From: a virus | Taxonomy: Duplodnaviria; Caudoviricetes | Strand: one strand, 5' to 3' | IMG/VR virus record: IMGVR_UViG_3300031992_000028 | Length of the DNA: 64,000 nucleotides | Shown: one piece after another, positions 1 through 64,000 of the stretch | Numbering within the stretch: the first letter of the stretch is position 1 | Layout of the letters: each line of letters begins with the position of its first letter | The notes under the pieces: generated by a model | Told to the model about the DNA's origin: nothing | Database searches by the model: none | Seen by the model: only the letters and a program-made list of their open reading frames with translations | Program-made: the position numbers and the translations under genes

Positions 1-401
1 ATTATGTATATTGGATTGGTGGAGAATTTACTAATCCAGGAAAAACTCAACCAAAATTACATGTTAAACCTCAATATGGTAAAACACCATTAAAAGTTGA
101 TTTTGGTAGCGGCCAAGGATATAATGATTGTATTTTATACTTTGCCTCAGAGCAAGCTGCAAAAAACTTTATGGGTATTGCTGAAGCAAATAAACCAAGT
201 AAAGTTAAATCACTACAAATTAAAAAAATTGGTGAAGACAAAAATGGTTATGTAGAAGTTTCTACTGAATTTGGTAATGCATATATTAAAGCTTCTAAAC
301 TTCATGAAGAAGTTGAAGAAGATTTAGAAAATAAAGAAGAAAAAACATATAATTATAAAGAAGTAGCCGAAGCTTATTTTGATGGCTTCTTTAAAGACTA
401 A
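1..401 (+). CDS. Hypothetical protein, 5'-truncated; paralog of 10765..11706 and of the N-terminal part of 11706..14042
   Basis: Frame open from position 3 to TAA at 399-401; shares F-x-x-E-Q-x-A-x-x-F and V-x-T-x-x-G-x-A-Y motifs with the two downstream paralogs. Confidence 0.7.
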   Translation, partial: YVYWIGGEFTNPGKTQPKLHVKPQYGKTPLKVDFGSGQGYNDCILYFASEQAAKNFMGIAEANKPSKVKSLQIKKIGEDKNGYVEVSTEFGNAYIKASKLHEEVEEDLENKEEKTYNYKEVAEAYFDGFFKD

Positions 402-412
402 GGAGAGATAAA

Positions 413-1900
413 ATGAAAATTAAGAAATTAGTTGAATCCAAATTAATTGAAGCTGAAGATAAGATTGATACTACCGGTTCAGTTCAAGAAATTGCTGATG
501 ATATTCAAGATCAAGTTGATGATTTAACTGACGGTAAGCTTGAAATTTCTGATGAAGCTGCTGAAAAAGCTGCCGAAGATACTGCTGCTGTTGCAGATGT
601 TGTAAATGCAGACGAAGCAGCTATTGTCATTACTGAAGAAGACTGAAGTGATATTAAAATTACAAACAGACTTTATAGAACATTAGATAGAGCTTTTGCT
701 GCTGCTAAAACAAATATGGGCAAGCACAAAGTTAAAGCTGGTGCTAATGTCCTTGTCGAAGGTCTTCCAGGTTCAGGTAAAACTGCTATTGTTGAAGCTT
801 GGTGTAAAATGAATGGTTTAACACTTGTTGCTTTAAATGCTACTGACCCAAAGATTGAGTCTGCTATTAATGGTATTCCATTACGTAATATGTCTGTTGA
901 AGATTCTACAGAGCTTACATATGCTTATGCAGTTGATGATAGAAATTTAGGTTTATTAATTAATGAAAAACACCCAGATTTAGCAGGAAAGTGTGTTTTA
1001 TTCGTTGATGAATTAAACAGACAAAAAACAGAGCAATTAAGACGTCCATTTATGTCTCTCTTTAATGAAAAAAGAAATGCAAGTGGTTCATTAGATTTCT
1101 CTAAAAACTTATTATTCTGTGTTGTTGCTATCAACCCATTTGGCAATGACTTCCATGATAAGGGTGTTAGTGAACTAAATGCTGCTGAAAAAGACAGATT
1201 TGCTCGTCAACAGTATTCATTTGACTCCAATATTACTGATGCTATTCAATTCTGGACTTGGTATAGATCAAAAGAATTGTTAGATTTAGGAATTATTGCT
1301 CCAGGTAGTGCTGCATCTACAAATCATGGTGGTTGGGTTGGCCCAACAAAAAAATTAGATGAAGATGATTTAATGCATGCTAAGAGAATCCTCAAAGGTG
1401 CTGCATTAGCTCTTTATATTTTAAATAATGTTCAAAAATCAAGAGAAACTGAAGTATTTACTACAAGAAGAGATACCGATAGAGCTTATAGAAGTGGTGA
1501 TTATCGCTATACTACAAGCAGAGGTTTATTTGATGGTATTTTTGATAGCACATTTGGCGATGATAAATCACCAGTTAAAGACTTCTTAGACTGGGTTGAT
1601 GAAGAAAGCCATTACACACCAGAAAAAGTTAGAATGTTCCATGACATTTTAGATTCTTATATTATGGACGTTAAAGGATTATTTGCTGCTTATAACCTTG
1701 ACAAAACTCCAAAAGAAATTAAAGCAGAATTAGATGGAACTGCTGCTCCAAAAGCTGACACTACTGTTGATAACACTGATGATGAAATCGAAGATGATGA
1801 TGTCATGTTTGGTGCTGATGATATCAGTGGAGTTAGCAAAGCAAGCACAGATGATTTAAGTAAAGATGATGTTGATTCTATCATGGGTAGCTGGTTATAA
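413..1900 (+). CDS. MoxR-like AAA+ ATPase (495 aa, one TGA=Trp at 644-646)
   Basis: 413..646 and 716..1900 are in frame across TGA; Walker A GLPGSGKT, Walker B LFVDELNR, sensor AINP, Arg finger DRF; GGAG RBS. Confidence 0.85.
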
Positions 1901-1903
1901 TCT

Positions 1904-3052
1904 ATGAAAATTCTAAAAGAAGCAGGAAAAGAAATACAAACTGATACTGAAAAAAGGCTAAAAAAGAAACTTTTAGCCCTTTTGCGCAATGATGGAAAAG
2001 GTCATCATCATGCTAAGTATGCGGCAAGATTAGAAGACTTTATTTTAAAGATTGTTCCAAGATCTGAGGAACCTGATTTTGTTGCAGCTGTTAATTGAGA
2101 AGACATTACTATTTATATTAGCGATGGCTTTGTTACTAACGACCAAGATATTTTCTATCAGTTAAGTGTTTTAATGCGTCATGAATTAGCACACTATTTA
2201 TTACAGCATGACATTAGAATGGCTAAATATATTTCTGATAAATATGGCGATGAATATGCTAAGCATTTTAAATTAAGTAACTTATTACATCAAACCTGTA
2301 ATATTGTTATGGACCTTGAAATTTCTAACCAAGTCTATATGCAAAATGACGATAAAGATGTTGTTAGAAATCTTACAGATGGTGTTAGATTTTTACCTGG
2401 TTTAGTTACAGATGATATTGAAGCAAAATGAACAAAAATGACTCTTATCGAAATGTATGATGCAGTTGAAAAAGAGATAGATAGTATTAAACAAAGTATT
2501 ATTGCTAAATGAGACACTCTTGATATGTCAAAGCTTGTAAACCCATTTGATAAAAAATCATTTATTAAAAATCATATTATAAAAGAATTGAATGTATATA
2601 CTGATACAAAACACCCAACTAATTTCTTTGGTACTTTAGCCCAATTTATTAAGGGCAGAGCTTTGTATCATTTTGCTCCATTTGACACTCAAAATAGTAT
2701 TTGTATGATTAAATATTCATCTCTTCCAGACTTATATCAAGATATTATTGTAGATATTGCAGAAGAGTTTAATAGACAAAATGGTTATACAAGACAAGAA
2801 ATTCGTGATAGAGTAATTGAAATTGCTAAAACAAGTCCAGTTGAACCTTATACTTTAAAAGGTAAAAATGGCAATGAAGTTACTAAGATATATAATCCAG
2901 AAGAAAAATTCCTTGCAATTGACGCATTAAAAGCAGTCCTTCCTGAATTAGACGAATATGATGCTTGATATGCAAAAGTTCAAAAGGTTTTCTCTGATAA
3001 GAAATACACTGACGCCGATAGACAAAAAGTCTTGGATGCGCTTAATAAATAA
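1904..3052 (+). CDS. Putative zinc metallopeptidase (HEXXH; DUF2201-N-like partner of MoxR/VWA), 382 aa with TGA=Trp
   Basis: Fragments 1904, 2174 and 2525 join in frame through TGA to TAA 3050-3052; motif MRHELAHYLLQH and downstream N-I-x-x-D-L-E-I. Confidence 0.7.
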
Positions 3053-3063
3053 GGAGGCGTCAA

Positions 3064-5274
3064 ATGAAATCAATTAGAGTAAAATCGTATAATAAATTAA
3101 TGGAAAATGTTATTACTGAAGATAGCATTAAATTAGACGGTAATACAAGTGATTTTAAAGGAAAATTAAAAAAACGTATTACTGATGCTATTAGACTTGC
3201 TAAAGAATGTAGAATTGCTGCTAAAAAAGCAAGAGATGATGGTAATGATGAAGATGCTGATTGGCTAGAAAAACGTGCAGAAGATTATGAAACTGCTGCT
3301 AGAAACTGAAACCAAGATGCTCTTGATGATGAAGAAGATTCATCAGTTGACACTAAGCAAGATGATACTGATAAAGAGCCGAGCCAATCAGAAGTAGCAC
3401 AAGATGCTGCTAATGCTGCTAAGCGTGCTGCAAGAGATGCGCAAGATGCAGCTAATGAAGCTCAAAAAGCAGCAGAAAAATTAGCTGATACTGGACAAGA
3501 TAATAGTGCTGCTAAAGCTGCTGCAGAAAAAGCTCAAGAAAAAGCTAATGAAGCTAAACAAGCTGCACAAGAAGCCCAAGACCATGCAGACAAAGCAAGT
3601 AAAGCTGAAGCTGCTGGAGATAAAGATAAAGCTAAAGCGGAGGCCCAAGCTGCAGAAGATGCTCAAAAGAAAGCAGAGCAAGCCGCAAGTGAAGCTGGTG
3701 AAGCTGCTGAGTCTGCAAATCAAAAGACTGCTTCTGAAAGAGCACAGGATGCTGCAGATGCTGCTGAAGAAGCAGCTAAAAATGCACAAGCAAAAGCTGA
3801 TGCTGCTCAAAAGAAAGCTGATGACTTAAAAGCTGAAGGTAAAGACGCTAGTGAAGCTCAGGCCGAAGCTGATAAAGCCAAAGAAAAAGCAGAGCAAGCT
3901 AAGAAGGCCGCTGAAGAAGCTAAAAACCATGCTGAAAAAGCTGAAGAAGCTGAAAAGTCTGGTGATACAGATACAGCCAAATCTGAAGCTGATAAAGCCG
4001 AAGCTGCTGCTGAAAGTGCCAAACAATCTGCAAGCAGCTCATCAGATAGTAGTGAAGAGAGCTCTAGTGATTCAGAAGATAGCTCCGACTCTGATAATGA
4101 CTCTGATAATGACTCTGATAGCGATAGCTCTTCAAAATCTAAATCTAAGAGTAAAAGCAGTTCAAGCAGTAGTTCAAAATCTGATGCAAGCGAGTCTGAA
4201 GATGATTCTGATGATGACTCAGATGATGACGAGAGCCAATCTGATGATGCTCCAATTAAAGACCCATTTGCAGATGAAGAAGATATTCCAAGTATGCCAA
4301 GTATGGGACAACAAGGACAAGAGCCAAGAGACCCAACAGTAGATGAAATTATTAAACAATTAGGTAAACTTGAAGGCGAAGCAAAACGTGGAGCTATTGC
4401 AGGTTTAACTGATTTAATAAATAAAAATAAAAATGAAAGCTTAACTGAAGCTTTTAGTAAAGGTATTCGTGAATTCTCTGATGGAGAATGAGATGACCTA
4501 AATGATGAGACCATCGATAGAATTAATAAAGTTAAAAAAATTACTACTATTGATGATGTCGAAGGAAGAAAAGCAAAGGTTAAAAGTTGAGCAGATAATC
4601 AAGTTGCTCGTCAAGAATTATCTGATGAAGAAAGCCAAAATGCCCAACATGATGTACTACAACGCCGTGCCAAAGAACAAGAATTAGATAAATATAATAA
4701 CTTGTCTGGAATTAAAGACTTTGAAATTGATTTTGAAGGCTGTATAAGAGACCAAGTTGAGATGGTCATGCAAGATTATCTAACATATGATGAAATTAAC
4801 CCAGAATATGAGTTAGAAGATGTCATCATGAAAGCAGAAGTTCAAAGAATGATTCCAGATGAATCTATTCCAACAATTGCTGTGTTCTTTGATAAATCTG
4901 GCTCATGTTCCAGTGCTATTCCAACACTTAACAATGCTATTGCGACAGTTAAGAAAAAATATGTTGATACTGGCATGTGTAAATTAGATTTATATTATTT
5001 TGGTGATAGAGTAGCTTATAATGATGCTAATGCTTATGTTGGTGGTTCCACAAGAGCTTGGCCACACATTATTGAGACAATTAGAAAAGGTGATTATAAC
5101 AATGTTATTGTCATGTCTGATGATGATATTGGAGAACAAAATAATAATGGCGAAAGTTATACTGTTACTGGCTGCGTGTGGTGGCTTTGAGTTAATGGTG
5201 TTAGAGCACCAAAATGTGTAAAAGAGTTACGTGGTATGCAGCATAATTTTGAAGGCGAAATAGATTCATATTAA
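3064..5274 (+). CDS. VWA-domain protein with a long A/E/K-rich coiled coil and S/D-rich linker (736 aa with TGA=Trp)
   Basis: Fragments 3064, 4294 and 4702 in one frame; MIDAS FFDKSGS, GGST and VMSDDD near the C-terminus; ends TAA 5272-5274; GGAGG RBS. Confidence 0.8.
4087..4120 (+). repeat. 12-bp tandem repeat GACTCTGATAAT (about 2.8 copies) in the Ser/Asp-rich linker
   Basis: Directly visible; encodes DSDN repeats. Confidence 0.8.
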
Positions 5275-5286
5275 GGAGACAAATTT

Positions 5287-5970
5287 ATGGAAATTATGAA
5301 AGAAGAAAAATTAGCTGAAACAAAACTAACAGAATCAAAAGAAAAATTACCAATTTCTTTCTTAACAGAATTTGTTAGTAGAAGCTGAGATGATGTTGGT
5401 TACTTAAAAGAAACAATTAAATCTATTGGTGAATCTTTTAGCGGAACTAAAAAGGTTGAAGAATTACTCCAAGCTCTTGTTGATGCATATTTAGTTTGTA
5501 TTGGACAATTAGAAGCACATCTTCAAGCTAAAGATTATTTAGATACTGATATTGATAATAAACTAACTGAAGACGTTGATATTCATATTGAAGGCAATGA
5601 AGTTCGTATCGCTGATAATAGCGGTGAAGAAGTTGCTATTATTCCAGTTGACCCAGCTGCTGAAGAAGCACCTGCTGAATGTGATGGTCCAGAATGTGAC
5701 GTTCCTCCAGTTGAAGTTGAAATGCCAGTAGTTACTGAACCAGCTAAAGAGCCAATTGCTGCTGATGATGGCGAATTCAATACACCATTTGAATTTGATG
5801 TCCCAGAAGCTGATGGTGTTAGAAAATTTGAAAAACCAGAAGTTGCTGATTTCTTTGTAGACTTTGATGATCCAGTTGGTGAACCTGTCACTGAAAAAGA
5901 ATTATATGGTGATGGTGAAACCACAATCGAAGGCGAAAAGATTGACGCTGACGTTGAAGAAGAGGAATAA
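5287..5970 (+). CDS. Acidic hypothetical protein, probable head-internal protein (227 aa, one TGA)
   Basis: GGAG RBS, ATG 5287 in frame with the 5722 fragment; several L-x-E motifs (LAE, LTES, LTED). Confidence 0.7.
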
Positions 5971-5986
5971 TTAATAATTTATTATT

Positions 5987-6016
5987 AAAAAAGCGCTTTA
6001 AACAGGCGCTTTTTTA
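5987..6016 (+). terminator. Intrinsic terminator
   Basis: AAAAAGCGC...GCGCTTTTTT hairpin with U-tract after stop codon. Confidence 0.75.
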
Positions 6017-6024
6017 TTTTTATT

Positions 6025-6039
6025 TGCTAAATTATATGA
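6025..6039 (+). promoter_or_regulatory. Putative late promoter TGCTAAATTATATGA
   Basis: One of 10 intergenic copies of the motif. Confidence 0.7.
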
Positions 6040-6131
6040 TGTTCAAGCAAATGTTCTTATCCTTTCAGCAAATGCTTGAGCATCACTCAATAGAAAATAA
6101 CTTATTTTATATAAATTAAGGAGAACTCAGC

Positions 6132-9100
6132 ATGGCAAAAAAGATTGAAATTAATGAAAATTGGGAACCAGTTGAAGTAGAAGATTTAGATAATTTATTT
6201 ATCGTAGTTTTTAAACATGGCAGTTTTGACCAAGGTTATGTTGAAGCTTTTGATACAGATGATGTTTTAATGCAATCTGCTTATGATAGCTTAGCAAAAC
6301 AATATGATGACTGTGGTTGTGATGAGCTAACAAAAATTTACTTAATCAAAGTTCCAAATACTGAACAAACAGTAGATATGTGTAATACCGGCTTATTTAA
6401 TGGTAACTGCTGTGACCCACATGTTATTGAAGCTGCTAGAGACTTATTCAACAGAGCTGACTGTGAACATCTTTCTTGTTGGGAAGGCTGTGGTTTAACT
6501 GAAGCTAAAAAGAAGAAAAAACCATATTCATCTGCTTATTGTGGCTTTACTGATCCAGCCTTAAATATTAAGCATTTCAATAAATGCATGGGAACTGGTG
6601 GACTTCAAAACCCAGACCCAGCACATTTAGTTGTTGGCGATACTTTACCAAATGCACCAGTTGCAGATGCTGGGGCTAGTGATGCTGGAGCTTCATCTGG
6701 CGGTGAAGGTGGAGCTATGGGTGAAAGCCTAAATGAAGCTAAAGAAGAAAATTTAGAAGATAAAATTAGATCTGTCATTGCCCATAAAGAAACAGATGAT
6801 TGGCATGATGGAAAAGCTTATCTTTTTGAAATCAGTGATGAGTCTAAAAATTCTAATAATGGTGATATTGATCCATTTTGGGTTGAAAAGTTTGATGATG
6901 ATGAAGTTGACTTCAGTAAATTAAAAGTATATGATAGAACTCCGGAAGAAAAAGAAGATGGCAAATATATTGCTACCTTTATGATCTCTGGTGGTAAAAA
7001 TGGCTCTGGTGAGTGAACTGATTATTTAGGTCAACTTGCAAATGCTTTTAAAGCACTCAAAGAAAAGACAGGTGCTGAACCTTTACTTTATAAATTAGAC
7101 ACAGATATTTGTGATGATGTTTGGACAGGTTATGTTTTCTTATATGATCATGCAGATAATGTGAAAGAAAGCTTAAATGAAGATTTAATTGTTGTTGAAC
7201 CATTTGAAGCTAAAGAAAAAATTGAGGAAATTAAGAAACAAATTGAAGAAGCTGAAGATTGAAAAGTCCGCAAAAACTTATTAACTTTAATGAATATTTA
7301 TTTATTCCAAACAATTTATGATGCAGATCATCAAGATGAGACTGATTGCAATATTAATAAAGATGAATGAGATGAATATTCTAAATGGAGTACTGAACAA
7401 GGTGAAAAACTTGTTTCTGAACACCCAGAATTAGAAGTTGAAGAACAAGAAAGAGATGCTAAAATTGAAGCTTCTGTCGAAGACCAAAGCTCTGAAGAGG
7501 TTGAACAAACAGAAAGCTTAACTGAAGCTCATTTAGATTATTCTACACAATTATCTAAAATGAAACAATTAGAGGCTGGCACTCGTGGATTTAATGCAGC
7601 ACAGGCTAGCTTAGAAAAGATTTTATATAATTATGATATTTGTATTTCTCATAACTTGCCAAAAGCTAGAAAGGCAATGGAAGATGCTTTAAGAATGCAT
7701 GGTTGGGACCAATATATTAAACCAACTAAAAAACAAGTTAAAATTACAGACTATGATTACATTTTAGACCCAGGCTATGTTAATACTGCCTCAGTTAATA
7801 CAGTTTTTGCAAACAAAGATAATGCACAACAACTTATTAAAGATTATGGAAGTAACTTAGATGACTTACTTGTTATTTTAGTTATTGCTCTTGGTTTAAA
7901 GGAAGCAACATTAGCTGGATTAATTAAAGACCATATTATTAATAATTTTACAGTTACATTAACTGAATTAAAAGACTTCTTAAATAAATATTTTTCAAGC
8001 CCAGCTACTATAGCAGCTTTAAATCAAACTCTTCATGATTGCAGAGAAAGCTTAGTAGAAGATACTGGTTATTCACATAAATTAATGGATAAATTTGAAG
8101 TCCCACCACAAATCAAATTATTAGATCAAAAACAAGTAGAAGATTTTATTAAACAATTAAGCCCAGAAGAATTATTTAGAGTTGGTTATGCTACGCCTTT
8201 ATATTTCTATTCAGAGCTTGATGATAAATTTGATTTAGTCAAAGCAACTGAAATGGAAGGTTATACTGGACTAGATTATCGTGATGCTGTCGCAGACCAA
8301 TCTGTTGCAGATCATGCTGCGCGTATTGCAAATGCACAAAGACAAATTAATACATATGCTGATGTTTTAGATAAAAATCAAGGGCATAAATTAAATAAGA
8401 GTGGTGAAAGATTTAGTACTACTTATAGAGCAACTAATAAACTTGCCCTAAATCCAGAAAAATCTAATGAATATATTGAGTATGAGTATGAGCTAGATGA
8501 TGATGGAAATCCAAAATTAGATGCTCAAGGAAAACCAATTATTAAAAAAGATGCTGCTGGTCAAAGAATTGTTAAGACAAAAATAGATATGAATAAAATC
8601 TTATTCTACCCAAGAGTTGGCTCACAGCCAAATGTCCATTATTATATAGATTTCCACAATGGTCAAGGCTTTAAACCAATTAGACGAGAAGTATTAGTTG
8701 ATACCTTATATAAATTTATTATGGAAGTAGAAAAAGCTAATATGCTGGGTGTTAGCAAAGCTGATTTAATGTGGCTACAAAAGAATGGCTATGGAAATGT
8801 TAGGAAAGATGCCGAAGGTGCTATTCAGGCTTTCTACAATGCCCATGGCAAAGACATTCCAATTTGAGCTTATAGAAAAGCAGAAGAAGCAGGTGTAACT
8901 CCAGAAGAATATTATAAAGAGCACCCATTTAGCACACGTTGGTCAATGTCAGACTTTAAAAAGAAAGCTAAGAATTTATTTGATGATGATGCTGCCACTA
9001 TTATGGCACAAGATGCTGAAACAGTTAGTGGTCAAGAATTAGCTGCTGTAAACGGTATGAATAGAGATGTTTCTGCTAAAGAAGATAAACCACAAGTCAG

Positions 9101-9596
9101 AGCTTTATATTCTAACCAAGTTTATTTCTTAGAGGGCAAACCAGGTAAATTTGGTAATATGCTTCATGAAGGCTTAGAAGAAGAAATTGAATTAGATGAA
9201 GCAAAACGTTATGTTAAACGTTATTATGTCAGACCATTAAATATTTTCTGTGGAAATAAAGAAGACATTATTCAAGCTTTAATTAGAGCTGGAGACCAAA
9301 ACTGCTCTGTTTATTCATTAAAGAATTTAACAAACCACGAAGATGTTCACTTATTACAACCAAGCGACATTATCTATTATTGGGACGACCATGTTTTATA
9401 TGATAAGAATCATGTTCAAGTTATGGACTACGATTTATTTGTTAAACATGAAGAAGACCGTAAAAAAGTTGGTAATGTTGATGCTATGACTGATGCGGCT
9501 TTTAGTGATTTATATGATGATAGAGCTACAGAAGATGATTTAAAAGATAAAGAAGTTATTGCTAACTATAAGGCATTAAATACAATTAGTAGATAG
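6132..9596 (+). CDS. Large modular (polyprotein-like) hypothetical protein, 1154 aa with TGA=Trp
   Basis: Fragments 6132, 7560 and 8946 join in frame via TGA; ends TAG; modules separated by LTEA, ESLNEA, ESLNED, ESLTEA, ESLVED, LDEA. Confidence 0.75.
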
Positions 9597-9607
9597 AGGG
9601 CAGTTGA

Positions 9608-10756
9608 ATGGAAAATTTTGAACAATATTTTAATGAAGATTTTGATTTAGAAGAGGCGTATGATTTTAAAGACCTTGCTGCAAAAAAAGCATTTAACTTT
9701 GAATGAAAGCCAAAATTTAATGAACTATTAGTCGGAAATAAGATTTGCTATGTAGTTGTTGAAAAAACTTCTACAAGTAGATTATTTTCAGTAGTTGAAA
9801 AAGTATTTGTTGGAGCCAATACTGGAGATATTTTTGTTAAAACTACAAAATTTGGCACAACACCATTAACAAGCTTTAAAGAATATGGTTATAAAAAACC
9901 TCACTTTGAAGCTGGTGATGAAGAAGCTACTAATGCATTATTAGCCTTAATTGCAGAATATAATGAAGCTTTCCATACTGCTGCAAAAACCTCTAATGGT
10001 GATACTCGTTCATTAGAATATTCAGAAGATAAGTTTGAAGACCAAGTTGGTGAAGGTCAAGACTTAAGTCAAAAAGCTTCAACTGATTTAAAAGACTGAT
10101 TAGCCCTTCATGTTACTAACGTTAAGTTTACTTTACCAGACTTAAACCTTATTCCAAATTCTGAAAAACGTGTCAAGGCTAAAAATGAATTAACCTTCAG
10201 TTTACTTGAAAAGCAATACCCTGGAATTACCTCTAATGCAAAGCATTTTGGGTGAGAAACAAAGACTTTGGACAATGCTATTTTTAGCTTTTGAGGCTTA
10301 ACTGGCTTTACATATTTTGATGTTCCATTTGAGGAATTCCCAGAAGAATTAAAAACACTAGTTATCGATGCTAAAGATAAAAGTTTAAAACGTGGACAAA
10401 CAAATGTTAGACCAAGCAAACCAACAGATAAAGTAATTAATAATATTTATTTTGCACATGCTATTATTGATATGTTTGATGGTGATTATACTTTCTGTGA
10501 TAGAAATATTGATGCCGAAGCAATTGCTGATAGTGATGATACATTTAAGCAAGATTTTGATAATATTAATGCTTATGGTGAAAAAGTTGAAAGTTTAAGA
10601 GAAGCTAAAGAAGAAATTTGCTGTATTTGTGGTGAACCAATAGAAGGCTATGGAAATAATCCTGAACCATACAAGCATGAAGGCAGATGTTGCGATGCTT
10701 GTAATGCTAAGTTTGTAATTCCAGCAAGATTAGCCGAATTAGATAACAAGGAATAA
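9608..10756 (+). CDS. Hypothetical protein with C-terminal Cys-rich Zn-finger module (382 aa with TGA=Trp)
   Basis: ATG 9608 in frame with the 10472 fragment; C-terminal CCICG...YGNNPEP...CCDACN after an ESLREA linker. Confidence 0.7.
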
Positions 10757-10764
10757 ATATAATT

Positions 10765-11706
10765 ATGGCTTTACCAGATAATTATGATATAAAACAATAT
10801 TTACCAACAGAGCAAGACTTTGCTGATGTTTTTGCTGCAAAACAAACTGGAAATTATTATAAGTTGCCTTATTACCCTCTTAGTAAAGATGAGCCATATT
10901 GTTACCCAACTATTAGAATTTACCTAGCTGCTATTCTATTAAAATGGGAAGAGCTTGGTAAGCAAATTGAAAATAACTTACTTGCAGGTAAATATGAATA
11001 TATTAATGGAACTAAACAATTAATTCCTTATTATACTCCTAAAGACCTAGCAATTATTAGATCATTTGCTGTTCAATATAAACAATATTATATTGGCGGT
11101 TATATGAAATATAAAGATGCTGGACAAGGTCTTGAATCTCCTGAAAAACTTACTCAGCAAGCTAGAGATGCCAGAAAAGGTGAAATTGAAGTAAAAATTA
11201 AAAATAGTAGTTCAGTGCTTCGTATTATTCCATATAGTATGAAGTATGGTAAAGATGACCCAAATAAAAGACAAGCTGGCGCAAAAATGCATATCTTTTT
11301 TGGAAAAGATTTAGGCGGGAAATATAATATTGTAATTAGAGGCAGTAATTTATATGGCTGTAATGAACACCCTACATATGATCAACCATATTTCTTGACT
11401 GAACAAGAAGCCAGAGATTTTATTGCTAACTTTAATCATAATAATATAAATACAAAAGTTACTATTGAAGATTGGCGCTTTGTAATTACGGATAGACCAA
11501 TGGACGATGGTTATGAAAGAGATGCTAATGGAAGTTACCTTATAGATGCTAAAGGTAACTATGTTAGAGCTTATTATATGCCAAGTCAAACTGAATTAAC
11601 AAAAGTTGATACTGTTTGTGGAATAGCCTATATGTTAAAAGAAGATAGAGATGCATATTGGGATAAAATCTATAAGGAAAGAGCAGAAAGAAAGGCTAAA
11701 AAATAA
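10765..11706 (+). CDS. Hypothetical protein (313 aa), member of a local paralog family
   Basis: Intact ORF; N- and C-terminal similarity to the 11706 gene. Confidence 0.75.
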   Translation: MALPDNYDIKQYLPTEQDFADVFAAKQTGNYYKLPYYPLSKDEPYCYPTIRIYLAAILLKWEELGKQIENNLLAGKYEYINGTKQLIPYYTPKDLAIIRSFAVQYKQYYIGGYMKYKDAGQGLESPEKLTQQARDARKGEIEVKIKNSSSVLRIIPYSMKYGKDDPNKRQAGAKMHIFFGKDLGGKYNIVIRGSNLYGCNEHPTYDQPYFLTEQEARDFIANFNHNNINTKVTIEDWRFVITDRPMDDGYERDANGSYLIDAKGNYVRAYYMPSQTELTKVDTVCGIAYMLKEDRDAYWDKIYKERAERKAKK

Positions 11707-14042
11707 TGACTGGCTTTGATATTAATCTATGCATTCCAACAGAAGAAGACTTTAGAGAAGTAGCCGAAGCAAAAGTTACTAATGATAAAAGTAGGGCCCT
11801 CGGTGGTTTTTCTTGTTTAGATGATACCAATGCTCCTTATTATTACCTATTAGTTCGTAGATTTTTTGCTTGTATGCTTTTAAAATGAACTGAAGCAGCA
11901 AAAGCCTGTGAAAATTTACTAATTAGCACCAAAGATAGCACTTATGATAAAGATGCAATTAAGCAGCTTATCGATTTAGTCAGAAGCTACAAAGATAAAT
12001 TTGTTGATTCTTATAATAAATATAAAGGGTCGCAAGATATTCAAGCACCTACTATAACTTTTGGTAAAAAGAAAAATCATGAAGTTACACCTACAGACCG
12101 AGTAAGTGCTCGTGCAGGAGAAATTAAAATCACAACACATGGCAAAACAACTAATTTTTACCGAATTGTTGCTTATGATATGCGTTATGGTGGCAGTGGT
12201 GCTAGACGTGGTATCGTATTTGGTAAAAAAGAAGGTAATTTATATACTATAAGAATTATTGGTAATGACCAAATGAAGGGCAACCAATTATATAATTCAG
12301 TATTTTTTAAATCAATAAATGAAGCTAAAATATTTATTGCAAATATTAATTATAATAATATAAATACTGCGTATGAGCTTGATAGCTTTAGATATTGTAT
12401 TTCAGACGAACCAATTAGCTCTCAGCATTATGATTGATCTGCCGGCAGCGGTGGTAAATGACTAACTGCTGAAGTAGATAATTTAAATGATGCAGTTCAA
12501 GTAAATACTATGTGTGGAAAAGCTTATATATTAAAACGAAGTGAATATTGCAAAGAAGCATTGGAGATAAAAAATATGAATGAAGCAGTTGAAAAACATG
12601 ACACATTAAACCCAAAACTTTTTGAAAATAATAAGTTAAAGGCTGAAGTAAGACAAAAAGCCCAAGATATTATTAATGAATTTTTAAAAATTTTAGCCGA
12701 AGAAGAAGTTAAAATTAATATTAGAGATGTTATCTTAACTGGCTCAAATGCAAGCTATAATTATACAAAAGACAGTGATGTTGATTTACATGTAATTGCT
12801 GAAACAAAATCACTTAATGACCAAGCTGACCTATATGCTAAGTTATATAGAGCTTATGGTAGAATTTTTGGAAATAAGTTTGAAATATCTTTCTATGGAA
12901 TTCCTGTTGAAATTTATGTAGAAACAGAAGCTGACCCAGTTGTAAGTAATGGTATTTACTCTGTTATGTATGATAAATGGGTAAAAGAGCCAAGTGCTGT
13001 TGCAATTCCTGAAATTGACCAAAAAGCTATTGATGCTGCATCTAAACCTTGAATTGATGAAGCTAAGGAATTAATTAAAGAAGTTGATGATAATATTGCA
13101 GATGGTGAAGAAAAAATTGATGATTATATTACAAGACTTTATGAGCTTCGTCAAAAGGGTATTTATAGCTCTGTTGGAAATGAATATTCTACTGAAAATT
13201 TAGTCTTTAAAGAAGTTAGAAATGCAGGTTTATTAGATAAGCTTAAAAAATTAAAAAATGTTATTATTTCTAAAAAATTATCTTTAGAAGAAGGCATTAA
13301 GTATTTAGATGATAACCATGAATTTAAAGACTATGGAACTGGCGATGCTCATGAAACAGATGTAATTGATATTCATAAAGCTAGCACATTCTCAACACAA
13401 GATTTATTAGATGGATCAGTTGATGCTGCTTATGATGGTGTTATTTATGAAATAGTTGAAATGACACCAACTCAATACTTTGAATTATGCTCTAAAATTC
13501 AGGGTATGAAACCAGATGAAATTATTGATTTTATTGGTGCTGATGAGAGACAACTTGCTCATATTAAAGATGTTATTCTAAAATATGGTAAGAAACTTCC
13601 ACTTCCTTACGTCAGTTTCAGTTCAGTTGATGAAGTTAGCGGCCAAGAAGGCAGACATAGAATGTATGCTCTTGGTGAAATGTTCGGTTGGGACGAAGAC
13701 TTCCCAGTTATGCTTATTCAAGATGCAAGCTCTAAGAAAACATTAGGTGAGCTCTTAAATGAATCTATTACAGAAGACTTCTATTTAGACGAAAAAACAA
13801 GACGTAATTATATTACAAAAATTACTCAATTAATTCACAATCAACCAGTTATTCAACAAAATGGTTTATTTGAAATTCATAATATTAAAGAAGATGAATA
13901 TCAAGCAGTTTTAAATGCTTTGAGACGTCAACCTTGAATTGATTATGTTCATGCTACAGCAGGCAAATTTGATTTTAACAAAATATCTTATCAAGGTATG
14001 CCAAGTAGATTATATACAATTTCTGGTAAAATTAAAATCTAA
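11706..14042 (+). CDS. Multidomain protein: paralog domain + Pol-beta-type nucleotidyltransferase + ParB/Srx-like domain + small C-terminal module (778 aa with TGA=Trp; possible internal start at 12576)
   Basis: Fragments 11706, 12180, 12510 and 13461 in one frame to TAA 14040-14042; LTGSNASYNY..SDVDLH (GS, DxD), PVEIYVE, ENLVFKEVR; QEGRHR; GGAG plus ATG at 12576. Confidence 0.75.
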
Positions 14043-14055
14043 TTAAAAAACCAAT

Positions 14056-14090
14056 TAAAATAAAGCCCTAAATTGGGCTTTTTATTTTAT
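14056..14090 (+). terminator. Intrinsic terminator
   Basis: AAAGCCC-TAAATT-GGGCTTT followed by T-rich tract. Confidence 0.75.
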
Positions 14091-14106
14091 TTTTATTAAA
14101 TCAATT

Positions 14107-14122
14107 TGCTAAATTATACTGA
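14107..14122 (+). promoter_or_regulatory. Putative late promoter TGCTAAATTATACTGA
   Basis: Recurrent intergenic motif following a terminator. Confidence 0.65.
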
Positions 14123-14148
14123 GAAATGCTTCAATAAGGAGGCCACAT

Positions 14149-16026
14149 ATGACAAAAGAGCAAGCTAAAATAATTTATAAAGACGTTATTAACCAGTTTG
14201 GCTTTATCAATAATCCAGCCAGTGTTGACGCTGTTTATGTTTTAAGAAATGGACAATTTTTAGATACTTGTGGTGGTTATCCAACTCATCAACACATTAA
14301 TGTAGCAAAGTATATCTCAGAAAAATATAAATTTAATGATATTAATACTTTAAATAATGGTAGCAAGTTTATGATGTATGTTGCTGGTGCAGTTAAAATT
14401 ACTTGCTGGAACCAAGGTAAAGGAATTAAAGGTATTTATTTACCAAAAGCTGAATTAGTAGAAAAACAATATAAAGCTATTGAAGAATTTGTTGCTAGAA
14501 TTGCTAGAAATGTTACTGAAGATTGGCCTCTTTGAATTGCTTCTTGGGATGAAGGACAACAAATTGAGTATACAAAATCTTACCAACTTGAAAAAAGAGT
14601 CTTAGAAGATATTAAGTATTATTATAATTCCGGGGCTCTTGAACTCACTGAAGAAGTGTTAACTGAAAAGATAGTCAAAGTTGGAAGTAAGTGGCAAGTT
14701 CAATCTGAAAAAGGTAGAAATATGGGAACATATGATACTAAAAAAGAAGCACAAAAAAGATTAAGTCAAGTAGAGTATTTTAAGCATATGAATGAAGAAG
14801 TAAATTCTACAACACTTTATCATTTATCTGAAAAAGAACTTATAGATACCTTAACTCCAAGAGTTCCTAAAAGTGACTTTGAAGACCAAGAAACTCCACG
14901 AATTTGTTTTAGTACCTCTATTCAAGGGTCTTTAATTGGAATAAATGAAGATAAAGATATTACTGGAAAAGAATTTTATGTATATACCTTAAATACCACT
15001 GATTACTATAAACCAACACAAGAAGAAGTCAATGATGTAAATATTACAAATGAAGTTTGATACTTACATGATTATGAACCAGAGTTTGCTTATAAAATCA
15101 AAGTAACTGGCAAAGATGGAACTAAAAAAGTATCATTAAATGGCGAAGAAGTTGAGGTACCTATCTGAAGCTATAAGAAAATTATGACTGAAGCTTTATT
15201 AGAAGACACAAGAAATATGCTAGTTTCTAAGTCAAGAAGTGTTGGACAGTATAGAGACCAATCCCGTGGCAAAAATAGATTTGAGCGTAAAAGATTATCT
15301 CAAATTGCTAGAACTGTTAAACAATATAACCAAATTGATATGAACAAATTATTCAAAGAAGATTTATTAATTGTTCATATTCCAGTTCAAGGAGAGACAG
15401 ACCAATATACTGTTTCAGTTAAAATGGAAGGTGTTGTTGCTGAAATTGCTAAAAATATTAAAAATAATAAAAACCAATTTGAGTATCGAACAGTTATTCA
15501 AGCTTTAACAAAAGTATTTAATTCTCAAAATATTTATGTTAAATGCACTTGTGATGACTATAAATATAGATTTGCTCACTGAAATATTGTAAATAATGTT
15601 TCTGTTGATGATACAGCCAGTGATCCAGGTCCAGGCAAAGGAATTAGAAACCCAAATGACGACAAAGGCCGTGGCTGTAAACATGTTTTATTAGTTTTAG
15701 CTAATGGTGACTGATTATTGAAAGTTGCCTCAGTTATTAGTAATTATGTCCATTATGCAGAAGAGCATTTACAAAAACCATTCTTAAAAGTTATTTTTCC
15801 TAAACTTTATGGAATTCCAGCTGATGAAATGGTTGAACAAGATTTAGTTGATGATGATAAGTATTTAGATTCATCAACTGGCTTAATTGATGCTATAAAT
15901 GATTACGGTAAAAATCGTGGCAAATATCAAAAAGGCTCAAATAAAAATCCTATTACTGGAACTGGTGGCAGAGCCAAAAAAGAAGAAAAACCAGAAGAAG
16001 AAAATACTGAAGAAGAGGAAAAATAA
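14149..16026 (+). CDS. Modular protein: unknown domain + small basic domain + putative ADP-ribosyltransferase-like domain + SWIM Zn-finger domain (625 aa with TGA=Trp)
   Basis: Fragments 14149, 14656, 15184 and 15718 in one frame; LYHLS..PRVP..PRICFSTSI..E-V-W; CTC...CKH SWIM signature; linkers LTEEVLTE, MNEE, MTEALLE. Confidence 0.7.
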
Positions 16027-16064
16027 TATAATATTAAAAATATTGTATTATATATTGTATAATT

Positions 16065-18167
16065 ATGTCAGAAAAATTAGATATAAATATTCCTGAAATT
16101 AAAGTGCCAGAAGCTAAATTACCAAATATAGACTTATCTGCTTTAAATGGTTTATCACCAGAAGAGCGTGAGTTAGCTTTTTCAATGTTAAAAGAAATTG
16201 CTCAAACTGGCGAGTCTAAGACCTTGGAGCAACTTAAATATGGTGACTTTGAAGAAATTCCAGTAGATATACATACGTTCCTCCATGATAAAAAATATCT
16301 TGGAAATGGCTTATATGACCAAGATGGTCGATTTACGCTCTTCCCTTATTGAGAAAAAACTCTTGAAAAAATATTCCCTGATAATATAACAACTGCCTAC
16401 AATACATTGATATTGACTGGCTCTATTGGTATAGGTAAATCAACATGTGCTGTTATTTGTCAATTATACATGCTTTATAGATTACTCTGTCTCAAAGACC
16501 CTTATCTATATTATGGCATGCAACCAATTGATAAAATTACAATTTCATTAATGAACATCACTATTGAAAACGCAAAAGGTGTTGCTCTTGATAAATTAAA
16601 TCAATTGATATTGTCTAGCGACTGATTTATGAGCCATGGCGAAATGCATGGTACAACTAATATGATTTATGTTCCTGAAAAGCATATTGAATTCGTATGT
16701 GCTTCCAGTAACAATCAAATCATAGGTCGTGCGCTATTCTGCAATTTCTCAGATGAAGTTAACTTTGATGCTAGAAGCACAAATGTAGAAAGACAAAAAG
16801 CGAGATTAAAACAAATCATCTCTCAAGTCGATTCTCGTATGGCATCAAGATTTTTAAGAGGTGAATATTTACCAACATTAAATATTATTGCTTCTTCTAA
16901 AGCTTCAGACCAATCATTCCTTGATGACTATATTGAAACTAAGAGAAAAAATGAGTCTAAAACAACATTAGTTATTGATGAACCTCAGTGGGTTGTTGAT
17001 AGCAGAAAACAAACAGGCAAATGGTTTAAAGTTGCTATTGGCGATAGATTTCTTCCAAATGAACTTTTACCAGAAAATGCAACTGAAGAAATTGTAAAAG
17101 AATATTGAAATAAAGGCTATACAAGAATTATTGATGTCCCAAGTGGCTATTTAGAAAAATTTAGAGATAATCTTGAATTAGCATTAACAGATATTGCTGG
17201 TATCTCAACGGCCAGTGCCACTAAATATATTTCAGGTGTCTCATGGAATGCTATTAAAACAGACTATGAAAACCCATTTACAAAAGAAATTATTGAAGTT
17301 GGTAATAGCCCAGATGATCATGCTCAATATGCAAATTTCTTTGATTTAAGTAAAGTTCCACCTGAATGAAGATCTAGACCAATGTGAATACATCTTGATA
17401 TGTCGTCTGGTTCATTAGGTAAAGGCGACAAAACTGGTATTGCTGGTATCTGAATTAAAGGTAAACGCCCATCTGTTGAAGGTGAAGATATTACTAGAGA
17501 AATGTATTATAAAGTTGCATTCTCTGTTTCTATTAAGGCTCCAAAAGGCTATTCAATTAGCTTTGCAAAACATAGAAACTTTATTAGATGATTAAGAGAC
17601 CAAGGGTTTGCTATTAAAGGTATTTCATGCGATACTTGGGGCGGACCAATGATGCAACAAGAATTAAAGTCAGATGGTTTTGAAGTTAAAACTGTTTCTG
17701 TTGACCGTGTTGATAATAAAACACATCAACAAACTCAATATGCTTACTTCAAAAATACAATGACAGACAGACGTTTAGAAGTCTATAAAAAATGTGATTT
17801 CTTAACTGAAGAAGTCCTTGGACTTGAAAGATTATCAGACGGGCACATTGAACACCCTGATGCTGGCCGTTCAGGTAGTAAGGACCAAATTGATGCTGTT
17901 GTTGGTGCATTATGGAATGCGTCACAAAATGCTGAAGAATATGCTTACAATTATGGTGATAATATTGATGCTGCTTTAAATGTAAGTATGGAAGACCTAA
18001 ATGAAAAAGATAAACAACAATTAGTAATCGACTATCAAGAAGAGCTAAAAAGAATTTATATGGAAACATATAAAGAGCTTGATAATGTTGAAACTGAACA
18101 ACGTAAAAAGCAGCAAAAAGAATATGAATACTTAAAAGATATTAGTGATGGTATCTTTGTATTATAA
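16065..18167 (+). CDS. terL: Terminase large subunit (700 aa, 7 TGA=Trp by manual count)
   Basis: Fragments join in frame; Walker A TGSIGIGKST, Walker B FSDEV, nuclease IHLDMS and KDQIDAV; directly upstream of portal. Confidence 0.9.
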
Positions 18168-18185
18168 ATTAAAGGAGAATAAATT

Positions 18186-20150
18186 ATGGCTGAAACTAAG
18201 AAAAAAACAACAAAGCCAAAAAGCTCCCTGATTGGTAATCAGGCAAAACCAGTGGTACTGGATTCCACAACCAAATTAGATATTGATACTAATAAAGTAT
18301 TAATTGACAACATCATTGAAGCTGGCTTACAAAGTAAGCTTGATATTGGTGCACTTGATAGATTTACTTCTATCTCAAATGCAAGAGACCAAGTATATCA
18401 ACTTATCGATACCATGTGTAATGACTCAGCAGTATCTGCAATTGTCAGAACTTATACAGATGATGTTTGTGAAATGAATGACAATGGCCATATTGTATGA
18501 TGTGAATCTCAAGATCCTAACATCAGTAAATTCGTCAACTACTTGCTTAATGTCATGAACGTCGACAAAAACATCGGCAAGTGGGTTTACTGCTTAATCA
18601 AATATGGTGATGTTTATTTAAGACTTTATCGTGAATCAGACTATCATGATGTATTATTTAAAGGCGATAGCACAAGACAAGCATTAAATGAGGCAATTAA
18701 TTTATCAATTCATAGTGCTGATGACAACTATAGCTATTATGTTGAAATGGTACCAGACCCATCTACAATGTTTGAGTTAACAAGACATGGACAAACATTT
18801 GGTTATATTGAAACACCAAATCAACCAAATAATATTGATATGACCTCATATGTCGGTGGAACAACTGGTATGATGTCTGGAAATAGTAATGGTGCTTATA
18901 CATTTGCTTATAAATCAAGTGATGTTAATATCTATCAAGCAGATGATTTTGTACACGCTGCTCTTGAAGATAATATTACACGTTTCCCAGAAACAGTTGA
19001 CTTATTCTATGAAGATTTAGAAGATACAAAAGCAGCTAAAAGAAAAACTGGCAGCTCAACTGGATCTGGTACAACTAGCCAAAGTTATACTGTTAGACGT
19101 GGTAAATCATTACTATATGATTCATATAAAATTTGGAGAGAAAAAGCATTACTTGAAGCAGCTGTATTATTAAGCCGTATTACTCGTTCAGGCATCGTTA
19201 GAAAAGTTGCTGTTGAAGTTGGTGATATGCCAAAAGAGCAAGTTCAACAAACTTTAAGAAGAGTTAAAGAAATGTTTGAACAACGTGCAGCATATCAAGA
19301 TGGTAAATCATTCTCTGAATATACAAACCCAAGCCCAGTAGAAAACTTTATCTATTATGCTACACATAATGGGCAAGGTAATATTACAGTTGAGTCTGTT
19401 GGTGGTGATTTCGACCCAAAACAATTAACAGACTTAGACTGGTGGAATAATAAATTCTATTCATCTTATGGTATTCCAAAACAATACTTTGGTTGGACAG
19501 AAGACGGTGCAGGCTTCAATGGCGGCGCATCATTAACTATTATTTCTAGCGTTTATAGTAAAGGTGTTAAGAGAATTCAAAATACTATTTTACAAGCTAT
19601 TACAGATGCAATTAATCTTATATTATTAAATAAAGGTTGTAAATCTTACTTAAATAACTTTGTATTAAAAATGAGAGCTCCATTAACACAAGAAGAGCAA
19701 GACTATCGTGCTAACTTTGCAGATAGAGTTACAGCTATTAGTAATGTAAATGGTTTATTCTCAGATGTTGAAGACAAAGCAAGAAGATTAACCATCTTAA
19801 AATCACTTATTTCTTCGTTACATCTTGGAGATGATGTTATTGCTGAAATTCAAAAAGAAATTGATGCAGCTAAAGAAGCAGCTAAGAAAGCTGCTGCTGA
19901 AGAAGAAGCTAATACTAATACAGAAACCGGCGGAGAAGAAACAAGTGAGAAAGCTGTTGAAATTCCTGAAACAGAAGAAGCTCCTGCTGAAGAAGACCTT
20001 GATTTAGGCATGGCATCTGTAGCAACTGAAGAATTTAAACCAGCCCCAGGGACCTCTCAATTAAATGAGGAGCAATTATTTGAAGATGAAGATAATCTCC
20101 CAACTCCAGAAGAGGCTGATTCTGAAAGAGACTTCACCGAAAATAAATAA
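18186..20150 (+). CDS. Portal protein, T4 gp20-like (654 aa, one TGA at 18498-18500)
   Basis: KYGDVYL, VEVGDMP, DLDWWNNKFYSSYGIPKQY motifs; position after terminase. Confidence 0.85.
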
Positions 20151-20176
20151 TTAATATTTGAAAGGAAACATTAATT

Positions 20177-20650
20177 ATGATTACAAAAAATGATTGTTTA
20201 TCTATCTTAACTAAACTTGATGAAAGTGGCGTTAGTGATGTTAACCCATATGTTCGTAAACTTGTTGTAGCCAGAGACATTCCATTAGAGGTTTTAAAGT
20301 TTATTCATGATAATCGTGGGCTAGAAGTAAGTAAATTCTATGAAATGCTAAGAAAAAGCCACAATCAAAAGAAATCTCCATTGTATACAAATATATTAAA
20401 AGACATTGAAGACCCTCAAGAAGTAGTTACAACTTTATCTTGTTTACTCACCCAAATCTTGTTGTATGGTAAAAAGCTAGAAAATGCTGATCAATTCTTT
20501 AGAGAAGTTAGAGCTGAAGAATTAACAAGAGTATTAAATAACTATTTCAAAACTGGTTTATATGAAGAATGCTTGAATTTGATTAAATTACTTAAATCAG
20601 ACTTACTTGTATTAGAGTATATTGCAGGAAGACGAGATATTGCAGCTTAA
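20177..20650 (+). CDS. Hypothetical protein (157 aa)
   Basis: Intact ORF with AAAGGA RBS between portal and protease. Confidence 0.75.
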   Translation: MITKNDCLSILTKLDESGVSDVNPYVRKLVVARDIPLEVLKFIHDNRGLEVSKFYEMLRKSHNQKKSPLYTNILKDIEDPQEVVTTLSCLLTQILLYGKKLENADQFFREVRAEELTRVLNNYFKTGLYEECLNLIKLLKSDLLVLEYIAGRRDIAA

Positions 20651-20676
20651 TTTATAATATAATAAATTAAAATAAT

Positions 20677-20708
20677 GGCCCAGAAAAATAAAATTTCTGG
20701 GCTTTTTA
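20677..20708 (+). terminator. Intrinsic terminator
   Basis: GCCCAGAAA...TTTCTGGGC followed by TTTTT. Confidence 0.75.
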
Positions 20709-20737
20709 TTATTTTATTAAAGCTTTTTAAAATTATT

Positions 20738-20841
20738 CGCTAAATTAATTGATAAATAAGCAATAAAGTAAAATAATAAATTTTTTAATAAATTAATAAA
20801 TTATTAAAATTAGTATTTAACTTTTCGCTAAATTAATTAGA
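20738..20841 (+). promoter_or_regulatory. Tandem putative late promoters (CGCTAAATTAATTGA at 20738; CGCTAAATTAATTAGA at 20826)
   Basis: Two copies of the recurrent motif upstream of the protease-capsid operon. Confidence 0.7.
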
Positions 20842-20878
20842 CTATTGTGTCTAATAGATAAAATAAGGAGACTGAGAA

Positions 20879-22687
20879 ATGGACGCTAATAAAAACAGAA
20901 AAGTTTTAGAAGCATTGCAAATGCAACCATTATCTGAAGAAGAAAAGTCAGCTCGTCATATTCTTGGTAGACTTTATGGACCTATTGCGACCTGTAAAGA
21001 AAAAACAAGAAATGGTCGTGGCTATAATAAAGAGCTTTGGGAAAAAGCCCTTAGCGATGAAATCTTCAAAGAAAAACTTGCTACAAAAAGTTTATTCTTA
21101 GAGTTAGGCCACCCAGCTGATAGAGAAGAAACAGACATGACTTGTGTTTGTGCCTGTATCCCAGAAATGCCTAAAATTGTCAATGATGATTTATATGCTT
21201 ATGTTGATATCTTAGACACACCTAATGGCAAATTATTAAAAACACTTTGTGATTACGGCTTTGTTCCTGGCATCTCTTCAAGAGGTTCCGGTGATATTAT
21301 GGCCAACGATGAAGTTGACCCTGAAACATTCTTCTTAGAAACATGGGACATCGTTCAACTTCCTGCTGTTAAAAAAGCAAGACTTGCAATGTGTGAAAGT
21401 TTTGATGGCAAAAAACCATTAAAAGCAGTATTACAAGAAAGCTATGATGCTGCTAATGACGAAGATAAAAAAGTAATGAAAGAATCGTTAGATAACTTAG
21501 ATATTAAATTAGACGAACCTATTGAAGAGGAAATTCCTATTGAAGATCCAGAAGCTCCAATTGAAGAAACATTAGTTGAAGCTGAAGAGACTGTTGAGGA
21601 ACCTGTTGAAGAAACTCCAGTTGAAGAAACTGAAGAAACTCCTGCAGAAGAAACTGAGACTCCTGTTGAAGAAGAGCCAAAAGTAGAAGAAGTTGCTTGG
21701 ACAGTTGGAGACTTCAAAAATAGTTTAAATGATTATGATGAAAGCCGTTCACTTGAATGGAAACCAATTATAATTGATAATGTTGAATACCCTATTACTG
21801 GCATTGTATTTGATGACAGTGAAGAAGGAAAACTTATTACAGAAGTTAGTTATACTCTTCCTAAAGAAGAGAATACTATAAATGATGAAGAAGCGGTTGC
21901 TGAAGAGCCTGCTGAAAGTGAGCCAGAAGTTTCTACTGAAGAAGCTGGTGATGCCGGAGATGATGAAGTAATTGAAAGCTTAAAAGAAGCAGTTCGTCAG
22001 AAAGACCTACTTGAAAGTGAAGTCCGAGATCTTAAAAATCAAAAGACAGTCAGTGATGCCGAAGTACAAGGTTTGAAAGAAGAGCTTGAGAAATACAAGG
22101 GCGGCTTCATAAGAGTAAGTGAACTTGCATCTAAATCAACAAGTCTCACTAAGGAAAATAAAGTCCTTAAAGAGCAATTAAATCTTAAAGATACTGAAAT
22201 CAAAGATTTAAAACAAAAAGTCGAAAACCACATCAGTTTAACAGAAAGTGTTAATGCTGAAAAAGCAACAGTTAAAGATTTAACTGAAAAATTAGCTAAA
22301 GTTCAAGCTGAAGCTGAAGAAACAGAAAAATCATTAACTGAAGAGCTTGAAGCCAGCAAAAAGAAAGCTCAAGATAGAACAAATCTTGCGAAATCTTATA
22401 AAGCTAAATATGATGCTGTTGTAGAGCGCTATGTTGCTAATAAAGCAAAGATGCTTGGTGTTAGACCTCAAGATATTACTAGCAAGCTTGTCGAGAACTA
22501 CTCGCTAGATGATATCGACAATGTTTGCAATGAGCTACTTAATGAAAGTAGACCTCAATTCGGTTTGGTTGGTGGTAATCCAAGAGTAAGAGTCAATGAG
22601 TCAGTCAAATCTGAAAAGAAAGTGATTGATCCAGACAATGGCTACGAAATTGACGATGACTTGCTAATTCTAGCCGGATTGAAATAA
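20879..22687 (+). CDS. Prohead protease (T4 gp21-like) fused to acidic/coiled-coil scaffold
   Basis: NGRGY, ELGHP, GISSRGSG and WDIV..PA motifs; C-terminal coiled coil with many L-x-E sites. Confidence 0.9.
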   Translation: MDANKNRKVLEALQMQPLSEEEKSARHILGRLYGPIATCKEKTRNGRGYNKELWEKALSDEIFKEKLATKSLFLELGHPADREETDMTCVCACIPEMPKIVNDDLYAYVDILDTPNGKLLKTLCDYGFVPGISSRGSGDIMANDEVDPETFFLETWDIVQLPAVKKARLAMCESFDGKKPLKAVLQESYDAANDEDKKVMKESLDNLDIKLDEPIEEEIPIEDPEAPIEETLVEAEETVEEPVEETPVEETEETPAEETETPVEEEPKVEEVAWTVGDFKNSLNDYDESRSLEWKPIIIDNVEYPITGIVFDDSEEGKLITEVSYTLPKEENTINDEEAVAEEPAESEPEVSTEEAGDAGDDEVIESLKEAVRQKDLLESEVRDLKNQKTVSDAEVQGLKEELEKYKGGFIRVSELASKSTSLTKENKVLKEQLNLKDTEIKDLKQKVENHISLTESVNAEKATVKDLTEKLAKVQAEAEETEKSLTEELEASKKKAQDRTNLAKSYKAKYDAVVERYVANKAKMLGVRPQDITSKLVENYSLDDIDNVCNELLNESRPQFGLVGGNPRVRVNESVKSEKKVIDPDNGYEIDDDLLILAGLK

Positions 22688-22726
22688 GCTGACAACTTAC
22701 TGTCAATAATTAAATAGGAGAAAACA

Positions 22727-24085
22727 ATGAGACAAAATTTACTTGAGACTTATAGTCGTCAATTAAAGGTTGCTGAAGCCTACGTTGCCAAAAACTTCGA
22801 TGGCAAACAAATTTCAGCAAATACTCAACTCACTACTGCTGTCTTATTAGACAACACAAACCGTTGGTTAACAGAAGCCATGAGCACTGAAGCCACACAA
22901 CGTTCTGACTTAGGCGATTGGAAGAAATTCTGCTTAAATTTAACAAATATTGCTGTTCCATCATTAATCGCTAACGACCTCGTTATCGTTCACCCAATGA
23001 CAAGCTACAGCGGCTCCGTTGCTTACTTAAGCTACGTCAGCAAAACTGATAAGGGTGGCATTAAGAAAGGCTTCGAATTCAACGGTGTCTTCGGTCTTGG
23101 TGCTTCCTCACCAGAAAGAACTGCCTTCTCTTCACAAGTTATTGTTGAAAAAATCGGATCTGATGGAAAAACTTCCTTAGAACCAGTTGAATGCGGTAAA
23201 TTTGTTGTTAAAGAAGAAGGAAAAGAAGTTGCATATGATGCTAAAGTTATCGCTAAAGATGGTACAGTTTCTTACAAGAAAGCTTCCGAAATGCACGATT
23301 TACCAGAAGGTGTCAGAGTTGCATACTTCTCAAATGAATTCCAAATGGAACATGTTCCTGCAGAAGACATTCCAACAATTGGTCCAAAAATGGAAAGAAT
23401 CGCTCTTGTCGCTGAGCCAAGACGTATCGCTGTCCGTTACGATCAAATCACTGCTTTCCAAGCTAAAACTGACTATGGCTTCTCACTCGACAAACAAATC
23501 GCTGAGCAAGCTTGCGGTGAATTAGCTTACGAAATCGACACTGAAATCGTCGAAATGTTAGCTGAAGGCGCCAAAGAAGGCGACGTCAAGTTAACTTGGG
23601 ACAGAACTCTTCCTGTCGGTGTTTCTAAATTTGAACACTACAATGGTTTCTTAGAAGTCATTGAAGAAGCAAAAGCTGAAATCTACCGCAGAACTGGTAA
23701 ATTCCATCCTAACTACATGGTCATCGCTGCTGATGTCCTCCCAGTCTTACGTTTCGTTAATGGTTTCACAGCTGTTAAGAATGCTAAGATGAATGGTCCT
23801 TACAAAGTTGGTGAATTAGATGGTCTTAACATCTACGTCTCCCCAGCTCTTGGCAAAGGCGAATTCTTCCTTGGTTTAAACGGTTCCGATATGATGAGCT
23901 CTGCTGGTGTCTACGCACCTTACATGGCTATCGTCCCAACCCAATTACTTGGAACACCAGACGGTGGTTTAGCACAAGGCTTCTCAACATGGTATGCCAA
24001 AGCATTACTCAATAAGAATCTTCTTATTGCTGGTGAAGTTACTGGTGTTGCCAACGACTACAGAAAAATCGTCGTTGAGAAATAA
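22727..24085 (+). CDS. Major capsid protein, T4 gp23-like
   Basis: VHPMTSYSG, LAYEIDTEI, VYAPYM motifs; distinct high-expression codon usage; follows protease. Confidence 0.92.
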   Translation: MRQNLLETYSRQLKVAEAYVAKNFDGKQISANTQLTTAVLLDNTNRWLTEAMSTEATQRSDLGDWKKFCLNLTNIAVPSLIANDLVIVHPMTSYSGSVAYLSYVSKTDKGGIKKGFEFNGVFGLGASSPERTAFSSQVIVEKIGSDGKTSLEPVECGKFVVKEEGKEVAYDAKVIAKDGTVSYKKASEMHDLPEGVRVAYFSNEFQMEHVPAEDIPTIGPKMERIALVAEPRRIAVRYDQITAFQAKTDYGFSLDKQIAEQACGELAYEIDTEIVEMLAEGAKEGDVKLTWDRTLPVGVSKFEHYNGFLEVIEEAKAEIYRRTGKFHPNYMVIAADVLPVLRFVNGFTAVKNAKMNGPYKVGELDGLNIYVSPALGKGEFFLGLNGSDMMSSAGVYAPYMAIVPTQLLGTPDGGLAQGFSTWYAKALLNKNLLIAGEVTGVANDYRKIVVEK

Positions 24086-24107
24086 TTAAGCTTAAACGAT
24101 TTAAATT

Positions 24108-24134
24108 AGAGGTTTCTTCGGAAACCTCTTTTTT
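24108..24134 (+). terminator. Intrinsic terminator with UUCG tetraloop
   Basis: AGAGGTTTC-TTCG-GAAACCTCT followed by TTTTT. Confidence 0.9.
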
Positions 24135-24184
24135 ATGCTAAAATTATGCCCCTTACTATTGTATAATATAATAGGAAAAAGGCT

Positions 24185-25633
24185 ATGAATATTACAGAAA
24201 TTAAATTAGACTTAATAGCACATGGTGGAAATTTACCTGGTATATATAAAATTACCAGAAAATCTGATGGAAAAGTTTATATTGGCCAAACAGAAAAACC
24301 AATTGCAGAGCGTATTGAACAGCATATTAATAATAAACATATTAATCGAAATTCAGATAATATCGACCATGCAATAAAGAATGAAGGCATTGATGCTTTT
24401 AAATATGAAGTCGAGTTATTTTTGCCACATGCTGATACAGACCAACTATGGGATTTAGAAAGTCAATATATAAGTAAATATAATAGTTACAACAATGGTT
24501 TTAATCTTACTAAAGGAAATCACGTTGGAAACTCAATTAAAAATACTGCAAGTTATATTATGCACACTGTTAAAGTTGAGCTTTTCAAAAAATTAGCAAA
24601 GAAATTTAATTTAGATTTTACAAATAAAACTGTATTATTAATTAATTCATTTGGTAAATTTGTAAAAGCACACCTTGATTATGAAGATTGTATTGTTACA
24701 GAAATTTTCAGTAGTGCATTTGTTGAGCCAGATAATAATGGCGAGCTTAAAGTTAATAGTAAGGAGTATGGTAAATATATTATGGAAGAATTAATAAAAT
24801 TAAAAGGAAAACACTTTGATATCATTATCAGTAACCCACCTTATTCAAGTATTGGAGCAAATATCTCAAGCTTTATTAAAGATAATATTGATTATGATGA
24901 ATTTGTAAATCTTTTACCTGCTAACGACTATACTAGAAATGATAAACATGATTTATTTAAATATACTGATTTATCAAATATGATTGCAATTAAAGATGGC
25001 TTTACTGATGCAGCAGTTACTACTCATGCTACTAGAATTTTTAAAGAGCCATGTATGTATATTACAGAAGAAGCCTTTGAAATTGAAAATTATATTGACC
25101 CAATTATGAAAAAATATTTCTATGAAAATAGAAAGAGAACACATGCTGCAATTGATAATGCAGTCTATAAACCTGCACTTGCCTCATTTAAACAGATGTT
25201 TGATTTAAAGAAATGTTTTTATATAGGAAAACGCGACCTTACTAATGAACACTTACCATATTCAAAAAATTGTTTAAGTTATAAAGTTAATGTTGAGCAC
25301 AGTGTTACTCATGATGATATAATTAATCTATCGGCTCCAAGTGAACAAGCAAATGGTAATGTCGGTGATTTCAGCTTAATTCAATTAGACACAGACCTTG
25401 AACAAAATAATATGGCTGAATTCTTCTATAGCCCAGAAGGTTTTAGATTTTTTGCAAAAATTGCTGTTGCAATGAACTTAGATAGTTATTGTGCACCAAG
25501 TAAGTATATGCCAAAAGTTGATTGGAAAAAGAAACAAACAGTTAAAAGTATCTTAAAAGAGTATAAATATACACCAGAAGAAATTGATGCAGTTATTGCA
25601 GACCTAAATAATTTTAAAGGAATGAAAGACTAA
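24185..25633 (+). CDS. GIY-YIG nuclease domain fused to the catalytic (NPPY) and target-recognition part of an N6-adenine DNA methyltransferase
   Basis: GIYKI...VYIGQT...ER..QH...E...YN..N at N-terminus; FDIIISNPPY; no intact SAM-binding motif I. Confidence 0.75.
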   Translation: MNITEIKLDLIAHGGNLPGIYKITRKSDGKVYIGQTEKPIAERIEQHINNKHINRNSDNIDHAIKNEGIDAFKYEVELFLPHADTDQLWDLESQYISKYNSYNNGFNLTKGNHVGNSIKNTASYIMHTVKVELFKKLAKKFNLDFTNKTVLLINSFGKFVKAHLDYEDCIVTEIFSSAFVEPDNNGELKVNSKEYGKYIMEELIKLKGKHFDIIISNPPYSSIGANISSFIKDNIDYDEFVNLLPANDYTRNDKHDLFKYTDLSNMIAIKDGFTDAAVTTHATRIFKEPCMYITEEAFEIENYIDPIMKKYFYENRKRTHAAIDNAVYKPALASFKQMFDLKKCFYIGKRDLTNEHLPYSKNCLSYKVNVEHSVTHDDIINLSAPSEQANGNVGDFSLIQLDTDLEQNNMAEFFYSPEGFRFFAKIAVAMNLDSYCAPSKYMPKVDWKKKQTVKSILKEYKYTPEEIDAVIADLNNFKGMKD

Positions 25634-26145
25634 TGAAATTGAGTGAAGAAATAAAACAAAAGATTATTGATATACTTGATTCAAAAGAATTTATGTCTGA
25701 CTTATATGAAGGACTTGATGAACAAACTAGAATTGAATTAGGACAATTTTATACACCAGCAAAAATTTGTATCCAAATGATTGAGCTGTATAAAACAGAT
25801 ACTTTTGAAGGTAAATTAATATTAGACCCTTGCTGTGGATCTGGAAATCTCTTAATAGCTATGCTTATTGCTGGAGCAGACAGTAATAAGATATATGGCA
25901 ATGAATTAGACCACAGAGCTGTTAGACTTGCAAGAAAAAGAGTAAACCGAGCATGTGATATTTTAGGTAAACCACATATTAAAGACTGGCAAATTCATAA
26001 AGGCAATGCTTTAGATAAATTTTGTTTACAATATTTTGAACCTGACTATAAAGAGCAGCTTAAACAACATTATCTTGATGAGCAATATGGCTTATTTCCA
26101 ATGCTAACAGCAGATCAAGAAGAGTTTTTAAAAGAAGTTGATTAA
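25633..26145 (+). CDS. N6-adenine methyltransferase SAM-binding half (motifs X, I-III; no NPPY)
   Basis: GQFYTP, ILDPCCGSGNLL, YGNELD, GNAL; TAATG translational coupling with the upstream gene. Confidence 0.8.
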   Translation: MKLSEEIKQKIIDILDSKEFMSDLYEGLDEQTRIELGQFYTPAKICIQMIELYKTDTFEGKLILDPCCGSGNLLIAMLIAGADSNKIYGNELDHRAVRLARKRVNRACDILGKPHIKDWQIHKGNALDKFCLQYFEPDYKEQLKQHYLDEQYGLFPMLTADQEEFLKEVD

Positions 26146-26164
26146 AAGCAACTTCTTTTATTTT
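26130..26164 (+). terminator. Intrinsic terminator overlapping the stop codon
   Basis: AAAAGAAGTTG...CAACTTCTTTT followed by T tract. Confidence 0.7.
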
Positions 26165-26181
26165 TGCTAAATTATACAAGA
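26165..26181 (+). promoter_or_regulatory. Putative late promoter TGCTAAATTATACAAGA
   Basis: Recurrent motif (variant 3' end). Confidence 0.6.
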
Positions 26182-26204
26182 GTAAAGGAATTATTTATTT
26201 TTGT

Positions 26205-28082
26205 ATGAACGTATATGCCGCATATAACTTAAATGAAGATATTAGAAAAAAGAGCTCTTCTGGCGGGGTTTTTTATTCTTTAGCTAAATATATTTTAGAC
26301 CAAAATGGTATTGTTTTTGGTGCTTCTTGAAATAAAGATTGACTAGTTGACCTGTGTTATATTGATAAACTAGAAGACCTACCAAAACTAATGGGGTCTA
26401 AGTATATTCAGGCCAATACCAAAGAAACATTTAAAGAATGTAAAGAATTTTTAGATTCTGGCAAATTAGTTTTATACTCTGGGCTTCCATGCCAACTGCA
26501 CGGCTTGAAAACATTTCTTAAAAAAGATTATAAAAATTTAATATTAGTTGATATTGCTTGTCATGGACTGCTCCCATTACAAGTTTGAAAAGACTATTTA
26601 GAAACAATTAAAAGACCAGATGCTGAAATTACTTCAATTAATTTTAGATTAAAAGAACCAGACTGAAATAACTATGCTTTTGAAGTAAAGTACTCTGACG
26701 GCAAAATTTTAAAAGAGCACCACAGTAAAAATAAATATATGCAAGCTTTTTTATGTGATAAGTATTTAAAAGCTTCTTGTTATAACTGTAAATTTAAAAA
26801 TAATTTTAGTTGTGCTGATATAACTATTGGAGATGCATGGGGCGCTAATACTAATTTCGATTCTAAAAATGGTATTAGTTTTATTATTACTAGAACTGCT
26901 GCCGGCGAGGACTTGCTAAATAATACTGATATTAAAAAAGATAAACTTATCTATAATGACCCATCAAAAAACGGCTGCCTTAAAAATAAAATTGATACTA
27001 AGCTATGCCCATATAATAAAGACATATTTAAGAAAAAAGTTGGTATAATTACTTTACATCTAATTGATAATTTTGGTGGAACTTTACAAGCATATGCCTT
27101 AAATAAATTAATTACAAATGCTGGCTATGATGTTGAGACTATTACATGAAAAGATGATAGAATTCTACCATTTGCTAAAACTAATGTAAAACTTAGAGTA
27201 TTTAATACTTCTAATGATATTAAAAATATTAATGAAAATGATTATGATATACTAGTAGTTGGCAGTGACCAAATCTGAAGAAAACAGTTTATTACTGGAG
27301 ACTTTAAACAAGACTATATTAATATTCCATTTTTACAATTTACAAATAATTGAACTAAAACAAGAATTTCATATGCTGCATCTATTGGTGTTGCTGAAAA
27401 TACTTGAGAGTATAATAAAGAAGATTGTGATAAGATTAAACAATTATTACAAGCTTTTAATGCAGTTTCAGTTAGAGAATTACAATCAATAGAAGACTGC
27501 AAAAAGCATTTCGGACTTACTGTTAACCAATGTGTAGACCCAACAATGCTTTTATCAAAAAATGAATATATTGATCTTTGTAAAAATGAACCAATAAATA
27601 ATAGTGAAGTATTTATATATTTATTAGATGAAAATAAAGAAAAGCTAGCTGTAATAAATAACTACTGCAAAGAAAATAATTTAACATATTTTAAATGCAA
27701 TAAATCAGTTGAGTCATGATTAGCGGCTTTTAGAGATGCCAAATATATTATAACTGATTCATTTCATGGTTGTATTTTTGCGATAATATTTAATAAACCA
27801 TTTATTTGCTTATATAATAAGTGAAGAGGAAATGCTAGATTTGACTCTTTGGTTGCTATGTTTGATATGAATAATATTATTTATGATATTGGCCAACTAT
27901 CTACTACAGACTGACAAGTAATAGATATTAATAAGATATCAAATAAACTAAATAGCTCAAAAGAATATCTAATAACTTCATTATCTTTGCCAGCTAAAAA
28001 AATGAGCGTTGATATTAAGCAAGAGAAAAAACAAGAACAAAAACAAACACAAAAAAAGAAAACTACCTATCTATACTTTTAA
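26205..28082 (+). CDS. FrhB/FdhB-like Fe-S protein fused to a polysaccharide pyruvyl transferase-family domain (625 aa, about 11 TGA=Trp)
   Basis: SSSGGVF, GSKY.Q, G.PCQ, D.ACHG, SCYNC, DITIGDAWG; then GIITLH..NFGG.LQAYAL, GSDQIW, SYAASIG, SVRE, DPTMLL, TDSFHG; single frame to TAA 28080-28082. Confidence 0.85.
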
Positions 28083-28093
28083 GGAGAATTATC

Positions 28094-29035
28094 ATGGAAG
28101 AAGAAAGACGTGCTTGATTACTATTTTTAAGCTCAAATAACTATTATCTTTATATGCTACTTGGTATATATAAGAATCTTTTAGATGTCAAGACAAAGTA
28201 TCCGATTTATTGCGGCGTGACACAAGAAGTTAATTTTGAAACACGTAATATTTTAAAAACAGTTGGGCTTAACCTAATTGACTTAGATACCCAAATAATA
28301 TCTGCTGATGTAATAAGAGCAGTTAAAGATAACAATAGCGAGCATTATTTTAAAGCTTTTACTAAACTTACTTTGCTTGATACACAAGTAGAAAAAATGT
28401 TTGACAAAATTGTGTATATAGATACAGATGTTGAAATATTAGAAAATATTGATGAAGTATTTGATTACCCACATATGGCAGCAATTGAAGATGTTGCACC
28501 ATCTAGTAATAAAATAAAAACGCCATACACTCTTGGTTGCTCTAAATTTTGCAGCGGCATGTTTGTCTGAGATTTTAAAAATAATCAAGGAAAAGGGCAC
28601 GAAATTCTTTTAAAACTTCCAGAGCTTGATAAGAAAATTACTTGGCATGACCAAAATGTATTAAATTATTTCTATCAAGATTGAAGAGAAAAACCTGAGT
28701 TACACATACCACCTGAGTATGGTATTATGAATTTTAAAGCAAATACTGATAAGCTTCCAGCTAACATAAAAATAAAAGCAATTCATTATACAAGCAGAAT
28801 AAAAACCGACTGACCTTTTAGACATCAAAAAATTCTTAAAGAATATAATTGAAAGTTTGGAAATTTATTTTTTAAAGAATGAGTGCAACATATTGCTGAT
28901 TCAATAAAATACTTTAATGAAAAGTACAGCTTAAGAATTCCAAGTCTTCATCCAGAAAATATTGTATTATTAACAAAAGAAGAAGAGCGAGAAATTAAGG
29001 CTGATGGAAGACGTGGCTGTTACTTATATTTTTAA
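28094..29035 (+). CDS. Glycosyltransferase family 8 (glycogenin-like), 313 aa with TGA=Trp
   Basis: FTKL, YIDTD (DxD), NIDEVF, F.SGMFV, DQNVLN, IHY motifs; GGAG RBS. Confidence 0.8.
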
Positions 29036-29066
29036 GACTATTTTTTATTAAACTAATAGTCTTTTT
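29034..29066 (+). terminator. Probable intrinsic terminator
   Basis: AAGACTATT...AATAGTCTT followed by TTT. Confidence 0.6.
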
Positions 29067-29076
29067 GCTATTTATT

Positions 29077-29091
29077 TGCTAAATTAATTGA
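29077..29091 (+). promoter_or_regulatory. Putative late promoter TGCTAAATTAATTGA
   Basis: Recurrent intergenic motif. Confidence 0.7.
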
Positions 29092-29123
29092 TAAGTTGCG
29101 AACAGGAGGAGAAAAGATAATTC

Positions 29124-29846
29124 ATGACTAAAAAAGATGTCGTAGATGAAATCAAACTCGAACTCACGGGTCAAGTCTTAGAAATGGAATTAGATGATTC
29201 TACTCTTGATTTGACTATCAATAAAGCAATGCGTGAACTTCAAAGATATTGAGATGAATCCACATTAATTACTATTCCATTTGCTTCTTGTATTGAATAT
29301 GCTGGAACACCTCTTGAAGAGGCTAGCTCAATAGTAAATGTATACCGAACAGTTGGAGTTGGTAATTCAAATGATGCAGGAAATTCTGTAACAATGGATC
29401 CATTATATGCTCAACAATGAATGGTATTTAGTAATGCTGGAACAATGTATAATTTACAAGATTATGTATTGAATTATGCTGCCTGGAGCACATTAACCCA
29501 AGTACGAAATACAATGTCTACTGATATGGCATTCAGAGAAGATAAACATGCTTGCAGATTATATATCAATAATAATATTTCAAGCCCAGGCAGTGTCACA
29601 ATTGAATATATCCCAAAACTTAAAAAAGTTGAAGATATAAAAAGTGACTATTGAAAAGATATTCTTGTAAGAATGAGTTTAGATTTTACAAAAATTCAAA
29701 TTGGTAGAATAAGAACAAAATTTACACAAACTAATGCTCTATGGACATTAGATGGTGATAAACTTCTTGAAGAAGGAAATACAGACTTAAAAGAATTAAG
29801 AGAAATATTAAGGGCCAATAGTAATATGGTCTATCCAATTAATTAA
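29124..29846 (+). CDS. Neck/head-completion protein, T4 gp13-like (240 aa with TGA=Trp)
   Basis: N-terminal IKLELTG..LEMELDD, C-terminal GRIRTKF..LDGDKLLEEG..L; position. Confidence 0.7.
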
Positions 29847-29857
29847 GGAGACAAAAC

Positions 29858-32800
29858 ATGGAAAAAGAATCCGTAAAGAAATTTGATTTAGAAGCTGCTT
29901 TTAAAGCTTTAGATGAGATTGAAATTCCTCAAACTAAGGGCATCAAAGCTAATAGAGTCGATTTGAAAGAAAGATTCAATCATAAATCTGCCCATGAAAC
30001 ATTAATTGAAGATTATTATGATGTTTCTAGCACAGAAGATTTAGAAGAAGCTAAAGAAGAAAGAGAAGGAGAAGTCGCGCAAGCTAAATTAGCACGTATT
30101 GAAAAAATTGTTGATTTAGATGCTGAGACTGCTGATGACCTTTTACCATCTTACGTTGGCAAAGTTATTATGCAATGTCCTCAATGTATGACTCTCTTTT
30201 ATAAAAATCCAGAAGATATTGAGCACTCAGAAGAAAACCCAGATGTCGTTAACATTAATGAAGTTTGTCAACACTGTGGAAACACTTCAGGTTATACTTT
30301 AATTGGTAAAGTTGACAGTGTTTCTGAAGAAGAAGCTGATAAGTATGACGAAACTTCTGTAGAAGAAAATGAGCTTGACCTTGACTTTGAGGAACCAACT
30401 GAAGAAGTTGATGCTGAAGGAACAGGTGAAGGCGCTGAAGAAATGTCTGGTGATGAAGAGTTATCTGAGGACGAATTAAAAGAGTTAGAGCTTGACTTAG
30501 AAGATATCCCAGAAGAAGAGCCAGAAGATGAAAAGAAAGAAGAAAGCTTAAACCTTTCAACCGAAACTTCTGAAAATGAAACTGAACATAAGTCTGAAAA
30601 TTTAACACTTAATGAAGAAGCTACAGATGAAAGTTTAAATAATTCAGAAGTCCAAAAAGAAGCTGAAGAAGGCTCTGAACTTAAAACAGAAAATGAATCT
30701 GAAAATCTTACCTTAAATGAAGATGCTTTTGATTACAATAATATTCCATCTTGGAATGATGATGAAATCCTCATTAAAAACGATGCAGGTCTTCCAAGTG
30801 AAAAATTACCAGTAATTAATTATTTCTTGGATTGTTCTGGAAGCTGGCAAATGAAAGGCTGGCTACAAGAAATTGATGAAATGCGTCGATTAAAAGATAG
30901 TAATACTGCAATAGTAAAAGTATATTTTGTTTCAGATCATATTTATAATAACCCAAATGATGCCCGTAAGGGTGGACACTCTACTGGATTTAAAGAAGTT
31001 GTTGATTATGCAAAAGCTCATCCAGAAGAAAAATGTATTATTCGCACTGATGATGATTATAAAACACAAGGTGGCGAAGAGCTAGAAAAACTTCCAAATG
31101 TCGAGCTCAGACTCCACACTATCGGTGAAAGCTTAACCGAAGAAGTTGATAAAGATTTAGATGCAAAATTAAAAGCACATAATGATTATATTGCTTATTT
31201 ACAACAAATGATTAAGCAAGAAGAAGAAGCTTTAAAGAAAGCAGAAAATGATGAAATCAAAGCTGCTATTCAAAGAAGATTAGATGCTTTTACACAAGAT
31301 TTACATGATGCACTTCCAGATGTTCTTAAAGATGAACCAGAAGCTAATGAAGTAGCTACTGAAGAACCTGTTGAAGAAATGCCGACTGAGGCTCAGGCAG
31401 AAGAAGAGCCAAAAACTGATGAACCAGCTGAAGAAGAAGCTCCTGTTGAAGAACAATTAACAGAAGAAGCTGCTGAAGAAGAAAAACCAGCTGAAGGTAA
31501 TGAAGTTGACTATGTTGAATACAAGCACTCATATTGCCATGCTTTAGCACCAAAATTAAAAGCTATTAACTATTTAGTTAATGTTAAAAAAGTTGAACCT
31601 AAAATCTTAAAAGGTTATATTCTTAAATTATTAAAAGATGCTGATGTTAAGTGGACTGAAAAAGAAAAAGAATTTAAGAAAAATATTGAAACTAAAGAAG
31701 ATAATTATGATATCTTAAACTATGTTAAAAATAGTATTGAAAAAGCTAAAACTATTAAAGTCAAAGTTGATGAAAATGGTGAATTAGTTGAAGGCTTAAA
31801 TGAAGGCTTTGAAGGCTGTTTATATGAAGTCTTAACTGAAAGCTTAAATAAGTCTGAAGAAACAAGCGAACATAAAACTGAAAATGAATCTGAAAATTTA
31901 ACACTTAATGAAGGTGCTGAAGCCGAAATAGATTCTATTATTGCTTCATGGGACTTTAATGAAAGTTTAACAGAAGAAGGTAATTTAGATAAATTGCTCG
32001 ATAGCGACGAATTCAAAACACCAGTTTCTGAAGAAGAAATTGATGCTGCAAGAAAAGAAGCTGCAGAAGAAAGTTTAGAAGAATGTAATAAACCAGAGTT
32101 ATCTGAAGGTGTCACTGATCCTGAAATTGATGCCATTATTAATTCTTGGGGAGATGTTTCTGAAGCTTGTGAAGGACATGACTGCGAAGAAGGTTATACT
32201 GGCAACCCAGCTGAACGCACAACTCATTTAGAATACACAGATGATGACCCAACTGATGGTAAAGCTGTCCTTCCAGATAATATTGAAAAACAATTAACTG
32301 AAGGCGAAGAATGTGCAGATGGCGAATGTGAAAAGCCGTTAGAGGAATGCGGTGAAAAACCTCTTAAAGAAGAAGACGAAGTTCCAGCTGAAGAAGCTCC
32401 AGCAGAAGAACCTACTGAAGAAGAATCGAAAGAAGAGCTTCCAGAAGTAGAATTTACAACCTCAGAAGTTAAAGAAGTTGCTGATAATGTCGCTGAAAAA
32501 ATGATTGACAATATTGGAACCAAAGGTTTAACTATTGATACAGAAGAGTGAAAAGCTGATGCTGAAGAAGTTGTTGCTGATGCTGTTGAAGAAAAAATTG
32601 AAGCTGAAGAAGAAGTTGAAGCTGAAGAAGAGCCAGCTGAAACTGAAGAAGATGTGGTTGAAGAATCACTTACAGAAGAAGTTTTAGAGGAAGGCCCAAT
32701 TAATGCAATTAAAAATGCACTTGCAAATAAAACATTAAATAAATCATTCAGTAAATTTATTGTTAAATGCTATACAAAAGCTGCCCCAAATAAACCAGAA

Positions 32801-33673
32801 ACAAAAGAATTTGGTAAATTACAAGATGCAGAAGACTATGCAAAAGCTTTTACTCAAAACCCAAGTAACAAAGAAGCTTGGATTTGGGGTGATGAAGTTA
32901 AAAAAGAAAATGTGCTTACTGGTTGGGCCAATGGTAAAAGATCAGCTGATTTAAGACAAGGAACTGCAAAAGAATTTGATGCTATTGCTAAATCAGAAAA
33001 AGGTCTTGAAAAAGCTGGTAAAAAAGCTTTAGACGCTGAACCAGAAAAACCTATTACACCTCCAGAAGAAACAGAAGAAGCTCCAGTTAAAGAAGCACCA
33101 GTTGAGGAAACTCCAAAACCTGAAGAAGAAAAACCAGAGGAAACTTCCACAGATGCTTCAAAAAAATTAAAAGTTGCAGATATACTTGCTGCATTAGAAG
33201 CTAAATACCCTGGCAAGAAAAATAATAAGATTGTTGCAGCTATGCTAAAAAATGCTGGTCTTGCAGAAAGTTTAGATTCTACAGAAGCTGTTTCACTTTG
33301 TGAAGCTGTTGATAACCTAGATAGTATTGAGGACTTAAATGAAGAAGCTTTTAATACTAAAATAAGTGAATTCTTAACAGAAGTTTATTCTAATGTTAAA
33401 TCATTTACTGCTACTGAATGCCAACTAATTGAAGAAAAATTAGTTATTACTGGAAAAATTGGTTTTAATAGCGGTAATGAAAAATTAACAGTATTTGAAT
33501 TTTTACCAAATTATGGAGATGGACATTTATTCTTTGAAGGCTATAATAAAGACTTCTCAGAAGATAATGCATTTACATTAAATTATTCAATTAATGAATC
33601 AAAAGAGCTTATTACTGAAAGTTTTGGTTATAAGTATAAAATTAATGAAACATTAGTTGAAGGCTTAAAATAA
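29858..33673 (+). CDS. Very large acidic modular protein with Zn ribbon and internal VWA-like domain, probable head-internal polyprotein (1271 aa, one TGA at 32549-32551)
   Basis: 29858..32551 and 32654..33673 in frame; CPQC...CQHC; FLDCSGSW...RTDDD; over 15 L-x-E/ESLTE motifs. Confidence 0.75.
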
Positions 33674-33687
33674 ATATTAAACCAAAT

Positions 33688-33720
33688 GGGCTGGTTAAAT
33701 AGATAGCCAGCCCTTGTTTT
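33688..33720 (+). terminator. Hairpin, possible weak terminator
   Basis: GGGCTGG...CCAGCCC followed by TTGTTTT. Confidence 0.55.
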
Positions 33721-33739
33721 CAAAGAAAGGAGTATAAAT

Positions 33740-34249
33740 ATGGCTGAAAATAGAAAAGACTATGGTGTCTTAATAACGCCTGAAATAAAACTACATCGCC
33801 AATATTTCAAAGAAATGGTAAAACTTCTTGGAATTAATTGTATTTATAAAGCTCCTTTACCTGGAAAACACTTTGATACTCATGGCGATTTAGACGCTGA
33901 CTACACACCAGGAGAAGTTGTAGGCGTAATTTTTCAAGAGCACCCAGATCAAAAAACATTAAAGAAGATGGGCTGAGTTGCTGAGCTTCAAGAAGGCTCA
34001 TCAATTATTCATGTCCCATATGACTTACCACATATTCAAGTTGGTGCATTATTTATCATTCCAAGCGGCCTTGATCAAGCACAGGGTCGTGTATTTCGTG
34101 TTATTTCTATGCAAAATATTATGGTTTACCCAGCTTCTATTGCTTGTGAAATTGCTCCTGAATACTTTGATACTGTAGAGCCAGTATTAACAAGAGACTT
34201 TGAAAATAATAATTTTACCATGCTTATAGATCATGAGGAGGATGACTAA
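33740..34249 (+). CDS. Probable neck/head-closure protein, T4 gp14-like (169 aa, one TGA)
   Basis: Read-through of TGA 33974-33976 to TAA 34247-34249; EMVKLLGINCIY; position. Confidence 0.55.
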
Positions 34250-36039
34250 TGACTAAATTTAAGTTAAAAGAATACTCCAGATTTATGCTATCAGAAAAAT
34301 TTATTTTAAATGAAGCTAAATATACTAAAGCAGACATACAAAATATTATCTCAGAATATACAAAAGCAAATCAAGACTTTAAAAATATTTATTCTAGCAT
34401 AGAAGAAAAAATAAAGTCTGAGCTTGCAAAAGCGGAAGAGGCGACTGCAACTGATAAAGATGTAGAAGAATTAAATGAGTTAGCTGATAATATTACAAGT
34501 GGAAATATTACTAATATTACAGATGTTAAAGCAAAAACAAATCAATATCTTACAAAACTTGATGCACGACTCAAAGCTACTCCTGGTTATGATGAAGAAA
34601 AGACACCAAACATTGCTAAAGTAATAAATAAATTAAATAGCTATGCAAATGAAGCAAGTAGAGGTGCTAAAGAAGATGAGGAGACAGAAGATCGCATCAT
34701 TAATCTTATAAAAGAGCTTACTCCATTACTTAACAATATCTTTGCAAAAGATACATCAAAAAATACTCTTTTACAACAAATTATTGATAATCTTACTGTT
34801 TTAAATAATACTAACTTAGATGGTTTTATTAAACAGCTAAAAAGTGATGCTGTTGAAGAATTTATAAAAATAAAAGATGCTTTTACAGGCATTACACAAT
34901 ATTTAACAGAGCTTAATGCAAAAGAAACTATTACTGATGAAGATATTACTGCTCTAAATACTGCAGCAGCTGATGCAGCTAAAACTGTAACTGATAATAT
35001 TGAAAGAATAAAATCAATATTAGAATTAAGAGACGATGCCAAAGCAGCAAAACAAGACGCAGATGAAAATCATCTTGTAGATTTATTAAGAGATACTCAA
35101 AGTGACCCTGCTGCATTTAAAGAAGCTTTAATATCAATTCTTAATATTGCATTTAAAGATGACCAAGCTTTAGTTGAAGCAGCTTTAAAACTAAATGGCG
35201 ATGGCGCCATTGCAGAAGAAATTTTACACTTAGGTGCACTTCCAACAAAAAACCCATTTTTATATTTTATTTATACTAATAAGCAACTAATTACAGGTGG
35301 CAGCATAGATGCTAAAAAATATGCAGTTTTGCATAATAGATATATACAATCTAACGCCAACGATATTTTTGCAGCAGCAGACCTTAGGGGCACTGGACAA
35401 TTAAAAAATAGTGACGTAATTTTTAGTGAATCATTTTATCAATCTGGCACTTCAAACATGGAAAAATATCTTGATATAAGAGAGCAAGTTATGAAGTTAT
35501 TTGATAATAATACTCCATTTAAAAATCAAATTGTGGGTAAAAAATATGCAGGTAAAATTGAAAACTTTTTTAGTGATTTAGTTTATACCAGTGGCAAGTT
35601 ATTTGATAAAGCACAAGGCAGCACTGGAAGCTCTCTTACAAAAACAGTTAAAGATATTGCTCAAATTTCAAATGACCTTAAACGCTGTTTTGATGAAGAC
35701 GCTCTAAAGAGCACAGCAGCAACTGCAGTTATTTCTGTAGATAAAAAGATTGTTACACAGTGAGCTTCACAACTTGGTAACAATAAAGATAGACTTGCAA
35801 AATTAATCTTATTTATCGCTACTAAATACTTAAGCGCTAATGGCGATGCAAAAGCAGTTCAAGACACAATTAATAAATATGAAGAGATTAAAGGAAAATC
35901 TCTTGAAGCAGGTGATATTGTACCATTTACTAACCTAGTTGGTAAAGCTGATATTACTGACAAAAATATTGTAAATATTATTGAGTTAATTGCATCTGCT
36001 GGTGAATTTGTAGGAAGTAAATCAGAAGAGGAAAAATAA
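34249..36039 (+). CDS. Helical hypothetical protein, possible head-internal/ejection protein (596 aa, one TGA)
   Basis: Extends through TGA 35761-35763 to TAA 36037-36039; N-terminus LKE..LSE..ILNEA. Confidence 0.65.
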
Positions 36040-36045
36040 TTAATT

Positions 36046-36375
36046 ATGCTAATTACTGTTACAAGTGATAAATATACTCCTGCTGGTTTAGTTAGTATAA
36101 GAGTTAAAAGATTTGCAAAATATCGCTTATATAGATGAGAATTATCTGAAGCTGATATTATAATTGACAATTATTGTAAAAAAACATATAATTGTTCGTT
36201 AAAAGAAGCTTGCTTACAGATAATTAAAAAAATTAAAATATTTCCAGAAAATACTGATAATACATATATTATTATTTTGCCAGATAAAAGGCTTGATAAA
36301 CTGGCTCATATAATTACTTATGGAAATGGTGAATTTCTTGGAAGTAAGATTTTACAAGAAGCATTAAAATTTTAA
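36046..36375 (+). CDS. Hypothetical protein (109 aa, one TGA)
   Basis: ATG 36046 to TAA 36373-36375 fills the gap between genes. Confidence 0.6.
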
Positions 36376-36393
36376 GAAAGGAAGTAGCTAACA

Positions 36394-37074
36394 ATGGCAT
36401 TAAGATACTATGATGACGCTGTTATTAAAAAGTTATTACGCTGAATTCCTGAAAATCAGGGGTTACGTGTTTTAAAACCAGACGAATCAAAAAGACTTTT
36501 TGAAATAATTGCAGATGATACTGGCGATAAACCATTTAAACTTCCTTTTATTGCGCTTTCTAGAAATACAGATATTGAACTTTTATCAAATATTAAACAA
36601 AATAGATCTTTTGATGGTTTACGTTTAAATAATAATACTTATGACCCACAAACAGGCGGTTATAAGCTAGAAGATGGCTCGACAATATTATTTAATATTA
36701 TTCCAGTACTACCACAATATCAATTAGATATTTATACAAAAACAGAAGAAGAAGCTGATGAATTATTAAGAAATATCTTATTTAAATTAATTAATAACCC
36801 AGCTATTTATATTTCAATTCCGTACAATGGTAATAATATTATGCATATTGCAAATATAAGAGTATTACCAAATGTTTCAGATAATAGTGGAATAAATGAA
36901 CGAATTTTTTCTGGCCAATTTTATAGATGAACTTTACAACTTGAGATCCACGATGCATTTTTCTTCAGTGTTCCATATAAGCCTAACTGAAGAATTGGTG
37001 AAACAGCCCTCGAAGTATCTAGTAAAATTGATGCAGATGGCGAGATAGAGGAAGTATATAAGTTTGAAAAATAG
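36394..37074 (+). CDS. Tail terminator/sheath stabiliser, T4 gp15-like (226 aa with TGA=Trp)
   Basis: LPFIALSR, IPVLPQYQLDIYTKT...DELL; immediately before sheath; absent from the ORF track because of TGA. Confidence 0.65.
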
Positions 37075-37085
37075 TCAAATAAATA

Positions 37086-37100
37086 TGCTAAATTAATTGA
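37086..37100 (+). promoter_or_regulatory. Putative late promoter TGCTAAATTAATTGA
   Basis: Recurrent motif upstream of the sheath gene. Confidence 0.7.
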
Positions 37101-37157
37101 GTTATGATTAAAATATAACTTAAACTTGCGAAAGAATAATAATAAGGAGAGATAGAC

Positions 37158-38822
37158 ATGCCAAAAATTGTTATTAAAGAAATCGACAAAACAAAAGCTG
37201 GCTTAGGTGAATATTCTAATTTTACTGTTTTTGTTCCTGGTTTTGTTAGTAGTAATAAGATTAAACCAACTACTGGCACCATAGACAGAACAAAAACATA
37301 TTTTGATGATATTGCTGATGAGAATGGCGTTGCTGAACTTTCTGATCAAGCTGACTTTATCAAATATGTTGGTAAAGTTGCTCAAACAGTTGAACCTATT
37401 GCTGCTAAAGCTCCAGTATTAGCAAAACTTACTCCAGATGCTTCAGAAGCTGCAGCTCGTTATGCAGCAAGAACAGTTTCTGCATCTGAATTCTATATTA
37501 CATATAGGGGCCAATTATATACACTTGATACTAGTGAAACTCCTTCACAAAATGGTCATTTAAAAGCAGCAAGCAATATTGTAGTAAGAGACGGAGAAAC
37601 AGACATTGAGATTACTGGTACAGTTGGTGTTTATAATTTTGCAGACCCAGATAAAGCAAATACATGAGATGCAAACACTGAGTATTTTAGAATTTTACCT
37701 GGTGATGAAGGTACTGACTATGTTGAAGTAAACCCACAAGTCGGAAATCAAATTGCTTATGAACTTTTAGGAATAGGCTACAAAGTCTTATTCAAACAAA
37801 TTACACAAAATGAAATTGATGGCCTCGGTGATGATGATATGAAAGATGATTCATTCTGGGCACCATTTGCTGATAAAGCTACTTATGACTTTAGATATCT
37901 TATTAGTGGCTTTATGCAAACTGATAACACAGCTGCTACTACATATACAAGTATTCATAATGCTATTTGTAAATTAGCTACTGAACGTGGTGACTGTGTT
38001 GCTCTTATTGACATTCCAGAATATTGTTATAATACAGCAGCAACTGATTATAAAGTAGAAGTTGCAAAATATACTGCTGGTATTAGTGCTTCTGATAAAT
38101 ATACAGCATTCTTCATGCCGACTGTTGAATATAACATGACTGAAGATTCAGTATATAATAATTCTAAATTCCCAGGATATTTCCATTATTTACTTTGCGC
38201 AAGTGATGCATTTGTTAATTACCCAGAATGGTTTGCTGTTGCAGGCTATACTCGTGGTGTTTCACATGTATATTCTGTTAAAGCTACTACTAAAAAACTT
38301 GGTGATGCAGCTGTTAACTTATTTGAACCTAGAACTAAAGTTAAAGTTGGCAAAGATGGAAATGATGATTTATTTATTACAAAAGCTATTAATATTATTT
38401 CCACAATTAAAGGTGCCCATTATTTATGGGGCAATAGGACTGCTTTCTTACTAGGTGATGCAGATGATCCAGTTAATGATGATTTAGTTGCAAGCCATTT
38501 CTTAAATATTAGACAACTTTGTACTACTATTAAAAAAGAATTATATGTCACATGCCGTAGATTTACATTTGACCCAAATAGTGATATCTTATGGATCAAC
38601 TTCTGTAATGCTATTTCACCTCTATTAGATAGAATGAAAGCAAATCAAGGTATTGAAGACTATAAGATTGTTAAAGTGCCTGTAGATACAAAAGGCTTAT
38701 TAAAAGCAAAAATTAGAATCGTTCCTATTGAAGCAGTTGAAGACTTTGAACTTGAGCTATTCTTGGAAGATTCAATTACTGGCACCAGTGTTGAAATTGA
38801 TGAAAGCAACGGAACAAACTAA
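37158..38822 (+). CDS. Tail sheath protein (554 aa, one TGA at 37665-37667)
   Basis: MPKIVIKEIDKT start; WFAVAGYTRG, LWGNRT, LNIRQL, FDPNSDILW. Confidence 0.9.
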
Positions 38823-38842
38823 CTTAAAGGAGACTAAGAATT

Positions 38843-39442
38843 ATGTATAATGATACTGAAGGATTATCTGGTCAACACATTAGCACAAACCTTGCTAACT
38901 ATGAAGCTGCTCGTACTGGTTTCTTCTCATTTATCGTAAATGATATTGATGGAATTATTAGAGCAACTTATTCTGGCGACAGATCAAAAGAAATTCCAGA
39001 GAGCGATAGAATTGCTAATGCTCAACAATATTTAAAGCTTAATGTTGTTAAAGCTGATGTTCCACACTTCACACTTGAAACATTACAATACAAACGTGGT
39101 AATGACACAATTAAGTTTGCTGGAACTCCTACTTTTGAGGCTGGCACACTTGTTGTTGATGACGTCGTTGGAATTGATACAAAGTCAATCTTAATGGCTT
39201 GGCAAGCACTTGCATATGATGTTCATTCACGTCGTGGTGGAAGAATGAAAGACTATAAGAAAGACTGCACATTAGTTGAATATACTCAAGACTTTGAAGA
39301 AGTCAGAAGTTGGAAACTATATGGTTGCTGGATTTCTGGTCTATCAGAAGACTCATTCGATAAAGAAAATGATGGTAAACGTCAAATCTCTGCTACCATT
39401 GAATATGATAGAGCCGAAATGATTATGCCACAACGTGGATAA
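38843..39442 (+). CDS. Tail tube protein, T4 gp19-like
   Basis: KFAGTPTF, YKKDCTLVEY, WKLYGCWI, IEYD; follows sheath. Confidence 0.85.
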   Translation: MYNDTEGLSGQHISTNLANYEAARTGFFSFIVNDIDGIIRATYSGDRSKEIPESDRIANAQQYLKLNVVKADVPHFTLETLQYKRGNDTIKFAGTPTFEAGTLVVDDVVGIDTKSILMAWQALAYDVHSRRGGRMKDYKKDCTLVEYTQDFEEVRSWKLYGCWISGLSEDSFDKENDGKRQISATIEYDRAEMIMPQRG

Positions 39443-39460
39443 TCTCAACTAAAAATTTAT

Positions 39461-39491
39461 AAAAAAGACTATTAAAAACAATAGTCTTTTT
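39461..39491 (+). terminator. Intrinsic terminator
   Basis: AAAAAGACTATT...AATAGTCTTTTT. Confidence 0.7.
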
Positions 39492-39536
39492 ATTTTTATA
39501 TAAATAGATTTAATAAATATTTAATAAATATAAATC

Positions 39537-39551
39537 TGCTAAATTATATGA
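39537..39551 (+). promoter_or_regulatory. Putative late promoter TGCTAAATTATATGA
   Basis: Recurrent motif. Confidence 0.7.
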
Positions 39552-39569
39552 TCGAAAGGAAATAAAAAT

Positions 39570-39731
39570 ATGGGTAGGATCAAACTAGATAGAAGCAACA
39601 AAGTAATGCAAACATTTGAATCTACAAAGCCGTTAAAAGCACGACTTGAAAAGATTGCACAAAGAAAAAACATTACCGTTTCAGCTTTAATTAGAGAAAT
39701 CTTAGAAACTTATATTGAAGAAAGGAACTAA
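39570..39731 (+). CDS. Small ribbon-helix-helix (CopG/Arc-like) DNA-binding protein, 53 aa
   Basis: MGRIKLDRSNKVMQTFESTKPLKARLEKIAQRKNITVSALIREILETYIEERN; AAAGGA RBS; too short for the ORF track. Confidence 0.65.
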   Translation: MGRIKLDRSNKVMQTFESTKPLKARLEKIAQRKNITVSALIREILETYIEERN

Positions 39732-39735
39732 AAAT

Positions 39736-40506
39736 ATGGGAGAAGAAAGACAAACTAACTATACTGTTATGGAAGGCTACGAGCTTCCATCAAAAGGACT
39801 TATTTATGATAAGCCAGTTAATTCGCATGTCGAATTAAGAAGCATGAGTGCAAGAGATGAAATGAAACGTTTATCTCCAAGTACAACTCCATTTAAAACA
39901 CTCGCAGACATCATTGAAGGCTGTATGATTGAAAAACCAGCTGTTCATGTATATGATATGGCAATAGGTGATTATGAATATTTACTTCATAAGTTAAGAA
40001 TTGTTACTTATGGTGATGAATATAAAGTAGAATTACGCTGCCCATTCTGTGGTGAATTATTTGACTCAGTAACTCATCTTGATGAAATTACAGTTAAAGA
40101 ATTTGATAAAGAAAAATTTGAGACCCTTAGAAATTTACATTTACCAAAAAGTAATCATGATGTGGTTTTAAAATTTCAAACTCCACATATTTTAGACGAA
40201 ATTGATAGCAAAACTAGAGAATATAAGCGTCGTTATAAAGATGCCACAATTAGTTTTGACTTATTAGCAATTTTAATAAATTCTATTGAATCTGTTGATG
40301 GCATTGAAATGAATCAGCTTGACTTAGAAAACTTTATTAACAAGCTTCCAGCTTATGATATGACAAAGATTATCAATACTTTAGATGAATTAAATGCAAG
40401 TGTTGGTATTAATAATGAGCTACAAGTCGTCTGTCCACATTGTGGGGCTGACGTAGAAACCTTTTTTCGCTTCGGGACCGAGTTTTTTAGACCCTCAAAC
40501 ATCTAA
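39736..40506 (+). CDS. Baseplate hub/tail assembly chaperone, T4 gp26-like (256 aa)
   Basis: YELPSKG, two CP.CG pairs; between tube and tape measure; ATG 39736 with AAAGGA RBS. Confidence 0.7.
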   Translation: MGEERQTNYTVMEGYELPSKGLIYDKPVNSHVELRSMSARDEMKRLSPSTTPFKTLADIIEGCMIEKPAVHVYDMAIGDYEYLLHKLRIVTYGDEYKVELRCPFCGELFDSVTHLDEITVKEFDKEKFETLRNLHLPKSNHDVVLKFQTPHILDEIDSKTREYKRRYKDATISFDLLAILINSIESVDGIEMNQLDLENFINKLPAYDMTKIINTLDELNASVGINNELQVVCPHCGADVETFFRFGTEFFRPSNI

Positions 40507-40714
40507 AGATGGGAAACCTTACGGTCCTAAAAGATTTAAGGAAATCGTAAAAGAATGCTGATATATTAGCGATAACTTGCATACTAGTTATACTGATATA
40601 TTAGACTTAAGCTTTCAAGAAAGAGTATATCTAATTGAGCTTATAAATGAAAAACAAACCGCTACTAAGAAAGCAATGGAAGAAATACAAACAAAAAACA
40701 AACTTAAAAAATAA
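40487..40714 (+). CDS. Start-less ORF, probable frameshift extension of the chaperone (T4 gp51-like)
   Basis: The +1 frame is open from 40457 to TAA 40712-40714 (one TGA); YISDNLHTSYTDILDLSFQERVYLIELI; no suitable upstream start codon. Confidence 0.55.
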
Positions 40715-40739
40715 TTAAATTATTAGGTGGGATTAGCTT

Positions 40740-42863
40740 ATGGCAATGACAAAAAAAGACTCGCACAACTATGAACAAGAATTCTTAGAAGCTAATGTTA
40801 AGTTAGCAAGCTATGAATTTGATCTTGAAAATAAGCTTTTTGAGCTTCGTCTTTCTAATGCTCAAAAATTAATTCAAGCAAAAGAAAATTATGAAAAAGC
40901 CGGCCTTGACAAAATTGCTAAGCTAAATCTTTTATATACCGATAAAGACGTAGAAGCAGCTAAAAAAGCTGCTAAAGCAAAAATAGAGCTTCAAATAAGA
41001 GAAGAAAGAAAAGCACAAGGTAAAAAGCCTACTGGTAAGCTAACAAAAGCTGAAAAAGATATAATTAAAGCGAAACAAGAAGCAGAAGAAAAAGCTATTG
41101 ATGCTCGTTATGAAAAAGAAAAGAAAATTGCTGCTAAAATTCATAAACAAGCACAAAAAGACATTGCAGCTGAGAATGCTGCTCGTGCTTCGAGTGAATT
41201 AAAATCTGGACTTTTTGGTAAGGGCAAATCATTAGCAGACAGAAAGCAAGCACTATATAATGCTTTTCATCAAAATAGTGATGGTTCAAAAAATACACTT
41301 GCTGGTCTTGCTACCTTGACAAATGCATTATCTGATTTAACTAAACAATTAGATAGTAAAATTGAATATATTGCTGGTAAAAAGAGTGCTATTGATACAA
41401 GATTACATGGCTGAGGTGGTAAGAGAAAACTTGGTTCATACTGAGATGCTATTAGCACTGATATTATTGGCGTTGCTGGCGCTTCTCCGTTTATTAAACA
41501 AACTGCTGTTATCTCAAATGTTGAGTCAATGGTTGATGCAGGTATTGCATATAATGTCGAACAACGTGCTTTTTTACAAACAATTAAAGATAAAATTGCA
41601 ACAACATTTGATGCCAATAATGGAACTCTTTTAAGATTGGTCCGTATTCAACAAGCTGATTCTACAGCTGCTCGTTTAGGTATGGAGTCAACAATGAACT
41701 CATTCTTAAATAATATGTATGAAAATACTGAGTATTTAAAAAATGTTGCAACATCAGTAAAAAGTAGCTTAGAAGAAGCTATGTCACTTATGAGTGCAAC
41801 TGAAGCTGTAAGTTTTGAATACCAAGTCCAAAAATGAATGGGCTCATTATATTCTGTTGGTATGTCTCAAGGTGCAGTAAATAATATTGCTGGCACTCTT
41901 GGTAAATTAGCAGCAGGCGATATTTCTGGTATTACTGGTGGTGGTGCTGGAAACTTGCTCGTTATGGCAGCAAATAAAGCAAACTTATCTTTAGCTGATA
42001 TGCTTGCAAATGGCTTAGATGATAGTGATACTAATAAATTATTAAATGCTATGACGGACTACCTTGCACAGATTGCAAATGATTCTAAAAATAGCCGTGT
42101 TGTTCAGCAACAAATTGCAAATGTTTATGGTTTAACCGCATCTGATTTAAGAGCTGCTCAAAACTTATCAAAGACAAGAGGAATTGTTGCTGGGTCTTCA
42201 CTTAGTTATAATGATGCATTAGCACAGCTAACAAGTATGGCAAGCACAATGTGGCTGAGAACAAGTATGGGTGAGATGATGACCAATGCTTGAGATAATC
42301 TACAATATACCATGGCTGGCGGTATTGCTAATAACCCACTTTTATACGGTATTTATAAAGCTGCTGGTTTATTAAATTCAGTTGCTGGTGGTATTGCTTT
42401 ACCTGATATTAAGGTTATGGGTTCAGGTGTTAACTTACAAACAACAGTAGCTGATTTAATGAATGTTGCGGCTTTGTCTGGCAGTATTCTACAGGGCCTT
42501 GGAACTATGATTGCTGCTGGTGGTGGCGGTGGTTTTTCTGGTGTTGGAATGCTAAAAGCTATGGGTATTTCAACAGTTTCTAAAGGTGGTTATACAACTA
42601 GACAAGGTGGAGGTGTATCAGAATCTGGCCTTGTTGGAAACTCTTCTAAAGATGATGCTTATAATCAAACTATGGCAGACGCCAATGATACACAAAAATC
42701 TACTATGGCAAATGCTAAGGAAGAGGAAGACCAAGACGTTCAAAATAAAGTTATAAATGAAAATGTTGTAAACATTTATAGATTATTACAAAGCCTTACT
42801 AATGGTACTGCATCTATTAATGTTAATACTGGTGCAGACCGACATAATGGTCTAGCATATTAG
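40740..42863 (+). CDS. Tape measure protein (707 aa with TGA=Trp)
   Basis: Four fragments in frame; helical A/G/L-rich; canonical position after chaperones. Confidence 0.75.
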
Positions 42864-42875
42864 GAGGAATAGCTA

Positions 42876-44396
42876 ATGATAGAATTTAATAGTGATCATA
42901 TTGTTGTTGGTCAAATAAAACAGCTATTAGCTACTTTTAACTTACCTACTTATAGAGTATATACAAAAGAAAATCAAATCTACTACGATATGTATGGTGA
43001 AGAAAGAAATATTGTTGAGTCAGTACCAATAACAGACGCTGCAAATAAAACACACATTAGATATATTGAATATATAAAAAATAATAAAATTCAGCGTTTT
43101 TACGATAATGAATGACACGATACTAATAGAGTATACTTTTATAATAAAAAAGAGCTTAATCACACAAAAAATTTAAAAATACAAAATAATTTGTATGATA
43201 CTTATACTCATGAATATCTCGGTAATTATTTACGTTTCCAAAGAGACTATAATAATATAAATATGATGCCATTCTATAACTGCTTCAGTAATAGACTTGT
43301 TCAACATTTGTCTTATAATTTTATACTTGCTGGAGAAACACCTACTGAAAATAAACAAATTATTTTTGATAGCGAAGACACCAAATATAAGATTTATATG
43401 GTGCCAGTAAAAATGTTCAATAAATATACTATTGCAATTGACAGCTCAGAAGGACTTGAACTTTGTTGTGGTATTTATGGCCAATATCAAGACACACGAG
43501 AAAAATTAAAAAATATTCCAGCTCTAACTTATTTAAAAGTAAATAGCTGTAATTTTAGTGCTCCTTTCTTATATTCTGGGCTAGATAATATTATAGATTT
43601 TATGCAGCCTGATTCTGCAGCAGAGCTTGCTACAGTAGAAAAAGACTTAAAGTTATTTATAAAATTACCGGCAAATAATAAGTCTTCAATTGTAATTTTA
43701 GAGGGAAATTACTTAAATTGAAATGATAAATATGTTGTAAGTGCAACTATCCAATACCTAGACCCTGAAGATCCTAAATATGATCCAACCAAATCTTTGG
43801 ATAACCCAATTAATTTTAGTCAAGCTAATATTGAAAAAAATCATTCTATAAATAATTATGATGAAACTAACATTATTCGTGGTTTAATACGTAGTGATAG
43901 TAACTTCATACAATATTTACCAGATATTAATGCAAATATAGACTATAGGAACTTAAACTTAATTACTACTTTGCAACTACTATTGTTAAATACTGGTATT
44001 CAATACCCATTTTCTAATATATTAATTGAATTTCTTACCGGCAATATGGTTACTCCAATTGATGAGATAGACGCTAATATAAAGCGTGCCCAACAAATTG
44101 CAGTTGAAAATGGAAATACAAATGTCTTAGTAGATGGTATTTGGTCACAAAAATTACAAATGCTGCTTTATGATTTTGTTAATGCAGCATATTCTAGAAA
44201 TAAATTAATTTCTTCAGAAAAACTTGATACTACTGGCTTTATAGATAAAGAAGTTGAATCACATTATAATAGTATTGTAGCACATACAGACCCTAATAAA
44301 GGAACACTTGTAATTGACAATGTAATTAATACTTTACGTGATATCAATTTATATGAAAATACTTTTAGAAACACATATAAAGGGAGGAAAAAATAA
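42876..44396 (+). CDS. Hypothetical tail/baseplate-region protein (506 aa with TGA=Trp)
   Basis: Fragments 42876, 43191 and 43797 in frame; GGAGG RBS. Confidence 0.7.
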
Positions 44397-45022
44397 TGCC
44401 AGAAAATGAACAATACCCAACAGATTTATACCCATTTCCTGATAACTATATCTATATTTCACATTTAGATGAAGGACTAAAATTTTGGCGTATTCCATGT
44501 TGGCCAGATGCTATCTCTGATTCTATGGCATCAAATTTTACATCTACTAATGCACTTGGTCGTTCAGCCCCAGTTTATACTTTTAGTAATGCTGGTCCAC
44601 GCTCTGTTCAAATAAGCATTAACTTGCACAGAGATATTATGGACGATATAAATACCGGCGTTAGTAATTCTCCTTTAAATCTTGGGGAAGACTATATTGA
44701 TAACTTAGTTAATGCACTAAGAGCTATCGCTGTTCCAAAATATAATTTAAACAATAAGTCAGTTGAACCTCCTTTAGTTGCTCTTAGACTTGGTAGAGAA
44801 GTCTTTGTTAAAGGAGTTGTTACAGGCGGCATCGGTCTTGATTTCCAAAAACCAATTCTAACTAATGATAGATACTCACAAGTAAAGCTATCTCTAACTA
44901 TTTCTGAAGTTGACCCATATGATGCAACCACTGTTTATCAAAATGGCGGTTTTAGAGGTGTTGTTAATACATTTAAGGGCACACACCCAACTAAAAATGG
45001 TGTTGATGGTATGGGTTTATAG
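44396..45022 (+). CDS. Baseplate tube-initiator-like protein
   Basis: P..ISDS..SNF....LGRSAPVYTFSNAGPRSV; PPLVAL; position. Confidence 0.6.
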   Translation: MPENEQYPTDLYPFPDNYIYISHLDEGLKFWRIPCWPDAISDSMASNFTSTNALGRSAPVYTFSNAGPRSVQISINLHRDIMDDINTGVSNSPLNLGEDYIDNLVNALRAIAVPKYNLNNKSVEPPLVALRLGREVFVKGVVTGGIGLDFQKPILTNDRYSQVKLSLTISEVDPYDATTVYQNGGFRGVVNTFKGTHPTKNGVDGMGL

Positions 45023-45034
45023 GAGGGCTAATCT

Positions 45035-45364
45035 ATGGACGATCTAAGAAAAAAACAATATTATCAATATGATTATACTTGTCGTTATACTGATGTTCCT
45101 TATTATTATAATATAAAAGACCAACGTCAAATATATGGTATTGGAAGTAATTTAAATAAAAATACACCTTGAGTAGCCCACAAAGTTGATAAAACAGACA
45201 CATTAGACTACTTAGCATTAAAATATTATAATAACCCAACATTTTGGTGAATCATTGCTTATTTTAATGACATTCAAGATGCATTTATCAGACTAAGCGA
45301 TAAATATGATATAATAAAAATTCCTAGTATTTCTAGTATTGAATTTGGAGCTGAAAGAAAGTAA
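45035..45364 (+). CDS. LysM-like baseplate wedge protein, T4 gp53-like (109 aa with TGA=Trp)
   Basis: DTLDYLALKYYNNPTFW(TGG)W(TGA)IIAYFN...IKIP. Confidence 0.75.
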
Positions 45365-45367
45365 TAT

Positions 45368-46690
45368 ATGGCAGAGCCTTTACAATTTTCTCAACAACGT
45401 AGATCTTTATTATCAAGCCAAGCAAGAGTGCAGGCACCATGAATTAAAGTAACAATTGGCGACTATACTTTTGGCGTTTTTTCACGTTGACTTACAAAAG
45501 AAAAAGATTCTCAAGGTTTCTATACTGCTTTTAATGTTACTTACCCAAATTATGTTCAATCTTTAAATATAGTAAAAATTAATGGTCAAGTTAATCAATA
45601 CACATTAAATATCTCTTACCCAATAAGACAAACTGATGACCCAAACTTTTTTGAAAAAGTATTTAGTAGTGTATCTAAAACACGTAAAATTATATTTAGT
45701 TATGGCGATGCTACTATGCCTACTTATATATACAAAGATGAAGAGGCTATTATTACCAATGTTTCACAATCTTTTGAATTAAAAAGCTCTGTAATAAATT
45801 ATACTATAAGCGCTGTTTCAGGTGCTGCCCTTGGAGCTTCTAGTTGTTTTACATTCATGGGCGGTGTTAAAAAACCAAGTGATGAAATAAAAAGAATTAT
45901 TATGAACCCACAATATGGTCTTCGTGATTTATTTACAGGTATTACAAGTAGTAATATCAATACTCTTATTGAAGGTGGAGACCAAATGGTTAGACTAAAG
46001 TCAAAAGTTAATATTTCTGCCTTAGACTACATTACTTATTTAGTAAGCTGTATGATACCAGCTGGTGCTGAAGTAGATAATCGTAGTAAAGATATTTATG
46101 TATTAACAATCTACGATGATACAACATATGATAGAATATATGCTGATAGAGAAGTTATTGAGGGAAAAGAAATTATTGGCCCATACTGCAGAGTAAAAAG
46201 AATGTCTTACGTGACAAAACAAAGTGATGCATATGAGCTAGATATTGGGTATAATAGTTCAACAATAGTAACAAACTTTCAGCTACAAAATAATGAAAAC
46301 TATTCTTTATTTTATGACTATAATAGAAAACTTAGCCCAGAAGCTTATGTAAGACGTCTTAATGATCAAGGTAAATGAGAAGATGTCTATGCTCCAACAA
46401 ATACGTCTAAAAACAATTCATTTGAAACCAACCCAGATGATATTACTTGGTGAACTAAAATTACAAAATACCCTGTAAGTGCTACAGTAACAATTCAGGG
46501 GCTACTTAGACCAGCAATGTTAATGACATATTTAAGATTAAATGTTATTTTCCCAGGCGGTCATAGACATATTAGCTCAGGACTATATTTAATTACAAAA
46601 CAAGTTGATACTATTGATGGTAGCGGCTACAGGACTCAATTATCTTTAACTAAAATTTCTGGCGATGAATCTGATTTAGGAGTTAAATAA
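45368..46690 (+). CDS. Baseplate hub protein (T4 gp27/Mu gp44-like), 440 aa with TGA=Trp
   Basis: C-terminal ATVTIQG...SGLYLITKQVDTIDGSGYRTQLSL; position before spike. Confidence 0.65.
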
Positions 46691-47838
46691 TGTTAACAAA
46701 AGGTGAAATTCAAAATATAGATTTTAATACAAATTCTTGTAATATAAGATTACCACTTTTTGAAACTGTTGGAGACAGCACAAAAGCTTTTGCAACAGCC
46801 TATTTTGCAATTACTCCAGGCTGCTATAATAGCTATAAAATTGGTGATGTTGTAATTGTTGGCTTTGATCGAGATTTAGTAGATAAACCTTATATTATAG
46901 GAAAATTATATACTGGACTTAATGATGAGCAAGCTGTTAATGATGGGTTCAGAGGAGCCATTAATTGTGAAAGCTTAGCAGTAAAAAATACTGTAATATT
47001 ACCAGAAACTACTCAAATTGTTAAAAATGTTTTAGTATTGGACTCAACTGATGATAAAAATAATATTACTACATTAGCCAATCTTATTAATACTGCTAAA
47101 GATAACTCAAATAAAATTGTTGATATTAATAATAAACTAGATACTTATCAACCAATAAATGATAATATCTCAGCAATTTCAGCTTTAAACACTGAAGGCT
47201 ATCTAAAACGAGCTACAGATGGAACCTGGTCTCTCATTCCTGGGTCTAGTGCATCTGATTATATTTCTAAATTTGGTGACACCATGCTTGGCACATTAAA
47301 ATTAGCCAATACAGACAATGCCCTAGAGCTGCCAAATAATGCAATGATTAAAACATCTATCAATGATGGGCTACGCACTGTTTATGGGTATGATGCTAAT
47401 ACTAATACTTTTATTATCAGCTCACAATACGCAAAAACAAATATTAGAGGCATTGATACAAGACCTACTTATAATGGAGCAGAGCTTGCTCTTAAGTCTG
47501 ATACTGGAATATCCCCAAATCTAATTACTACAGGCACCTTTAATTCCGATGGTTATTTTAATTTAGATTTGTCACAAATACAATTATCTGATGGCCTTTA
47601 CTTTTTTACATATGGCAATGTTCAAACATTTGTTTGGCTTACAGCACAAATGATTGCTGCATCTGGACGATACCCAATTCGTGCCCCAATCGCAGTTATT
47701 TATAATGAGAATGGCTCTGCACAACCAGGCTTTCTAAGAATGAGCTTAACAGCCTCAACTAGTTTACAAATTAAAGTAGCAAATGAAGCACATACAGTTT
47801 TTCCTGACTATGAAATGAAAATTTACAGGGCTTTATAA
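46690..47838 (+). CDS. Baseplate central spike (gp5/gpV OB-fold N-terminus)
   Basis: YKIGDVVIVGFDRDLVDKPYIIGKL motif. Confidence 0.65.
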   Translation: MLTKGEIQNIDFNTNSCNIRLPLFETVGDSTKAFATAYFAITPGCYNSYKIGDVVIVGFDRDLVDKPYIIGKLYTGLNDEQAVNDGFRGAINCESLAVKNTVILPETTQIVKNVLVLDSTDDKNNITTLANLINTAKDNSNKIVDINNKLDTYQPINDNISAISALNTEGYLKRATDGTWSLIPGSSASDYISKFGDTMLGTLKLANTDNALELPNNAMIKTSINDGLRTVYGYDANTNTFIISSQYAKTNIRGIDTRPTYNGAELALKSDTGISPNLITTGTFNSDGYFNLDLSQIQLSDGLYFFTYGNVQTFVWLTAQMIAASGRYPIRAPIAVIYNENGSAQPGFLRMSLTASTSLQIKVANEAHTVFPDYEMKIYRAL

Positions 47839-47882
47839 TATAAAATAAATTTAATAAATATTTAATAAAAAAAGATAAAAAT

Positions 47883-47897
47883 TGCTAAATTATATGA
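47883..47897 (+). promoter_or_regulatory. Putative late promoter TGCTAAATTATATGA
   Basis: Recurrent motif. Confidence 0.7.
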
Positions 47898-47912
47898 TTG
47901 TGAGGTTAAATA

Positions 47913-48305
47913 ATGCGCTCAATTAAATTCCCTAATATGTTTAATACAAACAGCACAAATGTTTGGAAAGAAAATGAGTATAATGAAGCTACCACTCAAA
48001 ATACTATTTTAGTTTTGCATAGTGAACGTGGTGAGCTTTTTTCTGATCCATATTTTGGTTTATTAATTAAGCATTATATGTTTGACCAAAATAATTATGT
48101 GCTTCGTGACGCTATTGCTGATATGGTTTATAACCAGCTAGCAATATTTATTCCACAAGTTCATGTTGAGCGCAAAGATATTAAAATTGTTCAAAACAAA
48201 CAAAAAGGTTTATTATACTGCGCTTTCCACGGCACCAATCAAATTGACTTTCAAACTAACGTATATAATTTAATCTTATTTGAAAATACTGAAGCAATAC
48301 AATAA
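47913..48305 (+). CDS. Baseplate wedge subunit, gp25-like
   Basis: SERGELFSDPYFG..I..YMFDQ; FIPQV. Confidence 0.8.
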   Translation: MRSIKFPNMFNTNSTNVWKENEYNEATTQNTILVLHSERGELFSDPYFGLLIKHYMFDQNNYVLRDAIADMVYNQLAIFIPQVHVERKDIKIVQNKQKGLLYCAFHGTNQIDFQTNVYNLILFENTEAIQ

Positions 48306-48319
48306 GGAGACTTTGATAA

Positions 48320-51300
48320 ATGATTACAGAAAAAGATTTAGAAATAGCAAGACTCTCTCCAACTAAGAAAGATTTTTATCAACTTTGGAATGAGCTTTTA
48401 GATACAGCTGGAAAAATCAGCGACCGCTGGGACCCAACATCTACAAATGAAAGTGATCCTGGTATTGTTTTACTCAAAGTTTTAACTGGTATTGCCGATA
48501 AATTAAATTATAATATTGATAAAAATATTCTTGAAGCATTTATGCCAAGTGCTACACAACAGGAGTCAATGAGAAAACTCTGCGAGCTTGTTGGCTATAA
48601 TATTAAATACTATCAATCAGCTGAAACTCAAGTTACTATTGGCTGGACTGGAAAAATAGATAATAGTAATTTTAAAGTAGAAGATGAGACTTTACCTATT
48701 ATTTATATTCCAATGTTTTCTAAAATTAAAGATAATGATGAAGAAATTATATATACAACTACAGAAGAGTGTCAAATTACCGGTAATATTCCAACAACCA
48801 AAGTTGCTTGCATTGAGGGCCAAGTTGTTCAATGTTCCCCAGATACTGATTATATTATCTCTCTTGACAATTTAGATGACAATAATAGATATTATTTGCC
48901 AGAAGCTCAAATTGCTGAAAATGGTCTTTTTATCTATACTGTTAATGATGGTAGTTATCTTAAAAATAAATGAACAAAAGTTGATAATTTAAATGCACAA
49001 GCTACAGGAAGCTTAGTCTATAAGTTTGGCTTCGATTCTCAAAATGGTTTACCGTATGTTCAATTCCCAGCAGATATTAGTGCTTTAATTGAAGACGGCC
49101 TTTATATTTGATATACACGTACTCTTGGGGTTAATGGAAATGTTTCAGCTAGAACTTTAGTTAATTTAGAAATTGCTGATTATGATGGTGCTCCAGAAAA
49201 TCTAGCAAGCTTTAAACCATATGTCAGTGTTAATAATGAAAATGCTGCTATGAATGGCACAAACATTGAGACTATTACACAAGCATATAATAACTTTAAA
49301 AAAACAGTTGGTACTTTTGATACATTAGTTACTTGTAGAGACTATATGAATAAAATATATCAATTATATGACGATATGAATATTCCATTAGTTTCTAATA
49401 TTATTGTTAGTGATATTCGTGATGATATTAACAAAGCCGTTACTCTTTGCACTTTTGACCAATATGGAATTAAGTATGCTGATACTAAGCTAACTACAGG
49501 AACTGGAACTGACAAAAAGGATCGAATTACAAACTTTGACCTTATTTTATACCCATTTACAACTGTATATGGCTTAAACAATAAAACAGAATATACTAAT
49601 TCATTTAAGTATTCGTCAGCTAATTTTGACGCTATTAAACGTGGTATTGCCACACTTAAAACTATTTCACACAACTTAGTGCTACCTGGTACAGACAGTA
49701 CTTCTATAGATGAAATTGTTTGCGTTAAAAATTATTTTAAAATTAATGCCAAAATTACTACTACAACAAAAGTAAATGCAATTGAAGAGGCGTATATTTT
49801 AGACAATATCTATAAAAATCTTTATAAAACTTTTAATATGCGTGAGCTTGATTTTGGTGAAAATATTCCATTTGATTCAATTCTAGAGTGTATAGAAGAG
49901 GCTGATACCAGAATTAAAAACGTATCTATGGAAGAGCCAGAGATAGAAACAAGAATTTGTCTAGCTAATAGTATTAATGATGAAATTAAAGTTACCGATA
50001 ATCGTTGAACTACATACTATTCAAAACTTATTGCAAGAAATATTTTAGCAGGAAAAATTGCATTATTAGACTATAATGAATCATTTAAACCTGAAATAAC
50101 TGAAGAAAACTATGGTGAAGGTTTAAACCCACAATATAATACAATAACTAAAATATCTCCAAAATGTGAAATTATATCTAGCGCAGCTGGTAAAATAAAT
50201 AGCACGCAGCTTTACAAAAATGAAATTGTTCAATTCAGAGCTCCTAATTTTAAGACAACTGTAACATACCCTGCCTATGTCAATTATTTTGCACATTTTA
50301 ACTCTTCTGATGACCAGACTAGTGGTGGACAAAATACACAAGATGCAGTAGCCGCCACAATGATGACATTAAAAACATTTATGGCATCACACTGGAGTGA
50401 ATTAGTTGGAGACCTTAGTGGCAAGGCTAATGCTGAGAAAAAAGCTTTAGTAAGCAAAGCTGTTACTTTAACTAATGTTACAAGTGACAATTTTAATGAG
50501 CTTAAAACTGCCTATGGCTGCTTATTTAATGGCTCCGGCACAGGTGATAATTTTAAATTTGATAGTATTGCTAGTGGCTATACACAAGGAGCAACTTACT
50601 ATTGTTTACCAGTTACTGAAAATAGTTTTATGCAATGGCATAATTATATAAAAAGTAGCCCACATTATAATGGTTTATATTGGCGTCTTAATATGGACTT
50701 ATCTAGACCTATAGGAAAACTTGTTGATGAAAGCCATTGAAAATATAGACTATCTCTACAACCACAAACTGTATTAGAAACACAGTCTTTAGATAAATAT
50801 TATATTCAAGATGTTACTGCTGACCCTGCTGGTACACCTGAGGCTGATAAGACATATGGTGTTGGCAGAGATGCATCTAATGTAAATGTAAAAAGTGGTG
50901 TAGAATATAAACTTCAAGATGGTGAATATATTTTAATTAATTATACCCAAGCTGCAGATGAAGCAAGTGGTAAAGCCGAAAAGATTATAAATGAAGTTTT
51001 AAAAGCAGGCGATATAATTAAGCCAAATTTTGACTTAGTTGATTCTGACAAGTGGGCTGAAACTCATACATATGCTAAAACAACTCAAGGAAGCTTTGGT
51101 CCATGACCAAACTATAATACTCCAGCTGGCATGTTTACACTTGGTCCTAATGAACAAATTGAGCAAAGAAAGCCTGTAAAAGTAGAGTTAAAGTCTGATT
51201 CTCTTAAAAATATTTATGTCTATTGGAATTTAAATAATGTAGAACAAAATCAAAAATTCCCAACAACTGGTAGTAATGGTTATACACTGCAAGATGGTGA

Positions 51301-52966
51301 ATATTTTTACTACACAGATGAGAATAAATTAGAAATGTCTTATTTTGGTAGCGGCACAAATATTAAAGTTTCTGGTATTACCTTAGTTAAATCAGATAAT
51401 AGTGTTGGAGTAACTGCTGAAGATATTTTAGATAACGGTATTACTGCAATACCTTGGGTAACTGCACCAATTGATAAAGATACTAGAACAATTATTATTG
51501 CTGAATATCAATATATTACAATTGCAGAAGGTGATGCTATTATTGAAGCTAGCTTAGCAGTTTCAGGAGAAACTGATATTGGAGATAGCTGAGTTAAAGT
51601 TTCCTCTGCAAGATATCGATTAGCTGGTGAAGATCACGATTTACCACAAATTGCTGCTGGTGATGATGCAAAATGAGAAATTCATAGTAAATTATTAATA
51701 AATGCTGGGCCAGCTCAAACACAGACTCTTAAGCAGCCACGTGATCAAATTGATATTACATACAATAACGGAAGCACTGAAACACTTGCACCTACAAGTG
51801 CTGACAAACCGCTATCATTTAAGACAAACCTACCTTGCCAAATTGTAAATGATACTATAGATATTAATAGTAATTTAAACTTATCTATTAAGCTTTTTGC
51901 TGAAAAGTTACCACAAATTCATTATTATGATAAAACAAGTCAGTCATGAAAAGATGCACTTATTCCGTTAAATAATTTTGGTAAAAAATGAACAAAAATA
52001 AATTATAATAGTATTGATGCAATTAAAGCGCAAACAAAGGAATATGATGCTACAATTGACCTTGCTACAACTATTGATACAAATCAATTTGGCATACTTA
52101 TGTTTTATTATATAAAAAATATGGACAGCCAAGAAAAAGAAGGAACAACCACTGATAAAAATGGCTACCTTGAGTTTGAAAGTGCTGAAACAGGTAATAA
52201 TAGCCCTGCTATTTATAACTATCGTGGCAATAGTGGAGGAAGCAATGCAGACAAGTGGTGAGACAATTTAGCAGAAGATCCTACTGCATGTGAAGCCTCT
52301 CCAACTGAGGACACTACTGTTGATGAAGAAAAAACTTATTATACTAAATCTGAAACGAGCGGTGGAACTCCTGGCTATCTTGTAGATGCTAATGGCTATA
52401 GCTATACTGCTGTTGAAAGTCCAACTGGAAATCCAACAGAAGCAGGTTATTATGAGGTTACAAAGGTTGGTCATAATAATACCCAATACTTCTTAAAGCC
52501 TGGTATTAACTGTGTTAGAATTCCAAGTAATTATACAAAAATTATTATTCACAAAAATACCAATCAAACCACTGCTGGTGATGTTGTAGTAGTAAGTCAG
52601 CTAGATGTTGTAAATTGCTCTACAAATAACCCTGATGGTGTTAATTATGAGCTACTTGGCTTACGCTGTGATAAAGCAGCTGGTAGCGACCCTACTGTAG
52701 ACCCTGCAATAACTGATGTAGCAGATTTATTAGAGCTTTTAAGAAATTTAGATGAAGAGCATATATTCTACTATAACTGCCAAATTGACAATAGTAGTGC
52801 TATTGATCTTAATACAACTAAACGAGATGGAAAATATATTGAAACATTAAAATCACCAATTGCATGATTTGATTATAATAATGTTAATAATAAATTTGTC
52901 ATTTCTGAAATAGATGCAGATTATCTTGAACACGGTATTACATTAACAAGGTCATCAAGACTATAA
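48320..52966 (+). CDS. Large baseplate wedge protein, gp6/baseplate J-like (1548 aa with TGA=Trp)
   Basis: NESDPGIVLL..EAFMPSATQQES...LVGY; TLVTCRDY; one frame to TAA 52964-52966. Confidence 0.8.
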
Positions 52967-52980
52967 TTAAGGGGAAAAGT

Positions 52981-53793
52981 ATGATTAAATTAACTGAACT
53001 AACTCCTAATATTTATAATGATGCCTCAAGAGACTTCCAATTTATTGGGCATCTTTATGATACTGTTTTGAACTATATAAAAACAAACAGTGATTTAATT
53101 TACAATATTCCATTATCTGACAATAGTGACACTAGATTAGTTGAATTAATGGCAACTACTCTTGGGTTTAAATCTAGACATAAATACAATGTTAAACAAT
53201 TGGTTGCTCTTTGTAGTGTATTCTCAACTATTATTAGACAAAAAGGAACCCTAAATGCAATTGATACTGCAGGCAAAGCATTATTGACCGCTGAAGGTAT
53301 TACTGAAGATATTTTCGTAGAGCTCGACCCAGAAGATAGGTCTAACTTAACTATTAGCATCTTTGTTCCACAAGAGTTAACTGATCTTAATTTATTAAAA
53401 GATTTACTTCTTTATGTTTTACCTGCCGGCTGTAGTTGTAATATTGTTAGAGAATTAAGACAAGCTACTACTGCAGAAGTAAAAATTGGCATTACACAAA
53501 AAGCAAATATTTATCAAAGTGATAATAGCATTTGAAGAGAAGGAGACGATTTCAATGCTATTTATGCTGGAGATATTTCAATTGTGCCAGAAATGAATCC
53601 TAATCTTACTGATGCATATGCAAAAGGCACACCAGGTATCTTTATTAATAGTACAATAGTTAGACCAGGTGAACGTGTAACATCACAAGCTGGCACATTA
53701 TCACTACAAAATACAGATAATCAAAATACAGACAATCAAAATACTGAAGAAGATATCACTGAACCTACAGATGAAAATAATGGAGGCAATTAA
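52981..53793 (+). CDS. Baseplate wedge protein (tail protein I/gp7-like), 270 aa
   Basis: SRDFQFI, LMATTLGF, RQKGTL.AI, VLPAG; one TGA at 53533-53535. Confidence 0.65.
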
Positions 53794-53794
53794 A

Positions 53795-54490
53795 ATGAGT
53801 AAAAAAGTCACCAAAAAAGTTGAAGAAGAAATAACTGAAACTACTACAGAGCAAGAAAAAAAGCCTAAAAATAATATAAATATTGGGTATGCTGGTACAG
53901 TTAGTATTTCAGTAGTAGATGGTAATAATAATACAATTATAACTAAAAAGCACCATAATGAAGGCAGCAAACGCTTATTTAAATATATTTGTGAGTGCCT
54001 TGCTGCTAATACCTCTGTTATTGCCACAAATCAGCCAACCAAAGTATGTTTAATTGATATTTTAAATAATACTCCTGTTGGAGACATTAAAAATAGTTTT
54101 AATGAGGGTAATGCAGGATATTCTAGCCAATTTAGAGCTATCACTAACCCAATTGCTATCTATGGCCCAATTATACCAGATAAAGTAGAATGTAACGCTG
54201 CTTCCCAGCTAACTCCGCATAAAGCTACTCTACATTTTAGAATTCCTTATACCTATATTACTGGCACCGAATTCTGCGGTCTTGTTTTATTACCTGCCAG
54301 CAAAGAAGATACTAATAACTTAACTACTGACTGATATGCATACTATCTTTTAACACAAATAGAGCTTGACAGCGAGGTCTGAACGCCAATTCCTATTTCT
54401 GGTCAACAAAATTATAACTTGATTATTGACTGGGAGCTTTCTGTTGCAAATAATACTAGCAGCAATATAGATAGTAATATCAATAATTAA
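53795..54490 (+). CDS. Hypothetical baseplate/tail protein (231 aa with TGA=Trp)
   Basis: GGAGG RBS; read-through to TAA 54488-54490; C-terminal LIIDWEL. Confidence 0.6.
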
Positions 54491-54503
54491 TGGAGGATAG
54501 TTT

Positions 54504-55862
54504 ATGGCTGCTGTAACATGATTAACAAAAAATAATAGAAATTATATATCAAGTAGTAATATTTTCATTTACCCAAGTGCCTACAGGGACCCAACAATTG
54601 ACTTTAAGGCAAGAGTAAGTCTTGAAGAAAATTTTGTTGTACAAAGCCGTCAATTAAATAGAGACTACATTATAAAATGGGCTGGCACTGACCTTACCTG
54701 TATTCTTGGTGGCTACTTAATTAAAATAAATGGTGTTTCAGCTGCTGATGTCCAAGATAAACGTTGATTAAACATTAAAGTTAATTTGACTGGGCTGGCT
54801 GGTGTTGAAAATACTTATGTAATTAAAAACTGAGACTGAGAGCTCCCTGACGGCGTTATTTTAGACCGAACAGAAACTCCTAAATCTACTCCATCTTATT
54901 TTATTGGAGCTGTTTTTACAGCAACCAGAGAAAAAGGCGCATCTTTTGCAATAGATTTACTTAATGACCAATCTTATTACCCAGTTGGTCATGGACAAGT
55001 TTTAAACGCTAAAGCAAATACACCAACTAATATACTATCTAATCTAATTGATCATAATGAATATTCTATTAGTAATTTGTATCAAAATAGCTCTAACTTA
55101 TGGGTTCCAAATAATCTAAATACTAGCCCAGGTTACTTATTTGCTTTTGGTAAAGAAAATATAATCAATAGCACAGCAGGCGAATCTGATACAACTGCTA
55201 ACTACACATTTATTTTTGGAGCCAATAATAGCACAACTAAAAAATATACTACTTTAATTGGCAATAATTTAAAAAATGAAACTGCTGATTATAAAGTAGC
55301 ACTTGGTAAGTTTAATAATGATACTACTAACAATATTTTTGAAATTGGCTATGGTGGAGATGATGAAACTCGAAATAATTTATTTGAAGTAAGTAATTCT
55401 GGTGATATAGCTATTTATAATACAGCTGTTATTAATGGAGAGGGTTTAACTGACGTTGTCTCTGAAAATGGCCTAGAAATTACATATGGCAGGCTATATG
55501 TAAAAAATGGCCAAGGTTATTTTGGTGCAGCACTTACTGTTAATGAGGGAGGCCTCATAGTTAATGCTGGTGGTGCAGATATTACCGGCACAACTACTAT
55601 TGATGCTACTGGTGAAAATCAGGTAGTCTCTATTTCTGGCACAACTGGAATTACTGGTAATACTACAGTAACAGGCAATTTAACTATAGAGAGTGATAGT
55701 GACAATACTGGCTTTTTATCAGTTGCAAAAACTGCACACATCAAAGGTATAGTCTCTATTGATGCAAATAGATTAAAATTATATAAATCTGATTCTGCTA
55801 CATATCAGACTACTTTTGAATATGATACAGACCATCATTGCTTAAAAATTAAAGTTAGCTAA
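54504..55862 (+). CDS. Tail fibre/spike protein 1 (452 aa with TGA=Trp)
   Basis: N-terminus shared with the 60363 fibre (YPSAYR vs FPCAYR); beta-repeat G/T-rich body; GGAGG RBS. Confidence 0.65.
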
Positions 55863-55876
55863 AAGGCAAATAAATA

Positions 55877-58800
55877 ATGAGTTTAATATTTTGATTTCCA
55901 TTAAATAATAATATAAATAATCAGGCAACTGGTAATTTTTCTGTTGTAACAAAATCAGCCCCAGAATATGCCAATGGTAAGGTCACCTACAATGCATTTA
56001 ATGGAAAAGGAAATAACTATATTAGAATAAATAATCCACTTATTGGATTAGACTCTTGAACAATTGCATTTTGGTTTAATAAAAATAGTTCTGCAACTTG
56101 AAGCGACCTTATTTCATTTACAGGTGATGCACAAAGACTTGAATATACTATAGCCGGGCTATATTGATATAATGGGGCAGCTGGTGTAAGTGCAGACCAC
56201 CCATTTAGAGCACCAAGAGAGACATTTGGTAAATTTTGGCCAAGTGCTAGTATTATTACTAATATTACTAATAATAAATGGTACCATATTACACTAGTTT
56301 TTAATAATAATACAAGTAAAATTTATCTTCATAATGAAAATGGTGAATTAATTACTGCGCAAACAAAAGAAAATACTAAAAAATTTATTCATGAAACAGA
56401 AACTACTGATCCTAACTTTGTTGATAAAATTTATTTTAATTGTAGAGTTATTCCAAGCGCCTCTTATACATGAAGCACCGGTAATTATACAGCTTCTATA
56501 TTAAATGATATTCGTATTTATGATGAAGCATTAAGTGAATATGAAATTAAAGAATTAAGTAAAGGTTTGTGTGTTCATTATTCTTTTGATGAATATTTAA
56601 CCACAACAACATTGCTCCCAAAATATATTAATGTTAATACATATCTAGGTAATGATTTTACAATTGATTCAAATGGAGACCTTATCAATCAAAATACTGA
56701 TACAGCTAGCACATTTGCGATTCAATTTCAAGCACTTAATAGTGCTGGTGATCATCGTAACTTATCTGGTGGGTTAGCACTAACAGAAACAGATGAAGAT
56801 TACAGCTTTAAATTTACTATTCCAACAGACTGCATTAAAATGAGAATAAAGCATAATGGGGAAAATAGTGACTTAAACATTATTAGTCCAAATATGCCAG
56901 TAACTGGAAATAAAAGCTATGCAGTTTCATTCAAGCTTATAAATAATAATCCACAAAGCGTAAATGGAATTCGTATAAGAAATTTTAAAATAGTAGAATT
57001 ACCAGATATTTATGATGCAAGTGGTTATAAACATAATGCCATTGTAAAATTAAATACAAATGCTGAGACTGCTATCTACACACATGCACGCCCTGAGCTT
57101 GATTCTATAACAAATGCACCTGTTTGTGTTGAAGATATCTCTCCTTATATTTTTAAAAATACTTTAAAACTAGCAGATTTTAAGACAGACACTTTTTGTT
57201 ACTTAAAATTATCAATTGTTCCATCTTTTATTAATTCTGGTACTGTAAGTATTTGATATAAGGCTACGACTCCTAATCAATCATTTATTTTAACAGACTG
57301 TAATAATAATGCCGGCTGGCTCTTTGCAAGCTCAAATCTTGGCAGTAGTAGAAATAGTGGAGCTACATATACAAAATTATATATTGATGGTAAATTAATT
57401 GAAAATGATACTAGTACTGACCAAACTCCAACAGATACAAATTGGCATCACTATTGTGTAACTGGTGTAGATTTAACTAGCTGCACATCTTTACAACTTT
57501 CAGCACGAGACAGCGCTTGAACCTATAAAGGAAATATTGCAGACTATAGAATTTATAGTACGGCATTGTCTACAGATGATGTTTTAGATTTATATAATAA
57601 TTCTATTATAATAGATAATAATCAACAAGTATTTTTAACTAATATTACTGAAACATCAGATTTATCTACTCAACTTCAAATCAGTAAAAAACACATAAAA
57701 ACACCGGAAATTATTGAAGGTAGACCAGAGAATTATGATAATCTATATAGACCGGCTGAATATATAGAAGCTACCGGAACACAATATATAAAAACAGATG
57801 TTATTGGTCAAGCTATTTGAGAATATGATATAGAATATGATCCAAATCATATTACACAAAGACAATTAATGGGACACGGTGGGTCAGGCGGTGAGTACTG
57901 AGGAATCACAAATGGAAAATGGGGTAAAGCTACTTGACAAACTTCTGATGTTCCAGTTAATAGAGAAAGAGTTATTTATAGAGTTAATAACTATTCTACT
58001 GCTATTCAAAATGGTGGGAATGTATATGTAAATGATACATATATTTATAATAATGGCTATGATGCTGTATCAGAACAAAAACAAGCAAATATTTTTAATA
58101 TAGGTAATAGCTTTTATAATTATTGTAAATTATATGGCTGTAAAGTTTATACTATAGACAATACATTAATAAGAAACTTTATCCCAGTAATTAGAATATT
58201 TGATAATAAACCAGGACTATATGATTTAATTGGACATAAATTTTATTTTAATCAAGGCACTGGTGAATTTCTAGCTGATGGCATTCCGACTGAATATAGC
58301 CATGTTGAATGCATTGAAAGCGATGGAAATCAATATATTGATACTGGCTATGGCAATGGCAATGGTTTTTATGCTGAAATAGATTTTAAACTAAAAGTAC
58401 TCCCACCTGAAATTACCGGTGGATCTTATGGTTATGTTATAGGCTGTCACAATCTCACAGACCCATATGGAAGAAATGGGTTCCAACCATATTACCTAGA
58501 CAGTGAGGGTTTTACTTGGCAGCTTGGACACGGCGATAGCTATAATCGTGCTGGTGTTCCACAAGCTAATGTCAGATATTTAGCAAAGGTTAATACTAAA
58601 AATACTGATGGTTATTTAAAAATAAATGATGCGCTTATTTTAACTGATTCTGACTCAGCAACACTATCATCAAGTAATATTTGGTTATTCACAGACCAAT
58701 ATGACTGACAATCTCGTGTTGCACAACGTATGTTTCTATATGGCTGTAAAATTTATAATATCGATGAAACAACATTAGTAAGAGACCTTGTGCCTGTTGT

Positions 58801-59551
58801 TAGACTTTATGATAATAAGCCTGGTTTATATGATAGAGTATATAATGTATTTTATACAAATCAAGGAACAGGTGACTTTACTTATTTAGATAATAGACTA
58901 AATTATATAACTGCAGAATATATTGAAAGCGACGGAAATCAATATATTGATACTGGTATTACCTGAGAAGCAAATAAAGCATTAGCATATGAGCTAACTC
59001 AACAATTTACTATAGCAACTGAAGATGTAGGATCTGGGCACCACAGATGCTTATTTGGAGAAACTGCTTCAGGAAACTTTAAAGTTGGAACAGCAGAAAC
59101 ATCTACTAAGGGAACTGAGACAGGCCACATATGTAAGGCAGTTTGGCCGGCAGCTGCAACAGTGACATCTCCAGCAACAGTTTCATATTATTTTGATAAT
59201 ATCTTAATTGGCGAAAATTATTATGAAGATGGCCATTATGATACTAGACCATATTTTCTATTTGCATGTCCAAGTTGGTCTGGAGATAATACTGGAAGAC
59301 CGCCTGCTTATTTTAGTACCACTAGAGTTTATGGGGCAAAGTTTTATAGAGACAGTACATTAGTTAGAGACTTTGTTCCAGTAATTAGAAAAATAGATAA
59401 TAAACCTGGCCTTTACGATAATATAGAGCACAAATTTTATGTTAATCAAGGCACGGGCAACTTTACTGCAATACCTAAAAAAGCATTGCCACTGGAAGAA
59501 ATACAAATATATGAAAATAAAACTTTAGTAAATAAGATTGGAGAAATGTAA
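55877..59551 (+). CDS. LamG/concanavalin-like receptor-binding protein with three C-terminal repeats (1224 aa with TGA=Trp)
   Basis: WTIAFWF, WYHI, NDIRIYDEALS and WHHY..DYRIYSTALS; 3x EYIE..G.QYI.T...RDFVPV.R..DNKPGLYD...FY.NQGTG.F. Confidence 0.75.
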
Positions 59552-59552
59552 T

Positions 59553-60224
59553 ATGGCACAACTAAATTCAACAATTATTAATGGAAATCTAGCAGTTGCT
59601 GAAGATGTAGCTATTGGTGGAAATCTTGTACTTGATAACAACTTAAGAGTCCCAGGAACAACAACAGTAACTGATTCTATTTTAATTTCTAAGACACTTG
59701 ATGCAGCAATCAATATTGGAATTGCTGTTAACCAAGATAATGACAATTACTTTTTACGTTGTAAAAATGGCGGGGTTGGAAAATTTTCAGTTGGAACTAC
59801 TGGGAATTTTTGAGCTGCTGGTACTGGCTCAATAAGTGGTAATATTGTAGTTACTGGAAATGCCAAAATTGGTGGAAGTAGTGGTGCAACTTTAAGCTAT
59901 GACTCATCAAAATCAAATCTTGAATCAAATAAGCAAATTAAGGCTCCATCATTTTATGCCACATCAGATATGCGCTTAAAAGAAAATATCATTGTGTATA
60001 AGCCAGAAAAATCAATCTTAGACTTGCCTATTTATAAATTTGATTTTATTGATGGACCTAAAAATAAAATTGGCTGTCTAGCTCAAGACTTACAAGAAAT
60101 ATGCCCAGAAATTGTGCAGGAAAGCAGTGATGGGTATCTAAGTATTGAAGAAAGCAAAATTGTATATTTACTGTTAGATGAAGTCAAAAAATTAAAAGCT
60201 GAGGTTGAAGCACTTAAAAAATAA
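59553..60224 (+). CDS. Tail fibre-type protein with C-terminal intramolecular chaperone (peptidase S74) domain, 223 aa
   Basis: ATSDMRLKENI, IGCLAQDLQEICPEIV; one TGA at 59811-59813. Confidence 0.8.
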
Positions 60225-60238
60225 TTAAAAATAAATAT

Positions 60239-60275
60239 AAAAAAGCTGTTTAAAATTAGACAGCTTTTTATTTTT
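60239..60275 (+). terminator. Intrinsic terminator
   Basis: AAAAAGCTGT...ACAGCTTTTT. Confidence 0.75.
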
Positions 60276-60300
60276 AACTTTTTGTTTTATAATAGTTATT

Positions 60301-60315
60301 TGCTAAATTATATGA
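60301..60315 (+). promoter_or_regulatory. Putative late promoter TGCTAAATTATATGA
   Basis: Recurrent motif. Confidence 0.7.
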
Positions 60316-60362
60316 GTTTTGAATTTCATCTCACCAATAATCTATAAAGGAGAGTAGTATAT

Positions 60363-62780
60363 ATGGCTATTACAGACTTTTATCAAAAACCAGGAACTAA
60401 CTATTATTTTATAAAAAGTGAGCTAGTTTCTGTTTTTCCTTGTGCTTATAGAGGCTCATTTAGTCAAGCTGGCACATCTACAACAACATTAAAAATATTT
60501 GATCCAGAAAGTAAGTTAAACACAGAAAAAAGCTTTTTAAAACTTTCAAATCTTAAACATAAAAGCTCTTATGTACTTAGTTGGCCAAAAAATGGTACTA
60601 CTGTTGGTGAGCTAGAATTTGTTATTGGTGGCTATTATTTTACTATTAAAAATCTTACAGAGATTCCAGAAGTCAGTGGAAACCCAATTAAATATATTGG
60701 AATTAGAGTTAAATCAGAAACACTTGTAGATACAACTCAAACAGAAGTGCTATCTAATCTTTTGAATGATGCTCAGCTTGCTGCTGGTTTAGATATTAGC
60801 CCAAATAATAATAACAATTATTTTTTCTCAGGCTTAGCTTTTAGTACTGCGCCTTTTGACGATACATATATTTCACTTGAACTTCCAGCAACCCCAGACG
60901 ACTTAAAAAATCACCAAGGAAGATTTGGCTTAAAATATAGTGATATTCAATCTAAAAAGAAAACTGAATGTATTTCTGGAAGCCTTGTTAATGGTGAAGA
61001 TAATGAGAATAATGAAGATATTCATACTATTGCCAGCTTATATAAAGATACAAATAATATAATTCAAAAAAATATAGCAAGCACTGAAAATGCTATTGCT
61101 CTTGGTATAAACACAACAGCTTCTGGTAAAGCATCTTATGCTGAAGGCATTGAGACTACTGCTGTAAGTGAAGCTTCACATGCTGAGGGCAAAGAAACAT
61201 GAGCAGGTAATAGTGCTGATTTAAATAATAGCAAATATGCTCATGCTGAAGGCTCATTAACCATTGCATCTGGAGCTGGGTCACATGCTGAAGGTGTTGG
61301 CGGAGCAATGTTTGATAATACAACTGTTAGTGGAGCTTATGGTATTGCTGCCCACTCAGAAGGGGCTCAAACACGTGCAGAAGGTAAAGCTGCTCATTCA
61401 GAGGGTCAAGAAACTGTTGCACACGGTAACTATTCTCATGCTGAAGGTCATCTAAATAGAGCAAATGGAGACTCTTCTCATAGTGAAGGAGAAAGTACCT
61501 TAGCTGATGGCAACAATGCCCACTCTGAGGGCCAATATACAAAAGCAAATGGTAAAGCAAGTCATGCTGAAGGTGGTGCAGAGGCTGTCTCATCTGGCGA
61601 CCAAACATATACAATAGCTAACTCTGATTTCTCACACGCTGAAGGTAAAGAAACAAGTGCAACTGGAGTTGGTTCACATACAGAAGGTATTTCTACGACT
61701 ACTAACGCACAAGCTGCACATGCTGAAGGTTACTGAACAACTGCTTCTAATGGAGCAGCTCATGCTGAAGGCGGCAGTACAATTGCTTCTGGCAGCGAGT
61801 CTCACGCTGAAGGAAGTGCCACAACTGCTGTTGGAGACCTTGGAGCACATGCTGAAGGTTTTATGACGATTGCCTTGGGGCAAGCTTCACATGCTGAAGG
61901 CTCTGGTCTAAGTACTACTAATGCTGTTACTTTTGGCACTATAGTTGGGACAATTGATGACGGAAATTCGCCTTATACATATAACTATACTGGAAATTTA
62001 GATACTAATGTTAAGGTTGGTTGTATCTTAGTTGTTACTATTGATAATAAAAAATATTATTTAAAAGTTACTAATATTGATTCTAGTAATTCACAAATTA
62101 GCTTTATTTCTTTAACCTCGCATTTTCCGGCAGGCACATTACAAAATGCTGCTCTAATGCGTGGAATCGCAGCAGGTAATAATTCACATGCAGAGGGCAA
62201 AAATGTAACTGCTTCTGGTGACGAGTCTCACGCTGAAGGTAAAAGCACTAAAGCTTCTGGTGAAGCTTCTCATGCTGAGGGCAATGAAACAACTGCTTCT
62301 GGCCAATATTCTCATACCGAAGGTTGAAGAACAACTGCCTCTGGCGGATATGGTTCTCATGCTGAAGGTGATACTACAACTGCTTCTGGAGGGGCTTCAC
62401 ATACTGAAGGTGATCACACGACAGCTTCTGGTGAAAGCTCTCATGCTGAAGGCTTCAATACAACTGCTTCTGGCTGGTATTCTCATGCTGAAGGCTATGG
62501 AACTACTGCTGAGAGCGCTTACCAACATGTTTTTGGACGACATAATATTGTAGACAATACTGGCGGTGGTCCAAGCTCTGGTAGCTATGTTGAAATTGTT
62601 GGTAATGGTTCATCTAGCAATGCTCCATCAAATGCACGTACTTTAGATTGGTCTGGTAATGAAACATTAGCCGGAGACTTATCTTTTAGAAAAGGTAATA
62701 CAAACGATACCACTAAATCAAAAGCTACTATTCACTATGACGATACTTATAAAATAATGCAATTTATTTTTGAAGACTAA
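60363..62780 (+). CDS. Tail fibre protein 2 with YadA-head-like 14-aa SHAEG repeats (805 aa with TGA=Trp)
   Basis: More than 20 T-x-A-x-G-x-x-S-H-A-E-G repeats; C-terminal IVGNG..SNARTLDWSGN; ends TAA 62778-62780. Confidence 0.8.
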
Positions 62781-62807
62781 TTATATAAAAAAGGAAAGGC
62801 AATTTTA

Positions 62808-64000
62808 ATGGCTTTATTACATAGATGAACATTAGATAATACGCTAAAAGACAGCGCTGGAAAGCTTAATCTAAAAAATTGGCACTCTGCTAATTTTGAT
62901 ACTGGTAAAACAACTCGTTATGCCGGTAAGACCACTAAAGGAACTACTGATAATACAGAAAAGAATTTCTACGCTTCTGTTGATTTTACCACTGTTACAA
63001 CTAGTTTATCAGTAAGTCTTTGAGCCTATATTGATAATACCGATACTACTAATATTTATAGTAGTCCATTTTTAATTGGCGGTTGAAATGCATGAAGCTG
63101 AACAGATGTTAATTTTGGCATAGTATATAAACACTCCGAAAATAAATTAATCTTTAATATTGGGAATGGTTCACAGTATACTTGTACTGAGCTATCTACT
63201 ACGCTAAAAAGACGCTGCTGATATCATATTGCTGCTGTCTATAATTATGGTAAAAGTATTGCCTTATATGTAAATGGACAAAAAGCTGAAGAAAAACCAA
63301 CTACAGTTATTCCTAGTTTAACTGGATATTATTGTGTAGGCGGTAATAATGCAACACAATATGCTTTTAGTGGGCTAATAAATGATGTTAGATTTTATAA
63401 TCATGCATTAACTGATAATGAAATTAAAGAATTAGCACAGGGGTCAGTTTTACATTATAATTTTAATTTCGAGGAACTATATCAGCCAATAGAATATATT
63501 GAAAGCACTGGAACACAGTGAATTGATACAAACTACTACCCTAAGCTTAATAAAACAAAAGTAATTGCTGATGCTGAAAAAGCTATTAGTTTTTCTATTT
63601 TTGGGTCTGGCCAAGCAGATTTTACATTTACTGGTGGTGGCCAAGACGGTGAACACTATGAACACTATGCATATTATAACAATAAGGCTGCTTTATTTAC
63701 AGGAACAACCTTTACTGATCGTCACTTATATATATTAGACAAAAACAAAGTATATATTGATGATGCTAATTATGGAGAAAGGACGTTAGCTACTGGAACC
63801 TGTAAAAATACTCTTGCTATTTTTGGTAGAAAAAATAATGGATCAGCTAATGATCTTGGACCACATAAGCTTTATGGTTTAAAAATTTATGAAGATGATA
63901 TACTTATTAAAGATTTTATCCCAGTTATTAGAAAATCAGACTTAAAACCTGGACTCTTTGATTTAGTTAATTATGAATTCTATACTAATAGGGGTTCAGG
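62808..64000 (+). CDS. LamG-domain receptor-binding protein 2, 3'-truncated; paralog of 55877..59551
   Basis: WYHIAAVY..LYVNG..INDVRFYNHAL; EYIESTGTQWIDT..DFIPVIRKSD.KPGLFD; needs TGA=Trp. Confidence 0.75.

What the first reader, a model, noticed from the sequence alone, without database searches (positions are those of the whole stretch)
1..64000. TGA is recoded to Trp throughout this region (genetic code 4)
Seen: dozens of ORF fragments join in frame only across TGA, including terminase, portal, sheath, tape measure and baseplate, and no reconstructed gene stops at TGA. Internal evidence for Trp: paralogs read LLK-W(TGG)-EE at about 10944 versus LLK-(TGA)-TE at 11886; the LysM wedge reads F-W(TGG)-(TGA)-IIA at the conserved WW; the pyruvyl transferase reads GSDQI-(TGA). 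Known: TGA-recoded phages have been described, some infecting standard-code hosts. Inference: either the host is a code-4 low-GC bacterium or the phage supplies its own UGA decoding.
Basis: partly seen in the sequence, partly recalled or inferred. Interest (0 to 1): 0.75.

Follow-up and report, generated by a model that had tools for sequence, protein, structure and literature searches.

The report
Phage reads TGA stop as tryptophan
This large gut phage writes tryptophan with the stop codon TGA in its late (virion) genes but not in its early genes, so it most likely infects a standard-code bacterium and switches the code during infection with its own tRNA, a strategy already described for such phages.

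Summary
Confirmed. In the window, 31 of 44 genes hold 117 in-frame TGA, none within 27 codons of a gene end. At conserved sites relatives have Trp (38 of 42), never Gly. The window is the virion module of a T4-like myophage; its 99.8-kb contig is about 46% complete, and relatives are 200-237 kb. Recoding is not genome-wide: 36 genes behind sigma70-type promoters have 69 TGG and no internal TGA, while late genes have 136. This favours a standard-code host with phage-supplied decoding over a code-4 host. The contig holds no tRNA, TrpRS or RF1. All four fully recoded complete relatives carry tRNA-Trp(UCA), three carry TrpRS, and one has the tRNA-TrpRS-RF1-lysin module described for Jade phages (Borges 2021). 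Standard-code relatives lack these. Verdict: a new member of a known kind. Extras lie in relatives only: an intron-split and a two-anticodon-arm suppressor tRNA (both already noted by this scan on other DNA), and one TGA shared by all eight recoded relatives in a possible late regulator.

The parts
171..64000 (+). Late (virion morphogenesis) module of a T4-like myophage: 44 genes, 117 in-frame TGA read as Trp, 106 TGG, stops TAA/TAG only
10765..14042 (+). Paralogous pair (10765-11706 and 11706-14042); TGG at 10945 aligns with TGA at 11886
16065..18167 (+). Terminase large subunit, 7 TGA and 5 TGG; TGA at 16350, 16623 and 17589 sit in Trp columns; 16350 is TGA in 82% of recoded relatives
18186..20150 (+). 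Portal, 1 TGA (18498) and 5 TGG
20879..24085 (+). Prohead protease and major capsid protein, 0 TGA and 8 TGG; the four capsid Trp columns are never TGA in recoded relatives (19-29 loci each)
26205..29035 (+). FrhB/pyruvyl-transferase fusion (11 TGA, 1 TGG) and GT8 glycosyltransferase (6 TGA, 1 TGG)
37158..39442 (+). Tail sheath (1 TGA, 4 TGG) and tail tube (0 TGA, 3 TGG; tube label from the gp19 hit on the syntenic gene of L030)
45035..45364 (+). Baseplate wedge subunit with TGG-TGA at adjacent Trp positions (TGA at 45248)
55877..64000 (+). Laminin-G tail-fibre-like genes; the last runs past the window (1850 codons, 29 TGA, 7 TGG)
6025..60310 (+). Eight intergenic copies of the presumed late promoter motif TGCTAAATT at 6025, 14107, 26165, 29077, 37086, 39537, 47883, 60301 (17 plus-strand against 2 minus-strand copies in the contig); function inferred

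Best explanation
The window is the virion module of a roughly 220-kb T4-like myophage, probably from ruminant gut, that infects a standard-code low-GC Bacillota host. Early and replication genes avoid TGA and are made by the host machinery. The phage then expresses its own tRNA-Trp(UCA), charged by a phage TrpRS or by the host's, and this tRNA competes with host RF2 at UGA so that late genes are read through with Trp. Decoding is efficient but not free, so the most abundant virion proteins keep TGG. Shown: TGA = Trp, the split of TGA use by gene class, and the decoding genes in relatives. Inferred: the host and its code, the tRNA in the missing half of this genome, and the timing.
For: Trp assignment. 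Early block beyond the window: 31 genes, 2 TGA (both near gene ends) to 57 TGG, against 117:106 in the window, Fisher p 1e-13; the A:G ending ratio of other codon pairs is similar in both sets. By promoter class: sigma70-type 0 internal TGA to 69 TGG, late 136 to 101. Recoded relatives also have TGA-free blocks, including the replication module. Relatives with 70-87% capsid identity use code 11 or 4, more distant ones code 15. tRNA-Trp(UCA) is in G003, G009, G012 and, intron-split, G007; only Trp(CCA) was found in code-11 G008, G010, G011. TrpRS is in G007, G009, G012 only among 41 records; RF1 is in G007. High-copy virion genes have 2 TGA to 20 TGG against 137 to 92 for the rest, p 4e-6.
Against: No tRNA, TrpRS or RF1 in this contig, nor a tRNA in the fragments of its closest relatives. 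The host is not identified. Promoter classes rest on motifs, not on transcripts. G006 has only sparse TGA and no UCA tRNA was found in it. A 29-TGA gene needs very efficient read-through, and how RF2 is overcome is not explained.
Confidence: 0.85

Rival explanations
1. The host is a code-4 bacterium (Mycoplasmatales-like) and the phage simply uses the host's code; TGA avoidance in early genes reflects expression bias.
For: No decoding gene in the contig. Low GC (32%) and no CGG codon, which recalls Mollicutes. The nearest named TrpRS to those of relatives is from Anaeroplasma sp. at 62%.
Against: Zero internal TGA in 36 sigma70-type genes, in a genome where other codon pairs end in A 70-95% of the time. 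Relatives carry their own UCA tRNA, TrpRS and RF1, and differ in code. The Anaeroplasma locus examined has 37 TGG and no in-frame TGA, so it fits code 11.
Confidence: 0.07
2. TGA is read as Trp without a phage UCA tRNA, for example by a modified or near-cognate tRNA-Trp(CCA) together with inhibition of RF2 by a phage protein.
For: No UCA tRNA in the contig.
Against: All four fully recoded complete relatives have a UCA tRNA once split forms are counted. The 57-aa protein was not found in recoded G003 or G007, so it does not track recoding.
Confidence: 0.05
3. TGA codes for Gly (code 25), Sec or Ser, or the genes are decayed pseudogenes.
For: ARAGORN labels the UCA tRNAs of relatives 'SeC', and one has a long extra arm.
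Against: 38 of 42 conserved TGA columns are Trp, none Gly or Cys, one Ser. No in-frame TAA or TAG interrupts homologous stretches. Carriers of the long-arm tRNA also read TGA mostly as Trp.
Confidence: 0.02

Closest known systems
Jade clade of TGA-recoded gut phages (Borges et al., bioRxiv 10.1101/2021.08.26.457843)
   Same: TGA read as Trp in structural genes, standard code in early genes; large genome; Firmicutes host. Clade-mate G007 (capsid 76%, terminase 53% identical to the window's) has suppressor tRNA, TrpRS and RF1 directly upstream of a TGA-rich lysin and holin-like genes, the 'code change module' of that paper.
   Different: The module is not in this contig. No Jade reference sequence could be compared. 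G009 and G012 have TrpRS without RF1, and G003 has neither, so the module varies within the group.
Agate clade of recoded phages (same paper)
   Same: [quoted passage not shown]
   Different: Agate genomes are about 127-154 kb and had no TrpRS/RF1 module reported; complete relatives here are 200-237 kb.
Bacillus phages SP-15 and vB_BceM-HSE3 (closest cultured phages)
   Same: T4-like capsid gene, 30% identical over 93% of the length.
   Different: Distant only; nothing here indicates that they are recoded (their code was not tested).
Code 4 of Mycoplasma and Spiroplasma and their phages (own knowledge)
   Same: UGA read as Trp by a tRNA with a UCA anticodon.
   Different: There the reassignment is constitutive and genome-wide; here TGA is confined to late genes.

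Membership tests
TGA-to-Trp recoded phages of standard-code hosts | Coding density rises when TGA is read as sense | tested here: met
   31% to 83% for frames of 300 codons or more
TGA-to-Trp recoded phages of standard-code hosts | TGA aligns with Trp, not Gly | tested here: met
TGA-to-Trp recoded phages of standard-code hosts | Recoded codons in late genes, early genes readable in standard code | tested here: met
TGA-to-Trp recoded phages of standard-code hosts | Phage-encoded UGA suppressor tRNA | tested here: inconclusive
   Absent from the 46%-complete contig; present in the four fully recoded complete relatives
TGA-to-Trp recoded phages of standard-code hosts | Host uses code 11 | tested here: inconclusive
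   Indirect only: TGA-free early genes; relatives' TrpRS nearest named hit Anaeroplasma sp.. No spacer or other host link.
Jade clade | Falls in the Jade terminase clade | not testable with these tools
   No Jade reference sequence was available; the paper's supplements are not held
Jade clade | Suppressor tRNA, TrpRS and RF1 upstream of the lysis cassette | tested here: inconclusive
   Not in this fragment; present in clade-mate G007 and in L278-L281
Jade clade | Genome of about 200 kb | tested here: met
   CheckV puts 99.8 kb at 46% complete; complete relatives are 201-237 kb
Code 25 (TGA = Gly) phages | TGA aligns with Gly and occurs in about 90% of genes | tested here: not met

The most novel reading that the evidence does not exclude
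The code switch also gates late transcription. A single-copy 272-275-aa gene next to the gp46/gp47-like nuclease genes, in the otherwise almost TGA-free replication module, keeps one invariant Trp as TGA in all eight recoded relatives that hold it and as TGG in both code-11 relatives. If it is the late sigma factor that reads TGCTAAATT, late genes could be neither transcribed nor translated until the suppressor tRNA works. The gene is not in this contig, has no Pfam or PHROG hit, and its sigma identity rests on position and a by-eye resemblance only.
Probability: 0.22. Interest if true: 0.7.

Novelty: new member of a known kind. Interest (0 to 1): 0.35.

Why it matters
The finding itself adds one more TGA-recoded gut phage, and its genes must be called with table 4. 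It is a clean case of the open question of how such phages time the code change: TGA use splits almost perfectly by promoter class, and the capsid gene avoids TGA across the clade, which suggests that suppression stays imperfect. The relatives show why suppressor tRNAs were found in only 35% of TGA-recoded genomes: some are split by introns or are misshapen. The shared TGA in a possible late regulator would, if real, give a single codon to test as the switch.

Tried and rejected
TAG as the sense codon: no gain in coverage. Gly, Sec or Ser at TGA, and other reassignments such as AGG=Met: rejected. tRNA, RF1 and TrpRS in the own contig: none by ARAGORN with and without introns, Rfam, Pfam or a relaxed T-arm scan. 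The base after TGA does not differ from that after other NGA codons (p 0.22), so there is no context signal. Terminase TGA 16350 as an invariant gate: TGA in 9 of 9 genomes but in only 82% of the wider recoded set. The 57-aa ArfA-like peptide as the RF2 antagonist: it does not track recoding; no complex was folded, since such factors bind RF2 only on the ribosome. Host by RF1 scan of GTDB: only 34-52% hits, uninformative. The closest relative (ENA scaffold, L030/L416) is not searchable by handle; I stopped walking along it to stay within the stated 40-kb holding limit, so its tRNA is unseen. The CGG-free group was picked after seeing the counts and its members are kin, so it is a lead only.

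Full report
Observation. The window is 32% GC and coded on the plus strand. Frames of 300 codons or more cover 31% of it under code 11, 83% when TGA is sense and 33% when TAG is sense. With table 4 it resolves into 44 tightly packed genes ending in TAA (40) or TAG (4). 31 contain TGA; there are 117 TGA and 106 TGG inside the window, and no TGA lies closer than 27 codons to a gene end.

Which residue. I aligned the genes, with TGA masked, to the DNA of related loci so that their codons were visible. At 52 TGA sites relatives had TGG in 53% of cells, TGA 20%, Phe 9% and Tyr 5%, much like the TGG control. With more genomes, 38 of 42 conserved TGA columns were Trp and none Gly; every other codon in use read as standard, and CGG was never used.

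What the DNA is. The contig is a linear IMG/VR record of 99,842 bases, 46% complete by CheckV. Terminase, T4-type portal, prohead protease, capsid, sheath, hub and wedge genes hit PHROGs. The closest cultured phages are Bacillus SP-15 and HSE3 at 30% capsid identity. More than 120 related viral loci were found, with complete genomes of 201-237 kb. That they are mostly from ruminant gut I infer from record names and memory, not from a tool. The group mixes codes 4, 11 and 15. The closest relative is an ENA scaffold (capsid 87%); support for the wider subgroup is weak.

Host code or phage decoding. Beyond the window, 31 small genes hold 57 TGG and 2 TGA, both near gene ends where stop or Trp hardly matters (p 1e-13 against the window). 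Earlier notes on this genome suggested sorting by promoter motif. Doing so gave 0 internal TGA and 69 TGG for 36 genes behind sigma70-type promoters, and 136 and 101 for 45 genes behind TGCTAAATT. Replication modules of the nearest relatives are nearly TGA-free as well. A code-4 host would give no reason for this. Within the late set, the five high-copy virion genes have 2 TGA to 20 TGG against 137 to 92, and capsid Trp columns are never TGA in recoded relatives. I read this as incomplete suppression in competition with RF2 (inference).

Machinery. The contig has no tRNA, RF1 or TrpRS. G009 and G012 have an ordinary tRNA-Trp(UCA) beside a TrpRS. G007 has the tRNA, TrpRS, RF1, then a lysin with 9 TGA and holin-like genes, which matches the Jade code-change module of Borges et al.. 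Its tRNA is split between U34 and C35 by a 290-nt intron; removing it gives a cloverleaf that ARAGORN calls Trp(UCA), and a 196-nt sister intron hits the Rfam group I model at E 4e-6, below the gathering score. G003 has no TrpRS and a UCA tRNA with an extra arm. That arm is a second Trp(CCA) anticodon stem-loop: the pattern hits 98 viral stretches against 11 for a control, 60 distinct genes keep G73 (60) and U72 (59), and none of 45 carrier records has a TrpRS. Code-11 relatives show only Trp(CCA). Which form this phage uses is unknown. Both odd tRNA forms were noted before by this scan on other DNA; my paper searches found no description, but the library is incomplete.

Host. It is not identified. 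The nearest named TrpRS to those of relatives is from Anaeroplasma sp. (62%), whose locus fits code 11; the nearest named RF1 is from Intestinibacter (57%). Nine related records have 4 CGG where about 25 are expected, while G007, G008 and G011 use CGG freely. This points weakly to low-GC Bacilli, where CGG is known to be unstable (PMC8629427).

A possible gate. Of 87 conserved Trp columns, two are TGA in every recoded genome that holds them. One is in terminase and breaks down in a wider set. The other is residue 217 of a 272-275-aa gene in the replication module: TGA in 8 of 8 recoded relatives of 28-52% GC, TGG in both code-11 ones, while upstream neighbours have 12 TGA to 171 TGG. It follows gp47- and gp46-like genes, where T4-like phages keep the late sigma gp55 (own knowledge), but it has no family hit and lies outside this contig. 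Shared ancestry could explain part of the pattern.

Verdict. Interest 0.35.

Noticed in passing
L194:14676-15039 (G007:174676-175039); L281:717-988; L411: tRNA-Trp(UCA) split between U34 and C35 by a group I intron (290 or 196 nt); missed by ARAGORN and Rfam, or miscalled tRNA-Ala. It precedes TrpRS, RF1 and lysin. The scan noted such genes before on other DNA.
   Followed up: yes
L023:1498-1593 (-); L364; about 60 genes among L295-L501: Viral tRNA(UCA) with a second, complete Trp(CCA) anticodon arm; G73 in 60 of 60, U72 in 59 of 60; no TrpRS in 45 carrier records. It may let host TrpRS charge the tRNA. The scan noted this before on other DNA.
   Followed up: yes
L278:4280-4356; L279; L280: Non-canonical tRNA(UCA) (C1-G72, U73, bulged T-stem) beside TrpRS and RF1, not found by ARAGORN; possibly a dedicated tRNA/synthetase pair.
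   Followed up: partly
L240:3051-3869 (G001:23051-23869) and orthologues: 272-275-aa gene in the replication module with one Trp kept as TGA in all eight recoded relatives; candidate late sigma factor, identity untested.
   Followed up: partly
window 171-64000 and the whole contig: CGG is never used (0 in about 34,000 codons) and is nearly absent from eight related records (4 seen, about 25 expected in all nine), but is common in G007, G008 and G011. Not significant for this contig alone.
   Followed up: partly
   Followed up: partly
L002:2933-4324: 1.4-kb non-coding stretch with short repeats between the late and early blocks; no Rfam hit; possibly an origin or regulatory RNA region.
   Followed up: no
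window 26205-29035: FrhB/pyruvyl-transferase fusion and GT8 glycosyltransferase sit between capsid and neck genes and are among the most TGA-biased genes; perhaps for virion glycosylation.
   Followed up: partly
window 24185-26145: GIY-YIG endonuclease and N6-methyltransferase genes after the capsid gene have no TGA and follow a different (TGTATAAT) promoter motif.
   Followed up: no
L053 / G006: A 52%-GC relative with sparse in-frame TGA (4 of 61 conserved Trp columns) and no UCA tRNA found; it has an odd tRNA with a 6-nt anticodon loop at G006:121229-121304.
   Followed up: no
L033: A 3-kb contig from another dataset carries a capsid protein 100% identical over residues 1-437; many short capsid-only contigs of relatives suggest transcript assemblies (dataset type not verified).
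   Followed up: no
L096, L109, L110, L119, L129, L130: More distant relatives have in-frame TAG instead of TGA, so the lineage holds codes 11, 4 and 15.
   Followed up: no

Follow-up and report, generated by a model that had tools for sequence, protein, structure and literature searches.

A stretch of 64,000 nucleotides (hereafter the window), part of the genome of an uncultured rumen myovirus of the ~220-kb class with a T4-type head, carries a short peptide motif ending in Glu that, on comparison with related genomes, separates independently folding modules gained, lost, and moved exactly there. By sequence, the same motif marks the predicted capsid maturation site, fills the scaffold, and ends short basic leaders. 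The modules are joined and reshuffled exactly at a peptide fitting the cutting rule of a T4-type head protease, which makes it probable that the capsid is where they are loaded and then separated. We favor, with moderate confidence, the explanation that the linker is the cut site of the phage's own gp21-type protease and that the polyproteins are head-loaded cargo split into modules. Gene calling over the whole window with code table 4 raised the coding cover from 68% to 95%, and of 212 positions at which a TGA was aligned with code-11 relatives, 116 held Trp, Phe being second with 27; both results agree with the reading of TGA as Trp in an earlier note on this DNA.

Motif enrichment in head and candidate cargo genes

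All motifs quoted in the earlier note were recovered where it had located them, including the capsid site at 22865-22882. Their number was compared with that in 1000 whole-protein shuffles and in 30-residue local shuffles. In the pre-terminase cluster, gene 29858 (genes are named by their first position), and the scaffold, the tight motif E-S-L-x-E / L-(T/N)-E was 5-9-fold above the local shuffles, in the window genome and 12 relatives. ES[LIMFV]xE was observed 11 times in the 11 genes named below as candidate cargo (1.2 expected, p<=0.001) and not at all in 10,749 residues of neck, tail, baseplate, and fiber proteins. The counts for [LIM][TN]E[AEDSG] were 31 versus 4.8 expected in the named genes, 6 versus 1.3 in the portal, scaffold, and capsid, and 3 versus 5.1 in the tail genes. 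Among the named genes, 10765 was without any motif, and 34249 carried it only as a leader. The linker was often doubled (L-x-E-S-L-x-E). The loose pattern [LIM]xE was discarded as evidence since its frequency is near composition (134 versus 108 expected in the named genes, 112 versus 96 in the tail genes); the tight motif was not enriched in tail genes.

Since the tight patterns were picked after looking at the window, relatives provide a fairer test. Across 13 genomes, which include the window genome and are not independent of each other, the tight motif occurred 158 times in 97 cluster proteins (29 expected), 72 times in the 29858 orthologues (14 expected), and 67 times in 15 protease-scaffold orthologues (12 expected), compared with 62 times in tail and terminase homologues (46 expected). 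An acidic linker composition yielding the pattern by chance would be in keeping with the loose motif, which is just 1.2-fold enriched and behaves alike in tail genes; however, the local shuffles rule this explanation out for the tight motif, whose excess is replicated in relatives and lies at defined positions, and we give it practically no weight. A short, basic leader that closes with L/I-x-E at the N-terminus was found, by pattern only, in 47 of the 97 cluster proteins (10.9 expected) and in 14 of 173 tail homologues (13.8 expected). In 6132, 11706, 14149, and 29858, no clear basic leader opens the chain itself, a point against their being head-loaded cargo.

Architecture and exchange of the modules

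The named genes all lie on the + strand. Gene 413 (413..1900) encodes a MoxR-like AAA+ ATPase (Pfam AAA, AAA_3, AAA_5) with a basic leader that closes with L-x-E (443-451), as well as a variable acidic N-terminal segment; homology in relatives starts at approximately residue 78. The HExxH metallopeptidase-like protein 1904 (1904..3052), recognized by H93-E94-x-x-H97 and without a Pfam match, has a six-residue leader (site 1913-1921) and is one unit in every relative. The VWA-like gene 3064 (3064..5274; DxSxS motif at approximately residue 610, blank in Pfam) consists of a leader, a long Ala/Ser/acidic low-complexity segment, a linker (4435-4449), and the VWA-like domain (4450-5271), with a breakpoint at residue 458. 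The acidic leader-bearing protein 5287 (5287..5970), with 17.5% Glu, is probably prohead-core-like.

Comparison with relatives and linkers of pLDDT<50 in the model identify 6132 (6132..9596) as a shuffled polyprotein of about seven modules. Its linkers lie at 6495-6503, 6723-6737, 7167-7181, 7512-7526, 8046-8060, and 9159-9197, and its modules include a helical one (7527-8045), an SH3/WYL-like barrel with inserts (8061-9158), and a conserved one (9198-9593). In a model of residues 458-1154, two linkers were gaps of pLDDT<50 flanked by confident domains, and a third was a drop in confidence past the barrel; in the modeled homologue P0002, the motif site lay in a coil joining two domains. These models place the linkers between folded domains. 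The linker-delimited modules are compact and contain no tight motif. The barrel gave weak matches to WYL-type folds (Z 4.3-4.8), and since the model had no Foldseek match and a best Z of only 5.8, no fold was assigned to it. The 9198-9593 module was not confidently folded. L-x-E also turns up by chance inside folded domains.

Gene 9608 (9608..10756) encodes a leader, a variable module, a linker (10589-10603), and a conserved four-Cys Zn-finger-like module (10604-10753); most relatives carry this last module as a fusion with the 6132 orthologue. Gene 10765 (10765..11706) encodes a standalone, motif-free paralogue of the N-terminal module of 11706 (32% identity to residues 4-277). Polyprotein 11706 (11706..14042; Pfam Polbeta and NTP_transf_2) comprises this N module, a linker (12576-12584), a Pol-beta-type nucleotidyltransferase (12585-13289), a linker (13281-13295), a ParB-motif module (13293-13763), a double linker (13755-13775), and a small C module (13776-14039). 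The ParB-motif module, assigned by motif only and without a match in PDB profile searches, is cleanly missing in relatives L153 and L175 and stands alone with a leader elsewhere; of 60 homologues in which it is the first module, 43 open with an N-terminal L/I/M-x-E leader (8.8 expected). Polyprotein 14149 (14149..16026), delimited by comparison with relatives and by folds in homologues, contains an N module (14149-14652), a 43-residue mobile module (14668-14796), an ART-fold module (14797-15192), a double linker (15184-15204), and a SWIM-type Zn module (15205-16023). The statements on its ART and SWIM modules rest on homologues P0002 and P0116, at ~56-70% identity; the ART fold was seen in both (in a homologue, Z 6.0 with an rmsd of 3.5 over 95 residues), and fold searches gave no clear match for the SWIM-type domain.

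Between two neck genes, 29858 (29858..33673) encodes a very acidic protein (20% Glu), the positional counterpart of acidic SP15_037, with conserved N and C domains and a variable middle of motif-bounded cassettes, including a VWA-like module (30722-31141). Most of this chain looks like an acidic core or scaffold protein, suggesting a core- or scaffold-like carrier. The hypervariable protein 34249 (34249..36039) has a leader (34306-34314), no supported internal linker, and no BLAST homologue; several positional counterparts open with the same leader. Most modules had no match in scans against Pfam and PHROG. The proposal that this whole set encodes cassette polyproteins was borne out, by motif-bounded module shuffling, for 6132, 9608, 11706, 14149, and the middle of 29858, but not for 413, 1904, and 3064, a conserved trio with leaders or propeptides only, nor for 34249, with a leader only. 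Among the proposed effector identities, the nucleotidyltransferase (Pfam) and the ART fold (homologues) stood, whereas the ParB-like one has the motif alone.

Homology breakpoints lay within 10 residues of a motif in 16 of 40 cases (5.2 expected); the corresponding 0 of 14 in tail genes is a weak control, with few motifs in those genes. Clean indels between relatives had 22 of 48 ends at a motif (7.1 expected), and 12 of 24 had one at both ends (0.8 expected). Modules were gained, lost, and moved between genes among relatives, gene borders and linkers being interchangeable, and modules standing alone in other genomes bore the linker motif as a short N-terminal leader. These indel ends and standalone forms agree with the earlier expectation that modules between linkers are shuffled or standalone in relatives.

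Gene borders and linkers swapping places, together with the identity of an internal linker to the leader of a standalone form, would also suit internal linkers that are relics of fused leader-bearing genes, the fusions acting whole and internal cutting being incidental or absent. We consider this improbable because relics should decay, whereas here the basic part of the leader was lost and L-x-E kept. Among 119 distant homologues of the SWIM-type module, 115 have Leu at P3, a position outside the aligned query, and approximately half have a second L/I-x-E five residues upstream, behind unrelated upstream modules.

At the DNA level, the linker forms a short near-repeat, a probable crossover point for module exchange. 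If it were mainly a DNA repeat for recombination, the peptide would be a by-product; linker Ser is AGC in 9 of 15 sites of the window genome (17-24% background) and in 46% versus 24% across relatives, and a 263-residue block is absent in relative L163, its junction lying in an 18-base stretch with 16 of 18 bases identical between two window linkers. However, all six Ser codons and several Leu and Glu codons occur, as 15-mers, 12 of the 15 linkers differ, and this peptide also sits at places with no need for recombination, namely the capsid site, the loop of the portal, the scaffold, and the leaders at N-termini. Recombination, already weak as a sole cause, is thus a very unlikely main role for the motif.

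Head genes and the proposed route of the candidate cargo

The head genes of the window, also on the + strand, encode a T4-type portal (18186..20150; Pfam Portal_T4), a fusion of a gp21-type prohead protease (His78, Ser134) with an acidic, motif-rich coiled-coil scaffold (20879..22687; Pfam Peptidase_S77, 5e-11), and a gp23-type major capsid protein (22727..24085; Pfam Gp23, match to T4 gp23). His78 and Ser134 were aligned to positions reading Ala in chain 5JBL, which we take to be an inactivated construct, and the sequence supports a gp21-like protease with intact catalytic positions. In an alignment of 14 portals, the L-(N/D)-E site (18684-18692) was conserved at the edge of a variable loop and often flanked both sides of it. 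The capsid is predicted to mature after Glu50; this site was kept in all 15 sequences listed, is of the same type in all relatives, and lies 20 residues ahead of the aligned region, compared with 31 in mature gp23. Conservation of the capsid and portal sites, with the scaffold enrichment, confirms the motif in all three head components. Prediction of a complex between a 33-residue linker peptide and the protease domain scored 0.02, which we count neither for nor against cutting.

In T4, gp21 cuts after L/I-x-E, and IP proteins as well as Alt undergo targeting, trimming, and ejection (PMC9026906, PMC9958956, PMC12991175). If the motif is likewise what the gp21-type prohead protease recognizes (hydrophobic-x-Glu, with the cut following Glu), then, by analogy with T4, leader- and linker-bearing proteins would join the prohead core and be cut during maturation. 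The acidic spacers and scaffold would be digested and then cleared, and the compact modules (nucleotidyltransferase, ART-fold, ParB-motif, Zn-binding, and several uncharacterized) would remain in the head as separate small proteins, to exit with the DNA and act early in the host. A single entry signal could load many modules. By contrast, multiply cut proteins in T4, SPN3US, and phiKZ belong to the core or are propeptides and are cleared, and retained products come from terminal trimming (PMC9026906, PMC10052503).

The proteins could accordingly enter the prohead and be cut, yet serve assembly as core, scaffold, or chaperone, with pieces that are cleared or inert and deliver no effector. Proteins 5287 and 29858 are acidic like T4 gp22, gp67, and gp68, and 29858 occupies the position of an acidic core-like gene in SP-15; for jumbo phages, a chaperone role in assembly has been proposed for a MoxR AAA with a metallopeptidase-vWA protein (PMC7824862), and T4 proteins cut many times are cleared (PMC9026906). 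The SWIM-type module, which the earlier note had listed as a swappable effector, proved instead to be a conserved gene adjoining a neck gene in cultured phages. Nonetheless, the compact modules without internal tight motifs include the nucleotidyltransferase and ART fold, homologues bear ART-PolyVal, NUDIX, and SprT modules, and fast module gain and loss suits host conflict better. We therefore regard a purely assembly-related role as unlikely, although it deserves more weight than fused relics, and retain head-loaded cargo as the preferred explanation.

Relation to known systems and implications

The T4 IPI-III and Alt system (PMC9026906, PMC9958956) shares with this phage a gp21-family protease, a gp23-family capsid, L/I-x-E sites, short basic leaders that close with such a site, and an ADP-ribosyltransferase fold among the probable cargo. 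T4 cargo genes, however, each yield a single mature product by terminal trimming, whereas here the sites lie inside chains between many folded, swappable modules. phiKZ and SPN3US (PMC10052503) likewise cut many head proteins, including the portal, after x-x-Glu at redundant clustered sites, but they follow an A/S-x-E rule, and the 14 mapped SPN3US sites remove terminal propeptides, not internal modules. As in the polyvalent proteins from phages and from conjugative elements (Iyer et al. 2017, PMC5512222), which have two to fifteen domains and a proposed delivery with DNA, the shuffled chains combine two or more unrelated domains. The repertoires appear to overlap (ART-PolyVal in 14 of 60 homologues, nucleotidyltransferase, NUDIX, ParB-like), the window itself holding the nucleotidyltransferase by Pfam and ParB by motif, with the ART fold and ART-PolyVal in homologues only. 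Processing of polyvalent proteins is ascribed to their own zincin metallopeptidase, with no linker code described (PMC5512222); here, the HExxH protein is encoded as a separate gene, 1904, and no MuF head anchor was matched in Pfam or PHROG scans. Genes 413, 1904, and 3064, whose order is conserved in relatives (AAA by Pfam, HExxH and DxSxS by sequence motif), form a trio beside the head genes that probably corresponds to the MoxR AAA+/metallopeptidase-vWA pair of group 2.2 jumbo phages (PMC7824862), but with the peptidase and VWA in separate genes and a motif-bearing leader or propeptide in each gene. The nearest cultured phages, Thornevirus SP-15, LIS04, and Bacillus phage HSE3 (capsid ~30% identical), share the protease-scaffold fusion, the neck gene order, and a standalone SWIM-type gene, with an N-terminal L-F-E in SP-15 and LIS04; the stretches read held no polyprotein cluster ahead of the terminase. 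No publication describing phage cargo polyproteins joined by protease sites turned up in a literature search reaching few subscription papers.

The first tools that a phage has against host defenses are the proteins injected with its DNA, and we know of no sequence rule for recognizing them in uncultured phages. Should the linker be the protease site, it would provide such a rule, allow hundreds of long hypothetical proteins to be divided into units that can be tested, and supply the cleavage mechanism missing from the polyvalent-protein model. It would also suggest that T4-type heads load several proteins from one chain and show in tailed phages the polyprotein processing familiar from RNA viruses. 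More tentatively, large T4-like gut phages may have a general polyprotein cargo system in which the prohead protease releases an injected enzyme kit and the linker, both cut site and DNA crossover, allows cassette-wise re-assortment; if so, the motif would be a sequence tag for injected counter-defense proteins in metagenomes.

Genome, genetic code and relatives

The record that holds the window is 99.8 kb long and an estimated 46% complete, and the window is its first 64 kb. Genes, all on the plus strand, are named here by their start coordinates. Re-calling them with table 4, which reads TGA as Trp, raised coding cover from 68% to 95%, and the partner of TGA in alignment columns of code-11 relatives was mostly Trp. 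A tRNA with anticodon UCA is present in two recoded relatives (loci L090, G004 11081-11155, and L108, G007); it has 75 bases, is labelled SeC by ARAGORN and is probably the TGA-reading tRNA. A tRNA of this kind has been described for recoded gut phages (bioRxiv 10.1101/2021.08.26.457843). Close relatives use code 11. In-frame TGA is abundant in tail-fibre and glycosyltransferase genes, is absent from the protease-scaffold and capsid genes (window 20879-24085; four TGG each) and does not occur in most small genes past 84 kb of the record.

The portal, S77 protease and gp23-type capsid protein of the window are T4-like. A capsid-protein search gave 68 related loci, several of which lie on contigs of 200-237 kb, and long stretches of 13 related records were compared; among cultured phages, Bacillus phages SP-15 and HSE3 and Listeria phage LIS04 are closest, with a capsid identity of ~30%. 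One relative carries a tmRNA adjoining tRNA-Pro (L139, G002 about 209640-210045). Long insertions, which are probably inteins or introns, break the terminase match in L129 (G001), L134-L135 (G002) and G020 into 2-3 pieces.

Enrichment of the linker motif

The earlier note had described a recurrent L-x-E-type peptide in non-tail proteins, lying between modules (linkers) or ending N-terminal leaders. With composition controlled, this was borne out for the tight forms, and the count of the loose form was near composition. In the named genes, ES[LIMFV]xE occurs 11 times versus 1.2 expected from shuffles, and never across 10,749 residues of the window's tail proteins; [LIM][TN]E[AEDSG] occurs 31 times versus 4.8 expected, compared with 3 versus 5.1 in tail genes. 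Local shuffles over 30 residues gave the same outcome. The tight patterns had been fixed on the window itself; therefore, the motif was recounted in relatives, where it was 5-fold enriched in the pre-terminase cluster (413-16026), 29858 orthologues and scaffolds, but only 1.3-fold in tail and terminase homologues. Of the 97 cluster proteins, 47 open with a short motif-ended leader, where 10.9 were expected; tail homologues do so in 14 of 173 cases, against an expected 13.8.

Linkers as module boundaries

Homology breakpoints were located without reference to the motif, which lay within 10 residues of 16 of the 40 (5.2 expected). Comparison of window proteins with close relatives gave 24 clean insertions or deletions, of which 12 had both ends at a motif (0.8 expected); several non-matching ones end at looser variants of the same linker. 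Modules were found both shuffled and stand-alone in related phages: the helical module of 6132 lies inside a nucleotidyltransferase gene in three relatives and stands alone in a fourth, a 43-residue module of 14149 precedes the nucleotidyltransferase in another, and a VWA-like cassette lies within 29858 orthologues or upstream of the AAA domain. Linkers and gene borders are interchangeable between relatives.

The linker DNA is itself a near-repeat. Linker serine is AGC at 9 of 15 sites in the window genome against a background of 17-24% (46% versus 24% across relatives), and a 263-residue block is missing from locus L163 with its junction within an 18-base stretch, 16 of 18 bases being identical between two window linkers. 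These sequences suggest linker-to-linker recombination as a route of module exchange. Such recombination cannot be the only cause of the motif, because linkers differ in their synonymous codons and the same peptide is found in the capsid protein, portal, scaffold and leaders.

The linkers fall outside predicted folds. When residues 458-1154 of 6132 were modelled, confident domains spanned model residues 10-181 and 187-555; two linkers coincide with the low-confidence stretches 1-9 and 182-186, and confidence drops again at a third. The two ends of the large module come together in a single SH3/WYL-like barrel (weak fold matches; no function assigned), as would fit one unit between linkers. In the model of P0002, a homologue of 14149, the site is in coil between two domains. 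The best fold matches of its first domain are ADP-ribosyltransferases (TreX, Z 6.0, rmsd 3.5, 95 residues), followed by PltA, ParT, Scabin and Arr, and the atlas lead for another homologue, P0116, is the Arr family (0.88); the scores are middling but agree with each other.

Past the window, at 69444-72695 of the same record, an acidic protein of 1,083 residues has four ES-L-x-E linkers, and relatives have its Cys-rich modules in their 6132 and 29858 orthologues. Window 10765-11706 and 11706-12575 are tandem paralogues (32% identity); their module is leaderless, yet heads polyproteins in several relatives, and may therefore offer another means of entry or anchoring.

Candidate cargo and its proposed processing

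Module boundaries at the linker are also seen outside the close relatives. The SWIM-type module of 14149 has the same start point in 119 homologues (50%-identity clusters), with upstream parts reaching 1,100 residues and including ART-PolyVal (14 of 60), NUDIX, SprT and nucleotidyltransferase domains. In 115 of the 119, Leu occupies P3, a position that the aligned query does not cover, and about half have a second L/I-x-E ahead of the site. Of 60 SWIM-module homologues, 8 contain inteins. When first in a protein, the ParB-motif module of 11706 opens with a short L/I/M-x-E leader in 43 of 60 cases (8.8 expected).

Several assignments in the earlier note were overstated. The SWIM-type module, listed as a released effector, is found in all relatives, and four cultured phages have it as a stand-alone gene next to their neck gene; its role may be that of an anchor and not of an effector. 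The ParB-like label, which draws on an invariant Q-E-G-x-H-R motif and one weak Pfam score, was put too strongly.

Genes 413, 1904 and 3064, taken for cassette polyproteins, instead form a conserved trio of AAA, HExxH peptidase and VWA proteins bearing leaders or propeptides, and a similar set has been proposed as an assembly chaperone (PMC7824862). In 3064-4434, ~300 residues of Ala/Lys/Glu/Asp-rich and Ser/Asp-rich low complexity, of differing length among relatives, precede the VWA-like domain. 34249 bears a leader but no supported internal linker. Among the proposed effector polyproteins, 5287 and 29858 are both very acidic; because 29858 also takes the position that an acidic core-like gene has in SP-15, the best reading of it is a core protein with cassettes in addition. 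Window 24185-29035, which separates the capsid gene from the neck genes, is a variable island encoding a GIY-YIG protein, an N6 methyltransferase, an FrhB-like and polysaccharide pyruvyl transferase fusion and a GT8 glycosyltransferase, and its content differs between relatives; in L080-L081 (G012 54020-62138), ~9 similar genes arrayed there resemble, by eye, BspA-type leucine-rich repeats.

The 20879 protease, with His78 and Ser134 at catalytic positions, aligns to T4 gp21, an enzyme that cleaves its substrates after L/I-x-E (PMC9026906, PMC12991175). In the capsid protein, a site of this form lies directly before the region matching mature gp23; it is kept in every relative shown, and length variation begins directly after it. 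The portal also keeps its site, which borders a variable loop and often flanks it on either side; in SPN3US, the phage protease is known to act on the portal (PMC10052503). We infer that the 20879 protease would cut the linkers.

A literature search found no paper on protease-linked phage cargo polyproteins. In its mode of action, the window system resembles the T4 capsid-targeting and gp21 system, but T4 cargo is trimmed at its ends, so it is no member of that system as defined; it shares its architecture with polyvalent proteins, which have no described linker code, and so is no member of that class either. The linkers are likely prohead-protease sites in head-incorporated proteins, and the released modules would, somewhat more likely than not, be retained and delivered.
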